From: Chlorokybus atmophyticus
Taxonomy: Eukaryota; Plantae; Mesostigma and Chlorokybus algae
Length of the DNA: 64,000 nucleotides
Direction: 5' to 3'
Assembly (NCBI GenBank): GCA_009103225.1
Contig: RHPI01002264.1
Span: forward strand, 111,644 to 175,643
In this document: positions 1 through 64,000 of the stretch, in pieces
How positions within the stretch are numbered: the first letter of the stretch is position 1
Layout: each line of letters opens with the position of its first letter
Notes under the pieces: generated by a model
What the model was told of the DNA's origin: nothing
Database searches by the model: none
What the model saw: only the letters and a program-made list of their open reading frames with translations
Made by a program: the position numbers and the translations under genes

Positions 1-335
1 CCTGCGTGCGTGCGTGTACACGTTGGCGCGTGTTCCTGTGTCCACGCGCTCCCGTATGGGAGGTGGGTGTTGTGGGCGGGCGGGCAAATCATACATTGCC
101 CACTACGTACCTGCAATCAACCATGCTGTAGATACATTGTTTGTGTCTACAGCGTGTTCATCTGCATGTAGTGGGCGTTATCCTCATGTACATAATGCCT
201 AACATGTGCAGTCTGCAGCTGTGTGTACATTGCGTACATACGCGCTAGACTTATATACATGACTCTTGTGAGCAAGTTCATGCATACACACAGCAACCTT
301 CAAAGCTGATCTTTCGCGCTGCTCTGCGTGTGCAG

Positions 336-515
336 TTTCTGCTGGTTGACAAGACTCTCCGACCCATCGCGGGCATATTCTGGCTGTTCATGACGGGCAT
401 CAACTACCAGGCCCTCTGCGCCAAGTCCAACGCCATCAAGTGCGCGGCATCCATCGCCAGGTCTGACAACATATGCAACAACATTGCTTGGGTTGTTTTT
501 ATATTTTATTGCTGA
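336..515 (+). CDS. Probable 3' exon of a gene that begins upstream of the window; product unknown
   Basis: Acceptor gtgtgcag| at 335, then a GC-rich codon-like stretch FLLVDKTLRPIAGIFWLFMTGINYQALCAKSNAIKCAASIAR; no family recognised. Confidence 0.35.
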   Translation, partial: FLLVDKTLRPIAGIFWLFMTGINYQALCAKSNAIKCAASIARSDNICNNIAWVVFIFYC

Positions 516-1048
516 ATCACCCAACTTGGCAGTGCTGCTGTGGTGGTCACGTGGTTTGTTGCGTGTGAGCGGCCGTGGGAGCAAAGGAAAGACATGGACC
601 CCTCAACACTGTACATCAACAGTAAGCACTCAACACAAGTGTGGGTCACAGCTGTTGTGCCATTTGCGTGTACATGTTTGAACATGTGATCAACACAGAT
701 TCTGTTGTGCAGTTGCGCTGCACTCTTATGCACTCCTTCTCAACATTGCGAGCACGGTTGCTTCAGCCATCGGCGTGCATCGCGCGCACCAGCACTGGCA
801 CAAAGCGCTCGCAGACATTCAGAATAGCAAATCAACTTGAATGTTGGGTAGGCACAATTCCTATGTTGTTACTGTACTCGCACTCTTACCCCTGTATATT
901 ATCAGCTTGGCCCGTATCGCGTTTCACACTTATGGTGCGCCTGCTATGTGGCAAGAATGTTTGTGCACTAGGTGCTATTGCTACATACGCAGCAAAAATA
1001 GTAACTAAAGTTACTCTAGATAGTCATACTAGCTAGTTTACTGTTGTG

Positions 1049-2652
1049 TCAATACCGGCTTAATGAAGGCAGTGGTCTGCACTTGAGTTTGCTCTCGTCG
1101 GGCATAAGCACGCTTATGTAACCATGCTTGGGAGCCAACTGGTTGAATGACGCCACGTACACGTTCCCATAGTGGTCCTGCTCCAACGCAATGGGGTCCA
1201 AGAAATTTGATGCAACGGTACCCTGCAATAGTGGTATCAAGTCAGACACATGTCCACATGCGCATGCCAACATGTCTGCAAGACAAAAGTCAAGCACTCA
1301 CATTGTTGTACGCTTGGCTGCCGTCGCTGTTGAAGCTTATTCTGATGATGTTGTTGCCAACAGAGAATGCGGCTGCGAGAAGATGTCCTCTCAAACGCCC
1401 GCAAAACCTACCCGAACGGTACACCAACATGCCATCGGCCGACACGTGTACCCCGAGCGGCAACAACGGAGGCTCGTAGTTCCTGCACAACGCCACACAT
1501 TAGCCACATACCCACACTCGTTTCATCACGTGTCATGTACACACACCCACCTTGGCGTAGGCTGGCCTTGGAAACTGCCGTCCCCAAACACGCACTCTTT
1601 GCGCGCGGGGTTAGGATGGCCGTAGTATTTGCCCCTCTTGATGTTGTACAACACATCGCTCTGAGTGCCAGGGTCCAACGGGCTCACCGGCAGCGTGTAC
1701 TCAACAAGACCCTGTGCATGAGAGTGCATCAGACACATTCAGTCCTCATGTTGTCTTACCTAGATACAAACCACACACACACACACATACACACATCTCT
1801 TTTCACCTGGCATGTGCCCGGCGCTCGCACTATCGGCACAGTTGCCGGCAGGCCAACGCCATTATCAGCGCCATAGTATGTCTTATGCACCGGATGCCAC
1901 GCAAAGTCATACATGTTGCGAATGCCCGTCGCGTACGGCCGCACAGCACACATGGACGGGTAACCCGGGTATGCCCATCCCGTTGTCTGTGACACAAAAG
2001 AGTGGTTGGTAACAACATCCTGTTGTTGGTGTTGTTAATGATGTGGTTGTTGTGCTTACTGCTGAGACGAGTGTAGCGCATCGGCCGTGGATATCAGGCT
2101 TCCACCATTTGGCTAGCACGTCGGCTTGAAACAGCCCAGCTGTCAACATCTGATATACACACAGGCACACAAGTGGTAAGTCCATCTGTTGAGCTGTTGT
2201 TATTGTGGACTGTATGTATGTTCTTTGCACGACAACTGCACCTGCTCTCCGCGTATACCGAACACGCCTCCAAGTGTACTCGGGCTGCCGCCTTCGGTGT
2301 TGGACCCGACAGAGAAGAACAGCACGCCGTTGGGAGCAAAGTGGAGGCTGGAGAAATGCACATACAAAATGACCCAGTTGTTGTTGATTCCATTGTAAGG
2401 TAATGCACACACATGCACATGAGAGCATACACCCACATACATGCGCACCAATCCACGCACGCCCACGCACACACAGGCACATGCGCACGTACACACCTGT
2501 TTATAGCGTGGTTGGCCATGCTGCGACCAATGCCAGTAATGACATCCACGCGCGTGGCAAAATTACGCCCACTCAGCCTTGATATCTTCCCGGAGTTCAC
2601 CAGTCCAGGACTTCCATACCCGCCATCACCCTGTCCACACAACACACATTCA

Positions 2653-2688
<36 letters not shown>

Positions 2689-4618
2689 CATCATGTCCTC
2701 CCCGCACTAACGTGTCGGCACATACACACCCATACACACACGTACCGTAGAGTGCGAGACCCACAACACGATGTTGTTGGCGCTGCTGCGCGGGTCCACA
2801 GCGATGCCGAGGGTGAGTTGCCCGACGAGCGTGTCGTATCGCTTCAACCAGAAGATCTTCCCGTTGCGATCGAAGCGCATGGCGTAGATGTAACCGCCGT
2901 ACGACGTCACGTACATCACGCCGTTGGGAGCCAACACCATGTTGGTTGGGGAAAAAGAAAGCTGCAGGCATGTGTTCGTGTGAGTGGGTGTGCATGCGAG
3001 TGTACGTGGTCGCACACGCGTGTCTTTTCGTATGAACGGGCGTGACTATGTGCACATGCGCGCAAGCGCGCGCGCACACGCATGCACAGGCTGGGCTCAT
3101 GTGTGTATATGTGCATGTGCAGATCTGAGCCCCATTATATATCCCATCTCACCAACACTATCAACACCCGCACGCACCTTGTTGTCCACGCGTTTCCAGC
3201 GTATGCCATCGGGTGTCTCTTCCACCTTCTGGCCCTGTTCGGCCCACGCGGCAAACGACTGGAAGTTGTATATGACAGTGCCGGGACCGTTGACTTGCGA
3301 CGCAAACACGCCCGCGAATGTGGTTGTGCCCGCGCGGGGATCGATGGTCGCGGCGTCAAAGGAAAACACCTCGTTGGGAACTGAGAGTGGTGGAGCCATA
3401 TTGTCAGCATGTGAGTATGTGTGGTACGCGTGTGTGTGTGTGTGTGTGTGTGTGCATGTGTGCGAGCGTGTGCACGCATGCGTGTGCGAGTGTGCATATG
3501 TGTTCTTGCGCTCTGTATGCGTGCTTGGGCTCACTGTGTTGAGTGAGGCAACATGTATACCTTTTATAGAGCCAACTAATATGGGTTTTGAGCCGCTCTC
3601 GAGCCAGTAGTAACCCACGGCTGTCGCCTGATACGGGTTCAACTCCATCTGGTGACAACCAACACAACATTCATACAAGTGCGACAACAACAACAACAAC
3701 AACAACAACAACAGGCTCCCTACCTGTAGTGCGAGTGATGGATACGGTGCGGGTGGGAGCTTGGCCATGGCGACTGCTGTTCGGCTGCCAGCTGTCTCGG
3801 CTAGTAGTTGTATGTACACGCCGTCGTGCATGCCAATGAGGCAGAGCTTGACGTAGTTGTCCTCGTCGCCGCCGGCCCACAAACCCGCCTGCTCGAAATC
3901 GGCCCCCGTCGGAGGAGATAACAACACCGTCCTCAGCATGTAGGGCGTCGATGGAGGCGGCAAACCAACACCGATCCTGTTCAGTTGACTGAAGAGAGAG
4001 ACGGGCATCAGCATGGTTGTACGCACATGTGCACAGATGTACACATGCACACGCACGCACACACCCACACAAACACGCATGTACACATGCCTACACACAC
4101 CTGCACACGTATACCTGCATGCGCAAGCACATACGCAGACACGCATGCGCATGCACACAACATGTGCATGTGTCTCACTTATTGCGGCCTTCAAAGCAGT
4201 TTCCTGGCGTGGCGATGATGGCCAGGTAGCCTTGTGTGTTGTCAACACGGAGGTCACCGGGGACATACCCGTTATCCGTGGCCAATGAGGACGCCTCGCA
4301 GTAGGTGAAACCTGTTGGCACGCCGTACACGTCCACCACACCCAACCCATACTGCACACACATGCGTGAGCAAGTCACCCATCAACAACATCGAAACCAT
4401 CAACATCATCAGCATTGCCTTACTTGTGGTTCGTTCCATTTAAGGTTGACTGGTAGGTCCACCATCACACGCGGGCATATGGATGTTGGGAACATCACTG
4501 GCGGGCAGTCTGCAGGCTCCAGCGGCCTCAACGGCTCCGCCCATGCCGTGGACCACAGCGACGACGACAACAGCAACAACAAGCAGGATGACAACAACGA
4601 CGAGTGAAACCGCAACAT
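1049..4618 (-). CDS. Secreted protein: signal peptide, ConA/lectin-like beta-sandwich, and PQQ-dependent sugar dehydrogenase (GSDH-like) beta-propeller; 13 exons, about 721 aa
   Basis: Hand-spliced exons 4618-4424, 4351-4179, 3988-3724, 3648-3561, 3380-3178, 2961-2746, 2630-2497, 2347-2242, 2149-2060, 1986-1807, 1711-1551, 1482-1302, 1222-1049 are all GT-AG and sum to 2166 nt in one open frame. Hydrophobic N-terminus MLRFHSSLLSSCLLLLLSSSLWSTAWA; motifs DFEQAGLWAGGDEDNYVKL, LGIAVDP, HAINSLHFAPNGVLFFSVGSNT, YATGIRNMYDFAWH, GKYYGHPNPARKE. Confidence 0.8.
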
Positions 4619-5584
4619 CGATCTGCACAGAGACAAGCTGCTGCTGGCGCAACAACTATGCGTCTTCATCACCTGCATGCATGAGAAGTGGGTGGGTGGG
4701 TGGGTGGGTGGGTATACTAGGTGTTTCAAAGTGCATACAAGATGAAAGCCTGATGCATGCACTCAGATCACTGCTTACCAGGCCAGGCCTGGCGGCGGCG
4801 GAGGTGCGCATGCAAGTAGAAGAAATGATGCACGTCCACCCCTGACTTCGTCTCCCTATGCCAGCAAGCCAACCAGCAAGCCAAACTATGCTACCAATCT
4901 ATGCCCGCCGCCGCTGCAGAGGAGTGATTGCCACAGACGATGAGTCAGGCCAGCAGCAGGGGCGGCGGCGGTGGGCGGGCACCTAGTAGAGACACGTGGC
5001 TCAATGCGGTGTTCTGGCCTGGCCTGGTCGATGTGGACATTGTCTCATTATTGGCCGTTCATAAAAGAGCCGTTAGCCAGCAGACGTAAGGAAGCTTTGC
5101 CTAACGTTCTTATACGCAATTCGCAACATGCGATGCACACTGTGGCATCAACAACAACGCCACGGTCGGGCAGTGTTACGACTGGCCTTATCCGAAGCTT
5201 GTGACCGTTTCGGTCGATCAAGCGTTACGCCAACAAAAGCGTCACGATGCGTAACGCTCCGACCGTAGCGCTGTTACGTAGCCAACTTTCGTACGAAGAT
5301 CCCAGCAATCGCATAGCTAGCATAGCATACTTGAAGACCACATGATTTACAGGTGGAAGGGAATGTGGTGGTCTGGTCGAAGTTGAACACCAGACTCTTA
5401 TACTTGAATAACGCAGTACAATCTCTGCCCACAAATGGCAGCGATTACACATGTACATGCCATCATGGCATGAGCGAGTGCCGACACACGGTTATTTGAT
5501 TCAAGTATTGGCTAGCGGCCACAGATGCAGCAGTTTATGCCGGCCAACGTCCTTCAGCACAAGTATAGTACGGCGTAATGTACG

Positions 5585-6125
5585 AGCAGCTGCTCATTGC
5601 TTAATAAACACGCTATCTTCGCAATAAACCGTCTGCATGCGCATATGCATGCAGCATGATTGCTCGCATGCACAAGTGTACAATGACAAATATTGCATAT
5701 GCAATGCATGTTAATGTTACATATGTGTATGTATTTATAAGTGTGAGGAGATATTAGTGGGTTAGCATGCGAAGTCGAACATTAACATCTCATCAAGATC
5801 TTCTGGTTAAATAATGCATAGCACAATTTATGCAAAAACAATCAGCGTGTACACAAGTGTATGCCATCATGGCATGAGCTAATGCTGACACATGGTTTTT
5901 CAGTTTGATTGCTGGTTGTGTCGATCATCATACGCATCAGCTTAACAAATAAAGTATGCTTGCAAACAGTTATCAGCTTGTATATAACAAGAGGTATCCT
6001 ATGAGCAGCTACTTGTTGCTTAATCAACACACCATCTGCACAAAACCCATGCACACATATGCATGCATCATTACTCGCATGCACAAGCGCACATTAGCAA
6101 CCATTGCATATGCACAATAGACTAT
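5585..6125 (+). repeat. Degenerate direct repeat pair (about 5585-5710 and 6001-6125)
   Basis: gagcagct.c.t.ttgcttaat.aacac.c.atct...gcatatgcatgca..att.ctcgcatgcacaag...attgcatatgca occurs twice. Confidence 0.55.
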
Positions 6126-7678
6126 AAATATAAATAATATATTTATATATACGAATGTGATTAACATATCCTCGCAGGGGTTATTACATGTGCTCATACA
6201 TTAATCATGCATGTACTGCTTGTTATGATACTGAACGTTTAATGCATGATTGCTTGGCGCTTACTTTTCTTATGTCATGTGTGTAGATGTGTGTGTATGC
6301 ATGTGGCAACCTTTTTAATCTCAAGTGTTTGTTGCTCGTAAAATTGATATTATACAGTCCATAACACATTAAGCCCAGCTTTGTTTCATGCCCCTCTCGA
6401 AGGGGCACGGCACAAAGTTCGCAATTCATGCAATAAATGTCAGATTGTACAATCTAATTGCATGAAGTCATTATGCTTATCAATAAGTTCGTGCGGGCAG
6501 AAAGTGCGGGTAGAATCAGATTTTCCACCAAGCATACGAAAGCGCGCCTCTATTGCGCGCGGCTCCAACGGAACACGTGAGCTGTCACGAAGTTCAGACG
6601 CTAAAACAAAAATCATTTCAAAAATAAAAGCTCTTTTTTTGCTGAGGCAGCAAGTAGATTGTAATAAAGGCCCACAACATGGCGTATATCACAATTATTG
6701 CGGAAGAGTGAGTGAGATTGTTATATATCGGCATTCGACACTCGTGTCCCGAAACCTTTAAAAAGCATATGCGCATACCTTCAAAGTGCCATTTGTCGCT
6801 CCACGCGCACCGGTCTTACACATTGTGCACGCCATTTGATACAGTCTTTACCGAATGGAGCACCATATACAAGACCAGTGCTCATCACAACTTATGCAAA
6901 ACATAAGCGCTAATTGCATGCTACGTACTAACATGCATATACATATACGTATATATATACATATACATATATATATACAATCGGAAGCAAAAATCATTAG
7001 AGGTGATTATTTTATTTGTAATTATGTAATGCTTACTATAGGTTACATGTAGAATGCATGTTTGCTTGGCGCTAATTTTATGTCTTGTGGCTTGAGAAAG
7101 TTCAATTGTGAATTATTGCTTGTACAATCATTGGCTCTAAGTTATGCCCTTTCAATTTGCAAGGTCACTACTTCTGTTAACAAGCAGCAGCACGGGCATA
7201 AGTTGCAATTGATGTTCATACGCATGTGCGTGCGTGCAAATATTGCAACATGTAGATGGGCTTTATATATAAAGGAAAATTGCAGTGCAAGGCCCTTTGT
7301 TTATTTGGGCCCCGACTAATATAATTCTTGTCGTAATTACATCAGATAAACGCCCACAAGATGGCGACCATTTCAGAATCACCGTGCAGCAATAGCTGCA
7401 CGGTGATTTGTCTCATATTGATAGCGTCAATTTTCGCAACCTCCCAAACATGGCAGACCTTTATAGCTTCAGAGTTGCACTGGTCACTAACTTGAGTGGC
7501 ACTTCAACATATCGTGTGCACTATGTGAAACATTTGTGAGAAACACTATGATTATAAACGCGATATTTCATGACATGCATGCAAATACCACTTGTGCTTA
7601 CAAACCGCTTATTGGTGTACGTAAAAGTTACACTGTAACATTTACTACAGTGTGAGCCCTCCCCCTTGTTTGAGTCCC

Positions 7679-7826
7679 NNNNNNNNNNNNNNNNNNNNNN
7701 NNNNNNNNNNNNNNNNNNNNNNNNNNNNNNNNNNNNNNNNNNNNNNNNNNNNNNNNNNNNNNNNNNNNNNNNNNNNNNNNNNNNNNNNNNNNNNNNNNNN
7801 NNNNNNNNNNNNNNNNNNNNNNNNNN
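7679..7826. other. Assembly gap (N run) flanked by poly-C
   Basis: 148 N bases. Confidence 0.99.
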
Positions 7827-10800
7827 CCCCCCCCCCCCCCCCTCGGGCAAATAAACCTCCTTAGCAAATTCATGCGAAATTTATAATTGCACTTTTCGGT
7901 TTTTCTCCCTACAAGTGCGCAGCTCTTTCTCCAAAGGAGTGCAGGGCCTGCTTTACACAAGCACATGCATAAACTTAAACATGCACATGCGTGTATATTG
8001 GCACGACTTGATGCCTTGCAGATTTACCCATTTTTGCAAACCCATTACTAGTATGTATAGTATGGAAGGTTGCTTGGATGGATATCAGCGCCTCTGGATG
8101 CCACCCATGATTGATGCTTTAATAAAATGTAAAAAGGTTACATGAAGCGTTATTAATTATGAAGGTCTCTTTAGTGCTGATGGTTAGCAAGTGCAGCACT
8201 ACAAAACTTTGAACTTATTGCAAGTAACAAGTTTATGCCACATTTCCTTATACACAGCAAATTTCGTGCTTACGTAGTGCACGACCCCACTGATGATTCA
8301 AGCTTGGTTGGAGGAAGCGGTGCTGTCCTCACAACTTTTAAACCAACCTGCTGGTAGGTTGTCGTTAGTTTAAGGCTTGCTGTTGTACTTGTCTTACAAT
8401 ATGCTATAAGGTGCTGCGGTTGATCCGCAAGATTATGTCACCTAATCTAGCTGATTGAGCGATTGCGAGCGACAATGTGATATTCTAAAAGTCCGCATTG
8501 ATCAAAAAGGTAATTCAGCTTCAAGTACAACAATTTGCACGCTAATTAGCGAAATCCGTGACGTGTTTGTGTTCCTTTTAAAGAACGCCAACACATTTAT
8601 CCGATAAACGTGTTGAGCCGTTGAGTCATTGCCTTGAGTCGTTGAGGTGAGTGATAGTTAGACTTACAATGCTGTTTACCGCAGGCTTTAGCAAGTGTGC
8701 ATAGCTAAACAAATTTTGGCTTAACAGTGTTAACAAAATGCTTTTCTTATGCAGGTTTGTGGCATGGATCATCACGGGCAAGCAGGCTATTGTGATTGGG
8801 AAGGACGTTAGAGCCGATGCGAAAGCTGGCTTGTAATTACACGCATGGCTTGTAACTATGCAAGTACAAAGAAATGGCACCTTAAGTTGAAAACACGCAC
8901 AACACGACAGTGCTGACAGTATGTGTCCAAAGAATAAAGAGATTTTCACCACTTCAACCCCCACCTCATCGTGAGGTTAGCCTATATAGGGGTGAAAGGG
9001 AGGGCCCAATGCCACCTCAACCTTAACCCCAAGCAACCTGCATTAAATACAACTTGTGCAAGCTGATGCACCCATGTACTTGTTACCCGCTCATGTGACT
9101 CATTTTTGTGATGACTCACTTATGATGTTGAGTAAAAAGTTGTATATTAGCAAGGGTTTTACATCCAACACATGCAAACAGCAACTCATATGATTATAAG
9201 TCTCATAAGTAGTTACATGTACTACATAGTATACAAAACTGCATACAATGTTAACTTTTAACAACTTTTAACAAGTATAATACAGCAACGAATGTAATAT
9301 TTCACACGCGTACAATATGCTGAATGCCGTATCAAACTTTAGAAAACATGGGACATTCTTTTTATATCTTTGACACTTCAATTTGGCATTACTTTGATGT
9401 CAGATAGTCGCACACCAAGCATGAGCGCATGCACCCGCAGCAAATGCACGAAAAGCGGCCATTGCATAAAAATAGAAGGGCTTGCTAACTTAACAGACCA
9501 CATTAATGGCGACGTTGAGGTGCAGATTATGGCTGTGCATTTCAACCGTTAAGCTCTGCGTTGTCATCTTTCAGCAACCACAATTGTGCCGTTATTACTA
9601 ATATAGTTGTTCAACATCGTGTTCAGTGTAAATGCGAGCTTTCAGTGTCGATGTGCTGCCCTTGCTAGATCAAGCACGCTTCTACAAAATAGTGGTTGAG
9701 TGACACCTTACAGAAGGCGGTGTTGTGAGCAAAAGGGTTACGATCAGGTTTGTCCCACATGCGCAAAATAACTCCATAGCCATTCCGTTTCGAGAACGCA
9801 ATGTTAATTTGCTTCAGGAGAGGTTAATTTCAGAGACATCATACTCTGATAAATGCTATCGGATTTGCAAAAAGGCTTCAATTGTGCAATGTTGCGTGCT
9901 AAACCCTCAACAGCAATGGTCAGCAGATGGATGTTGTCGTGAACAACGACGCGGATGTAAAAGCCACATCATATGACGAACTCGACACAAGGTAGAACCC
10001 CCATCAGCCGAAGGTAAAAGATGTATGACATTAGTGTACAACAGCAAGCAGTGACGGGGAGTCATGATTAAGCACACGACAAGTAAAACATTCTACTTTC
10101 AACCTTATTAGCATCATTAACCAAAACTTTAATCCTAACCATCTACTGGTAAAGTTAACCTTAACCCAAATTCAGCCTAAACCCCAACCTCATTACAATC
10201 ATGCACAACCTAACCTTATAAGGTTAGGCATGATTGTGTTTAGGGCATAAACCCAGCGCTGGGTTGATTAATAAATAAACCCAGTCCCAACCCCAATTGC
10301 AACCCCAACTTCAACTTCAACCCGCACAGCCAGCCTTAATCTCCACCCTTACGGGCAATGTTAACTTTAGCCTTCAAGGCCTTTAAGTTGACATCAAATT
10401 TAACGTCAACCTCAACCTTCATACGACATGTGTAAGATGTTATACTGTGTTGTAATACAAGTCTTTCAATACGGTATGCGTAGCTGCATTGCGTGCCTTA
10501 TATAAATACACTCATGCTTTTGTATTCTTAAAGTTAACATGATCATGCATGAGACATGGTCATTTTATACATACATGCATATGCATACACCCTGCAACAT
10601 ACATTTGTACAATACATGCGAAAATAACGACCTCATGGTGCGTAGTGCATCTTCTTGTTTGGATACCACCATATCAGTTGCGTCTAAGGCTAAGCCCATG
10701 CACGTTGCGAAACATAACAGGCTGATCAACAGATTGCATTTCCCTTGCACAAGCTTCATGTCGCATGTGATTAGTGTTGAGGTTATGACAACTGTGTGGT

Positions 10801-11129
10801 TAATGGCATGAGAGTAACGAGTCTAAAACCGATATCCTCGCTTCGATGTCACAGTATGCAATGGGGTAGACATGCAGTGTACTTAAAAGCGCATATATTA
10901 TAGTCGTCAACAGGATTTACAACACAACATTATGCAAAAAGGGAGTCTACTTGCCCAAGCATGCATCCTGGAAATAAGCATGCTCTTATAACTTGATTAA
11001 ATAGACATTGACAACAACACTTCTGTTTTTAAGCATGGATTATACACTATATATAACGTTTATGTTTCATAACATATTGCTAACAGCATTGGAGTAAGTG
11101 TATTAATATGTGTTTGCAAACACAACTGT

Positions 11130-12870
11130 TAAGATAAGATTCCGAAAGCGATATAATAACATTGGTGTTGATCATCGGATAGGTAACAGCTTTGCTTTAG
11201 CAATGTTTGGAAACACTTAAGCAACCAGCAAGCGTTGTTGTGTGCCTCACAACTGCTAGTAATAGTGCACATCAGCATCGTGACAAGTTGAGAATTTAAG
11301 TTGGAGGGAAGGCACTTTATTGATGCAACACACTCAAGTTGAAGTGCACACTGCCAGTGGCAGTGTATTGCATATACCACAAGGCAGGGCCGGGACCAAG
11401 TCACTTGCACGACGCTGGTAGCCTACCAAGGCACCAAGGCTGCTCTGAGGGATGACAACATGAAAACAACTACATGTTTGCCTACTAGTAGTCCACGTCC
11501 TCCATGCCACCTCTCTCACCAAGTGGTTCCAGCGCACTGGAGCGCCCCCCATCCGGACTCAGCCGCTTTTTGGCGCGCACAGTCAGCGCATTCTTTCGGC
11601 TATTGGAAACTAGATTCTTCCTTTGCAAGTGCGCCTCCATCTGCCAACATGCAAGTTGTTAGCATTGTGAATGTGTGCATAGTGGTGTGCATAAATACAA
11701 AGTTACCACAATCTCTAAGATTGTGGTAAGATTGTTGCGGGCAGCAAATGCAATGTCCAACGCACTGCATGGGATCTCGTTGTCCACCACCTTCATCCCA
11801 TAAGCATAGGTGCCCATGAGGATCTGCAGAAATACTAGATTGCACCATTCATCATTTAGGGTCGTCCGATGCTTGTCATCCTCTAAGTGCTGCGACAGTG
11901 GCTGCATTGCAACAAGTCCACAAACTCCCTCTGCCTTGAGAACTTGCTCCTTGCCATAAGCTGTTGTGCGGGGACGGCAAGCCTCATTTCAATTCAGCCG
12001 CATCCAGTGTCTCAACAATGTAAGGCACTCTGATGGTTGGGCGAGCACACTGTACCTTTGTTGAGCACTCCAGCTTGGACATCAAAGCAATTATGATGTC
12101 CTTGTGAAATTAGCGGGCGCATTAGGTGCCGACTATGCTGATGCGGCACCAGCGTGTGCTTGCTGATTGGCTTGGTGACTCGTTTATGGACAAACAAGTG
12201 TGTTCATGTGCTATGCTTGCAATGATATGGCGTTCAACACATTGTACATGTCGCTGCATGATTAACAACATCTTGGCGTGCGATCTCATGAGAGTTCGCA
12301 TGTCTTTGATCTTCGTTCACATGGCGTTTGCTTCCTTGTTAGCCTTGTTGTTGACTGTCAGTGCCCTAGAGCCTACAACGCACATGGGTGGTGTGTAATG
12401 CAGCAGAAGTGCTGTGCTCAGTCACATGCATATGTACGCATGTTAGTACACATTGCAGCGCACCGGCGGCATGCACGCTTCTTTGCTGGTGCTTTGCGCT
12501 TGCCTTCACCACGCGCGCGTGACGTGCACTTGCATTTGCCACAAGCTCCCTTCTCCTCAAACTCATCATCTTCATTAGTGTTATCATCGTCATCGTCTTC
12601 TTCATTGTCATCCTCACCCTCAGTGTCGTCATTGTTGGCCTCTTCTGCAATTGCCACGGCAACTGCCAACGTAGTAGCGACGCATGCCAGTGAAATGCTT
12701 ATGTGTTCAGTGTTGTGCAATCTGAATACCTAAAATGCTTGCTTTACCTTTTCCCGGCCTTGTGAATTTGTTCCAGCTCCGCTTCAAGTTCAAGTTTTTC
12801 CAAGTCCACCGATTCATCGTCGTCACTGGGACCGAAAGGAGTATGGTCTGATCGGGAAGTTGTTAAGTCT
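11130..12870 (-). pseudogene. Decayed intron-containing gene of unknown identity (acidic tract plus degenerate Zn-knuckle-like motif), truncated upstream by the LTR at 12883
   Basis: Exon-like pieces DHTPFGPSDDDESVDLEKLELEAELEQIHKAGK, EEANNDDTEGEDDNEEDDDD...KRACRRCAAMCTNMRT, ILMGTYAYGMKVVDNEIPCSALDIAFAARNNL with GT-AG borders, interrupted by stops. Confidence 0.4.
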
Positions 12871-12882
12871 GCACACGTAAAT

Positions 12883-13550
12883 TGTGACGGTGCTTGTGCC
12901 TTGTCACCTATAAGTTGGTCCAATCAACAACCCTCTTACCAAGCTACGGTATTCACACCGGAACCTTGCCCCCTCTGCCAAGCACACGCGCGCCCCGCCA
13001 CTCACGTACGCACGCGCGCGCGCTCGAAGCTACACACCGACTTGTGTAGCGCTTTGGATCGTCACACAAGCAAGTAAACACCAGTGGACACACGCTAGCA
13101 ACCCCTGCCAACCACCACCAGGCTTGCACACAAGAAACTAGGGAGCTAAAGGTTGTGTTGCACATTGTAGAATGTCGCTTCTATACCTATCAGTCTGCAC
13201 ATGCTATTGTCTAGACAATTCCCGTGCTACACAAAACCAGATGCTAAGATGCTATTGCAGAACCTTGTAGTATACTTTTGGACCTTTCTTACGCACCAAA
13301 GATCTCCTGATTAGGTGCTCATATGGTTAAGTGATACTACTTGGCGCCAGGCCCTTCCAGAAATCTGGTTGAGCCCTTCTCGACTGGCCCTCCGTTTTCT
13401 GGCACCTTCCGGACTGGTCCTGGGGCCCCGGTCGATATCCGCGGCAGACTCATAGCTCGCCGATATCTGCCACAAGTCATGAGAACGTGGTGTTCGATAA
13501 ATGGTCCACAAAAGGTCATAAAGTCATGAAACTTGGCCTTGACCGTTACA
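12883..13550 (-). repeat. 3' LTR of element A (about 668 bp)
   Basis: On the minus strand it starts TGTAAC right after the PPT and ends ...ggcacaagcaccgtcaca, resembling the element B LTR end agcacgagcatcgttaca. Confidence 0.7.
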
Positions 13551-16500
13551 CTCCTCCCCCCCTAGGTGAGCTTCGTCCTCGAAGCTCTCGAAGATTCTCT
13601 GATTGTCGTTGCAAATACGGTTGCGGGATATGTTGTGCATTTGCCAAGTGCTCCTTCGGTTCTCAAGTGGCTTCATGCATCAGTTAGCGTTTCCACTTCA
13701 CCAAATCACTTTCCACTTCACCACTACGGTATTTGCGCACGTTGCGCACCATCTTCTCACCCAATATGCCTTCACTGCGCATTCCATATGACCTTCCGTA
13801 GCCAACTCAGGCGGTGGACACAATGGTGGCTCTCCTCGATATGATTTTAGCAGGGATATGTGAAAGACAGGGTGGATGTGCATAGACTCGGGCAGGCAAC
13901 TTGTACGCCGCTTCCGAAACCACTTTTAAGACTTGAATTGGCCCAAGCCAGCGCTTACTCAACTTGCAAAATTTAGCACGCACCTGTAAGCTCCTCGCAG
14001 ATTGCAATACCATGTCGCTTTCTTGAAACGTGACATGTCGGCGATGCGCGTCTACGTACTGTTTTTGCCTATTATTAGCCACCAATCGCGCCTCTCTCGC
14101 TGCCTTGTTGCTGTCCGCACACATTGTAAGAAAATCGCTTACTACTTCCATATTAACATCACTTTGTCGCGAGGTCCACGCCACCAGCAGTGTCAGCGGG
14201 TGTTGGCCGTAGTTCATGAAAAAGGGGGTGACACAAGTGCTTGCATTGGTGTGGTTGTTGATGGCAAATTCCACCACTTCCAGCAACTCCGCCCAGTTGT
14301 CTTGCATTCACGTAGCAGCGCAACATATCTTCAATCACACGGTTCGCTCGCTCCGTTTGGCCATCAGTTTGCGGGTGGAAAGCCGTGCTAATCTTTAAGG
14401 TAGTACCCAGTGCACTTTGCAGCGCCTCCCAAAACGTACTTGTAAAGCGGGGATCACGATCGCTCATAATGCTTCGTGGTAGTCCGTGGGAATGAAAGAC
14501 ATGCTTTAAAAACAAGCTTGCTGCCTCTGGTGCCGTGCAAGACTCACAACGCGGTGCCAAGCGTACCATTTTGCTGGTTTTGTCTACAAATACAAGTATT
14601 GCGTCGTACCCTTCTATTGTCTTCAGCAGCCCCGTAATAAAGTCCATAGTAACTTGCTCCCACTTGGACAATGGCACGGGAAGAGGTTGTAGCAACCCAC
14701 CTGGCTTTTGGTTGCTTGCTTTCACCCTTTGACATGCGTCGCACAACGCCACATAGTCGCGTACATCACAATGCATCTCCAGCCAGTAAAAGCATTGTTT
14801 CAAGCTTGCCAATGTCCTCTCCACTCCTTGGTGGCTAGCAATGGGTACGTTATGAGCTTCCTTAGAAGTTGAACGCGTATATGTGCAACATCAGGGATGT
14901 ACAAGCGGCCATGATGCCATTATCGGCCGTCTTGCTTTGACAAATGTCCACTTGTGTCCGTTGCTGTGCTCTCCATGTCTCGTAAGACTGTCCTACCCTC
15001 TGTCTTCGCAAAGCACTTGGCGCATCTGGTCGGCCCACTCCGGTTGCACTTAAGCGAGTGCTTCAATCGCATTCAACCGGCTTAACGCGTCGGCCACGCT
15101 ATTAGACGTACCAAGCTTGTACTCAATCTTCAAATCAAAAAGTCGAAAGAACTCCACCAACCGCGCTTGTCTCCGGCTTGGATGTGGTTGTGTCTGTAAG
15201 TACCTCAATGGGGGAATGGTCCGTCCTGAGCCCGAACGCTTTGCTTAAAAAAAGCATCGCCATTGTCGCAGCGCCATACTTGCGCAAATAGCTCCTTCTT
15301 GTGCACACGGTAGATCAGCTCTGCTCCACTTAGTTTCTTATTACAGAACGCTACAGGTTGAAGACCCATGCCTTGGTCTTGCTGTAACACAGCTCCAACA
15401 GCTGTGTCGGATGCGTCACAAGCCAAAGTGAATTTTTTCTGCATGTCGGGGTGAGCTAAGACGGGTGCCTCTGTCAACGCCTTCTTCAACGCAGCCAATG
15501 CATGCTCTTCCTTTGTAGGCCAGCTCCAAGACATCCCTTTCTTGAGTTGGATGGTCACAGGGCCGCAATGCGCAAAAATACCATGATAAACTTGCGATAA
15601 TACTGCAAGGCCTAAGAACGACATTACCTCCTTCACGTTGGTCGGGGCTGACCATTCGCGCACCACGTGCACTTTGTTAGCGTCCGGCTTGATCCCTTCG
15701 TGTGACATAATGTGGCCCAGGTACTCCACCTCGCGTAGCAAAAACGTGCACTTCCATAGCTGAGCGTACAACTTGTGCTCGCATAAATGCTGCAACCCCC
15801 GCCATAGAAGACTCACATGCTCGTCCTTCGTCTTCAAGTACACTAGAATGTTGTAGAGGTACACGAGGACTCCCTTACCCAGCAAGTCAGCAAAAACGCT
15901 ATTCAACGTCTGAAACGTCGCTAGCGTGTTCGTAAGCCCAAACAACATCACTAACAACTCATAATGTCCATAGCGCGTGTTGAACGCTGAGTTCTCCACG
16001 TCCTCAGGTGCGATGCGGATCTGATGATAACCTCCACCAAGATCAAGTGTGGTAAAGTAGTGTGCACCTTGTAGCTGCTCCAGCAACTTGCCAATACGCG
16101 GTAGTCGTATCGGCAAGTTGATGGATAGTCAATGCACATACGCAGGCTCCCAATTTTCCTTTCGCACGGACAATGTTGTTGCACCATAAGGTGACTTACT
16201 TAGCCGGATGTAACTTCTCTTCAGAAGATCCGCTATCTGCTTCTCGGCCTCCTCCAACTCCAGAGGTGAACTTATACACAGGCCTGGTGGGTGGCTTGTG
16301 CACGCCCTCAATCAACTCCACACGGTGATCAACGCTCCGTAAGGGTTGCAAACCAGCTGACAATCCGTCCACCATGATATCTTGGTAGTCATAAACAAGG
16401 TTGCACACCTCGGGGTCCATTGTGGCTGTTTGAGTGCAGTCACTCAGCTTCGGTGCTGACTTTGATGTGCTCTAACGCACCACGCACAACCATGCAGCCT

Positions 16501-16640
16501 TTGCTTTTTGTGGGATAGCAGCCTCCTCAATTGCACATAGGAAACTTGAGCAATGCTAATCCCACATGATTGCGCGTGCCGTGCCTTTCCGGTGCTTGTA
16601 TCCCCTTGCAGGTGCTCAACGCACATGCGCATGTGAACTG
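12883..16640 (-). mobile_element. Element A: 5'-truncated, degenerate Ty3/gypsy chromovirus related to element B
   Basis: RT (LDLGGGYHQIRI, VYLYNILVY), RNase H (LACDASDTAVGAVLQQ), integrase (DFITGL, SDRDPRFTS, TDGQTERANR) and chromodomain remnants, with stops and frameshifts; polypurine tract GGGGGGAGGAG before the 3' LTR. Confidence 0.9.
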
Positions 16641-16649
16641 CACGCCATG

Positions 16650-19500
16650 TCACCTCCCTTGTAAGGGTGACATGGCGCGCAGTTCACCATGTTGTCTTTC
16701 AACCTCTCGCCATTCTGACCAAGGAGGTCCAGCACTCCTGTGGGGTACACCTTGAGCACCTTGTAAACGGTGCGGCCCACGGAGGTGTCGAGCGTGTCCT
16801 TGGTGGCCGCCATGCGATAGGCAAAGTCCCCTGCTTGAAACCGCCGTTGGCATTCCTTGTGGAAGCCGCTCCGCACACGCTCGTAGCGCGGGGTGTCGCG
16901 GTGCTGTGCAATGCGCAGATTGTTGAAGGCCATCGGGACGGTGTGCTCGAGCGTGGCGCGTGTGGTGATATCGTGGTGCATCCAGCCGGGATCGTCGAGG
17001 TTGTTTACCACACGGTCTACTTCCTGCTGTGCATGAAAGGGAAGCAACGGCGGACGCCCGAACAGCAGAATCGGTAACAAAGATTGCTTTGACAATCTTG
17101 GTTACCTATTGTAAAAGCAGGCGGTTATTGTTATCGCCTGCTTTGACAATCGGTAACGAAGAGCCACCCACGGAAGGTGGTTGCCCAAGGTGTTCTTCTC
17201 ATAATTTAGCACGTACTTGCGGAGTGCCTTCTTGATAGTCTGTACTGTCCGCTCGGCGAGACCGTCGGCTTGAAGGTGGTCACGAGAAGTGCGGCGATGA
17301 TCGATGTAGCATCTGTCCAGCAGGGTGTCAAGCTCCCCTCTAAACTCAATGCCCTGGTCGGTGATGACCTCAGCGCAGCTGCCGAACCGGCTGAGGACAT
17401 GGGAGAGGAAGGCTTGAGACACCCCCCTGCTGCTCTTGTCGGGTAATGGCACCAGCTCCACCCGTTTGAAGAAGTGCTCAATCATGACCAGGATGTAGCG
17501 GTTGCCCCGGGCCGAGGGTGCCAAGTCTCCCAAGATGTCGAGTCCCTAGCTATAAAACAGCCCTGAGATGGGGAGAGGGTGCAAGGTGGCGCTGCATGTG
17601 TTGAGGCTGGCGCGTACCATGTCACATTGTTGGCAGCGACTGACGAACCCCTGCACCTGTTTGGACAGTCCATACCACCAATATTGCGCCCTTACCAGGC
17701 TGATGGTACGCTTGACACCGAAGTGTCCAAGCTCAGTGTGGAGGGCAGCGATGATGCCCTCGCGTGTGGCTAGTGTTGGCACCTCTTTGTCCTCGTCCTG
17801 GACGAGGCGGTACACCTTGTCATCCGCCCACCGATAGTGGCGGGTGCGTTGATTGACACGATCTTTCTCTCGTGTACTCATGTTGGAGGGAAGCTGGCCA
17901 CTTTAAAGGAAGGAGAATAATGGCTTGTCCAGCCATATGTCCTGGCTGGTGTCGGTGGGTGCCAGCTCGGGGTCGTCGACTTCGATGTCGACTGCATCGA
18001 CGTCCCCTAGGGGTGTGGTCACTGTGGGGTCGGTAGACTGAAGAGCAAAAATCTCCTCTGTCGTTGAGGTGGTGTTGATGTGGCGCCCGGACCGTAACGC
18101 GGCAACAGCAAACATGGCCGTCATGGTGGGAGCTGCTGCTGCGGGGCTGAGCTCATGCCGAGCTCCGGTTGCATTGTTGGTGCTGCGGTGAGGGTTGCGA
18201 CTGAGGCCATCAGCGTCCTGGTTGGTGAGGCCGGCGCGGTGGTCGATCTCGAAATCATACTCTTGCAGCAACAGGGCCCAGCGAGCGAGTTTCCCTGTCA
18301 GATGTTGGTTGGTCATCAACCACTTGAGTGGCTGATGATCGGTGATCAGCTGGCATTGTCGACCAAAGAGGAAAGGTCTGAAGAAGGAGATAGCCCATAC
18401 TGCAGCGAGGCACTCCCCCTCGTAGCTGTTGTAGTTGGCCTCAGCGCTATTGTTGCTTCGGCTGGCGTACGACACCACTCGCTCCTTCTTGTTCTCATCG
18501 TGCTGTTTTAGCACAGCCCCCATCCCAAGCTTGCTCCAGTCGGTGTGGAGGATGAAGGGCTTGTTGTAGTCAGGACGTTGCAGAATGGGAGCGGTGGCGA
18601 GCCTGCCCTTTAGCTCCTCAAACATCTGCTGTTGTGGCTCCTTCCACGCAAACTCGTTGAGGGGTCGCGCGATCGTTGCAAAGTCCTTCACGAACCGGCG
18701 ATACTAGTTGGCAAGGCCTAGAATGGTACGCAGGCGTGTAAGGTCTGTTGGAACAGGGATAGCCGACAAAGCCTCCACCTTTGCCTGCTATATGTACACA
18801 CTGTGGGGCACAATCATGTGCCCTAAGTAGGGTACCTTGCGAGTGAAGAAGGTGCACTTGTCGGGGTGCACTGTCATCCCCTTGAGTCTTTCCAGCACTC
18901 CCTCGATGTGTGCAGGTGCTCGTCGTTATTGCAAATGAAGATGAGAATGTCGTCAATGTAGCATAGCGCGAAGTCCAGCCCCTTCAAGGCTTTGTCCATG
19001 ACGCGCTGGAACTTGGCAGGAGCGTTTTTTAGTCCGAAGAGCATGACCTTCCACTGATACAGCTGCCGGTTGCCCCAGAAAGAGGTCTTATGCTTGTCCT
19101 CCTCCTTGATGGCGATCTGGTTGTACCCTTGCCGCATATCCAGGATGCTGAAGACGGTGCAATCCCCTGCATCATCAAAGATACCCTCTACAGTAGGCAT
19201 TGAATACCTGTCTTGTTGTTGAGGGGGTGATAGTCGCCGCACATGCGCCGGTCTGTCCAGTTGCCTGCTGAATCCTTCTTCAGGGGCATGACGGTCGCGG
19301 CCGCAAAGTCCGATGTGGACTCCTCAATCAGGCCTGCTAGCAGAGCCTTGCACCTCTGCTCCACCAAGTCTTCTAACTTGGAGAGTCGGTACTGTCGACG
19401 AAACACCGATTCGGTGTCCACCAACTCGATGTCCATCTGGTAAACTGAGCAAACGCCTAGTTCCTTTATGCCGAAACTGAACTGACTTCTCCACTTGTTG
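16650..19500 (-). pseudogene. Element C pol (RT about 19500-18700, RNase H 18691-17903, integrase 17881-16650), frameshifted
   Basis: ORF-track pieces 19188-19436, 18874-19242, 17903-18691, 17546-17881, 17102-17533 and 16616-17095 carry consecutive pol motifs in different frames. Confidence 0.9.
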
Positions 19501-21192
19501 AGGAGAGCCTTCAGTTGTTCTCGCGTTTAGCCTGTAGCCAGTGGTCTAATGGCATGGGACCAAGAGGTGGCGTTGGCGACCACTGGGATGTCCTCCACAG
19601 TGACTGCTGCCTGCTCCTCCATATGGGCGAATTCGAGGGCAGTGTGTGCCGCTTTGGTCTCTTGCACACAATCGCCCNGGTTGCCCCAAAAGGAGGTCTT
19701 GTGCTTGTCCTCCTCCTTGATGGCAATCTGGTTGTACCCTTGGCGCATGTCCAGGGCGCTGAAGACGGTACAGTCTCCTACATCATTTAAATATACCTTC
19801 TGCCGTAAGCATTGGATACCTGTCTTGCTTGGTTTTGTTGTTGCGGGGGCGGTATTCGCCGCACATACGCCGGTTTGTCCAGTTGCCTGCTGAATCCTTC
19901 TTTAGGGGCATGACGGTTGCGGCCGCCAGGTCCGATGTAGACTCCTCAATCAGGCCTGCATCTAGCAGAGCCTTGCACCTCTGCTCCACCAAGTCTTCTT
20001 GCAACTTGGAGAATCGATACTATCATCGAAACACCAGTTTGGTGTCCACCAACTCAATGTCCATCTAATAAATTGACCAAACGCCCGGTTCTTTCACGCT
20101 GAAGCTGAATTGACTCCTCCACTTGTTGAGAAGAGCCTCAAGTTATTCTCGCGTCTGGCCTATAGCCAGTGGTATAATGCCATGGGACCAAAAGGTAGCG
20201 TTGGCGACTACTGGGATGTCTTCCATAATGACTGCTGTTTGCTCCTCCATATGGGCGGTATGTGCCGCTTTGGTCTCTTGCACGCAATTGGCCACCCCCC
20301 CGCCAGGTGTTTGAGCTCCTAGAAGGACACATGGCGGTCTTGGAGAGCACAATTCTAATAACCATACCATGCTGTTGTGATCTATGGCGCGTCTCAACAA
20401 TTGGCATTGCCGATTGTCGATCAGCGTGGAACCTGTGATACTGCCTGGAGAGAATATTCATGGCGCGTTCGCGCTCACGTGCGTTGGGTTCCTCTAGCTG
20501 GCCTGTGTTGGAATCCAACACCATGCCTGCGCCTTAGTTGCGGAAGGCGTATGATCCCGGCTAAGACACCAGAGTGGGGAGCGCACGACGTGGTTGACTA
20601 AACCGGTTGCACTGATAGATGTGCTGGTAATTATGTCGGGTGACTGGTTGTGCTGTGCGCTCAGTGCCCAAGATAGCATCAACGGTCAGATCGCGTGGAC
20701 GACTGCTGTATGATACTCAGCATCAAAGATTTCTTCGGCTGTTGCCAGGTTGGTCCACTTGGCGCGGGCGCGATGAGCACGGGAGCCATGCCGTGCTGCG
20801 TTGATTCTCAAGAGGGAACCGTAAAGTGAGCCGTGGTTTGGTCAGTAGTAGATGTGCGACCACCTGTGCGCGCCAGCGACGTTCCGCCGATATGTGATGG
20901 GCCACTTCTTCAATGGCATCTTTCTGAGACTCGTCGTATGGGATAAAAGAGTCTTGGTCCGAGTTGTGGGTGACCACCGCAGATGATCTGTCAGTGGTTG
21001 TTGAACCCGACCTGTGGGTGGTTGTTGCAGCTGATCGCCGGTGGGAAAGAGTGCGAGCCACCAGCTCGAGAGGCAGATATCCTTGAACCTCTCCGTCCTC
21101 CTCATCCGAATGAGGACAAAACCATGCCTTCTCTGTCCAGCAGTCCAGCCCCATGCCAACAGGAAATTGAAGTCTTGTCCCAACAACAGGTC

Positions 21193-21878
21193 TGTAACAG
21201 CCTGAACCCTTTTCCATATTTTAGTGCATGTATAATATGTGTTTTACCCTTTTTGGGCTTAATAAAGGATTTTGTAAGGCTTTATTGGGCCCTTCTGGCG
21301 CCGGCTCTACTGCATCGCGACTTCGCCTTCGCCAGCAGCTGCCAACCTGCGACGTGCTTGCCGCCGAGCCAATAGCGACGTGACCGCCGCGGCATGTGAC
21401 GTCACACCTGACTAGACTGTGCCAGGTGACGCGGACTTCGCAGTCAGCTACCTGCTGTGCAGTACCTCACGACGCGGAGTGCACAGTCAGCTGCCGCGTG
21501 AAAGGTACCCGACGCGAGGGGCAGCAGCCTGCACTCATATATTCCTTTAGACTTGGTAAATCATGAACAAAATGCCTGGTTATTAACCTGCTTAGTTTTG
21601 ATGCTGGCATAAATAGGAAATCCCTGTGTAATACAACCAACTTTGCTTTTTGCTCTCTGCTGTGAGTATACTGGTGTATGCTTGAGAGAGGCGTGATGCA
21701 AGGCACACTGCTGCATTCTTGCTTGGTGTGAGAAGTAGTAGTGTTCGTGTGCGTGTGCGCGCTCAATGCATGCGTATGCGCAAGGGAAGGCAAGGTTCCG
21801 GTGTGAAGACTGTGCTCAGTGTGCACACATGTGTTATATGACTTGTGTTCTGTGTATGTGAGCACGAGCATCGTTACA
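21193..21878 (+). repeat. 5' LTR of element B (686 bp)
   Basis: TGTAACAGCC...CATCGTTACA; matches the 3' LTR with about two dozen substitutions and two short indels (counted by eye). Confidence 0.97.
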
Positions 21879-22126
21879 GTGGTATCGGAGCCCTTTGAGT
21901 GGATGGCTTTCTTGTTTTAAGGGGATATTGACTATCTCTTTGGTGTGTGAGGTATTTTTTTGTTTATGGACGCTACCATGGATGATGCACGTGTTGTGGA
22001 GCTTTAGCAAGTGCTGGTGGCTGCTCATGAGGAGCTGCGACGTGTCCAAGCATCTGCCCAAGCTCAAGCGGCACAATTTCAACAAGCCATGGCACAAGCT
22101 CGCGCGTCCACGTCCGTTACAGTACT

Positions 22127-23011
22127 GTGGTTGCTCCATCAGCCTCTCGTTATGTGAAGCTACCAAAACCAAAGTCATTCAAGGGTCAAAGGGACGGTGA
22201 CTGTGTCGAGGATTGGGTGTTTGCCGTTTCGACATGGTTGAAGCTCACCGAGGTACCCATACATCTCCGTGTCGATGTGAATGCTACTTTCTTTGAGGGA
22301 GCTGCACTTGTGTGGTGGCGTCATCGTTGTGCTCATGTGGAAGCTGGTCTTGAGGTTCCTTTCACTACCGTGGCTGAGCTGGCTGCTGAGGTAAAGAAAC
22401 ATTTTGTACCGGTGGAGAGTGTGAGGACGGCACGCGACCAGCTCTCTACGCTTGTGCAATCGCAGTGCGTGATGGCCTATACCTCTGCGTTTCAGCGTCT
22501 TGTGCTCTCCGTACCCAACATGACTGAGGAGGAGCAGCTAGACCGCTACACGCGTGGGTTGAAGACTCTTTGTCGCAAGGAAGTTGAGCTTCGTGACGCG
22601 TAGCCTCTCGCGGAGGCCATTCGCATCGCCGAGCGTACGGACGTGTTGTACTTCAAGGGCACTGCCAAATACGCTGATCGTGGACACTTCAATCAATCTC
22701 GTGGAGGTTCGTATCGCTCGTACGCATCTGTTGGGGCTGGTTCGGGAGCTGTAGCAGCTCATGGGGCTGGCTCGGGGCCAATTCCAATGGAGTTGGGTGC
22801 TCTCCATGTCTCCAAGAAGGGGACAAGGGGTCGAGAAGATTCCAAGGCAGTTCGGAAGTGTTGGGAGTGCTCTTCCGCTGATCATGTGCGCTCTAGCTGC
22901 CCCATCTTCAAAGCAAAGTCTGCTGCACATGCCCGCAACGCTCGCGGCGGTGGACGCGTGAACATGGTGGAGGAGGATATGTTACAGCCGGGAAACGGCT
23001 CACCTCAGTAA
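22127..23011 (+). pseudogene. Element B gag (retrotransposon gag domain plus CCHC knuckle), with one in-frame TAG near 22601
   Basis: KPKSFKGQRDGDCVEDWVF, LVQSQCVMAYTSAFQRL...YTRGLK, KCWECSSADHVRSSC. Confidence 0.9.
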
Positions 23012-23116
23012 CTGAAGCGGCTCTTGCTGGGGTGGTGATGCAGCCTCACTATGATGTTGAAGGTCCAGCGGCTGGCGTGGAAGCATTGTTGACGGCTGGC
23101 AGCAACGCAAAGCGGT

Positions 23117-26100
23117 ATGGTTCGTGTGCCCGACAAGGTGAGGCAGCTGTTTGGAGTCATGGCTCTGATCCGGGAGGGCAATGGGCCTTGGATGGAGTGT
23201 AAGATGCTAGTGGATTGCGGCGCGAACAGCAACTTTATGAGTCGTGAGGTTGCGCGTCGGCACAAGTGGCTGTCATGGGCAAATGCTGGCTCGGTGGCTC
23301 TAGCGGACGACTATGCGCCAGTAGGAGGAGCTTCTAAGCAAAGCAAAGAGCTTGAGATGCACGTGGGGATGATGAAGGATTGCCTACGCTTTTGCTGCAT
23401 CGAGCTGAACAATGGCTTTGATGGCATTTTGGGGCTACCTTGGCTTTGGACACATAACCCCGCCATTGATTGGAGGAAGCGCGTGCTCGCTGCCCCGGAA
23501 GCTGGTGGTGAGGTTTTAGTGTGCTTCTTAATGCTTTAATGCAAGGCGAGTGTGTGGTTCAAGAGCGTGTCAGCTGCGTCGAGGCTGCTAGCAATGTGCT
23601 GCATACGCGTGACGCGCACGACACGAAGGCGCGCCAGCAAGCTGCACCACAACATGCTTCTAGCTCAAGGGGAGAGGTTCCGGAGCTGGTGTCACGAGTT
23701 TTTAAGACCGAGATGGAGCAGATCTGGTCCGGGAACGACGTGAAGGATGCATGGCTGTGCATGGTGCGTGAGACACCTCCCAAGTTGGACTTGGAGCTGG
23801 TCGGCACTGTTTCGGAGAGTTTGGAGGACCCCGAGGTGCAGAAGTTGCTTAAGGAGTTCAAAGACGTCATGGTGGATGGGCTACCAGCTGGTCTGCCACC
23901 CACGCGAAGTGTTGATCACCGTGTGGAGCTGATAGAGGGCGTGCACAAGCCGCCGTACAGACCGGTGTACGGATTGTCTCCGGCTGAGCTCAAAGAGGCG
24001 AGGAACCAAGTCGAGGACCTTCTACAATGTGAGTACATCAGGCACAGCAAGTCTTCTTACGGTGCACCTATCCTATTTGTACGTAAGAAGAGCGGAGCCT
24101 TGCGCATGTGCATCGACTATCGGCCACTCAACAACATCACCAAGAAGAATGTGTTCCCTGTGCCACGCATTGATGAGTTGTTGGAGCAGCTCGAGGGTGC
24201 CGAGTTCTTCTCAAGCTTGGACCTAGCTGATGGCTACCACCAGATCCGTGTTGCACCTGAAGACGTTGAGAAGACGGCTTTCAACACTCGCTACGGCCAC
24301 CACGAGTGGTTGGTGATGTTCCTTGGCATGACAAACGCTCCGGCAACCTTTCAAACCTTGATGAATGAGGTCTTTGCTGATCTGATCGGCAAGGGTGTGC
24401 TAGTGTACCTCGACAACATCCTTGTGGTTACAAAGAGCAAGAGGGAGCACGCGGGGTTGCTACGCAAGGTGATGCAGCGTTTACGTCTACACAAGTTGTT
24501 TGCTCAGCTCAACAAGTGCCGCTTCTTGCTTGAGGAGGTAAAGTACCTTGGCCACATTGTATCCAAGCAAGGCATTAAGGCGGACCCGAACAAGATTGCC
24601 GCGATGCGCAATTGGGCTACTCCGAAGGATGTGAAGGGGGTCATGTCGTTCCTAGGGCTTGCCGGCTACTATCGCAAGTTTGTGAAGGGCTTCTCGCACT
24701 TGGCGGCACCATTAACGGCGTTGATAAGAAAGGGGGTGGCTTGGAGCTGGTCGGAGGCTGCAACAAAGGCATTTTCTGACTTGAAAGTGGCCCTAACAAC
24801 GGCTCCCGTGCTGCAGCATCCCAACATGCAATTGCCCTTCGTGGTGGCGTGCGATGCGTCCGACAAGGCCATTGGGGCAGTTTTGCAGCAAGATCACGGC
24901 AACGGTTTGCAACCGGTGGCCTATTTCAGCAAGAAGATGAGCGGATCTGAGCTCAATTACCCCATTCATGAGAAGGAATTGTTGGCGCAGGTGCTAGCAC
25001 TACGGCAATGGCGTTGTTTCCTTTAAGGCAAGCGCTTCACACTTGAAACGGACCACTCGCCATTGAGGTACCTTCAACCCAGCCTCATCTCTCGCGTCGG
25101 CAAGCTCGTTGGCTTGAGTGCTTCCAACTCCTTGACTTTGAAGTGAAGTACAAGCCCGGCTGTTCAAACCAGGTGGCGGACGCGTTGAGTCGCCAACTCA
25201 ATGCGCTCGAAACGGTGGTGCAAGTGCAGCCCGCGTGGTTAGATCAGATCCGAGCCTTGTTGCACGAGGACGCGGTAGGTGAAAAGACTATCAAGGCGCT
25301 GGAGAATGGGTCTGAGCATAGTGGCCTTTGGGCATTGAAGGAGGGGCTGCTATGGCATGGCGATCGCATGTACATACCCAACATTGCGCATATGCGCGTA
25401 GCATTGATGCGAGAAGCGCATGACGTGCCAATGGCTAGTCATCAAGGGCTGGAACGGACGTTGGCCTTGTTGAAACAGAGATTTTTTTGGTCGGAGATGC
25501 ATCGTGATGTTAAAGACTATGTGGCATTGTGCGACACTTGTCAAAGGGTGAAGGCGAGCAATCAACGCACCAGCGGGCTGCTCCAACCATTGCCGATACC
25601 TTTGACGAAGTGGGAGCAAGTTACTCTCGACTTCATTACGGGGCTGCCACGTACACGCGAAGGGCATGATGCTATCTTGGTGTTTGTGGACAAGACCAGC
25701 AAAATGGTGCGATTGGCGCCATGTACGGAGACTTGCACGGCTCCTGAGGCTGCCAAGTTGTTCATCAAGCATGTGGTGCGGTCTCATGGCCTTCCAAGGA
25801 GCATTGTAAGTGATCGAGACCCGCGCTTGACTGGCAACTTTTGGAGAGCTCTCCACTCAGCTCTAGGCACGAGCTTGAAGTTCAGCACCGCGTACCACCC
25901 CGAAACGGACGGCCAAACTGAGCGCGCCAACCGCGTGATTGAGGACATGTTACGGTGCTATGTGAACAGCCGTCAAGACAATTGGGGAGACATGCTGGAG
26001 CTGACCGAGTTTACCATCAACAACCACAAAAGTGCAAGCACGGGCGTGACACCTTTCCTCCTGAACTACGGGCAACATCCTTTGACGCCATTGACGGCGT

Positions 26101-26666
26101 GGGTGCCTAGCATGCAAAGCTCCAACGTAGAGGCCGAGGATGGCTTTCTTGTGAGGTGTGCAGACATTACCAAGGCAGCTGGTGAGGCTCTAATCATGGC
26201 ACAAAACAGGCAAAAGCAATACGCCGATGCACATCGCAAGCATGTTATCTTTTCGGAGGGTGATTGTGTGATGCTCTCTACGAAGCATGTGCAGCTGGTC
26301 ACAGGTGTGCGCAAGCTGAGTGAGCAATGGTTGGGGCCTTTCAATGTAATCAAGGTCATCTCAGAGGTAGCGTACAAGCTGGAGCTGCCCGATACCATGC
26401 ACGTGCACACCGATTTTCATGTCTCGCTCCTTAAAGCTTACAAGGGGGAGCCGCCACCTCCCCCGCCTCCGGATTTAGTTCGTGAGGGTCAAGCTGAGTG
26501 GGAGGTGGAGGCAATTGTCAGTGATAAGCTGGTGGGAGGTGTGCGCAAGTATTTGGTAAAGTGGCGCGGCTATCCCATGCACGAGGCAACGTACGAACCC
26601 GAGGAGAGTTTCACCAACGCCGAACAGATTTTGCAGGAGTACAAGGCCAAGGGAGGCACTCGTTAG
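23117..26666 (+). pseudogene. Element B pol: protease, RT, RNase H, integrase and chromodomain, with frameshifts and a stop at 25024
   Basis: LVDCGANSNF; LDLADGYHQIRV, VYLDNIL; VACDASDKAIGAVLQQ; HDVPMASH...CDTCQR, SDRDPRLT, TDGQTERANR; EWEVEAIV...YLVKWRGYPMHEATYEPEESF. Confidence 0.95.
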
Positions 26667-26700
26667 CTTCGAGGGCGAAGCTTCCCCAGAGGGGAAGGGG

Positions 26701-27394
26701 TGTAACAGCCTGGACCCTTTTCCATATTTTAGTGCATGTATAATATGTGTTTTACCCTTTTCTGGCTTAATAAAGGGTTTTGTAAGGCTTTATTGGGCCC
26801 TTCTGGCGCCGGCTCTACTGCAGCGCGCGACTTCGCCTTTGCCAGCAGCTGCCAACATGCGACGTGCTTGCCGCCGAGCCAATAGCGACGTGACTGCCGC
26901 GGCATGTGACATCACACCTGACTGGACTGTGCCAGGTGACGCGGACTTCGCAGTCAGCTACCTGCTGTGCAGTACCTCACGACGCGGAGTGCACAGTCAG
27001 CTGCCGCGTGAAAGGTACCCGACGCGAGGGGCAGCAGCCTGCACTCATATATTCCTTTAGACTTGGTAAATCATGAACAAAATGCCTGGTTATTAACCTG
27101 CTTAGTTTTGGTGCTGGCATAAATAGGACAACCCTGTGTAATACAACCAACTTTGCTTTCTGCTCTCTGCTGCGAGTATACTGGTGTATGCTTGAGAGAG
27201 GCGTGATCCAAGGCACACAGCTGCGTTCTTGCTTGGTGTGAGAAGTAGTAGTGTTTGTGTGCGTGTGCGCGTGCGCGCTCAACGCATGCGTATGCGTGAG
27301 GGAAGGCAAGGTTCCGGTGTGAAGACTGTGCTCAGTGTGCACACATGTGTTGTATGACTTGTGTGCTGTGTATGTGAGCACGAGCATCGTTACA
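26701..27394 (+). repeat. 3' LTR of element B (694 bp)
   Basis: Same sequence as 21193-21878; directly follows the PPT. Confidence 0.97.
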
Positions 27395-30300
27395 AGGTCG
27401 AAGGATCCTGCGTCGGTGACCACACATTTTTGTATGACCTCGCTGCTGTGGGACGGGTCCACTCCTGTCAAGCGAATGCAGAGGGCTTGCTTGGTGATGC
27501 CAATCACCTTGTCACGGCTGCCGGTTTTAGTGTCGAGTACGTATGGGCACGGTATCAGCTTAGCACTGATGATGCTAAGGCCGCGCGCGAGATAACGTCC
27601 GATAATGACAGGCTGGGCTCCAAAGTCCAGCATCATCCCCCTTGGGTGCTTGTCCATTGATAGTGACATGCTTGCCTTGGTTGGCGATCATGGTTGCGTT
27701 GGCGTGGATGCGCAGCCGCTTGAATCGTCCGCGTGTGCGTTGGGTGTCTGCTGCTGCAGTCTCCTTCGGTGGTGTTAAGCGCAGTGCGGCAAGCGCCCCT
27801 CGATCGACTGGGTCTTGAGCACCTCCTTGACCGCGGCCTGGCCCGAACCGTCCTTGTCTTTGCTGTTGATAAACACGCTGTGGCCTGGGTGCTGGCCAGG
27901 CTGCCCTGGTTACGGCGCAGGGGGATTGCGCCTCTGTGTGTCCGGGGTCATGGCTGACTGCGTAGCCAGTGGCTGTTGGGGAAACCCTCGAGGACCGGGT
28001 GTCTGTGGGCCCGCCTCTCGTGCAGCCTGTTCTTCCACATAAGTCCAGCGTACTGCATGAGTTGCCTCCCTGACCAGTGTACCTTCCCATGTGGCTGTTG
28101 GGTTGTTGACCACGTCACTCCAGCGGTGATTCTCAGGCGTGGGCTGGAGATACACTGCGCGCAGGAGGAGGCCGCGCTCTCATGTTGTGGGTGATGGTGG
28201 GAACCCTTAGGATCCCTGCCATGTAGGCATCCCATCTACCATTGACCACTCCCACTTCCAACACCGTTGTTGCTCGCGCCCGCATAGTGAGGTAAATCTC
28301 TGGCTGTTGGACATGCTGCTCGTAAGCAGCTGCGATGCGTCTGCGTTGCCGCGCTGCTTCCACCCCTGGCAACCTCAGTATGGCCTCTTGTGCTCCTTGT
28401 AAAGTGTTAGTGGTTGCCGAGGCAACCTCGTCATAGGCTTGCCGTAGCGAGCGCAAGAAGGCGTCCAACCCGAACAATCTAGTGCCGAATGCAAACAGGG
28501 GGACTGCGGGGTGATTGGTGACTACCCAAGTCACCAGCCTTGCTCGAACTGCATTACCACCTTCTCGCATCCCCAACATCCGTCTCAGGCCGATGCCTTC
28601 TTGTCGGTGCAGCATGGTTGCTCGTCGCAACAAGGCAGTGCGAAGTTGCTGTTCCCCGATTGAACCTGCTCCATCTCGTTGTGTTCACCCTTGCGGTGTG
28701 AGGTAGCCTCTCCCTGGATTCCGTTGATCTTCAGGCAAGTCTTCCAACAAGGAGGGTAGCAGCGGGGCGATCACCCCCCTGGTTTGTTGGGCCAGCGCCC
28801 TCGTCGGGTCAATATCGGGCCCACCTACGAGAGGTGTCGTACTAGATGATGGTCTAGCGACTGTGGGTTGAAACGAAACGAAACGAAACGCCAGCGCGAG
28901 CATTGACAAGAGCATGCGCTCTTGCGTCGCCAGGTGAACGCCTGTTCCAGCGCGGTGTAGCGCTCATAAAGTCGAACGGTATTGAGGGGCCTCAGTGCTT
29001 TATTGTCAACCAGACGCATATCGACTGTATCAGCGATGTGCTGCTGTACGTTGAGGTGGGGGTGCCGGTCCCAATACGTGTCCAGTAGGCTGGGCTTAAA
29101 GGGTTCATGACGGACTGGTGCGGGTTGGCGCCGTCTGCATGTCGTTATGCAGAGTCTAAAACAACGGTAGTGCCAACTCCAATACAACAGGTGTTCTGAC
29201 TATAAAGACACGGTCTTGTTTGGGAGGCGCTGTACCGGCGAGGATTTCATCCTCCAGTTGCCGCTAAGTTTGTTCTGGCAGCGTGTGATATTCAGGCAGT
29301 GGGAAGACTCGGTCACTACGTTCAACGCGTGTTGTGCGCTTCCCTCCGCGCCCAACTAAAAGCAATGGTAGTGGGATCTGCTCCACGCATGATGGTCTCC
29401 CAAGCACGCTCAGCTTGCTGACCTCGTGGGACAGCTTGAGTGACGTCGAGGGCGGGCAATGTAGCTGCGCGTGTCACTGCAGTGGCAGCAGGTTCGACAA
29501 TGGCACTGCCGGTGGTGGCGAGAGTGCCGCTCAATGGTGCGAGGGTGGTCTCAACGCTAGCTGACACAAATGGCTCTGCAGTTGGAGCGGACCGGCGCGA
29601 CCTAATGCTGCAGGGTCGGTGACAGCAGTGGCTGTTGCCAGCGTGTTCACCAGTGGTGGCGTTACGGTGCTCACTGGTATAGCAACTTCTGGTAAAATTG
29701 GAGCAGCTGCTGTTGACATTGACGGAGTCGACATCGTAGCCGGTGTAACTGTTGCTGCTGGTGCAGTACCACTGAATGGCTTCAGAGGAGGTGGCTGCTG
29801 ACGATGTTGCGGCTTCCCCTCGATCTCGTCGGGATGGTTGGATACGCGTCGGAGTGCTGGTGTCTCTCGTGCACTTTGGAGCCATCGGTGCCCATCGGGC
29901 AGAGTAACAGGCGCGGTAGTTCTGCTCCTTGTCTTCCTCCAAGCGTGCCATACGCGCCATGAGGGCAGCCATATGGTCATTAGCTGGCGGGTTGGCTGGA
30001 ACCTTCGCGGCAACAGCAGCAGCGCGCGGACGTCCTTGCAGTCCCTTATGCTGAGGAGGGCGATTCTTCCCCTGTAGCCTTGCTCTTCCTTGTAAGTGTT
30101 GGGGTAGTTGTTGGTGTTGTTATGGCCTCCAGTGTGATTGCTGTTGTAGCCACCAGAGTTGTTGCCGTTGAGGCCTTCAGTGTTGTTGCTATTGTAGCCA
30201 TTAGAGTTGTTGCCGTTGTGGCCTCCAGTGCTGTTGCTGTTGTAGCCACCAGAAAGGTTGCTGTTGTGGCTGTTGACGGGTTTCAACTCAGGGAACTTGA

Positions 30301-32029
30301 GCCAGCAAACTAACTCTAAGTGGCCTGTCTTGTGACAGTAGTCGCCAGACCAAAGTTGAGTACTCTTCGGTGCACTTCTTTTGGTAGTGCCCATGCTGTC
30401 CACATCGATGACACAGCACAAGGGCAGGCAAAGCAGTATTCGCTGATCGTTTCCCTTCGTCACGTGCTGGTGGAGCGTCCCGGCCACGTTCGCAGCGAGG
30501 AGGCTCGACAGTCGTGCTAGCTACATGCCGTGAGGCGCTGCGGTTGGTGTACAGCACTGCCTTCTCATACACCAAGCGCTTATGGATGGCTTGTGCAGTG
30601 TCGAAAGCTTCCTTGAGCGTGTAGCCAAGGGGCCTGCTGTAGTTCAGGGGTCAGGCGCGTCGACTTGCTCAGGGTGGCATCCAACTCATTGACATATACC
30701 GCTGCAGCCGCCTCGTCACTGACGATCTTGTAGTTAATGTTCCTCAACAGCCCTTCCAGTCTGGAGTACAGGCGTAGAGGGTCCTCATTGGGCTTGCGTC
30801 AAAACCGCCTCAACTTCTCCACTTTGCTCGTGGTCTGCGGTGGGAAGGTGCGACGAAGTGCAGCGTATAGATCCTTGAGTGGAGATTCAAAAATGGCAGC
30901 ACCTACAGTGATGGCTGGCGCGCGCAGTGCAATTGACCCGAGGGCGAAAGCATTGCCTCCCGCACGAGAGCCAGGTGTTGCCAAAGGTAGGGGTGTGCCC
31001 ACCTCAACTGCTGCTGTTCGTTGCTCCTCAAGGATAACAGCAGAACGGTCCAGGATCCAGGCCCGTTGTGCGGCCGTCTTGATCTCAATCTCTGCAGGGG
31101 TCAGGTTGGCGATCACCAACTCAGGTTCCTCCTCCTCTGCTCTGTCAATGGCTGCCGCTATGGACAACCCGGTGACTGCAGCGGGAGTGGCAGGTGGAAA
31201 GACGGCTGCTGGACTGTGCAGTGACGCAGATGCTATAATACTGGCGAGCTCGCCATAGCCATCAACTCGATGCAGTTAAGCAACAGACTTCCACACATTT
31301 TGTGCTACATGATCCAGATACTGAGCGGCAATGTGAAAAGAGATCTCGTCTGACCAATCTTCGTTTTTCAGAGCCTGCTGTCGCATCTTGGAGTGGAACT
31401 TGATGATGAATTCGTCCAGCGAGGTAGTGCCAGCACGTCCGCAGAAGCGCAGGGACGTGGTTCAGCTGAAAGACTCCATCTCGTAGTCGTCACTGTCGGA
31501 CGAGAGTGGGGAAGCTCGATGCCGAGCAGTGGACAGGAACGGAGTGAAGTCGGAGACAAAACGCGAGCCTCTGCTGAAATGATCATTGCTCCCGTCGCTA
31601 GTCCGCTCGTAGGTGAGATTGAAGGTTGGGCTTCAGCTGCTGAGGTCACCCTCGTCTAGCGGAGAGAACGGAGTGGGTTTGCTCATACAGCTAGTCCAAA
31701 GGTGAAAGTGTATGCAGGGTAGAGTGTTTGTGCTCTACCGCCTGTCTCGATGCCGCTACCACTCACCACACTAGTGCTTGTGTGCGCTATGTGATAACAT
31801 AGATAACAAATGCACAGGGATGTGTCCCCAGATACAGACTGCACTATCTGATGCAGAATGCAACGCACTCACTTGAGCAAAGAGGGTGACACCGTGAGTC
31901 AACAAGCCCATACCATAGGTAGTGCTGTTTACGCAGTTCTTTGCACGAGCGGAAAATATGTTACACTGTTAAGTGAGGTGAATGAGCAAGCAACATGCAC
32001 CGGTAATTCTGGACCCCCCAAATTTCTGG

Positions 32030-32690
32030 AAATTCAGCGCATTTGCCCTGAATACTCATGTGTTTTATGTGTGAACTCGCCACTTGCGTGGCTGCAGAGG
32101 TCGCTGTTACGGTTGCTGATTATTCAGGCCAAATGCCCTGAATACAAGCAATGGATATTCACACGTTTTGGGCATGAATAATAATTGTAATTGTCCATCT
32201 CGCACACAACCTCCTACATGTGAGTAGTTATTCACTCGCAACAGAACTGCATATTCAGTCTTCTTAGGTATACATGGTCCTAGACTTGTACCATGGCACC
32301 AAGTGATTATTCATACTTTGTGTGCGTGAATATTTACAGCGCCTGCTCTCACACTAGGTCCTCCTTATTAGTAATTATTCACACGCATATTGGCTTAATG
32401 TTCACACATACTAAAGCTGTTTCAACAGCACATGTACCATACTAGCAAGTGATTATTCATATGATATGTGATTGAATAATACAGCATATTTGCTCTCACA
32501 CATAGTCCTATATATGAGTGGTTATTCACCCATAGTATGGTTGAACAATCACTGCTGCCTTTGGTCGATTTTTCACGAGAATGATAATTGAATCATACAG
32601 CACTTCTGCTCACACACATAGTCCTACATATAAGTGGTTATTCGCTCACAGTTTGGTTGAATAATCACTGCATCTTGCTATCGTCAACAG
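32030..32690. repeat. Left subterminal array of TGAATA/TATTCA motifs in both orientations
   Basis: More than 15 copies by eye, e.g. ttattcac, tgaatattt, gatattcac, tgaataatcac. Confidence 0.8.
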
Positions 32691-32819
32691 CTGTGACATA
32701 GCATAGCTGTGACATAGCACATAGCAATCAGTCCAGCCGGTGAATCTGAACAGCAATGTCAGCTGAATGGCAGCTGACTCGAACAACAAATTCACTGATG
32801 TCTACAATGTATCTCTGCT

Positions 32820-35328
32820 ACCTACTTCTTGCTGCCTCGACCACGCCCACCGCGCCCACCGCGCCCACCCCGGCTGCCCTTCCCACGGCCCCTCCCGCGC
32901 TGTGTGGTTGTGCCTTCTTTTGCTGGCTCCCTCACCTTGATACTCTTCAGCAACCCAACAGGCCAAAGTAGCAACAAACCCGGCTCGCACTCTGCGCATA
33001 CATCAACCACACATGAACTCAGCTGACTTGCACAATGTTGAAACTGTTCGTGCAATCGCATGCACACAAACGCGTTCACCTTTCAAGTGGGTCACTTGCA
33101 CTCCAACCCCATCACGCTTGAAGCTGATTGGCAGAGGCACAACCTCTTCTTCCCCTGGTCCGGGACGTCTGGTCCTAGTGATGGGAAGACTGCGGCTGAA
33201 CTGGACCACCATGTTGCCCTCTCCAATCTTCTTGCCATGAAACTTGTTGACAGGATTGATGTCGCTTACGTGCGCCTCCCCTACTGGTTCTTTGCGCCCG
33301 TTAATGAACAGTTGGACTTCACTGCCAACCTTCATCGTCGGTGCGGTGTCGTCCTTGTCGCTCAGCTCTTCCTGCGCATGCAAGTGACAAACACATCAAG
33401 AGGTACACACATACACAGATGTGATCTCTCATACAGCGCTTGCGAAGCGACCTGCCTTCTGCGAGTCGTTGTCGCTGTTGTTGGGGCTGTCCCCCTCGCT
33501 GTCCGGGGCGCTGTCCTTGGCGCCATCTTCACCGCTGTTCTCGCTTCTATCTGTCTCAGGCATTTCTGAATACGTTGGCTCATCCTGCGCGACAAGGTGA
33601 CACGACGTGTTAACAAGCTTACAACCGTCACGCAACGAATGCGTGCCTGCCGCAGGTGACAGTTTGTGTGCAGCCAGAAGAACGCAAGAAGCCCATAAGA
33701 TCAAGTACATGGTGCTTTCATACCTCCTTTTGCTTGCCGCTCTTCTTCTCCAACACCGTCTCCTGCTTGCCAGTCGAGTGGCCTGCCTCCTGAGACTTGT
33801 AGGGAGCCGGTATCGAGCGAACAGTTTTGTTTGTTTTCTTTTTGGGGGGGCTTGACACCTCATCCTCCTGCCAACAGCATGAAGTCAGATGGTGAGCCAC
33901 AACTCAGTGCATTGCCGCTCTATCAAGTCCAATGCTGCGTACCTCACCAGACACTTTGCGCTTCCCTGAGCTGCTGTCACGCACATCAGCACCCTGCTTG
34001 GCACGTGCCTGAACACAACAGTCATGAACGATCATGAACACATGTTTAGCAAAGTACAAGCAGGAGCGGCATCTGACCTGTGAACCAGTAGCAAGAGAAC
34101 TTCAGGGTTGTGGTGCAGTGCCTTCCTTGTTACCTATCGCATACACAAGGCACCGATCACAAAAACCTGCATATACACACAGTACTTCAGCAGCTGCCTG
34201 CGCGCGCAAGACGCGGCTCACGCTGCGAGGTGCCATTTTTGTCGTCGCTGGCGTCGCTGGCGGGATGTGAACGCGTGGGCGCCGTGCAATTACAAGGGGT
34301 CATCATACACACCACACAACCTGCATACATAAGGCACCATCAAATACAAAGCATCGTTCTCAACACGACATTGACAAAGCCAACTTTGTGCAAACTGTAG
34401 GTCACCCTCTGAGGTGGCATCCTCGTCGTCGCTGGCAGATTGCACTTCTTTTGACTTCTTGGGCTTCTTCTTGTTGGCTTTCTATCAAGCACATGGCAAA
34501 GGCACTCAAGACATGCACATCGCACGAACACCTTAGTCACTACATGACACACACCTTGTTGTTCTTGTCGCTAGGCCCTCCCCTGCGCCTTGGCACAAAG
34601 CCCCCCGCGAAAGCCTTCTCCATCATCTCCTTGTAACGATTCCGACTCTTTTCTTTCTGCTTCTCTTTGTGCTTGGGGTTGCTGTATCCCTTTTTGTTGC
34701 CCAGATACTGTTGAATCTTCAAACGCGCCTACCCACCAATAAAGAAGTTATGAACGCCAACACATGCAAAGCAAAGTCCTCCCAGCTCAAACAATGCTGC
34801 CATATTGCATGACAGCTCATGTAACTGTGGGAATTTGCCAACCATTTGATAGGAGAGCTCTGGATTCAGCAGATGCCAGCATTTGGTTGCAAGAGCGAAC
34901 TTGAATGGGTCCTGCTTCGTTTGAGTCTTCCCCGGCATCATGCGACAGTACTCGTAGCAAATCCGGCCTTTGTCGGCCAGCTTGGTGACCTTGCGACGAT
35001 CACGGGCATGATGCTTCCCACGCCAATGTAGGACCTTCAGTGCCTGCATGATTTACATTGGTGCACTAGTACAACATGGGACAAAACAGACTTCGGCAGC
35101 AAGGTCTGACATTGATTGCGGATGCTTGATGCATAAGCTCACTTTTAAGGAGACCATTGCTGTGGTCTCAAGATCACGCAGGTGAACAGTCGCCTCACTG
35201 GTTTCCCACTCATGCTGCAGCTGCTCATCAGAAGGACCACCAGCATTCTTCCCCCATATCTCTTCGTCCAAATTCTCCCATCCTTCGCTGCAGTTGCTGG
35301 ACCGCCCACCCGACGTGGTGCCTGACAT
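32820..35328 (-). CDS. Multi-exon TnpA-like (En/Spm Tnp1-type) accessory gene, possibly disrupted
   Basis: C-terminal VGEAHVSDINPVNKFHGKKIGEGNMVVQFSRSLP...LLLLWP resembles the VAxGxVxxxDPxxxVHGxxLG...LP...WP domain of CACTA TnpA proteins; upstream GT-AG exons; RGG-rich tail. Confidence 0.6.
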
Positions 35329-35521
35329 GATGATGCCCTCCTGTAGATAGATCAAGCTTGCTTTACAAGTCAGTTGCAACCGCAACCCTAATCAACCTCA
35401 AGTCTTGGTTGACTCAAGTGACTGCAGGTTGTAAGCCATGTGGACTTGCTTGTTGACTTGTCACAGCAAGCAAACCATGTACCTTGCAAAAGAAGTGTCT
35501 CTAAGCTGCTTGCACAAAGGC

Positions 35522-35957
35522 GTGCTTGTGAACTTGTCAAACAGGCACACTGCAAGCCAAACACCCAGTACCTTGTAGAGTAGAAGCTGCTTTAGCTTGT
35601 TGCCAGCTGAACACGACAAAGGTAAGCCTAACAGCAAGCTAGCAGGCAAATGGCATGTGCATGCACAAACATGTGCTTGTGAACTTGTCAAACAGGCACA
35701 CTGCAAGCCAAACACCCAGTACCTTGTAGAGTAGAAGCTGCTTCAGCTTCTTGCCAGCTGAACACGACAAAGGTAAGCCTAACAGCAAGCTAGCAGGCAA
35801 ATGGCATGTGCATGCACAAACACGTGCTTGTGAACTTGTCAAACAGGCACACTGCAAGCCAAACACCCAGTACCTTGTAGAGTAGAAGCTGCTTCAGCTT
35901 CTTGCCAGCTGAACACGACAAAGGTAAGCCTAACAGCAAGCTAGCAGGCAAATGGCA
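35522..35957 (+). repeat. Tandem repeat, 151-bp unit, about 2.9 copies
   Basis: gtgcttgtgaacttgtcaaacagg starts at 35522, 35673 and 35824; near-identical units. Confidence 0.95.
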
Positions 35958-36471
35958 GTCCAGAATGCTAGCGGCACAACACCATGCTGTATTTGCTAAT
36001 TGCAACGACGTGACCCAGCATGCAACCACTAGAAAGGCAGTGCGACAAGACAGCTGACAACGCTCGCTCACCTCGCCACAGCGCCGCCGCCGCCAACACA
36101 ACCAGCAAGTACGCCGGTGCTGTGGGACAATCAGTGCAATTCCCGGTGCGGAAATCCCTGCAATCAATGGAATGCAATGATCGTTCAAAAAATCCACATC
36201 AGCAATTATGCTGGTCGGACACCAGTCGCGTCTCCGCTTGCTCCGACCGCAATAGGCCGCACGAGCAATTGCCGTGGAAATTGCCTTTTGTCGAAACTTT
36301 GATTGCCAAAATGAACTCTATGTTTATTGGTCCATACAAACCAAGCGAAATTACATTCTCTATTTCCGATGAAATCTTCCATGTCCGAGGACGGTGTCTG
36401 TGTGGCTTACCCCAAACTATAAGTAACCCTAACCCAAACATCCAATGCATGCTGGTAGTTGTGCTGCAACA

Positions 36472-37390
36472 ATGGACCCCCCTGTACCCATGCGCACCAT
36501 GAATGAGGCTCTAACGCAGGCGCTCCTCGCAGTCGGGCGGCAATTAGTGGGACTAGGTCAGGTCTTGATACAACCGTGGAACGGTTATGTGGACTCTGGC
36601 GATGCTCGCTATTATCAGGTATCTTTCTCGCTATTCATGGTGTGAGTTGCGTGCGCTATGTCACTCTGCATGCTGCTGACTATGCATGCCACTATGCATG
36701 TGCCATACTGTTGCGCATTGTTTGTACATGCGTATGCCTTGTGTGCGATTTGGGTTGAGTTTGCCTGTGTAGTGTGCATATGTTTGTCCTGCTATGATAG
36801 GAACGCCTATATATATGCACAGCTCTGATTGCTACCATGCAGCACCCTTGCGCGTTACATGCCGTGCATGTCATGCCATGCTACTGCCTGAATGCGTGTC
36901 CAGTTCATGTCCATAACAATAGAGGCGCTGCCTATGCATTTGCATCAACTTCTGGCGCACGTTTATGAATGAATGCGATGCAACATCGCATGTTGGCGAG
37001 TTAACCTGTAAACTTGTCTGTCAGGTCCAATTATGCAATTGGGAGCTTTCAACTCGTGGAATTGTTCATCAGGCACCCATTGCGATTGCAGCTACTGTAC
37101 AAACCGGTGTGTATGTGGCAGTCTCCGTGCATGAGAACACTCCCTCGCCTCCTGATGCGCCTCTTCCTACTCGCACTATCATTAACTCGGGCACCTATGG
37201 CGCTGCTGGCCTGCGCATTGTGATCGAGTGCGACAACAATATTGCTGCACGCTGGAGTGTGTTTACTGGCTCCCAAGTCCCTGCACCTGGTGCAACGCCC
37301 GGTACCAGTCTCACACCAACTTGTAGTGGAGTTGTCCCTACTCGCGACCCTCCTAGTGAACCTAGTGACTCAAGTGACTCGTCGCAATGA
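36472..37390 (+). CDS. Two-exon hypothetical cargo gene, 170 aa
   Basis: ATG 36472; exon 36472-36618 (cag|gtatct) and exon 37025-37390 (gtcag|GTC) join in frame; telo-box-like aaccctaaccc just upstream. Confidence 0.6.
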
Positions 37391-39180
37391 CCATTGGTCT
37401 ACACACACTTTGTTTGCCCTTTACACTCTGGTTACCGCTGAGCTGCTCTGCTGGTAATTCTCCAAGTGTGGCTGTTGCTTGTGCAATTACTGATAACAGT
37501 GGGGTGTGTGCCTTTGTGCACCTTGGAGATCTAGCAGCAGATCAGCTCATGCACAACCGCCACAATTGTGTTCACAACAACATAGTGACTAGCAGACTAG
37601 TTACATAACAACTATACTACACAACAACTACCAAACTACCACCAAACTATACAACTACACAACAACAACAACTACACAACAACTATACAACTACCAAACT
37701 ACCACAAAATTATAGGCCTTGTGCAAGGATGACGCAAAGATCTGACCTTGTACTTTGTATTACCTCATGGCCGTAGCACAGCCTGCAAGGCAAAGCGGGT
37801 TGCGCTCAAAACTGCTGGACACAAATCAGGCATGCAAGCGCCTAACACTGGCAGTAGAATTGCCCAAACATGCTGTTGGAAAAACCCCTCACAACTGCAC
37901 TCACATATGCACAAATACAAGGTATGTTTGCGCAGCAGAAGAAGTGAACACGGACTTTTGCGACACACGCGCGCGTACACACACATGAGGGCTTACAATC
38001 AACTGCCCCAACTGACTGGACACCATACACACATGCACATTCATGTGATACGCATGCAAGAATGCATTTATCTGTCCCTGTCGTCGCTGGAGCTCTTGCC
38101 AACTTCTTGGGCACCGTGACTGGCGGTGTCCTGCAAACATGCTGCAGGCAATGCTCAACCTGTTGATAGCAGCTGTAAGAATGCCAAGACACCCAAAACA
38201 CAGAGCCAAATACTCTGACCTGAGTCTCATCCACAAACNACCATGCCTGGCATGCGAGCCCAGTGAATCACCAACACATGCAAATAACGGAAACCACAAG
38301 GCAGGACACTGAGGGCTTACATGCCGCCCCAGTGAATGACCAGCACACATACACACACGCACGCGCACAATTAAAACATGCATGCAGGCTTGCACGTATC
38401 TGCCTAAGTAGCTCTGCATCAACCAGGATGGCTGCCGCCGTCGCCGCCAACCTCAAGCACCTCGCCGCCGACCACGCCGCCCACAACCATTATAACTAAA
38501 GACGCTGCCGCGGCCGACCAAGACAACCTCGCCGCAGACCACAACAACCTCCCCGCCACCAACCTTGCAAACTACAACAACTTACAAGCACATTGGGGTT
38601 AGGGTTAGGGATGCCGGCTATGGCGTCAAAGGTGACTGATGGACCATCACTGATGGCACTGACATCATGTCAGTCCTGCACACTCCAGGTACAGTCTAAC
38701 CATCACGCCAATTCTGACANCGATAGCAGCTGTAAGAATGCCAAGACACCCAAAACACAGAGCCAATACTATGATTTGAGTCTCATCCACAAACACACCA
38801 TGCCTGGCATGCGAGCTCTGGTTTACCTGCTGTCTTGGAAGCAGCCGGCTGGATCATCATACCNTTTAGGGTTTTGGTGTAGCGATCGAGCAGACAACAG
38901 GCAACTGGCAAGGCTGGGCGGCAAGGGCGGCATTGTTGGCGAGGTCGGCGGCGGCGTTGGCTTCATTGCTGAAGTGCAAGTGTTGTGTTTTTGCTCGGTT
39001 GTTGTAGTTACTTCATTGAGTCCGAGAACCCTGGCGAGGTGGTTTCTTGCAGCTTCGGGTGGGCTTGCTGGAGGGTTTTGGCACTGCTTCCAACAAGGTG
39101 CAGCACATGCCGTGCTTGTCTTTGTTTGCATGCATGCCCGTTTGATCATTTCGCTAACTATCAAAAGTGCATGTTGTCAC

Positions 39181-39560
39181 TCTTGTTAGCCACCACTTGA
39201 TGCTAACCAGAGGGGCGGCCTCGTGCGTAAGACCACCTCTTGCTTAGTTTTTAAGCTGTTTTATTTGAGCATGCACTCTTGTTAGCAACCACTTGATGCT
39301 AACCAGAGGGGCGGCCTCGTGCGTAAGACCACCTCTTGCTCGGTTTTTAAGCTGTTTTATTTGAGCATGCACTCTTGTTAGCCACCACTTGATGCTAACC
39401 AGAGGGGCGGCCTCGTGCGTAAGACCACCTCTTGCTCAGTTTTCAAGCTGTTTTATTTGAGCATGCACTCTTGTTAGCCACCACTTGATGCTAACCAGAG
39501 GGGCGGCCTCGTGCGTAAGACCACCTCTTGCTCAGTTTCCAAGCTGTTTTATAGTTTTCA
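39181..39560 (+). repeat. Tandem repeat, 96-bp unit, 4 copies
   Basis: tcttgttagc(c/a)accacttgatgctaaccagaggggcggcc starts at 39181, 39277, 39373 and 39469. Confidence 0.95.
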
Positions 39561-39698
39561 TTGTGGCTGAGGCTAAAGTGTGCATGCTCAAGCTTGTCTG
39601 CATGCTCAAATAGGCAGCCGTGTGTGTGTGTGCATGCTCATGTTGCTCAACTATGTGTGCTTGTTTTTGGCTGTGAGGCTTTCCTCAGGTCGTTCATC

Positions 39699-42600
39699 AT
39701 GTCCAAGCGAAAGCTCGTTCCCCTTGGCCAGTTTAAGCCTGCAGGTAATAAGTAATGCATGCTTGTTCAGCATGATTATTGTTAACATGTGGTAACACTA
39801 GTCATGCACACAGACAAGAAGCACAAGGGTCCAGCGCACAAGAAGGAACCTGCTAAGAAGGAAGCTGTCCTGCAGAAACCCTGCAAGAAATCAAGTAATG
39901 TAGCGCTGTTCCAGCTGACCATACTAACGCATGCTCACTGCGGTTGTTTGCCACCATTGTTGCAATAACACTGTCTATTGCAGACCTTTTTGACACCACA
40001 AAGGCTCAGTTGCTGGAGGGGTTCAATAATTGGCGGAAACTAAGGGAGGAGGAGAAGGCTGGGAAGGCGAAGATGTCCACAGAATACAGTTGGGATGTCG
40101 TGGTTGAAATAATGCAGAAGAACCTGAATGAAGATCCTCGCTTGCTTGAGCTCGACAAGAACTTGCAGATCTGCCTACGGAAGTTCGTGGAGCACCAGCT
40201 CAGGCTTTGTGATCCGGAGGCAGCTGCTGGGGGTATGGACCTCGGGCATTTTGGCCTTGAAGATGTTGTTACCGATAATGACATCCATGAAGAAACGAAG
40301 ACAAAGTGGGGAAAGAAATTCTCTGACTGGAGGAAAGCGAAGGCGAAGAGCAAGAACCTCATGTCATGGGGTGAGCTGGTGGTCTTTATCAAGAAAGCGC
40401 TGCGCGAACCAGACTTGGCTTCCCTCGATCGAGAATGGAGGCTCAAGCTACGGCAGTATGTGGAGGAAGAGCTAAGGCTATGTGATCCAGAGGCAGCTGC
40501 TATGGGCATCGACATCGGGGAATACGATCTTGACTACAAAACAGAGGCGCCCAAGCAGCAAGTGGAGGCCCAAGCCAAGCAGCAAGCCGACGCGGAGGCC
40601 AAGCAGCAAGCGGAGGATCAAGCCAAGCAGCAAGTGGAGGCCCAAGCCAAGCAGCAAGCTGACGCGGAGGCCAAGCAGCAAGCGGATGCTGAGGCCAAGC
40701 AGCAAGCCGACGCGGAGGCCCAGCAGAAAGCTGAGGCCCCACGCAAGTCCCAGACTGCACAAATGCAGGAAGGGCCTCGACCTGAAGCCGGTACCTCTGC
40801 TTCTGCTGTTGAACCAGAAGACGGTCTACCTCCAGCAGAAACGGAGGGCGAGTTAGAGTTGGTTGGGCTGTTGCATGATAAACACCGGCTTCGGCTTTTC
40901 GATGCCTATGCAGTTGGGAATTGCTTCTATGCCTGCCTTGCCCAGTCGTGCCCTCGCGTGAACGCTGCGTGCTTGACACGCGCGAACGCAGCGGACAACG
41001 GGTCTTTCTGGCGAAGCATTGTGCTGGACAATGGCAAACAGCTGCCAACAAGAGAGCAAGCGCAAAAGCTTCGGAAGATCTGTGCTGAGCAGGTCAACCT
41101 TTATTGGTTGCTGGAGTATCGCAACTACGGGGCCTGTGGTGACATGGGCCAGGATTACAAAAAGATGGCCAGGAAATATGGCGTAACCAGGGCACTTAAC
41201 AAAAAGCAACTCAAGACTAAGCAAGATGAAGACAACGCTGTAGAGGCTCTGCAGAAAGTGATCGCTGAAGAGAGCGTTTATGCCGATCAACTGCAAGTGG
41301 CGATCATGGCGCACGCTCTTGGCATTCACATCGGTACTGTGTAGCTCACTGAGGTTGCCGACGAGAAGCAGAACTGCTGGAAAGCAGAGCACAAGGGCGG
41401 CCTCATCGAAGGCGATGACGGGAGGTACTACACAGTGGATGCCAAGGGAGAGAAGCATTCCGTCAAACCTGTAGTGGTGATTGGCGAGGATGTTATCGAT
41501 GTGGCTGGCCATATAATCATTGGCAACACGGATCCAAGCAAGCCCAGCGCGCATTACATGTCTGTTGGTGATGCAAATGGTATACTCTCTTGGCAGCGCA
41601 GCGACATGCCACCAGAAGTCCTGCGCTGCATGTACCCTGCAGATGCCGAGCCCCAGCCCCAGCCCCAGCAGCAAGCCCAGCCCCAGCCCGAGCCGCAGCC
41701 CCAGCCCCAGCCCAAGCAGCAAGCCGAGCCCCAGCCCAAGCAGCAAGCTGATGCCGAGGCCAAGCAGGCCAAGCAGGAGGCCAAGCAGCAGGTCAAGCTG
41801 CGGCAGGAGGCGGAGGCCAAGGCCAAGCTGGATGAGGACAATGCCAAGCAGCGGCAAGAGGAGGCCGAGGCCAAGCAGAGGCAGGAGGCGGAGGCCAAGG
41901 CCAAGCAGGATGAGGCCAATGCCAAGGCCAAGCAGAGGCTGGAGGCCGAGGCCAAGCAGCAGCAGGAGGAGGCCAAGGCCAAGCAGGATGAGGCCAATGC
42001 TAAGGCCAAGCAGGAGGAGGCCGAGGCCAAGCAGAGGCAGGAGGCGGAGGCTAAGGCCAACGAGGCTAAAGACCAGCAAAGGCAGGAGGCTGAGGCCAGG
42101 AGCCAGCAGGAGGCTGGCGCTATGCAGGTTGATGCCGCTGTTGAGGAGGAGGCTGATGCTATCAGTGATATGTCAATTGACATCAGCACCGCAGCAACCA
42201 GTGACACCAGTGACACTAAGAAACGCAGACGCCGCCCGTCACGCCGCCAACAGCGAGCTGCTTTGCAAAGGGACAACACGCCTTCCGGTGCTTTTCGGAA
42301 GCTGCATCGTGTGCAACAGGGGGAGCGCACCGTGGACGAATATCACGCGCAGTTTGCACAATTGTGCGGGGTGGCAAACACCTGCGTTGAGCTGGTGCCT
42401 AAGGCCCTTAAGCTACAACTGTTTCTCCAGGGACTCAGGAAAGTAGTGCGCATTGGCGTGCCCAAGGGTCCTTGCAACCAAGATTGGAATGCTGATCAGT
42501 TCGATTTGCTTGTGTCGGCTGCCAAGACTTGTGAACGGACCTTGCTTGTTAAACAGCAAGCACACCTCGTAGATCGTTCAAAGTTCGAGTTAGGCAAAGC

Positions 42601-42883
42601 AAGGCCAAGCAGGTTGCAGAAATTGGAACGACTGGAACAAATCAGCAGTCGTCGGGAGGGCAAGAAGCTGGCACATCAAGCTGCATATCAGCGTGAGCAG
42701 GAGATGATAGCTGCACAGGAGACCCTTGAGCAGCAGGAGCAGCTGCGTAAGCAGCTGAAGCGGCAGAAGGAGGAGGAGCGCCAATAGATAAAGCGAATGG
42801 CTCAGCAGGGAAAGGAGCAGCGGAAGCAGCGGCGGGAGCAGAAGGAAACACAGCCGCAGCAGCAGCTGCAGCAGCAGAGGTAG
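39699..42883 (+). pseudogene. Cargo gene: duplicated helical repeat, OTU-like cysteine protease, Ala/Glu/Gln/Lys repeats and a retrotransposon-gag-like segment; in-frame TAG at 41342-41344 and 42785-42787
   Basis: MSKRKLVPLGQFKPAG plus two introns, then one long frame; DAYAVGNCFYACLAQ (Cys at 40922), YADQLQVAIMAHALGIHI and AHYMSV (His at 41552) match the OTU motif order; LHRVQQGERTVDEYHAQFAQL...LFLQGLRKVVRIGV matches the gag QGxxxVxEY...F..GL signature. Confidence 0.75.
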
Positions 42884-44009
42884 CTGTAACAGCAACCTCG
42901 AGGTTGTTCACTTCACGACTACCAGCTTTGCACCCGTTGGAACCCGCATGGACACTGCTTGTACAATAGCAAAAGTTGCAAGTATTGCTCTCGTTAACAT
43001 TTGCTGCTGTTGTGTTTGCAGGAGCCTCTGCTACCTCACCATACCTGTGCAGAATCTACCGTTCTTGCAGCGTAAGGTCAACCTCATGTGTAAGTGTATC
43101 TATTAATTCAAGCTGAACACAGAGGCATCTTCTAGATTTAGCCCTCTGTTTTCTCATTCCCGATTCGGGTTTGAGCTCATGCTGAATGCAGAGGCATCCT
43201 CGTGAATAAGCCCTCTGCTTGCTCGTTCTGTCTTTGTATGCAGAGCGTAGGGGCATCACCCTGTGATTAAGCCCCCTTCTTGCTCACTTTCTTGCCCCCT
43301 TCTTGCCTGTGCCACCTGCTTTCGCTGCTAACCAGCAGGAAGTGGAGGTGTTCTTCCAGGTGACATGACAGGAGCTTGACATGACAGGATAGAGGAAAGA
43401 CAATCTCGTGGTCTTTGTACAGGATAGAGTGTGTTAGCTTTAGCTGCCTGTCTGTGTGTGTTGAAGGATTACAGCAAAATGCAATCACCCACATCTGCCT
43501 GTCCTTGTATGGTTAGGATCATCCCGACTGCACGCGGGTTCACTGCGAACGCACCGCCTTGGGAGCCTTGCTAGCTGCTGTTTGTATGCAGTCACGGCGC
43601 ACAGGTAAGTGTGGCAGCACTTGTAGAGTGGAGGTGGTAACAGAAGTCCGCAGTAAGTCATGAGGTATGCATCGCTCTCGTGCATATACTAATTGTGATT
43701 GCATTTCACCTTCTCAACCACCTCCAGCCTCTGCATGGAACTTGTTGGTCGCGATCTGCTCCAGGGCTTTTGGATGGACGGCGGTTGTACCTGCCGCTGG
43801 GGTTGGGTTGCTGTTTGTGATATGGCAACTCAGGCTGGCAGTCCTTCTCCCCCCACCCACCCGAGAGAACACCTCTTGCTGCTGTTGACATGCCGCCCTC
43901 GTACTGGCACGCCCTCGTACTGGCCCCGGCAACCGCTGAAACCGGGCATGTGTCCAAAGATTGCACGCAACCAAAGGCATGCGCACAGCAACCTAGAAGT
44001 TCTTCTTCT

Positions 44010-44217
44010 CCGCCCACCCACCCGACACAAAACCTCCTGCGGGTTTACTGCGAACGCAGGATGTGGTCCTGCAGAGCCGTCTCGCGCAAGTCGCGTACTG
44101 TAGACTTTGTGCACATGCTCAGAGCCTCTGGTTCATGACTTTCGCGAGTCAGCTTTGGTTGGACCATACCCTGCGTTCGCAGTGAACCCGCAGGAGGTCT
44201 AGTCTCGGGTGGGCGGA
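44010..44217. repeat. Long inverted repeat (about 57-60-bp arms, 91-nt spacer)
   Basis: 44010-44069 ccgcccacccacccgacacaaaacctcctgcgggtttactgcgaacgcaggatgtggtcc versus 44161-44217 ggaccataccctgcgttcgcagtgaacccgcaggaggtctagtctcgggtgggcgga. Confidence 0.9.
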
Positions 44218-44408
44218 CGGCGCAACAGGGCATGAAGGTGCTCTGGAAGAGACCCTGCCTAGCAGGTCAGTCTTTCCCGTGCTGGCAAACAGAGGCATCC
44301 TCGTGATTAAGACCTCTTGCTGACTTTATTTATTGGGTCGCTCATTTTGTTGTTGGGTTTGAGTTCAGGCTAACAAAGTGGCCAGCAATCAAGAGCTACC
44401 TCTACCTT

Positions 44409-45176
44409 TCAGTAAAAAGGAGGGTAATCAACAGTGAAGCCTATTGCTTCCAGCAACAGCCTGCCTACATGTTCAGAGCAAGTTGGTGGAATGGCATTCT
44501 TGACTTCCGATTCCGCATCCATCCACTCCACCTGCATGGCAGACTGCCACCCTGCAATCGTGCCACGGCAGGATGCTTGGCCGTACACCGGGTGAATTTG
44601 CCTCTCCCCAGGTAGCAACTGTCGGCGCTGCTCCGGGTGGGTGGCCAGCTCTCCAAGTGCACAACCAGTGTGGTTGCATTTCAAGTCTGAGTGCAGTGGA
44701 GGGTTTGTCTCGAAGATGCGATGACGATACACATCCAACTTGAACATGGTGCCACACAGCTTCAGGTGAGTTGTCATGTGTCCTGATGCGCCTGCGACAT
44801 TCTCTATCACCCATGGCTTGCCGCTCAGCTGCAACTTGGCTCTTATGGGGTCAATTAGGTTGACGTGCTCGCGTCGATTGCCGTACGCGGAGCGCTGTGT
44901 AGTGGGAATGGCCCCACTTAGAGCTTGACATGGAGGACTTGCCCACACCGCAGCGTATGCTGTCGGGTCAGCGTCCATTGCATCCATCTGGCAGAACTTG
45001 AATGGGTATGACGGTTGTGGCTTGTTGTCGATGCCCTCAACATCAAACCCTGCCCTGTACAAACCCATGGCTACACCACCAGCGCCGCAAAAGAGATCCA
45101 GTGCGCGCGGCCTGCAACGCCTTCCGTTTAAGTCTATTGGTGTGCGTGTGATCAGAAGGGTGGGGGCTTGGGCCAT
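44409..45176 (-). CDS. Compact prokaryote/phage-type C5 cytosine DNA methyltransferase domain (255-aa intronless ORF)
   Basis: Motif I ALDLFCGAGG; II/III GIDNKPQPSYPF; IV WASPPCQ (catalytic Cys); VI PWVIENV; LCGTMF; VIII YRHRIFE; C-terminal AMQVEWM...NAIPP. Confidence 0.93.
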   Translation of the reverse strand: MAQAPTLLITRTPIDLNGRRCRPRALDLFCGAGGVAMGLYRAGFDVEGIDNKPQPSYPFKFCQMDAMDADPTAYAAVWASPPCQALSGAIPTTQRSAYGNRREHVNLIDPIRAKLQLSGKPWVIENVAGASGHMTTHLKLCGTMFKLDVYRHRIFETNPPLHSDLKCNHTGCALGELATHPEQRRQLLPGERQIHPVYGQASCRGTIAGWQSAMQVEWMDAESEVKNAIPPTCSEHVGRLLLEAIGFTVDYPPFY

Positions 45177-46156
45177 CGATCAAGCTCTCGACCAGGCAAG
45201 TCTTGCAGTTTCAGACAGCTTTGACCACCAACACGAACCATTACGTCGTAACCCTCACGCACAGCTGCCATGTTCCAGTTCTTTATCAAGATGTGGTGCA
45301 GCCGTGGGTCCTCAACGAAATCGTCGTACTTGATGGTATGTTTTCCTGAGCCACATGTTTGCCTGAGCCGGTGCTTGCATGAGCGTGCGCATGTAAATAC
45401 TCTGCAGTATACCTGTGTTGGCATCAAAAGTGATGATGTGGCCTGCATACCAGGAGCTCATTCCTGGCCAGTACACCACAACGCGGCATGCTACCAAAGA
45501 CTGCCCCTCATCAACAATCTCCTTCCGCCAAGCAGCCAGTGTCGCGACATCGTCGACAACCGCGTTCCCCTTTGGCATTCAAGAGTAAGTTGGTCATGCA
45601 TGCAAGCGCTGTTTTGCTGTTTGCAAGGACAGTTCAACTCGACAACCGCCAAGCAGCCAGTGTCGCGACATCGTCGACAACCGCGTTCCCCTTTGGCATT
45701 CAAGAGTAAGTTGGTCATGCATGCAAGCGCTGTTTTGCTGTTTGCAAGGACAGTTCAACTCACCCTGTTGTTGACATCGTCTTCAATTACCGTGGACTTG
45801 CCGCGACCGTTGCGCACGAGCTGACGTCGAACCACATTGCACATCTGCCCATCGTGATATGCTCCAGGCCGTGCCCAAGGCAGGTGATTCATGGGCTCGC
45901 CGTCCCACTCAAACTTGGAAAGCGAGCACTGCAGGCAAGTGCACTCCTCCCAAAAGAAATCTGGCCTCATGCATTGTGCCAGCAGTCTGCATTGCCTCAC
46001 ATTGTCCCCCCTTGCCTTGTGGTGCCAGCAGGCTTCATAGAAGCCATACTGCTCACTGTACAGCTTGCACTTCTCTTCATGCTGTTGCAGACGTCTGTTG
46101 TTGCCATTCCTAACCAAGTATGCTTTGCAGAAGCTACACACTTTGACGCCGCGCAT
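45152..46156 (-). CDS. Spliced 5' part of the methyltransferase locus: Zn-finger/Cys-rich exon plus Tudor-like domain
   Basis: Exons 46156-45764, 45569-45413 and 45345 onward join in frame through GT-AG introns; CSFCKAYLVRNGNNRRLQQHEEKC (C-x2-C...H-x3-C); LVACRVVVYWPGMSSWYAGHIITFDANTG|KHTIKYDD (PDS5/PTM-like Tudor). The frame overlaps the MTase ORF start and needs one extra base (e.g. in the C5 run near 45165) to read through. Confidence 0.7.
45525..45761. repeat. Tandem duplication, 121-bp unit, of an intron end plus exon start
   Basis: ccgccaagcagccagtgtcgcgac...cagttcaactc at 45525 and 45646. Confidence 0.95.
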
Positions 46157-46321
46157 GCTGGCGCCACGCTACCTGGCACACAAACCCTAGAAGCTAATGC
46201 ACTGGACGGAAGAAGAAAAGGAGCATGTACGCAAATTGTGGAGCATATCCGGATTGACTTTCTGGCTTGTTTTGAATCGGGATTGGATGTGTCCTAAACC
46301 CTTAATTTACGGTAGGCAGTC

Positions 46322-49300
46322 ATGACGGTGGCGACGGCGGCGGTGTCAGCGGCGGCAGCGTGCCTGCAGGTCTTTGCTTTCGCTGTATGGAAGTTGATTG
46401 GCAGTTGCTTGCAGTATGTTGGCTGACTGCTTTTGATGTTTGTAGCATGAGCTACTTTCGCAGGTGTTTTTGCCGCGACTGCAAAGGGAGCAAAGTGTTC
46501 ACACACAACCACATTAGAAGGGCTGAATATCATGAAAACTTTGGCAAAAACATGTGGTGTGGCACTCCAGAAGCTGTTGCTCCTGAATACCGTGATCGAC
46601 TACAACCCCATGAACTTGAAGAAGCTGATGCTGCTGTTGCTGCTGCATCCTTACACATGTCGTCAGGTACGAGAGCAACTTCTCTACAGCTGTGAATCTA
46701 TACAACAGGCTGTCTGATCATTGATCTGGCTTGCCCCAGGTGAAGCTCTCCATGACACCGAACAATTGCTAGTTGGGAACGACGCTATTGAACATGTTGA
46801 CACAGGCACGCCGTTGCAACCGAGTGTTGAATCTCCTTTCAATGTTGCAGCCAACTTGCAACCAGCAGGTACGACCTGACTTGCGTGGCATGTTGACATT
46901 GCGGATGCTGTGCCTCTCATTGTTCATGTGCCACTAGACTCATTGCAGCTGGCAGGTTGTAATCCGTGTGCTCATGAAGGACAATGTGCTTCTGGAGAAC
47001 AACGCGAATCTCACCCAGCATTTTGTGGAATTGAGAATGCTACATTGCAAGAGCATCAAGGTGCCAGAACCAAATCCACAAATGGACAAGTAGAGCCTGA
47101 GACGCCAGTGCACTGCACCTCCACTGCTGAGCAAGTCGATGCGGAGCAAGGTGATGCGGAGCAAGGTGATGTTGCCGGCGAAGACCAAGACTATGAAACC
47201 GATGTGGAATCGCAGCCGAACGAGGCTAAATGCGTTGATGATGCCATGCTACTTGACAAGGTGAATGCTGCGTTGCTGGATAATGCAAGCAACCCTGTTG
47301 TTTTCGGCTCTCGTACAACCCCTCTAGGCATTTCCATGCTGCTATTGGTTCTGGCGCAGCTACATCGAATACCCTTCAATTTCATGAATAAACTGCTCAG
47401 GTTGGTGGGTAAATTACACTGCTGACTGCTCAGCCTGTTCAGAACTGATGTGTTTTTGTGTGCCAGGTTGTTACGTGGCATCCTCTTGCCTAAGGAGAAT
47501 AAGATGCCAGGCAGCATGCACGAGCTATTGAAATGCCTTGAAGGCCTCAACATGGGCTTCCACACATATGATGCCTGTCGCTGTGATCACATGTTGTATT
47601 GTGGCCGACATGCCAACAGGATACTTTGCAAAGGTGAGCAATTGTTGCAAATGTTCACTACAATGGGATTTGATTAGCATGTCCCATCAGCATACGACTT
47701 GCTTATGCAGTCTGCAAGGCCCCTCGCTACCGCAACATAAGAGGTAGACAAGTTGCATGGAAAATTGGGCGTTACTTTGACGTGCCTGCTGCGCTGAGGG
47801 CTCTGTACCTAAAACCTAGTGTTGCTGCGGAGATGATGGCGCACACAAATCGAAGTCAGGATGGGATTATGCGATCTATACACGGTAACATTACCAAGTT
47901 CAGTGGTAAATGAGGCACGACTGTGTGCATGATTGTGTTGGTGAGCGGCTGGGGCAATCCAATGCAAGCCCTCCGTGTCCGTGCCTTGTGCTTTTGTGTG
48001 CGTGGCGCTGAGGCGGCATGTAAGACCTCGGTGTCCTTGCCTGTGTTTGTTTGTGTGTCGGCGTGGCGCTGAGGCGGCATGTAAGACCTCGGTGTCCTTG
48101 CCTGTGTTTGTTTGTGTGTCGGCGAGGTGCTGGGGCGGTATGTAAGACCTCAGTATCCAGCCTTGCGATTGTATGCATGTTTGAATGTGTTGTGGGGCTG
48201 GGGCAGTTGGTCGTAAGCCCTTGGTGTACTTGCTGCTGTCAGACTCGCCAATGTTCAAGGACACTAAACAACGCTACAGCCGGTTTGCCAAAGAACCACG
48301 CAATGTGCGCCTAGCGATGTTCATCAACGGGATGAGCCCGTTCAAAGATCCGCACAAAGATATAAAAGAGCATTTTTCTTCCTGTATGCTCGTTGCAGTG
48401 TAAATGTACGAATGGCAGCAAAGGGTTTGTTGAGTTGCAGGGAACTATGAGTTTTGGGTTGTCACAATCTCAGTGTTGAACCTGCCCATTGCCAAGATGC
48501 ACAAGACAGACACTACATTTCTAGCTGCTGTAATCCCTGGACCCAAACAACCAGAGAATCTACAGGCTTATCTCAAGCCAATTATTGACCAGTTGGGAGA
48601 TCTCTGGGAAGGTATGGTTTCAACGCAGCTAGGATAAGCAGCTTCCATTACTGCAGTCATGCCTGACTAATGCGCATGACTGAGGCATATAATCTGCTGG
48701 CATTTGTTGTAGGTATAGACGTATATGACAGCCACCGCGACGCAGTTTTTCGTTGCAGATCTATTCTGGAGATTGTAATCCATGATTACCCAGGTACTCA
48801 AGCAGCAGCAGTGTTTGCACTTACTGTTATCAGTGTCTGACTGTATCTGTATATTGGACTGTCCTTACAACCATGGTTGTGGCTACTGAAGTACAACATG
48901 TTGGTTGCGCAGCTCTGGCAAAAGCTGCCTTGCAGATGGCGCATGGAGCCATCTTTGGCTGTTAAAAGTGCGAGTGCAGTGGAGAACATGTGGAACTTTT
49001 TAAAAAGGTGATCTATCAAGGCCACCGCCGATACCTACCGGATGACCATCCTTACAGAGTTGATGAGCGTTGGCCGCAACCAGAACACAGACCTCCACCA
49101 CCCATGCGGACTGCAGAGAGCGTGTACAGGTGAGCAATCTCAGTTGATTGCGCATTCGGTTGCAGAACATAGGTATGTCAGCAATGGATGCCATGTGATC
49201 AGGTATGCTATGACATCTCGCAACAGCAAGCGTCCACTGCACTCCAAGAGACATCCTTCAAAGACCTCCGGCATCCTTGGACTGAGCTGTTTTCACGACC

Positions 49301-51460
49301 TTCCATATTGGCTACCGTTACAAAAATCTGTCAAAGGTCATGTGGTTGGCCCTATGCACATTTTTGCCAACCTGGCAACCAACTTTGCAAATCTCCTAGC
49401 TGGCTTGCGCGACAGCATCGAATCACGAGAAGATCTGCAGCAGCAAGGCCGCATGCCTGAACTCTGGCTAGAGGTACGTATGTAGTCGGCCTCGTTGACA
49501 TGTGCCATAGTTGGATTTAACCAAGGACTTGAACCTATGTGCTGCAGACAGATGAAGATGAAGGATGGAAAGGAAGTCGCAGTCAAGGTAAAACCCCAGG
49601 CTCCATGGACAATCACAGATGTAGGACTGGTTGAGCAATTGCTCTCCGGCGTGAGGGTTTCAAGCACTTTCGGCTCGAAACTGCGGTCTTTCACAAAGCA
49701 TTTAGGTGAGATAGCCGTTATATGTTTTGTGTTTACGCTAAAGCAATCATTCTCCATGCATGGACAACTTTTGACATGGAGCATGCAGGCTCGATGAAAT
49801 CGCACGACAAGCACAACTTATGGTCGGTTGTTTTTCAGTACGTGCTGCGCTCTGCACACGACATTGGAGAAGGTTAGAAGAGAACCATCTTCAAACTATG
49901 CGACATCTATCAGCGGCTGACTGCATTGGAAGTAAAGCAGTCACACCTTGAAGAATTGAAGGTTGGCTTTAATAACACTTTACTCTGCATGTCCAGCTCC
50001 TATGGCATGCGTAGCTTATTACTTAGTGCAGGTGCTGGTGCATGAGGCACAGTCTGAAGTGGAGCTGTTCTTCCCGCGAACTTCTCTCACAATGATGCTG
50101 CACCTCCTTGGCCATCTACCAGAGCAGTGCATGTGGCTTGGTCCGACGCGTGACCACTGGGAGTGGGCACATGAACGCTTTATGCAGTGGGTGAAGCGCA
50201 TGATATTTGCAAGGCAGCATGTGGAAGCAAGCATCTGCAAAAGGCAAGTTTTGTGTGAGCCCACTGAGAGTTACGTGCAAACTTTCCACATTGTTTGCCT
50301 TGTTCAAGTGCCAGTTGCATCTGCAGATACTCTATCCAGCTCATGCTGAACACTTACATGGACACCTTGAAGCGACTTTTCTCCGACATCAGTTTGCGAT
50401 CGGGCAAGCAACGAGATGATGACGACTATGTGCTCTGCGGACGGAGACACCGTATTGAGGTTGGGGATAAAGATAGTAAGACAAGGCAGGAGCTCGAGTG
50501 GTGGTTGGCTGAGAATGACAATGAATACAGGCTGTTAAAAGAGTAAGTTGCTTTGGGAGTTGCTGTTTTGTACGTGATGTCCAACGCACAGACAGTATGA
50601 TTTATTTATGGGTTGCTGCTACACAGAGAGTTCAGTCGGGAGGTGAAACAAACGCAGGATGGCAAGGGAAAGGGCTCAAAAACAAGGACATGTCGTGGCA
50701 AAGGACATGGAGCATATGACTGAGCTGCATCACTGGCGTGGACCTGCTAGGGAGCTTACAAAGCACGAGATGGAGCTGTTGAGCGGTCCAATCTTTCCAA
50801 AGTACATCAAGCGATACTTCAGAGCACGCTACAAGGACATCGGTCAGTTCAGAGCAGAGGAAATGGAGAAGAAACTCCGCACCATGGACTGTGGCGTGTT
50901 TACCGTTGGGCGTGACTCAGATGACCCAACCAAGAAGATCCATTGGTATGGCAGGGTGCAATCTTTTGATGTTGTGGTGATAGCTGGTCGGGAGCACCAG
51001 CTGCTCAGAGCTAGGTGGTAAGACAAGCCCCGCTTTGCAGAACAAACCTACCTTGATTGCAACCTGGTAAGTGGCTGTGTTGCAATCGTTTTGGCGTGTG
51101 CTTGGTGTGATGATAGTAAATTGAAATAGTAGTATGAAAATGGCTGATGAATATCCCTTCTTGCTGGCAGGTCAAGGGCCAGTGGTTTGAGGGAATTGAT
51201 CCCCATGACAACAAAGTAACAGTAGCGCTTGTTAAAGACAGGCGCAGTCTCATGCGTCGAGGCATGCACCGGGACACTCCGGTAAGAGGAGAGTTAACAA
51301 CGTTGTCCATTAGAATCTGGATGTCCTCATATATCCTGGGTTTTGGCATCACATACAACCATCTTGTGTACTTGGTGCAGGGTGCCCAAAGCGAAACCAA
51401 TAGCGCCTCGAGCGAGGTGTCATGGACCACACGCCGCGACTGGCATTTTGAGTACAAGAG
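46322..51460 (+). pseudogene. CACTA TnpD transposase (transposase-associated Zn domain, Tnp2/Transposase_21, DUF4218, DUF4216-like); multi-exon and inactivated
   Basis: CFCRDCKGSK...HIRRAEYHENFG; YDACRCDHMLY; EPRNVRLAMFINGMSPF; VLNLP...VIPGPKQPENLQAYLKPIIDQLGDLWEG; HDYPG; YQGHRRYLPDDHPYR; PMH; MKSHDKH; MMLHLLGHLPEQCMWLGP...WAHERFMQWVK; RTMDCGV...WYGRV; TAA at 48964-48966 and a frameshift near 50670. Confidence 0.92.
47975..48155 (+). repeat. About 60-bp tandem repeat (3 copies) in a transposase intron
   Basis: gctgaggcggcatgtaagacctcggtgtccttgcctgtgtttgtttgtgtgtcggc repeated. Confidence 0.85.
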
Positions 51461-51536
51461 GTACTGTTTGCGATTGTGATGCCTCATATCCCTACTGTGA
51501 GACTGTAGACCTGGACACTGAACCTTTGTTCACAGG

Positions 51537-53418
51537 ATGAGACCGAGACTGGAGCTGGATGCGTTGGAACATTGGGAAAACAACATGAAGACTACTGCTT
51601 TGTCTGCAAGGATGGGGGCACCATATCTGGTTGCGATGTGGAAGGTTGCTGGAAAAGCTACCACGCGCACTGTGTCTCTATGCCACCTGTGGAGGATGAA
51701 TATTGGGAGTGCCCAAGGCATGAGTAAGTGGACTTCATTGCAGCAAATGCTTGGCATCTTGTTGTGAGGAACTTCACTCCTAGAACCATCATCAATTGTA
51801 CTGAACCAAAACACAGGTGCCATGTGAAGAACTGCAACGAAGCAGCTTTTCAAGTCTGCGCAACGTGTCCAAACAGCCTCTGTCGACGGCACGCTGTGGG
51901 TAGCATGGTTGAGGTTACGTGCTCGCGATGCGCTGCGTACGAAGAAGGTGGTGCTCCAGCGCAGCTCCCAAGGGAGAGCCTTGCTCGTCGTTCTCTGCCG
52001 GGCAGTTGCGGTAGGGTTTCACAACCTGTGCAGAGTGGGGTTCAACACGTTGAAGAGAGTGGGGATGAGGCTAACAATGGTAAGCTGCTGTGTGCTTGAG
52101 CTTGTTGATTTGCGTTGTGGTTCTTGCCCAATTGAACCATTTATGGCTGCAGAGGCAGTCACGATGGAAGTTGACGATGAAGACGAAGAGGGCTGTAATC
52201 AGCAACCCACGACGGCTGCGGCAGTTGTGGACCTCGTGGGCAGCGATGATGATATCATGGTGCTGGACGATCCAGTCAGCAACCCGCAGCCGTCAACACC
52301 GCAGCCACTGTTCATTTACCCTAGTGCAAGTGCACGTGATGCGGTGCCAGTGCTTGAAACGGACAGGAGGTTGCTGGATGGCAGACAAGAGCTCAATGAC
52401 ACCATCCTCCACTTCTTTTGCAGGTATGTGATTTGTTGCGTCTGTGTTATTCGTGTATCTCATATGTACGTGGGATGCACATGCAGATACAAGGAAGAGG
52501 AAATCTTAGGCAGAGCAGATGGCATTCAGGTGAAGCTGTTCCACCCGCATTTCTACACCAAGATCGTGCGCTGCCATATACAAAATGTTTGGCACACGAG
52601 CAATCACAGGATAGACAGGTGGGAGAGTGATCCGTTTGCCAAGGACTTGCTGGGAGTGATTGTCAACCCAGACACGCGGTGAGAATAAGCGCCAAGAATA
52701 TCTTGCTGAATTGCTGCTGTATTTGCAAACTGGAATTATTTTGATTGTGTACACAGGACTCACTGGAGTCTGCTGCTTGTGTGCAATCCTGGAGGCCAAC
52801 GTGGAAGTGACACGCCGCCTTTACTCGTTCATCTCGACTCCCTTGGCCTGCATCGCAACGTTGATGGACCTACGCGCGCTTACCTTGACTACATGTGGGG
52901 CAGAAAGCATGGAAGTGACTCACAACAACGCTTCTCTCCCGAAAACGTACAGCTTCTTGTACCACAGGTAGCACACGTTGCATTGCACTAGTGATGAGTT
53001 TGCATGCATTCTGTCACAAGCACTGATTGGATGCATGCACATGCATTTGGTTTGCAAGCATTGACACATGTTTGTGCAGGTCCCTCAGCAGAAGGATGGA
53101 GTTGCGTGCGGGTTGTTTGTCATGCTTTATCTTGACAAGTTTATAGATGGGGTACAAGCTGGTCCAATTGACCCAAACGCACGGATATTTCAACAGGTAC
53201 AGTTCATGCATGTGCACTGCAATGTTTACAAGTGGAAGGTGCTTCAATGGCACTGTCGCGTAGGCCGACACGTGCTTAGTAACCACATGTTATTGCTGTG
53301 TGGTTGTGTGCAGATGCAAAGGAGTTGGTTTCATCTCCAAGTGGCAGACAGGTTGAGAAGACGATTGCGAACATTCATGGACAGTATGTTAGCACAGCAA
53401 AGACATGAGTTGAGCTAG
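51537..53418 (+). CDS. PHD finger, C5HCH-like Cys-rich module and Ulp1/SENP (peptidase C48) SUMO protease; 7 exons; possibly spliced to the transposase transcript
   Basis: HEDYCFVCKDGGTISGCDVEGCWKSYHAHC...WECPRH; CHVKNCNEAAFQVCATCPNSLCRRH; LNDTILHFF, LFHPHFYTKI, THWSLLLVCNPG (His 52761), HLDSLG, QQKDGVACG (Cys 53107); GT-AG introns. Confidence 0.85.
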
Positions 53419-53569
53419 TAGTAGCAGGTGGTGTGTAGCATAGCAATGCTGTAGTCCATATCAGAGCTGTCCCCCACCATCAACTCAAACCAGCTGTGTA
53501 GAATTGCTGAGCAACTCTGGCTTTGACATATACTAGACTGTATATCAGAATTAGCAGTGCAATCTACTT

Positions 53570-54180
53570 GGTTTTCAATCACATTCGAGACTTGGCCAGA
53601 ATGAGAGTATATGTTTATTCGTGTGGGGTTGAATATTCACTCACCGCTAGGAGTTAGTGCAAAACGTCTTGCTTGGTTTTGGAATGGTGTTGAAAATTTA
53701 CTCAAAGCTAGGACTTAGTGTGAATTGTATTGCGTAGTTTCAGATTGGTGTTGAATGTTCACTCACATCTGTGGCATGAAACTGATGAAGGTTATGAATA
53801 TACATGTGTGACAAGCTGATCAACTGATTATTCACGGGCAGTTGGGACTTGGTGAGTTTAAGCTGTCTGTTATAGCCACAAGTCTATGCCCCTTCATGAA
53901 TGTTCAGGCAATGTATAGCTGAATATTTAGCAGAGCACATGCTGTGTCCATTCACAACTGCATGCCCTTGAACATTCAATCGATTTCAACTGAATATACG
54001 AGGTATATGGGTTTTAAAAGGTGGCATTGATTTATCGTGTGGATATTCACGCGATTTGTAGGTGAATGTCGCGATTTCGTTTTGGCAGGGATTGCACAGA
54101 ATGTACGAAAACACTTGAATATTCACTCGATAAAAAGCTGAAACGGTAAATCAAACGAATATTCAGTGCGTTTGCCGTGA
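53570..54180. repeat. Right subterminal array of TGAATATTCA-like semi-palindromes
   Basis: gttgaatattcactc, gttgaatgttcactc, catgaatgttcagg, cttgaatattcactc, cgaatattcagtg. Confidence 0.8.
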
Positions 54181-54819
54181 AATCTCATAAAGTCGGGGGT
54201 CTCATAATTACCGGTGATGTGGATTCTATGCCCTGACTGATGCCATCAGACACACTGCAACCAGGCACATTAAGCTCACAGCGATGACAAGCACGATGCA
54301 CACACGAGCATGCACAGGCTCTCACACCGTGAGGCGGTTCTTGGTAACCGGGATGGCGTGTTCGCAATTCAAGTCGTTTCAGAAGCTCTTAGCTTTCTCA
54401 CTCGCAGTGTCACCAGCTGATCCGGTGAACCCTGTGACTACTTATACAAGTCAAGTCTTGATTGTTAAGAACATAAGCTAATGGTCATACTGAGGCTATT
54501 TCCACAGCGATTGTCACTCGATATAGAACACAACTTATAACTGAACTCACAGCTGAACAGCTACGCGCCGTGCCCATGTAGGCTATGGTCGTGAGCTACT
54601 ATAAAGTCATGGCCTAGCTACTGGTCCGTGACGCGCGCGCGCTGGTATGCTGGTAGGTCGGGCGATGGTTTTGATGTAGCCATGCTCGATGAAGGCTGGT
54701 ATGCGTGGGCAAATAGGCATGACAGATGACTGCCGCATCAACGGTCCCCGACACAGTCGGTAAAAGCTGAGTTCTGGAGCAGAAGGCTACCCCAAAACTT
54801 CAAGGGGGGTGGCTCGTTG

Positions 54820-55920
54820 ACTGTGTGTACTACAGTACAGTAGGTACAGTAAGGAGGAGAGCGTCACCAGCTCTACTACTGATCATATTCTCACATAGGT
54901 TGATCCCCGAGCCTATGCCTATGTCTTGGGGGTTGTCTTTGTTTGTGTTGCTTTAATGCTGCGCCAGCATGCCCACGGCATGAGCGCTCATCTGCAGTGT
55001 GCCTGAGACGGCGTGACCCTCGTCCATGGCAAGCACGACAGCTGTCATGCCAACTACCCTCGCATGCCAGTCCTCCTCGAGTATGCCTACATCCAGCCCT
55101 AAGTCCGGGCTACCACCATAAAGACCGCGCGCGCCCCAGCCTACTGCTAGCTACTTCGTACTCTAAGTAGCATGTAGCTAGGGCTACTCTACAGACCTCT
55201 CTGTAGGAACAGCGCGTAGCTGATCAGTTACGAATCCATTATCAGCTGATGTGCTATATCGAGTCTTAGATCATTTTCGTAGTAGCATACGGCCTCGATG
55301 TGATCGTTGGCCAAGTGCCCGTATGGTACTGCACAGTCATGGTTTTACATGCATAAGCAGGAAGTCATGTCACTAGACTCGCTAATGACAGCGTGAGTCA
55401 GCACTAAGAGTAGAGACTCTGACTTTAATAGCTTTAATAGCTTGTGTAGCGACTTGAATTGGAAGCACACCGTCCCGGTTGCCAAGGATTGCCTTACCAT
55501 GTGAGACACAGTGTATGTTCTTGCACGCCGTGCTTGTCATTGCTGTGAGCTAGGCGGTGGTGTGTTTGCTGCATGAGTCAGGACATAGCATCTCCGAGTT
55601 GCTTGTTCATTCACCTCATTTAACAGTAAAATACATCCACTCATGCAAAGAATTGTGTATACAGCACCACCTATTGTAGTGGCTTGTTGACTATGTGTAC
55701 TACAGCATAGTAGGTATAGTAAGGAGGAGAGCGTCACCAGCTCTACTACTGATCAGATCCTCACAGAGGTTCATCCCCAAGCCTATGCCTATGTTTGAGG
55801 GGTTGTCTTTGTTTGTGTTGCTCTAATGCTGCGCGCAGCACCAGCATGCCCATGGCACGAGCGCTCGTCGACAGTGTGCCCGAGACGGCCTGACCCTCGA
55901 CCATGGCAGGCATGACAGTG
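54820..55920 (+). repeat. About 230-bp direct repeat pair (54820-55050 and 55690-55920)
   Basis: gtgtactacag...gtaaggaggagagcgtcaccagctctactactgatca...gcctatgcctatgt occurs twice. Confidence 0.85.
55430..55740 (-). repeat. Inverted, uninterrupted paralogue of the sequence flanking the CACTA insertion (31870-31997 plus 54217-54400)
   Basis: Reverse complement reads gaggtgaatgaacaagcaac-tcggagatg-ctatgtcctgactcatgc versus the joined flanks gaggtgaatgagcaagcaac-atgtggatt-ctatgccctgactgatgc. Confidence 0.85.
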
Positions 55921-56110
55921 CTAACACGCAAAAAAGACATCCGTTTATACGTGGCGTGGAGCTGAAACGTGCCACAAATAATCGCGCGATTTATATGCTG
56001 TAAGTGAATGCGTAGTAGCGGGTGAACAAGTGAATGTGTGTATTATAATTAAGAGATTGCACTCACATATATAATGCGTATGCTAGCATGTATATCACAC
56101 CCATACGCAG

Positions 56111-56112
<2 letters not shown>

Positions 56113-56165
<53 letters not shown>

Positions 56166-56197
56166 GGNNNNNNNNNNNNNNNNNNNNNNNNNNNNNN
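56113..56197. repeat. (GA)n microsatellite followed by an N gap (56168-56197)
   Basis: Direct reading. Confidence 0.95.
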
Positions 56198-57574
56198 GGA
56201 GGGATGGCACGCACTCTCATGCATCAACATATAGCGAATACAATAAACCACGATATCTGATACAAGCATGTCGCACATCATAACCTACTGCACATAGCTG
56301 ATCCCACCTGACCGCCACTTTTACCATGCCACACAAAATGTCATTAATGTTAATGTACATAATAATGACACACCGATAAAACAAGGCGGAGTGTGCGTGT
56401 ATATGTTTTTCATTTGCGCAAAAGTGCAAGTTATTTGCAAGAGTACATTACTCTATTCAATCATCGAGTTCACACGAAGCCACATGTTTGTACACACGAT
56501 GTGTACACAGAATAGTATGAATTGCACTGCTATGCATAATGTGTATGCGAACACACGTGTCACACCCACACGCAATGATAGCGAGAGTCGCACTCACACG
56601 TATAAGTACAAACCAACATCCATCAAACATATTGCATATCATGTGCCACCGTACGTACCTGGTCCCACTCAACCCCCACTCCTACCATGCCACACAATGC
56701 CACCATATGCTAATGTAGGTAGCAAAGACACGCATGATTGCAAAAGATGTGTGCGTTTATATGTGTTTCGTGCGCGCAAGTACGCAAGTTGGTGGCATTA
56801 GCATATCTTATGTTACTCCGTTCCATTGATCAATCTGCACGAAACCATCAATCGATTGAGGTCGCGAGCTTCATTTACGGCTTGCTCTCGCGGCTGCAGC
56901 CTTTTGTTACAAGAAATAAGCACCCAACGTGTAAGACCCTGAATAATCAACCGCGCAACTAGAGCGTGTATATAGTACCATGTCATGTTGCTTTCATTAC
57001 GTTCGCGTACTTCTACTGCGTGTCATGTGAAACATGACACGTAGTAGTACGTAACTTGGTACCATACCACTACGTTGCTAGATATTAGAAACGTACATAC
57101 AGGAGTGCGCGCCGCCAAGAAGTGCACGCAACAGCGAGCGACTCGGTCGGTCAGAATCCCATTAGCACGTGTGACCATGACCGGCCTTCCCGTGACATGT
57201 CAAAGCGTCGTCAGGCCGCGTCCCACGCTGTTACCACACAGGATATTAGCCAAGCTCTCGAAGCGTGGGACGCGGCCTTTCAAGTTGCAGCCAGCCAGAC
57301 TTATCTTACTAATCTCGAGCCATCTGCACCTCTCACCAGCCTGATCTCAGTCAAAAGACGCAGCTAAACTCGCGCCGGCTCTGTCAACCTTCCCCCAAGA
57401 CACACGACCGTCGAATCAGGTCTGCGTTCTCACATGCCAGAGGGGGAAGAGGTTGTGTATGTTGGAGTCTTGCAGCTACTGACAACAGAACAGCCAGCTG
57501 TCGGAGCGCTTGTGTTGGAAATCACCAGCAGAAGGGAGCAGCACAGTAGCGCGTTGGCTTGTTACAGTGCTAGC

Positions 57575-61374
<3,800 letters not shown>

Positions 61375-61439
61375 CTCTCCCTATAGGTCATACCAAGTCA
61401 TAAACCTATATGTTAATTGCAATGTGACACCTGCTCACG

Positions 61440-61690
61440 TCGCAAAGCAATACCATGTCAATAACAACAAGTCACGTTGCTTGGTAGTAATAATGTGACG
61501 ATCTGAAGTGACAAGCGTCAAGTAGTACTCATCTACTATCATACCTCTGACATTTGCTCGCGTCACAAAGCAACCATACCATGTCAACAACAACAAGTCA
61601 CCGTTCATTTGGCTCAATAGTAATAATGTGACGATCTGAAGTGCCTGACAAGCACAAGCACAAGCACTCATCTACTAACATACCTCTGAA
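61440..61690 (+). repeat. About 130-bp direct repeat pair
   Basis: ccatgtcaa(t/c)aacaacaagtcac...gtaataatgtgacgatctgaagtg...actcatctacta.catacctctga occurs twice. Confidence 0.8.
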
Positions 61691-63319
61691 GTGCTTTCTT
61701 TGTGCAACCAGACACGCGCTCACACACAAATCCACGCTTGAATTTGCAATAAATAGCTCTACATCACCAATATCTTCAGCGGTGTGTTAAAGACCGATGC
61801 CACTGATTGTAGGTCGCTCCATTTCCGGGGGCTTGCCATGTGCTTGTGGCAACGCACTGGCTGATGGCGCGGCATTGTGCGTAAGTTGCTCGTACAACCG
61901 CTGATGCTCCGCCACATCCACATCTCCTACTTGCAAACAATCTCATCGTCAAGGTCACTATGTCCTGTTGATACAACCATGGGATGGTCATGCCATCCGC
62001 CGCGCCCAACTTCTGAGCACCGCTAACATTCACCGAGTCAACAGCAACAGGTGTATGATGACTGACTGCCACAATCAATTTGTATAAGCGCTTAATGCCA
62101 TTGCTACCAAACGAGGGCTTATTTGCTTCTTTGCTGAAAAGGGCTGTGCATGTCAGAAGGAAGCTCCAGCGTCTTTGCAGCGGGACTTATTGAAACACTT
62201 GTGTTGGTTGCTTGGCCCTACAAACGGCATGCTTAACTAACAGGATGTGCACACATAGACGAGCACACACAGAAGGGCCACTAGAAATATATACCCAAAA
62301 GGTCGACAACAAAGTCCTATCGAGTGGGTGTAAAGACCCTACATGTGCCCTTTACCCTACCACTGCCACCCCCGCCTTCCTCACGCATGCGTGTAACGTA
62401 CATGAGTACACGAAGTGCCCTTTGGTAGGGCCTTTATGTAGAATCTACCCTCGTTATAAGACTTCGGTTTAGAGAATAACCGCGTTAAGATTATACATTT
62501 ACAATAGACCAATTGTTTTACAGGCAAATATCATTGGTTAATGGATAGTCTTGTACGTTCTAAGAATAAGAAAGAAAGGGCGAGACATTTTGAGTGGGCT
62601 TAGTCTTGTAACAAGGGAATACCTGATTAACAGCATGAATATCATATTGATGTTAACATAGACATGTCTTGAAACAATAAAAGTCACTCACGATATGATA
62701 TATTATAAAGAGTATATGATTTCCTTATGTGCCACGTCATCATATGACGACTTGGCTCGAGGTTATTAGTCGATGCCCATAATAATAAAAAAAACGTTCT
62801 TTAAAAGGTAAAGGAGTATATATTCTTGTAAGCATAAAGAGAATAACCTCGTTGGTGGAATAGAAAGTTGAAGGATAAACGTAACTCTTATAACGTGGGT
62901 AAACTGTACCGCCTAGGTGTATCTATACAATGCACGTGCGGTATGCAATGCGTTGTGCTTGACGTGCAGCATCGACGAGGAGAAAGACTTAGTCAAGAAC
63001 GGGTTGCCATAGACAAAAACTTGCTGCAGCATTGAGCTTGTCAGCACATGTGACATAGGTTGCATGTGTAAGCTTACTTCGCAATGAAGCTTGAAGATTT
63101 TATTGAGTGACAAAAGGTTAGAACAAATTTCGCCATCACATTGAGCACCAGTTTTGGACCAATGAAACAGTGTGTATAGGTGTGCGGGTTGCCCTCCGAC
63201 TTGTTAAAGCTGTTGCTTATATTGTACTTAAGGAAGAGCCTTTTACGTTGAGGACATACATGTACCGCACGTGCGTTGTACGTTCGGTGCATTGTATAGT
63301 ACAGCCTTTGCGTAGGCTG

Positions 63320-63520
63320 CACTTGCAGGTACATGAGGAAGGGCTCAACGTGGCCTTTGCGTGGCGGTGGTGGTAGTACACCATATAGGTAAAGGTACAA
63401 TTCTACATGCTGCGCATTTGTAAACTGGGCATCAATTGATTGCCATGATAAAGGCGTGGGCGAGGCTGCCGTGAAGCGCAACCTTTTTGACAATGATGGC
63501 GGTGGTGTCATCGCGCATGC
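63320..63520 (-). CDS. Possible exon of an unidentified gene
   Basis: GC-richer open stretch TPPPSLSKRLRFTAASPTP...GHVEPFLMYLQ followed by cag|gtgca; no family recognised. Confidence 0.25.
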
Positions 63521-64000
63521 CCGTGCCGACGTTAGCGGCCTGCAATGGCAGCCAGAACAGCCCTTACATGGGCTTCTTTGTCGCTCTGATGAAATATGAC
63601 CACAATGTGTGTGCGTGTCTGTGTGTTATTATCACTGTATGTTGTATGGCGCTGCATTGCATGCATGTTGCTACTGCTTCAGGGTAACATGTATTGTACA
63701 GCAGGATTGACATACACATTTGTACATCAACGCATTAAGTGTAACGTGTTCAACTCTTGTGCGGTTATTTAGGTGGCTGGTGTGTTGACTATCGTCAACA
63801 ACTGCATATTTTGTGTGAACAGCTTTAGGTACTTGCCTCCCAGTGTGTTCGGGTGCACTGCATCTGCCACACATGCAACCTGTCCATGCAGCATGACACA
63901 ACTTATGCACACAGCGCCACACACAGCTATAGCAATGCCACACGCACATCCCCATGCATGCGCACGCGCACGCGCACATGCACACGCACAAGCACGCCCC

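Follow-up and report, generated by a model that had tools for sequence, protein, structure and literature searches.

The 64,000-nucleotide stretch of Chlorokybus atmophyticus DNA analysed here (the window) contains, with a probability that we put at about 70%, a single copy of a large EnSpm/CACTA transposon (CMC clade) with several genes, its cargo comprising a DNA cytosine methyltransferase (DNMT) gene and a gene for a PHD5–C5HCH–Ulp1 protein. Positions 31998–54216 form one EnSpm/CACTA insertion of 22,219 bp, the ends and repeats of which are as follows:

31995–31997 (no strand): left copy of the TSD, ATG, 3 bp, its junction backed by a paralogous empty site
31998–32067 (+ strand): 5′ TIR, CACCGGTAATT, ~71% complementary to the 3′ end over 70 nt
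32068–32700 (no strand): 5′ subterminal array of ~146-bp units with ATTATTCA / TGAATAAT motifs in both orientations
35507–35957 (no strand): internal tandem array, 151 bp × 3, 97% identical
39178–39552 (no strand): 3.9 copies of a 96-bp unit in internal tandem array (97% identical), immediately 5′ of the OTU-like gene
47962–48158 (no strand): 61-bp minisatellite inside an intron of TnpD; inverted relatives lie at 38292–38358
53600–54146 (no strand): 3′ subterminal array of 61-bp units plus TGAATATTCA motifs
54147–54216 (− strand): 3′ TIR, ending in AATTACCGGTG
54217–54219 (no strand): right copy of the TSD, ATG, its junction backed by a paralogous empty site
55435–55692 (− strand): paralogous unoccupied insertion site, inverted, ~80% identical to the joined flanks

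The ends have the form CAC...GTG, with CACCGGTAATT at 31998 and its reverse complement finishing at 54216, and the 11-mer CACCGGTAATT/AATTACCGGTG is found at these two sites only in the 64 kb. The TIRs are perfect over 11 bp, with end-to-end similarity reaching 70 nt at 71%. The insertion lies beside a record of its own target: the reverse complement of 55430–55700 is colinear, at ~80% identity, with the left flank, one TSD copy and the right flank, and the alignment has an indel-free junction with a single 3-bp slot. Because this empty site joins the flanks colinearly without a junction indel, the 22.2 kb is a single insertion, and the origin of both termini in one event is supported. The initial annotation had proposed CACCG termini flanked by an ATG TSD, and these are indeed seen at both ends, with the junction matched by the empty site. 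The diverged empty site sits 1.2 kb downstream of the element.

The same evidence bears on a composite origin, in which the termini would come from two different elements or host genes would have been trapped between them. That the TIRs are perfect over 11 bp only, and that long non-coding spacers and tandem arrays lie inside, would suit such an origin, but it is scarcely credible given identical TSDs, an empty site that holds exactly one 3-bp copy and no indel, and subterminal motifs that match between the ends and are absent from the rest of the window; the empty-site alignment contradicts outright the caveat, raised at the outset, that the termini might belong to different elements. Seven copies of the TTATTCA motif lie in the two subterminal regions (800 bp each), with none in the remaining 62 kb, bearing out the subterminal arrays that had been claimed.

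A second early caveat, that the cargo might consist of nested insertions with TSDs of their own, finds nothing to match it: repeat searches and domain searches of the spacers gave no TIR/TSD signature and no TE protein domain marking a nested insertion. The 61-bp minisatellite cannot serve as the boundary of a nested element because it lies within the transposase gene. CpG observed/expected values are uniform over core and cargo (0.58–0.66), with values of 0.73–0.82 in the neighbouring sequence.

The genes of the element, with the lesions and the one duplication that affect them, are as follows:

32825–35391 (− strand): left-end multi-exon gene in the TnpA position, extent approximate
39699–42787 (+ strand): long gene of ~960 codons with OTU-like motifs
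41342–41344 (+ strand): in-frame TAG between two same-frame halves of the OTU-like ORF
44409–46156 (− strand): DNMT gene, four exons, 466-aa stop-free protein
45525–45761 (no strand): 121-bp exact tandem duplication over the 3′ portion of DNMT intron 1 and the first part of exon 2
46447–51479 (+ strand): TnpD-type DDE transposase gene of many short exons, with Transposase_21 and DUF4218 profile matches
48326–48328 (+ strand): AAC (Asn) at the presumed first catalytic Asp of TnpD (‘FINGMSPF’; ‘ISLDGYQIF’ in the relative L008)
48963–48965 (+ strand): in-frame TAA within the C(2)C motif of TnpD (‘GC*KC’; ‘GCRFC’ in L008), not removable by splicing
51479–53418 (+ strand): PHD5–C5HCH (NSD-type) gene with a Ulp1/SENP-like (C48) cysteine protease at its end

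All gene models were spliced by hand from the sequence alone, and two of the introns so proposed measure 39 and 54 nt, below the 67–90 nt of those elsewhere in the element.

Assignment to EnSpm/CACTA, the group of maize En/Spm and Chlamydomonas Tcr3, follows from the CAC...GTG ends, the 3-bp TSD and the subterminal arrays (PMC12730594; PMC9940879 for Tcr3), and from a multi-gene length of more than 10 kb and a TnpD with Transposase_21, DUF4218 and the C(2)C, H(3)H and E motifs that have been described in EnSpm transposases (PMC12730594). The element differs from these relatives in having CACCG rather than CACTA at its terminus, in having no recognisable TnpA (Transposase_23/24), in adding the DNMT and PHD–C5HCH–Ulp1 genes and in its disabled transposase. 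The TnpD gene that the initial annotation had named is well founded. Its product has a Cys-rich N-terminus, Transposase_21 (48185–49130), DUF4218 (49960–50346; E = 1.2e-9, 38.5 bits) and a DUF4216-like C-terminus, and Transposase_21 is matched by four colinear exons (profile positions 8–44, 48–109, 103–137 and 151–207 of 213; the best match has E = 1.5e-10 and 41.1 bits, the cut-off being 28.6). All three motifs can be recognised by alignment with L008, in which ‘GC*KC’ corresponds to ‘GCRFC’, ‘HLLGH’ to ‘HYLLH’ and ‘WAHERF’ to ‘YPMERL’, although the stop codon interrupts the first of them.

An intact catalytic DDE triad is absent from TnpD. The codon at 48326–48328, which we take to be that of the first catalytic Asp of the family on the strength of family knowledge plus one relative (L008), encodes Asn; the second D (in HDYP) and the E (in HERF) are present. 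With a nonsense codon in its transposase and the first catalytic Asp lost, this copy, as read from its sequence, is no longer autonomous and, since the OTU-like ORF has a TAG as well, it holds no intact working system. Single-base errors could mimic such lesions because the assembly has isolated N bases. The broken triad concerns the autonomy of this copy and not its membership of EnSpm/CACTA.

The methyltransferase gene is transcribed divergently from TnpD, their start codons lying ~290 bp apart, and consists of exons at 46156–45764, 45569–45413, 45345–45253 and 45166–44412, followed by a stop. Exon 1 is Cys/His-rich, exons 2 and 3 are Tudor-like and exon 4 encodes a complete C5-MTase with motifs I (FCGAGG), IV (PPCQ, in SPPCQ), VI (ENV, in IENV), VIII (RHR, in RHRIFE) and X (IPP, in NAIPP). 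The enzyme scores 23.1 bits against the C5-MTase profile PF00145 (cut-off 22) and keeps 14 of 14 invariant and 28 of 28 near-invariant columns of a 46-sequence alignment. An AF2 model (pLDDT 92.8) has, by Foldseek, the C5-MTase fold, with M.HaeIII and DNMT3B each matched at a probability of 1.0. The C5-MTase proposed by the initial annotation thus stands on profile, family columns and fold, and the DNA cytosine methyltransferase is apparently intact.

The accessory domains claimed for the same protein fared less well. The supposed Zn-finger exon is Cys/His-rich but matched no family. For the Tudor reader, no search gave support: the query, half of an intron-split domain, had no Pfam match, and its best PDB match was 7de9_A, with E = 0.19 over 25 residues. 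By eye, the spliced Tudor-like sequence displays a W..Y.G...YDD pattern.

Homologues of the DNMT number 4,091, the best being ~41–47% identical. The nearest sequences are ~210-aa phage/metagenome enzymes and giant-virus proteins (41–50% identity), and the best viral structure is that of a Pithovirus LCPAC201 methylase (E = 1e-19, 35% identity). In a tree built without reference DNMT1/3 sequences, a clade with 98/92 support unites the enzyme with giant-virus and algal virus-like DNMTs, among them the MBD-bearing proteins, P0129 and P0177; the contigs of the last two carry RNA polymerase Rpb1, PolB or Rpb10, and the next relatives beyond the clade are phage/bacterial enzymes in phage contexts. 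The DNMT–MBD proteins P0001, P0003, P0123, P0125, P0128 and P0171, like the orphan viral-type DNMTs of eukaryotes, share both the clade and a C-terminal ‘VDYPP’ tail. Members of this group either carry an MBD, inserted between motifs VIII and IX, or lack any extra domain, and they lie in intron-less, virus-like contexts; the contig of P0171 (Chromochloris zofingiensis) carries an mRNA capping enzyme and UCH. A canonical eukaryotic DNMT1, DNMT3, CMT or DNMT5 was considered and rejected, the nearest relatives being phage and giant-virus enzymes and the DNMT1 and DNMT3 chains in the PDB matching at fold level only (12–16% identity). By these affinities the enzyme is of giant-virus/phage type, and not a host DNMT1/3.

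Giant viruses often encode PHD, Ulp1-like and OTU-like proteins. This, together with the giant-virus or virus-like contigs on which the closest DNMT relatives lie, might suggest that an endogenised giant virus (GEVE) left the chromatin genes as a fragment beside CACTA sequences, in which case they would not be transposon cargo. We consider that very improbable: all of the genes lie within one TIR pair, the flanks of which are contiguous in the empty-site paralogue, and contain spliceosomal GT-AG introns, whilst profile searches found no other viral hallmark gene in the 22 kb and no other ORF of the element matches viral loci.

The second cargo gene begins with an ATG that overlaps the TnpD stop, and may therefore also be spliced onto TnpD; a stop-free GT-AG splice path exists for the gene in its own right. 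Its PHD_NSD match (E = 1.5e-6, 28.9 bits) exceeds the cut-off of 23.9, C5HCH scores 25.3 bits against 26.3, and the PHD5–C5HCH of NSD3 (4gnd) is matched with E = 7e-11 over residues 12–60, the next exon matching residues 63–92 of the same chain. A PHD finger followed directly by C5HCH is the arrangement of NSD-type PHD5–C5HCH, a predicted histone-tail reader, and agrees with the PHD/C5HCH assignment made at the outset. The Ulp1 assignment is probable. Peptidase_C48 is matched by two colinear exons, with 14.7 and 18.5 bits, each under the 20.7 cut-off and each the score of a single exon, not of the spliced protein, and the C48 residues occur in order: His in THWSLL, Asp in HLDSL and Gln/Cys in QQKDGVACG. 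The two matches span the His and Cys regions. A PDB search with the His exon gave no match.

Ulp1/C48 genes are carried by plant CACTA and MULE elements (KI-MULE/ULP-like genes). The element resembles these in having a predicted H-D-(Q)-C C48 protease beside the transposase of a cut-and-paste element, and differs in that its protease is fused to NSD-type PHD5–C5HCH and that its host is an alga, not a land plant.

Two further genes proved harder to place. In the product of the long gene an N-terminal module is duplicated, a Cys...His region and KQQAEAEA coiled-coil repeats are present, and the C-terminus resembles Retrotrans_gag at a borderline score (PF03732, 23.8 bits; cut-off 24.1). Its TAG could be removed only by an unusually short GT-AG intron of 54 nt (41334–41387). 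The gene had been annotated as an OTU-like protease, hence a deubiquitinase, an identification that found no support: there was no Pfam match at E ≤ 10, no PDB match and no homologue, and the AF2 model is unusable (pLDDT 50.6). Motifs of the type GNCFY...HY (‘AVGNCFYA’, ‘AHYMSV’) can be seen by eye. The left-end gene, with acidic and Ser-rich stretches and an RGG-rich tail at its end, had been called TnpA-like; its position agrees with this and no profile does, Pfam searches giving no match even at E ≤ 5 (Transposase_23/24 included).

None of the collections searched yielded a second copy or a relative of the element, so that the evidence is limited to one copy. The absence of sister copies is among the points that favour the strongest of the rival accounts, which we regard as unlikely but deserving of weight: that this is a decaying CACTA copy in which the DNMT, Ulp1 and long ORF are passive baggage, acquired by Pack-CACTA-style or nested pickup, with no second copy to show conservation. 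In that account the apparent intactness of the cargo reflects only a young insertion. TnpD and the OTU-like ORF already have nonsense codons, and two stops in their ~2,400 codons translate into ~0.9 expected in the ~1,030 codons of the DNMT and Ulp1 genes; because finding none there has P ~0.4, their freedom from stops is statistically uninformative and gives no evidence of constraint. Against passive pickup, the cargo genes are whole: they span several exons, have start codons and canonical introns and retain every catalytic residue, whereas Pack-type capture typically yields exon fragments. The DNMT has gained N-terminal exons and shares its ~290-bp divergent start region with TnpD, the composition of the cargo is homogeneous with that of the core, and the association of Ulp1 with CACTA and MULE elements is a recurrent one.

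For an EnSpm/CACTA transposon carrying these genes, the following history may be proposed. A DDE cut-and-paste insertion into another repeat would have yielded the 3-bp TSD, the transposase presumably acting on the CAC...GTG TIRs and, by analogy with En/Spm, an accessory protein perhaps binding the subterminal TTATTCA-type repeats. The transposon probably captured the catalytic DNMT exon from a giant virus, or from a viral element that had been endogenised, and a small single-exon enzyme of giant-virus/phage type would have gained intron-containing N-terminal exons. The Ulp1 module probably belongs to the widespread CACTA/MULE-associated Ulp1 class and, directly downstream of TnpD, is possibly co-transcribed with it.

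As to function, both cargo proteins might act on chromatin at copies of the element, although we have low confidence in the idea that they tune the epigenetic state of the element family itself. A reader-tethered deSUMOylase would oppose SUMO-dependent repression, and the DNA of the element would receive 5mC from a reader-tethered DNMT, which would either limit the family or mimic host marks; a counter-silencing function is one that we infer purely from the predicted domains. The initial annotation had envisaged a 5mC writer, ubiquitin and SUMO erasers and PHD and Tudor readers, of which the writer and the PHD–C5HCH–Ulp1 protein are supported; the OTU and Tudor components have the support of no tool. 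That the CACTA family encodes a working chromatin-targeted module, by way of which viral DNMTs enter and spread in eukaryotic genomes, we hold to be a doubtful extension. The module so envisaged would pair a de novo 5mC writer of giant-virus descent, directed by a Tudor-like reader, with an H3-tail-tethered SUMO protease, and through it the element would set its own methylation/heterochromatin state by counter-silencing, self-limitation or host-mark mimicry.

Several known systems come close. Retrotransposons with DNMTs include SymbioLINE-Dnmt and SymbioDIRS-Dnmt3 of Symbiodinium and a Dnmt3-bearing element in Klebsormidium (PMC5890265). These too are mobile elements with a catalytically complete C5-DNMT, for which self-methylation or interference with the host epigenome has been entertained, but their Dnmt3-type enzymes cluster with eukaryotic Dnmt3, whereas the present element is a DNA transposon with a small viral/phage-type enzyme; the accessory domains of the enzymes also differ. 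Mariner-1_OLpv, in a prasinovirus genome, carries a transposase, a restriction endonuclease and a C5-DNMT (PMC3627910) and is thus likewise a DNA transposon with a C5 cytosine methyltransferase, from the algal-virus world. There the cargo is a restriction-modification pair and the setting a viral genome, whereas the DNMT described here has no nuclease partner, is fused to chromatin-type domains, contains introns and lies on a cellular chromosome. Fungal EnSpm, Plavaka, KDZ, hAT and Helitron elements carry TET/JBP genes (PMC12730594), and TET/CMD1 is found on a large cut-and-paste transposon and a Helitron of Chlamydomonas (bioRxiv 10.64898/2026.10.09.758095). Here the likeness lies in large multi-gene DNA transposons, EnSpm and green algae included, that bear a 5mC-editing enzyme, and the difference in that TET/JBP oxidises or removes 5mC, whilst the present element carries a 5mC writer and a reader-protease. 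SET and VANC are among the further transposon-borne cases cited in PMC12730594. Orphan viral-type DNMTs of eukaryotes, such as the Pithovirus-like DNMT of Acanthamoeba (PMC12344493), belong with their MBD-bearing relatives to the same DNMT clade, have the ‘VDYPP’ tail and have a viral or lateral-transfer origin; the enzyme described here differs in being without an MBD, in its N-terminal exons and in its location inside a transposon. In the open-access literature searched we found no description of a DNA transposon on a cellular chromosome with a 5mC writer-reader fusion and a reader-tethered SUMO protease. The suggestion that the combination had not been described holds to that extent, but the idea has more precedents than the initial annotation supposed, transposon-borne chromatin enzymes being already known.

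Transposons are usually viewed as targets of DNA methylation, and a growing list of them carries enzymes that write, read or erase chromatin marks. Should the family be active and its enzymes work, it would offer a tractable test of whether a transposon benefits from self-methylation or SUMO removal, would join giant-virus DNMTs, endogenous viral elements and transposons in one network of gene flow and would help to explain the scattered ‘orphan’ viral-type DNMTs of eukaryotes. Should the cargo prove inert, the element would be simply a well-bounded case of CACTA gene capture. Within the DNMT gene, the 121-bp tandem duplication makes intron 1 longer and leaves the ORF unbroken.

The element begins at 31998 with CACCGGTAATT and is closed at 54216 by the reverse complement of this sequence, with the trinucleotide ATG, the 3-bp target site duplication (TSD), directly outside each end. 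The terminal 11-mer has no further occurrence in the 64-kb window and imperfect similarity between the two ends runs on over 70 nt (71%). Both subterminal regions are dense in TTATTCA- and TGAATAT-type motifs in either orientation, TTATTCA being found seven times in 1.6 kb of subterminal sequence versus not once in the other 62 kb of the window. The strongest evidence for the boundaries is a paralogous empty site. Comparison of the window with itself revealed that 55435-55692, inverted, is a diverged paralogue (~80% identity) of the joined flanks (31897-31997 plus 54220-54391), and that left flank, a single TSD copy and right flank align colinearly with it, the junction being free of indels. 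These 22,219 bp thus form a single insertion with a 3-bp TSD, rather than a stretch bounded by the termini of two different elements, a possibility that the initial annotation had allowed for. The target site itself belongs to a local repeat (54222-55041 and 55435-55918), represented just downstream by the inverted copy at 55435-55692 and by a direct copy at 55679-55918 that matches 54809-55041 at 87%. EnSpm transposons are characterised by CAC...GTG ends and a 3-bp TSD (PMC12730594); these features, together with Transposase_21 and DUF4218 matches, make membership of the EnSpm/CACTA group secure.

There is no long ORF in the transposase gene TnpD, as numerous short GT-AG introns interrupt the genes. 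Stop-free pieces of the element were scanned one by one for domains, with the following features emerging:

48185-48400, 48434-48634, 48667-48837 and 48966-49130 (+): consecutive pieces of TnpD matching Transposase_21 (Pfam), in profile order
49960-50346 (+): DUF4218 in TnpD (Pfam, E=1.2e-9)
51536-51723 (+): PHD exon (PHD_NSD, E=1.5e-6; NSD3 PHD5-C5HCH structure 4gnd, E=7e-11)

The four Transposase_21 pieces cover profile positions 8-44, 48-109, 103-137 and 151-207 (best E=1.5e-10) and the N-terminal exons, from the ATG at 46447, give clean splicing. The sole retrievable relative of TnpD (40% identity) lies on a distant 4.2-kb metagenome locus, L008, which has no cargo genes and served for motif comparison; the 157-aa TnpD exon had no relative in a search of 5.8 billion proteins. 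Compared with L008, TnpD retains the H(3)H motif (HLLGH) and the final E (WAHERF). The C(2)C exon, in contrast, reads ...HGAIFGC-TAA-KCECSGEH..., with an in-frame TAA (48963-48965) that no GT-AG intron is able to excise at the position where L008 has GCRFC. Similarly, ISLDGYQIF in L008 corresponds to MFINGMSPF in TnpD, so that an Asn (AAC, 48326-48328) replaces what is presumably the first catalytic Asp of the transposase. As sequenced, this copy of the element is most likely non-autonomous. A second candidate for the catalytic E, 'MHIEKN', was ruled out in favour of 'HERF' by the L008 comparison and by the H(3)H...E spacing.

The C5-methyltransferase (C5-MTase) put forward as the element's 'writer' was borne out by its motifs, its PF00145 match and its fold, and is apparently intact. 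A complete small enzyme with motifs I, IV, VI, VIII and X is encoded by a single exon (ORF 44412-45179, - strand); its PF00145 score is slightly over the cut-off. Three more exons were spliced upstream by hand across canonical introns (GT-AG) that measure 194 nt (73 nt if a recent duplication is discounted), 67 nt and 86 nt, giving a 466-aa model without stops from the ATG at 46156. An AF2 model built from a 46-sequence alignment has a pLDDT of 92.8 and Foldseek assigns it a C5-MTase fold, with M.HaeIII and DNMT3B (12-15% identity) as best PDB matches. The proposed zinc-finger and Tudor exons fared less well: exon 1 is indeed Cys/His-rich but matches no family, and exons 2-3 have the look of a Tudor barrel by eye, with 7de9_A as sole match at E=0.19. 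The duplication (45525-45761), a 121-bp tandem repeat with 100% identity, runs from the end of intron 1 through the initial 45 nt of exon 2 and is a very recent event; the point lesions elsewhere in the element are older. A bacterial promoter/terminator scan of the DNMT-TnpD intergenic region was uninformative for a eukaryote.

An exhaustive HMMER search returned 4,091 relatives of the DNMT, the nearest at ~41-47% identity and none of them long or multi-domain, and a word-indexed search gave the same picture. A relative from Chromochloris zofingiensis has ~53% identity. The genomic contexts of the nearest relatives (P handles) are as follows:

P0004, P0005, P0007: phage or prokaryotic mobile elements
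P0129: 245-kb contig with RNA polymerase Rpb1 and PolB
P0177: adjoins Rpb10, a kinase and a RING protein
P0171 (Chromochloris zofingiensis): contig without introns, with mRNA capping enzyme and UCH

Gene context indicates that P0129 and P0177 sit in giant viruses. The best match in a viral library was a Pithovirus C5-methylase (E=1e-19, 35% identity), ahead by ten orders of magnitude. In a maximum likelihood tree of 41 sequences, the element's DNMT nests in a clade (support 98/92) of proteins that are virus-associated or bear a methyl-CpG-binding domain (MBD), separately from the phage group, and shares with this clade a C-terminal 'VDYPP' tail. By its sequence relationships, the DNMT is a viral/phage-type orphan enzyme and not a captured host DNMT1/3. 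Orphan viral-type DNMTs have been documented in eukaryote genomes (PMC12344493).

Several of the nearest relatives (P0001, P0003, P0123, P0125, P0128 and P0171, from loci L001-L003) carry an MBD and form a clade whose members are small viral-type C5-DNMTs with this domain between motifs VIII and IX. These proteins would combine a 5mC writer and reader in one polypeptide of 320-390 aa, an architecture of which we found no description in the literature examined. L002 is a 10,080-bp Logan contig (SRR24235291) that also appears in EukProt as Chrzof1 UNPLg00428 ('unplaced', Chromochloris zofingiensis). Its intron-less genes are those for a DNMT-MBD protein, an mRNA capping enzyme, a UCH deubiquitinase (split) and a protein with a SAP domain, and the contig has the look of a virus or an endogenous viral element more than of an algal chromosome.

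The PHD/C5HCH-Ulp1 gene described in the initial annotation was largely upheld. The exon after the PHD exon matches C5HCH (25.3 bits) and the next residues of the 4gnd chain, and the downstream exons form a putative C48 domain, in which the His (THWSLL), the Asp (HLDSL), and the Gln and Cys (QQKDGVACG) follow in order; it is supported by two colinear Peptidase_C48 matches on these exons, both below threshold. The ATG at 51479 overlaps the stop codon of TnpD, and a splicing path without stops leads from it to a TAG at 53416-53418. In-phase splicing of the PHD exon onto an upstream TnpD exon is the alternative.

The proposed OTU deubiquitinase, on the other hand, has nothing in its favour beyond a GNCFY...HY motif. 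Pfam searches of both halves (E<=10), phmmer against PDB and a word-indexed homologue search of the region gave no match, and AF2 of a 167-aa segment reached a pLDDT of only 50.6. The ORF (39699-42787, + strand), nearly continuous over ~960 codons, contains coiled-coil repeats and a single in-frame TAG (41342-41344), removable only by a 54-nt intron. Its C-terminus (42200-42784) gives a borderline Retrotrans_gag score (23.8 bits versus a cut-off of 24.1) with no similarity to the window's own Gypsy gag, and may represent a gag-like domain inside a DNA-transposon gene. A variant genetic code (TAA/TAG = Gln) was rejected as the explanation of the in-frame stops in TnpD and the OTU-like gene because there is one such codon per long gene (two genes), both being rich in CAG/CAA Gln codons. 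The left-end gene (32825-35391, - strand), annotated as TnpA-like, had no match in profile searches.

Repeat comparison of the window found no TIR/TSD pairs round the cargo genes and the spacer ORFs of the element contain no TE protein domains. The lone suspicious inverted repeat, a candidate pair of nested TIRs at 38292-38358 and 48043-48109, was rejected, its right arm being a 61-bp minisatellite in the intron between consecutive transposase exons. CpG observed/expected is 0.58-0.66 over core and cargo alike, versus 0.73-0.82 in neighbouring sequence, and DNMT and TnpD are divergent, with start codons ~290 bp apart. Taken together, these sequence features argue for long co-residence of the cargo with the element core, without proving that the cargo is family-wide. 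No second copy or close relative of the element was found in the protein, metagenome or viral collections searched, and the TIR used as a pattern had zero matches in the latter two. The TGTAA poly(A) signal follows no consistent pattern downstream of the element genes.

Chromatin enzymes are known from other mobile elements. DNMT genes occur in retrotransposons (PMC5890265), a Mariner element inside a prasinovirus encodes a C5-DNMT and a restriction nuclease (PMC3627910), and fungal EnSpm and other DNA transposons carry TET/JBP enzymes as cargo (PMC12730594), with SET domains and VANC anti-silencing factors among the further cases cited there. A large transposon of the cut-and-paste type and also a Helitron carry TET/JBP (CMD1) genes in Chlamydomonas (bioRxiv 10.64898/2026.10.09.758095). 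Targeted full-text searches of the open-access literature found no DNMT in a CACTA or other cellular DNA transposon, nor the same gene combination. The CACTA element is thus real and its limits are precise; its viral-type DNMT is confirmed, and it includes a probable reader-Ulp1 gene. Of the 'chromatin-editing toolkit' claimed for it, one of the four activities is unsupported and this copy, as sequenced, is probably disabled; a toolkit function is hypothetical.

Two Gypsy elements near by place the CACTA element in a TE-rich island:

21193-27394 (+): complete-looking Ty3/Gypsy chromovirus, LTRs at 21193-21878 and 26701-27394
13730-18700 (-): second, more degraded Gypsy-type pol, ~67% DNA identity to the chromovirus

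The 694-bp chromovirus LTRs are 95.4% identical, and its ORFs encode gag, RT/RNase H and integrase with a chromodomain-like C-terminal tail. The assembly has gaps at 7679-7826 and 56168-56197, and single Ns within the element (38239, 38720, 38864) are a sign that base calls may be unreliable locally. A ~610-bp tandem duplication (19068-20288, 84% identical) has a single N at its junction (19678), and a (CT)n microsatellite of ~830 bp (57725-58558) contains isolated N bases. Finally, a 367-aa ORF (58646-59749, + strand) combines YTP(A/P)P proline-rich repeats with a hydrophobic segment. It is reminiscent of the hydroxyproline-rich glycoproteins of cell walls and would fit a green-algal host.

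Follow-up and report, generated by a model that had tools for sequence, protein, structure and literature searches.

The window, that is, the whole 64-kb stretch of Chlorokybus atmophyticus DNA analysed here, harbours an ORF for a C5-cytosine DNA methyltransferase (MTase) that is transcribed away from the gene of a TNP2-type transposase. The coordinates of both genes, those of the repeats and coding pieces around them, and the identifiers of the closest relatives of the enzyme are collected in Table 1. The spacer between the MTase-side gene and the divergent transposase gene may act as a shared promoter region. The window also holds an intact chromovirus integrase ORF, whose matches do not go beyond 48% identity and are scattered where named (Planoprotostelium, Closterium, liverworts, Tanacetum), and an Rfam search of the window detected no RNA genes.

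Table 1. Features in and around the MTase and transposase genes (positions in the window), and giant-virus relatives of the MTase
Feature	Position	Strand	Basis or detail
Inverted repeat, left arm (171 nt); candidate left terminus of a 23.8-kb element	31897..32067		
Low-complexity gag-like ORFs within the candidate element	39899..42784	+	weak Retrotrans_gag match, zinc knuckle
Repeat-rich region 3' of the MTase	43534..44239		palindrome arms 43991-44069 / 44161-44239
C5-cytosine DNA methyltransferase ORF, 255 aa	44409..45176	minus	ATG-to-stop ORF listing
Same-strand coding pieces upstream of the MTase	45152..46156	minus	Cys-rich ORF 45755-46156; Tudor-like 45312-45578 and 45152-45448
Perfect tandem duplication inside the upstream gene region	45525..45761		116 nt identical, period 121
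Intergenic spacer, about 200 bp, separating the divergent MTase-side and transposase genes (204 bp apart)	46157..46359		coordinates only
TNP2/En-Spm (CACTA superfamily) transposase gene, many pieces	46360..53415	+	domain searches
Transposase domain: tnp2	48185-49130		
Transposase domain: DUF4218	49963-50346		
Transposase domains: NSD-type PHD and C5HCH	51509-52096		
Transposase domain: Ulp1/C48-like	52710-53415		
Subterminal repeat array 3' of the transposase	53624..54128	+	61-bp tandem units
Inverted repeat, right arm, two pieces	54147..55692		54147-54220 and 55598-55692; 72% and 82% identity to the left arm
Nested 1,377-bp unit splitting the right arm	54221-55597		own inverted ends 54222-54391 / 55435-55592
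Giant-virus (Nucleocytoviricota-like) C5-MTases with inserted methyl-CpG-binding domain (MBD)			P0001, P0123, P0125, P0128, P0388-P0396
Further sources of the giant-virus clade			contigs L168, L170; Chromochloris zofingiensis gene model P0173

The MTase ORF is uninterrupted, with 0 stops and 0 frameshifts over its 255 codons. All the motifs reported in the initial annotation were found in it, namely FCGAGG (motif I), SPPCQ (IV), ENV (VI), RHRIF (VIII) and NAIPP (X), as were the additional strings YPF, LCGTMF and AMQVEWM; motif IX is present too. Motif I reads DLFCGAGG (residues 27-34) and occupies columns that are invariant, or nearly so, across 66 relatives. Motif IV is formed by S80-P81-P82-C83-Q84 with Cys83 as the catalytic residue, P81 and C83 being invariant among the relatives, and a similar conservation applies to E125-N126-V127 of motif VI and R151-H152-R153 of motif VIII. 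Overall, the protein matches 47 of the 49 columns conserved in at least 90% of the relatives and 66 of the 71 conserved in at least 80%. Its target-recognition segment is short and without an MBD insert. The match to Pfam PF00145 is marginal (23.1 bits, with the threshold at 22) and confined to the N-terminal half. The AlphaFold2 model has a pLDDT of 92 and a pTM of 0.90, and Foldseek placed M.HaeIII, DNMT3A/B, DNMT1 and MET1 at the top of its matches, each with a probability of 1.0. As judged from the integrity of the gene and from the modelled fold, the product of the locus looks like an intact SAM-dependent C5-cytosine DNA methyltransferase of the "mini" type, with a putative activity on C5 of cytosine in DNA. 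Other searches were less informative: the PDB sequence search returned generic N-terminal SAM-MTase matches and nothing more, NCBIfam gave no meaningful match, the type II MTase matches of PADLOC were confined to the N-terminal part, and a lookup of the exact ORF product in public assemblies found no record.

The family to which the enzyme belongs is large, and the mini type is abundant in phages, mostly actinophages. A search of 5.8 billion proteins yielded more than 7800 matches, the best with E=2.5e-66, and an exhaustive phmmer search gave 4091 representatives with E<=1e-3, 302 of them with E<=1e-30. The PHROG 363 profile, "DNA methyltransferase", matches residues 20-238 (3.3e-26). Among GenBank phage records 324 match, 190 of them from Mycobacterium phages and 52 from Streptomyces phages; identity is about 40%, and the aligned part makes up some 90% of the protein. 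In 298 of the records at least 80% of the query is covered. In IMG/VR more than 405 loci match. By contrast, structural alignment to canonical DNMTs gives an identity of just 12-16%, and the ORF contains none of the RFTS/BAH, PWWP/ADD, chromodomain insert, UBA or SNF2 domains. The close sequence relatives are all phage or giant-virus proteins, and not canonical eukaryotic DNMTs (DNMT1/MET1, DNMT3/DRM, CMT, DNMT5), in agreement with the initial proposal of a compact phage/actinobacterial-type C5-MTase distinct from DNMT1/MET1/CMT/DRM. The mini C5-MTases of Mycobacterium, Gordonia, Streptomyces and Arthrobacter phages share with the window enzyme a length of about 200-250 aa, motifs I/IV/VI/VIII/IX/X and a very short recognition segment. 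Two features of the window enzyme are missing from them, a tail motif at the C-terminus and a clade-specific insert that follows motif IV, and the window enzyme, unlike them, resides in a eukaryotic genome with a eukaryotic transposase alongside. One relative that seemed to bear an insert (L115) turned out to be a phage gene with a partial duplicate in front.

The nearest relatives are C5-MTases of giant viruses with an MBD (Pfam PF01429) inserted in the enzyme between motifs VIII and IX. Identity to them is 43-49% overall and reaches 54% over the N-terminal half in P0389. Their contigs are gene-dense and encode TopoII, mRNA triphosphatase or capping enzyme, RPB10, kinases and UCH; the neighbour genes of the relatives on L001-L004 are uninformative ORFans, and the relatives' contigs have no similarity to the window at the DNA level. 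An IMG/VR scan with an MBD-clade member as query returned short phage-type relatives only. The giant-virus enzymes and the window enzyme have in common an N-terminal lead-in, the insert after motif IV and the C-terminal tail. The tail, of the type G-[YFW]-T-[VI]-D-Y-P-P, occurs in 8 of 344 family proteins, seven members of the giant-virus clade and the window MTase, and the insert in 20 of the 344, which are the giant-virus clades, the window MTase and one other. The two differ in that the giant-virus proteins carry a 65-130-residue MBD-containing insert, whereas in the window MTase the MBD is cleanly absent from the alignment and the whole 64-kb window is devoid of MBD-like fragments. Moreover, the viral genes lie in intron-free arrays with no adjoining transposase, while the window gene adjoins one. 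In NJ trees of the family the window MTase is sister to the giant-virus MBD clade with weak bootstrap values (57% and 32%), and this clade leaves it out in 80-88% of the replicates. The enzyme would thus branch at the base of the giant-virus lineage or beside it, and probably not inside. Since the nearest relatives form the MBD-insert clade, a giant virus or its lineage is the more likely donor; the resemblance to actinobacterial and phage MTases noted in the initial annotation correctly placed the family, but the nearest kin are on the giant-virus side.

The class II transposase reported next to the MTase is supported by matches to Transposase_21 (best piece 1.5e-10), DUF4218 (1.2e-9), PHD_NSD (1.5e-6) and C5HCH (1.7e-5), and by a weak downstream match to the Ulp1-type Peptidase_C48 (0.007-0.027). 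Four collinear pieces cover positions 8-207 of the 213 of the Transposase_21 profile. This collinear coverage is what would be expected of an intron-split gene; therefore, although the transposase lies in many pieces, it lends no clear support to the earlier description of the neighbouring element genes as decayed.

The 23.8 kb between the 171-nt inverted repeats include both the MTase and the transposase, and when the surroundings of the gene block were scanned for inverted pairs of 30 nt, this repeat at 31.9/55.6 kb was the sole result. Because the repeats enclose both genes, the location of the MTase inside a DNA transposon, as first proposed, is plausible. Against it, only one copy of the unit of MTase, transposase and inverted repeats was seen, no target-site duplication was found at the repeats (flanks gtg / atg, with no longer duplication either), and CACTA termini were not recognized: the CACTACAA pattern occurs at chance frequency with none at plausible ends, and no CACTA/TAGTG pair flanks the block. 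The two arms could also stem from a small repeat that has nothing to do with the element and happens to occur twice. CACTA elements have short terminal inverted repeats and a 3-bp target-site duplication, and a terminal repeat of 171 nt is unusual for them. As the repeats are old, their arms being 72-82% alike, a duplication may have been lost to decay; since there is one copy only, the mobility of the unit is offered as a proposal. In the array 3' of the transposase a 14-nt motif occurs 5 times (0.34 expected by chance), and in the repeat-rich region 3' of the MTase an 18-nt motif occurs 3 times (0.03 expected); the right-hand motif, searched in inverted orientation, is absent from the left, and the two sides share no motif. 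The gag-like ORFs within the candidate element would derive from a retroelement fragment, nested in the element or captured by it.

The MTase was initially described as intronless, which is true of the ORF itself; the upstream Cys-rich and Tudor-like pieces, however, are bounded by GT..AG and may share its transcription unit. Either they serve the MTase gene as 5' exons or they make up a gene of their own. The first Tudor-like piece matches the Tudor domain of A. thaliana PDS5C (7de9, E=0.024) and Pfam Tudor_KDM3B (0.062), and the Cys-rich piece had no domain or sequence match in the searches made. The last Tudor-like piece is out of frame with the MTase ORF, which amounts to one frame change in the present sequence. 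Among the N-terminally extended relatives, reader domains, Tudor included, are absent. The MTase may be linked with the upstream Tudor-like reader.

We propose, with a probability of roughly 0.6, that the window gene is a phage-type mini MTase that arrived via a lineage on the giant-virus side, is resident in the host, and is most likely an accessory gene of a TNP2/CACTA-type transposon. In the model, one lineage of the mini C5-MTases abundant in phages would have passed to giant viruses, gaining there the internal MBD; the window gene would have split off at the base of this lineage or beside it, and a long residence in a eukaryotic genome would have followed. Because the MTase and the transposase share one pair of 171-nt inverted repeats, the MTase would most likely move as an accessory gene of the element, and both genes may be mobilized together. 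From the conserved residues and the fold, SAM would be bound by motif I together with motif X at the C-terminus. The PC-motif cysteine, Cys83, would attack C6 of a flipped-out cytosine, the base being held by Glu125 of ENV and by Arg151/Arg153, and the methyl group would be transferred to C5. The short recognition segment would imply a short target, and the MBD of the sister clade hints at one containing CpG. Such an enzyme may let the element place 5mC on its own DNA or on that of the host.

It is possible, if unlikely, that the gene is instead a host-resident orphan DNMT, laterally acquired, for instance with an endogenised giant-virus fragment, and now a fixed gene or relic beside a transposon that does not mobilize it. 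The nearest relatives are indeed giant-virus genes, one of them annotated in the genome of a green alga on a contig that looks viral, and virus-derived orphan DNMTs have been widely reported in eukaryotes (PMC12344493; PMC11244446). The boundaries of the element are only candidates, and the upstream coding pieces have the look of spliced exons, as in a host gene. However, no other viral-type gene accompanies the MTase in the 64-kb window: among the 57 ORF pieces of at least 120 aa there are no viral hallmark domains, just retroelement and transposase domains, for which an endogenised giant virus (GEVE) was rejected as the identity of the window. The tight divergent pairing with the transposase, at 204 bp, and the one pair of long inverted repeats round both genes also speak against a mere neighbourhood.

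A direct transfer from actinobacteria or their phages into the element, independent of giant viruses, corresponds to the initial annotation and is quite unlikely. The identity to actinophage proteins, the length of the enzyme and its missing MBD fit this origin, and some short phage or bacterial proteins nearly match the giant-virus ones in core distance. The tail motif and the insert after motif IV nevertheless point to the giant-virus clades, as does the HMM affinity, which for the window MTase is intermediate, +13.8 bits toward the giant-virus clade, compared with -72..-8 for phage-type members; all 29 short family members have an affinity away from that clade. In addition, the best viral structure match is the C5-methylase of Pithovirus LCPAC201 (E=1e-19, 35% identity), whereas phage entries reach 13-18%.

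We consider it improbable that the gene is a dead relic, neither expressed nor active, whose ORF is open by luck. The surroundings are old and CpG-depleted (CpG o/e 0.63), the inverted repeats have diverged, and the reading frame changes on the way from the upstream pieces to the ORF. Neutral decay, however, would not leave 255 stop-free codons with a confident fold prediction, almost all the highly conserved columns and every catalytic residue. Contamination or a chimeric assembly, with a phage or bacterial read placed in a eukaryotic scaffold, is refuted for practical purposes in spite of the overwhelmingly prokaryotic or viral distribution of the family, and the concern raised in the initial annotation is answered by a stretch free of assembly gaps from 38865 to 56167 (none within 5 kb either side of the ORF), a window-typical GC content (55%) and dinucleotide signature (26th percentile of window segments), a closest database sequence only about 49% identical overall, and an ORF abutted by the GT..AG-bounded pieces and the eukaryotic transposase. 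The MTase gene is compositionally at home and has been resident long enough to acquire the composition of the host.

Eukaryotes silence transposons mainly through cytosine methylation, and hence a transposon with its own methyltransferase reverses the usual relation. The pairing of an MTase with a CACTA transposase is a pointed one, since CACTA elements are the textbook case of transposons controlled through methylation at their own ends. Orphan DNMTs borne by transposable elements or viruses are a known kind of gene. Retrotransposon-borne DNMTs occur in dinoflagellates and charophytes, as the initial annotation correctly stated (de Mendoza et al. 2018, PMC5890265). Those elements resemble the present case as eukaryotic mobile elements associated with a C5-MTase that retains its catalytic residues, but they are class I (LINE, DIRS, LTR) and multi-copy, with DNMTs of eukaryotic DNMT3 descent or unresolved origin, in contrast to the TNP2 neighbour, phage/giant-virus-descent enzyme and single observed copy of the window. 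Mariner transposons with a C5-MTase and an endonuclease have been described in giant phycodnavirus genomes (Bao & Jurka 2013, PMC3627910). With these the window shares a DNA transposon, a C5-MTase passenger and a link to algal giant viruses; the Mariners, however, belong to the Tc/mariner superfamily, lie in a viral genome and carry a canonical MTase of 344 aa with a restriction-type nuclease, whereas no nuclease partner was seen among the ORF pieces of the window. The TET/JBP dioxygenase genes on fungal DNA transposons (PMC12730594) likewise encode enzymes acting on cytosine modification on class II elements, but they oxidise or remove 5mC rather than write it, and belong to another host kingdom and another fold.

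C5-MTases borne by transposable elements are so far documented in retrotransposons of dinoflagellates and charophytes and in Mariners that reside in the genomes of giant viruses. A case from a nuclear element of class II (TNP2/CACTA) would be an independent instance, with a clear route from phage to giant virus to a mobile element of the host. In the giant-virus mini-MTase clade the MBD is placed where target recognition normally sits. Several members of this clade score below the PF00145 thresholds of published DNMT surveys, and therefore the lineage is likely under-counted. More tentatively, and with considerable doubt, the locus could be an autonomous green-lineage TNP2/CACTA transposon with its own de novo C5-MTase, captured from the giant-virus branch of the phage mini-MTase family and coupled to a histone-reading Tudor-like module, the transposase for its part carrying NSD-type PHD fingers. 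Were this true, the element would both read chromatin and write DNA methylation, and the giant-virus MBD enzymes would amount to CpG methylases of a minimal read-and-write, maintenance-like kind, overlooked by DNMT surveys that rely on PF00145.

The methyltransferase gene is an open frame of 255 codons on the minus strand, running from ATG to stop with no stop codon or frameshift inside; the initial annotation had called it still open, and every sequence string quoted there is found in the translation. In alignments with 13, then 65 relatives, the window protein keeps every invariant position of the family, including G38, G48, D50, P81, C83, E125, N126, G142, R151, W218, P230 and P231, and matches 47 of the 49 columns conserved in at least 90% of the relatives and 66 of the 71 conserved in at least 80%. 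Pfam DNA_methylase (PF00145) reaches 23.1 bits (cut-off 22, E = 5.7e-5) on the N-terminal half only, and the phage family PHROG 363 covers the whole protein (3e-26). The AlphaFold2 model, computed from an alignment of 66 sequences, is confident (pLDDT 92, pTM 0.90). Compared with solved structures, the model fits M.HaeIII, DNMT3A/3B, DNMT1 and MET1 best, each at probability 1.0 and at only 12-16% identity, which on the predicted fold identifies the protein as a real C5-cytosine methyltransferase without a close solved relative. Judging from conserved residues and fold, motifs I and X would bind SAM, the target cytosine would be flipped out, Cys83 would attack C6 and the methyl group would be moved to C5, while Glu125 and Arg151/Arg153 keep the base in place; the family's chemistry is established, and the window protein should follow it. 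Its target is probably short, since the recognition segment is short.

A word-indexed search with the window protein gave more than 7800 hits, nearly all metagenomic, of 200-240 aa and 42-47% identity, and an exhaustive search gave 4091 cluster representatives. The protein matches 324 GenBank phage records, at about 40% identity across about 90% of its length and with host genera that include Mycobacterium (190), Streptomyces (52), Paenibacillus (28), Arthrobacter (22) and Gordonia (19), as well as more than 405 IMG/VR loci on phage-sized contigs; its closest short-type relative, P0011, lies on a typical phage contig. The initial assignment to the compact phage/actinobacterial C5-methyltransferases is therefore right. 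Four family members, P0002, P0121, P0122 and P0126, are tandem doubles with two mini-methyltransferase units in 380-450 aa; the tandem doubles are prokaryotic or phage.

The nearest relatives of the window protein are giant-virus genes. Its highest-scoring hits (P0001, P0123, P0124, P0125, P0128, P0173, later P0388-P0396) exceed it in length and align in two stretches, because an insert separates their motif VIII from motif IX. The insert is an MBD (methyl-CpG-binding domain) by Pfam, and in the predicted model of P0390 (pLDDT 90) it folds into a compact sheet and helix. The contigs bearing genes of this MBD clade are gene-dense and intron-free, with a Nucleocytoviricota-type gene set. Two of them, L168 and L170, are mutually syntenic, the methyltransferase adjoining the type II topoisomerase, and the L168 gene was called as two ORFs. 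In a viral structure library the window protein matches the Pithovirus LCPAC201 C5-methylase best (E = 1e-19, 35% identity), and phage entries rank far behind. P0173 also occurs in EukProt, as a gene model on an unplaced scaffold of the green alga Chromochloris zofingiensis, and the segment of contig L167 that holds it, gene-dense and with UCH and mRNA capping enzyme genes, resembles a giant-virus segment that has become endogenised. In dinucleotide composition the whole L167 contig lies 0.058 from the window and all other relatives' contigs 0.14-0.25, a hint that the genome around the window may be that of a green alga with similar composition; L167 and the window have no similarity at the DNA level.

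Three features link the window protein to the giant-virus clade: a lead-in at the N terminus, an insertion that follows motif IV, and a C-terminal tail motif. Of the 344 family proteins compared, only 8 have the tail motif, seven from the clade plus the window protein. The MBD is wholly absent from the window protein in the alignment, and no fragment of it was found elsewhere in the 64-kb window. In neighbour-joining trees on 209-211 core columns the window protein branches as the clade's sister, weakly supported (57% and 32%), and 80-88% of the replicates keep it outside. In a tree-independent test, proteins were scored against profiles built on the same columns. The preference for the clade is 44-99 bits in clade members and 13.8 bits in the window protein; the 29 short phage/bacterial members all score against it, by 8-72 bits. 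Profile scores and tree placement argue for putting the window protein at the base of the giant-virus lineage or close to it, with the MBD either never present or lost. The likeness to actinobacterial and phage enzymes noted initially holds for the family type; the closest kin are giant-virus genes and not actinophage proteins. That the sister clade carries an MBD hints at a CpG target.

Taking into account that: (i) no assembly gap interrupts 38865-56167; (ii) the ORF is typical in GC content (55%) and dinucleotide signature (26th percentile of divergence among 768-nt window segments); (iii) CpG observed/expected around it is 0.63-0.69, a depletion shared with its surroundings, and (iv) the closest database protein has about 49% identity overall, contamination is unlikely. 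Over the candidate element CpG observed/expected is 0.63 and TpG+CpA 1.49; the young LTR element has 0.82 and 1.35. Low CpG with TpG+CpA excess is a footprint of deamination and suggests that old repeats are CpG-methylated by the host.

The methyltransferase and transposase genes are both enclosed by one pair of long inverted repeats (171 nt) that bound 23.8 kb. Two repeat pieces abut in the left arm; in the right arm they are kept apart by 1,377 bp that form a unit with inverted ends of its own, a hallmark of nested insertion. A 240-nt direct repeat overlaps the same area. A subterminal repeat array lies downstream of the transposase. The inverted repeat is unusually long for a textbook CACTA element. 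The location inside a class II element claimed at first is plausible, with a probability of 0.55-0.6: enclosure by the inverted repeats speaks for it, and against it stand the failure of searches for CACTA termini flanking the gene pair and for a target-site duplication at the repeat ends, and the single copy of the unit seen.

At least 12 coding pieces, spread over three frames, make up the transposase gene. Four of them match Transposase_21 in collinear order (profile positions 8-44, 48-109, 103-137 and 151-207); after these come DUF4218, an NSD-type PHD finger plus C5HCH, and Ulp1 protease matches, the last of them weak. The pieces could be separated by introns or by breaks, so that decay, which the initial annotation supposed for the neighbouring element genes, is only one possible reading; complete and collinear coverage of the tnp2 profile argues against heavy decay. 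Divergent from the transposase, across a spacer of about 200 bp, is the methyltransferase-side gene. Upstream of the methyltransferase, also on the minus strand, are one Cys-rich ORF and a pair of Tudor-like pieces, whose borders look by eye like GT..AG introns. In searches with each upstream piece separately, the first Tudor-like piece by itself matches the Tudor domain of Arabidopsis PDS5C (7de9, an H3K4me1 reader) at E = 0.024, weakly indicating a Tudor domain. One frame change between the last upstream piece and the methyltransferase ORF may be a break, an intron or a gene boundary. A perfect tandem duplication spans an apparent exon-intron border and would be either very recent or an assembly artefact. 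Chromatin-reader modules, the one on the methyltransferase side being putative, are thus present on both sides of the divergent gene pair.

The window is eukaryotic and almost wholly mobile elements, with neither host genes nor viral hallmark genes among the 57 ORF pieces that measure 120 aa or more. It also holds older retroelement remains. Two gag-like ORFs, with which no pol was found, may be a nested fragment or a captured gene. Long microsatellites yield spurious long ORFs and swamp inverted-repeat searches.

Coordinates of features in the window and on relatives' contigs (L-numbers)
Feature	Location	Strand	Details
Methyltransferase ORF	44409-45176	-	255 aa
Candidate element	31897-55692
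Inverted repeat, left arm	31897-32067		pairs with 55692-55598 and 54220-54147
Nested unit	54221-55597		inverted ends of ~170 nt, 54222-54391 / 55435-55592
Direct repeat	54809-55041 / 55679-55918		87%
TNP2/En-Spm-type transposase gene	46360-53415	+	many pieces
NSD-type PHD + C5HCH module, Ulp1-like protease tail	51509-53415		within transposase
Perfect tandem duplication	45525-45761		period 121, 116 nt 100% identical; upstream gene region
Ty3/gypsy chromovirus, young	21193-27394		RT, RNase H, integrase, chromodomain; open ORFs RT/RNase H 501 aa, integrase/chromodomain 507 aa
Chromovirus LTRs	21193-21878 / 26701-27394		95.4% identical
Degenerate chromovirus relative	13730-16418		inverted, 67% similar
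Two long low-complexity ORFs	39899-42784		weak gag and zinc-knuckle signals; between left repeat and methyltransferase
(GA)n/(CT)n microsatellites	56113-56166; 57722-58555
Spurious microsatellite ORF	57434-58633		SL-repeat "protein"
Small assembly gaps	56168-56197; 58556
MBD-insert mini-MTase genes	L168:9239-10534; L170:8803-9858		contigs with mRNA triphosphatase, kinases, ABC1, 1,089-aa type II topoisomerase, thioredoxin, YqaJ nuclease
MBD-insert mini-MTase genes	L001:606-1568; L002:447-1616; L003:2028-3050; L004:30-1043
P0173 gene	L167:6806-7819		UCH, mRNA capping enzyme on contig
Endogenised-looking segment	L167:1-10080
Giant-virus-type contig	L165		RPB10-like subunit, kinase, RING protein

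Retrotransposon-borne DNMTs are known (PMC5890265), and by analogy with them the enzyme might deposit 5mC on its own element or on the host's DNA, with the upstream reader as a possible guide. A C5-methyltransferase and a nuclease are borne by Mariner elements of giant phycodnaviruses (PMC3627910), and fungal DNA transposons carry TET/JBP genes (PMC12730594). A limited literature search found no description of a TNP2/CACTA-associated C5-methyltransferase or of an MBD-insert mini-methyltransferase, which is absence of evidence only. Orphan virus-derived DNMTs, usually without companion domains, have been gathered from many eukaryotes by PF00145 at E<1e-4 (PMC12344493; PMC11244446). Since several MBD-clade proteins fall below PF00145 even at E = 0.01 and the window protein itself reaches 5.7e-5, surveys of DNMTs based on this profile would overlook most of the giant-virus methyltransferase lineage.
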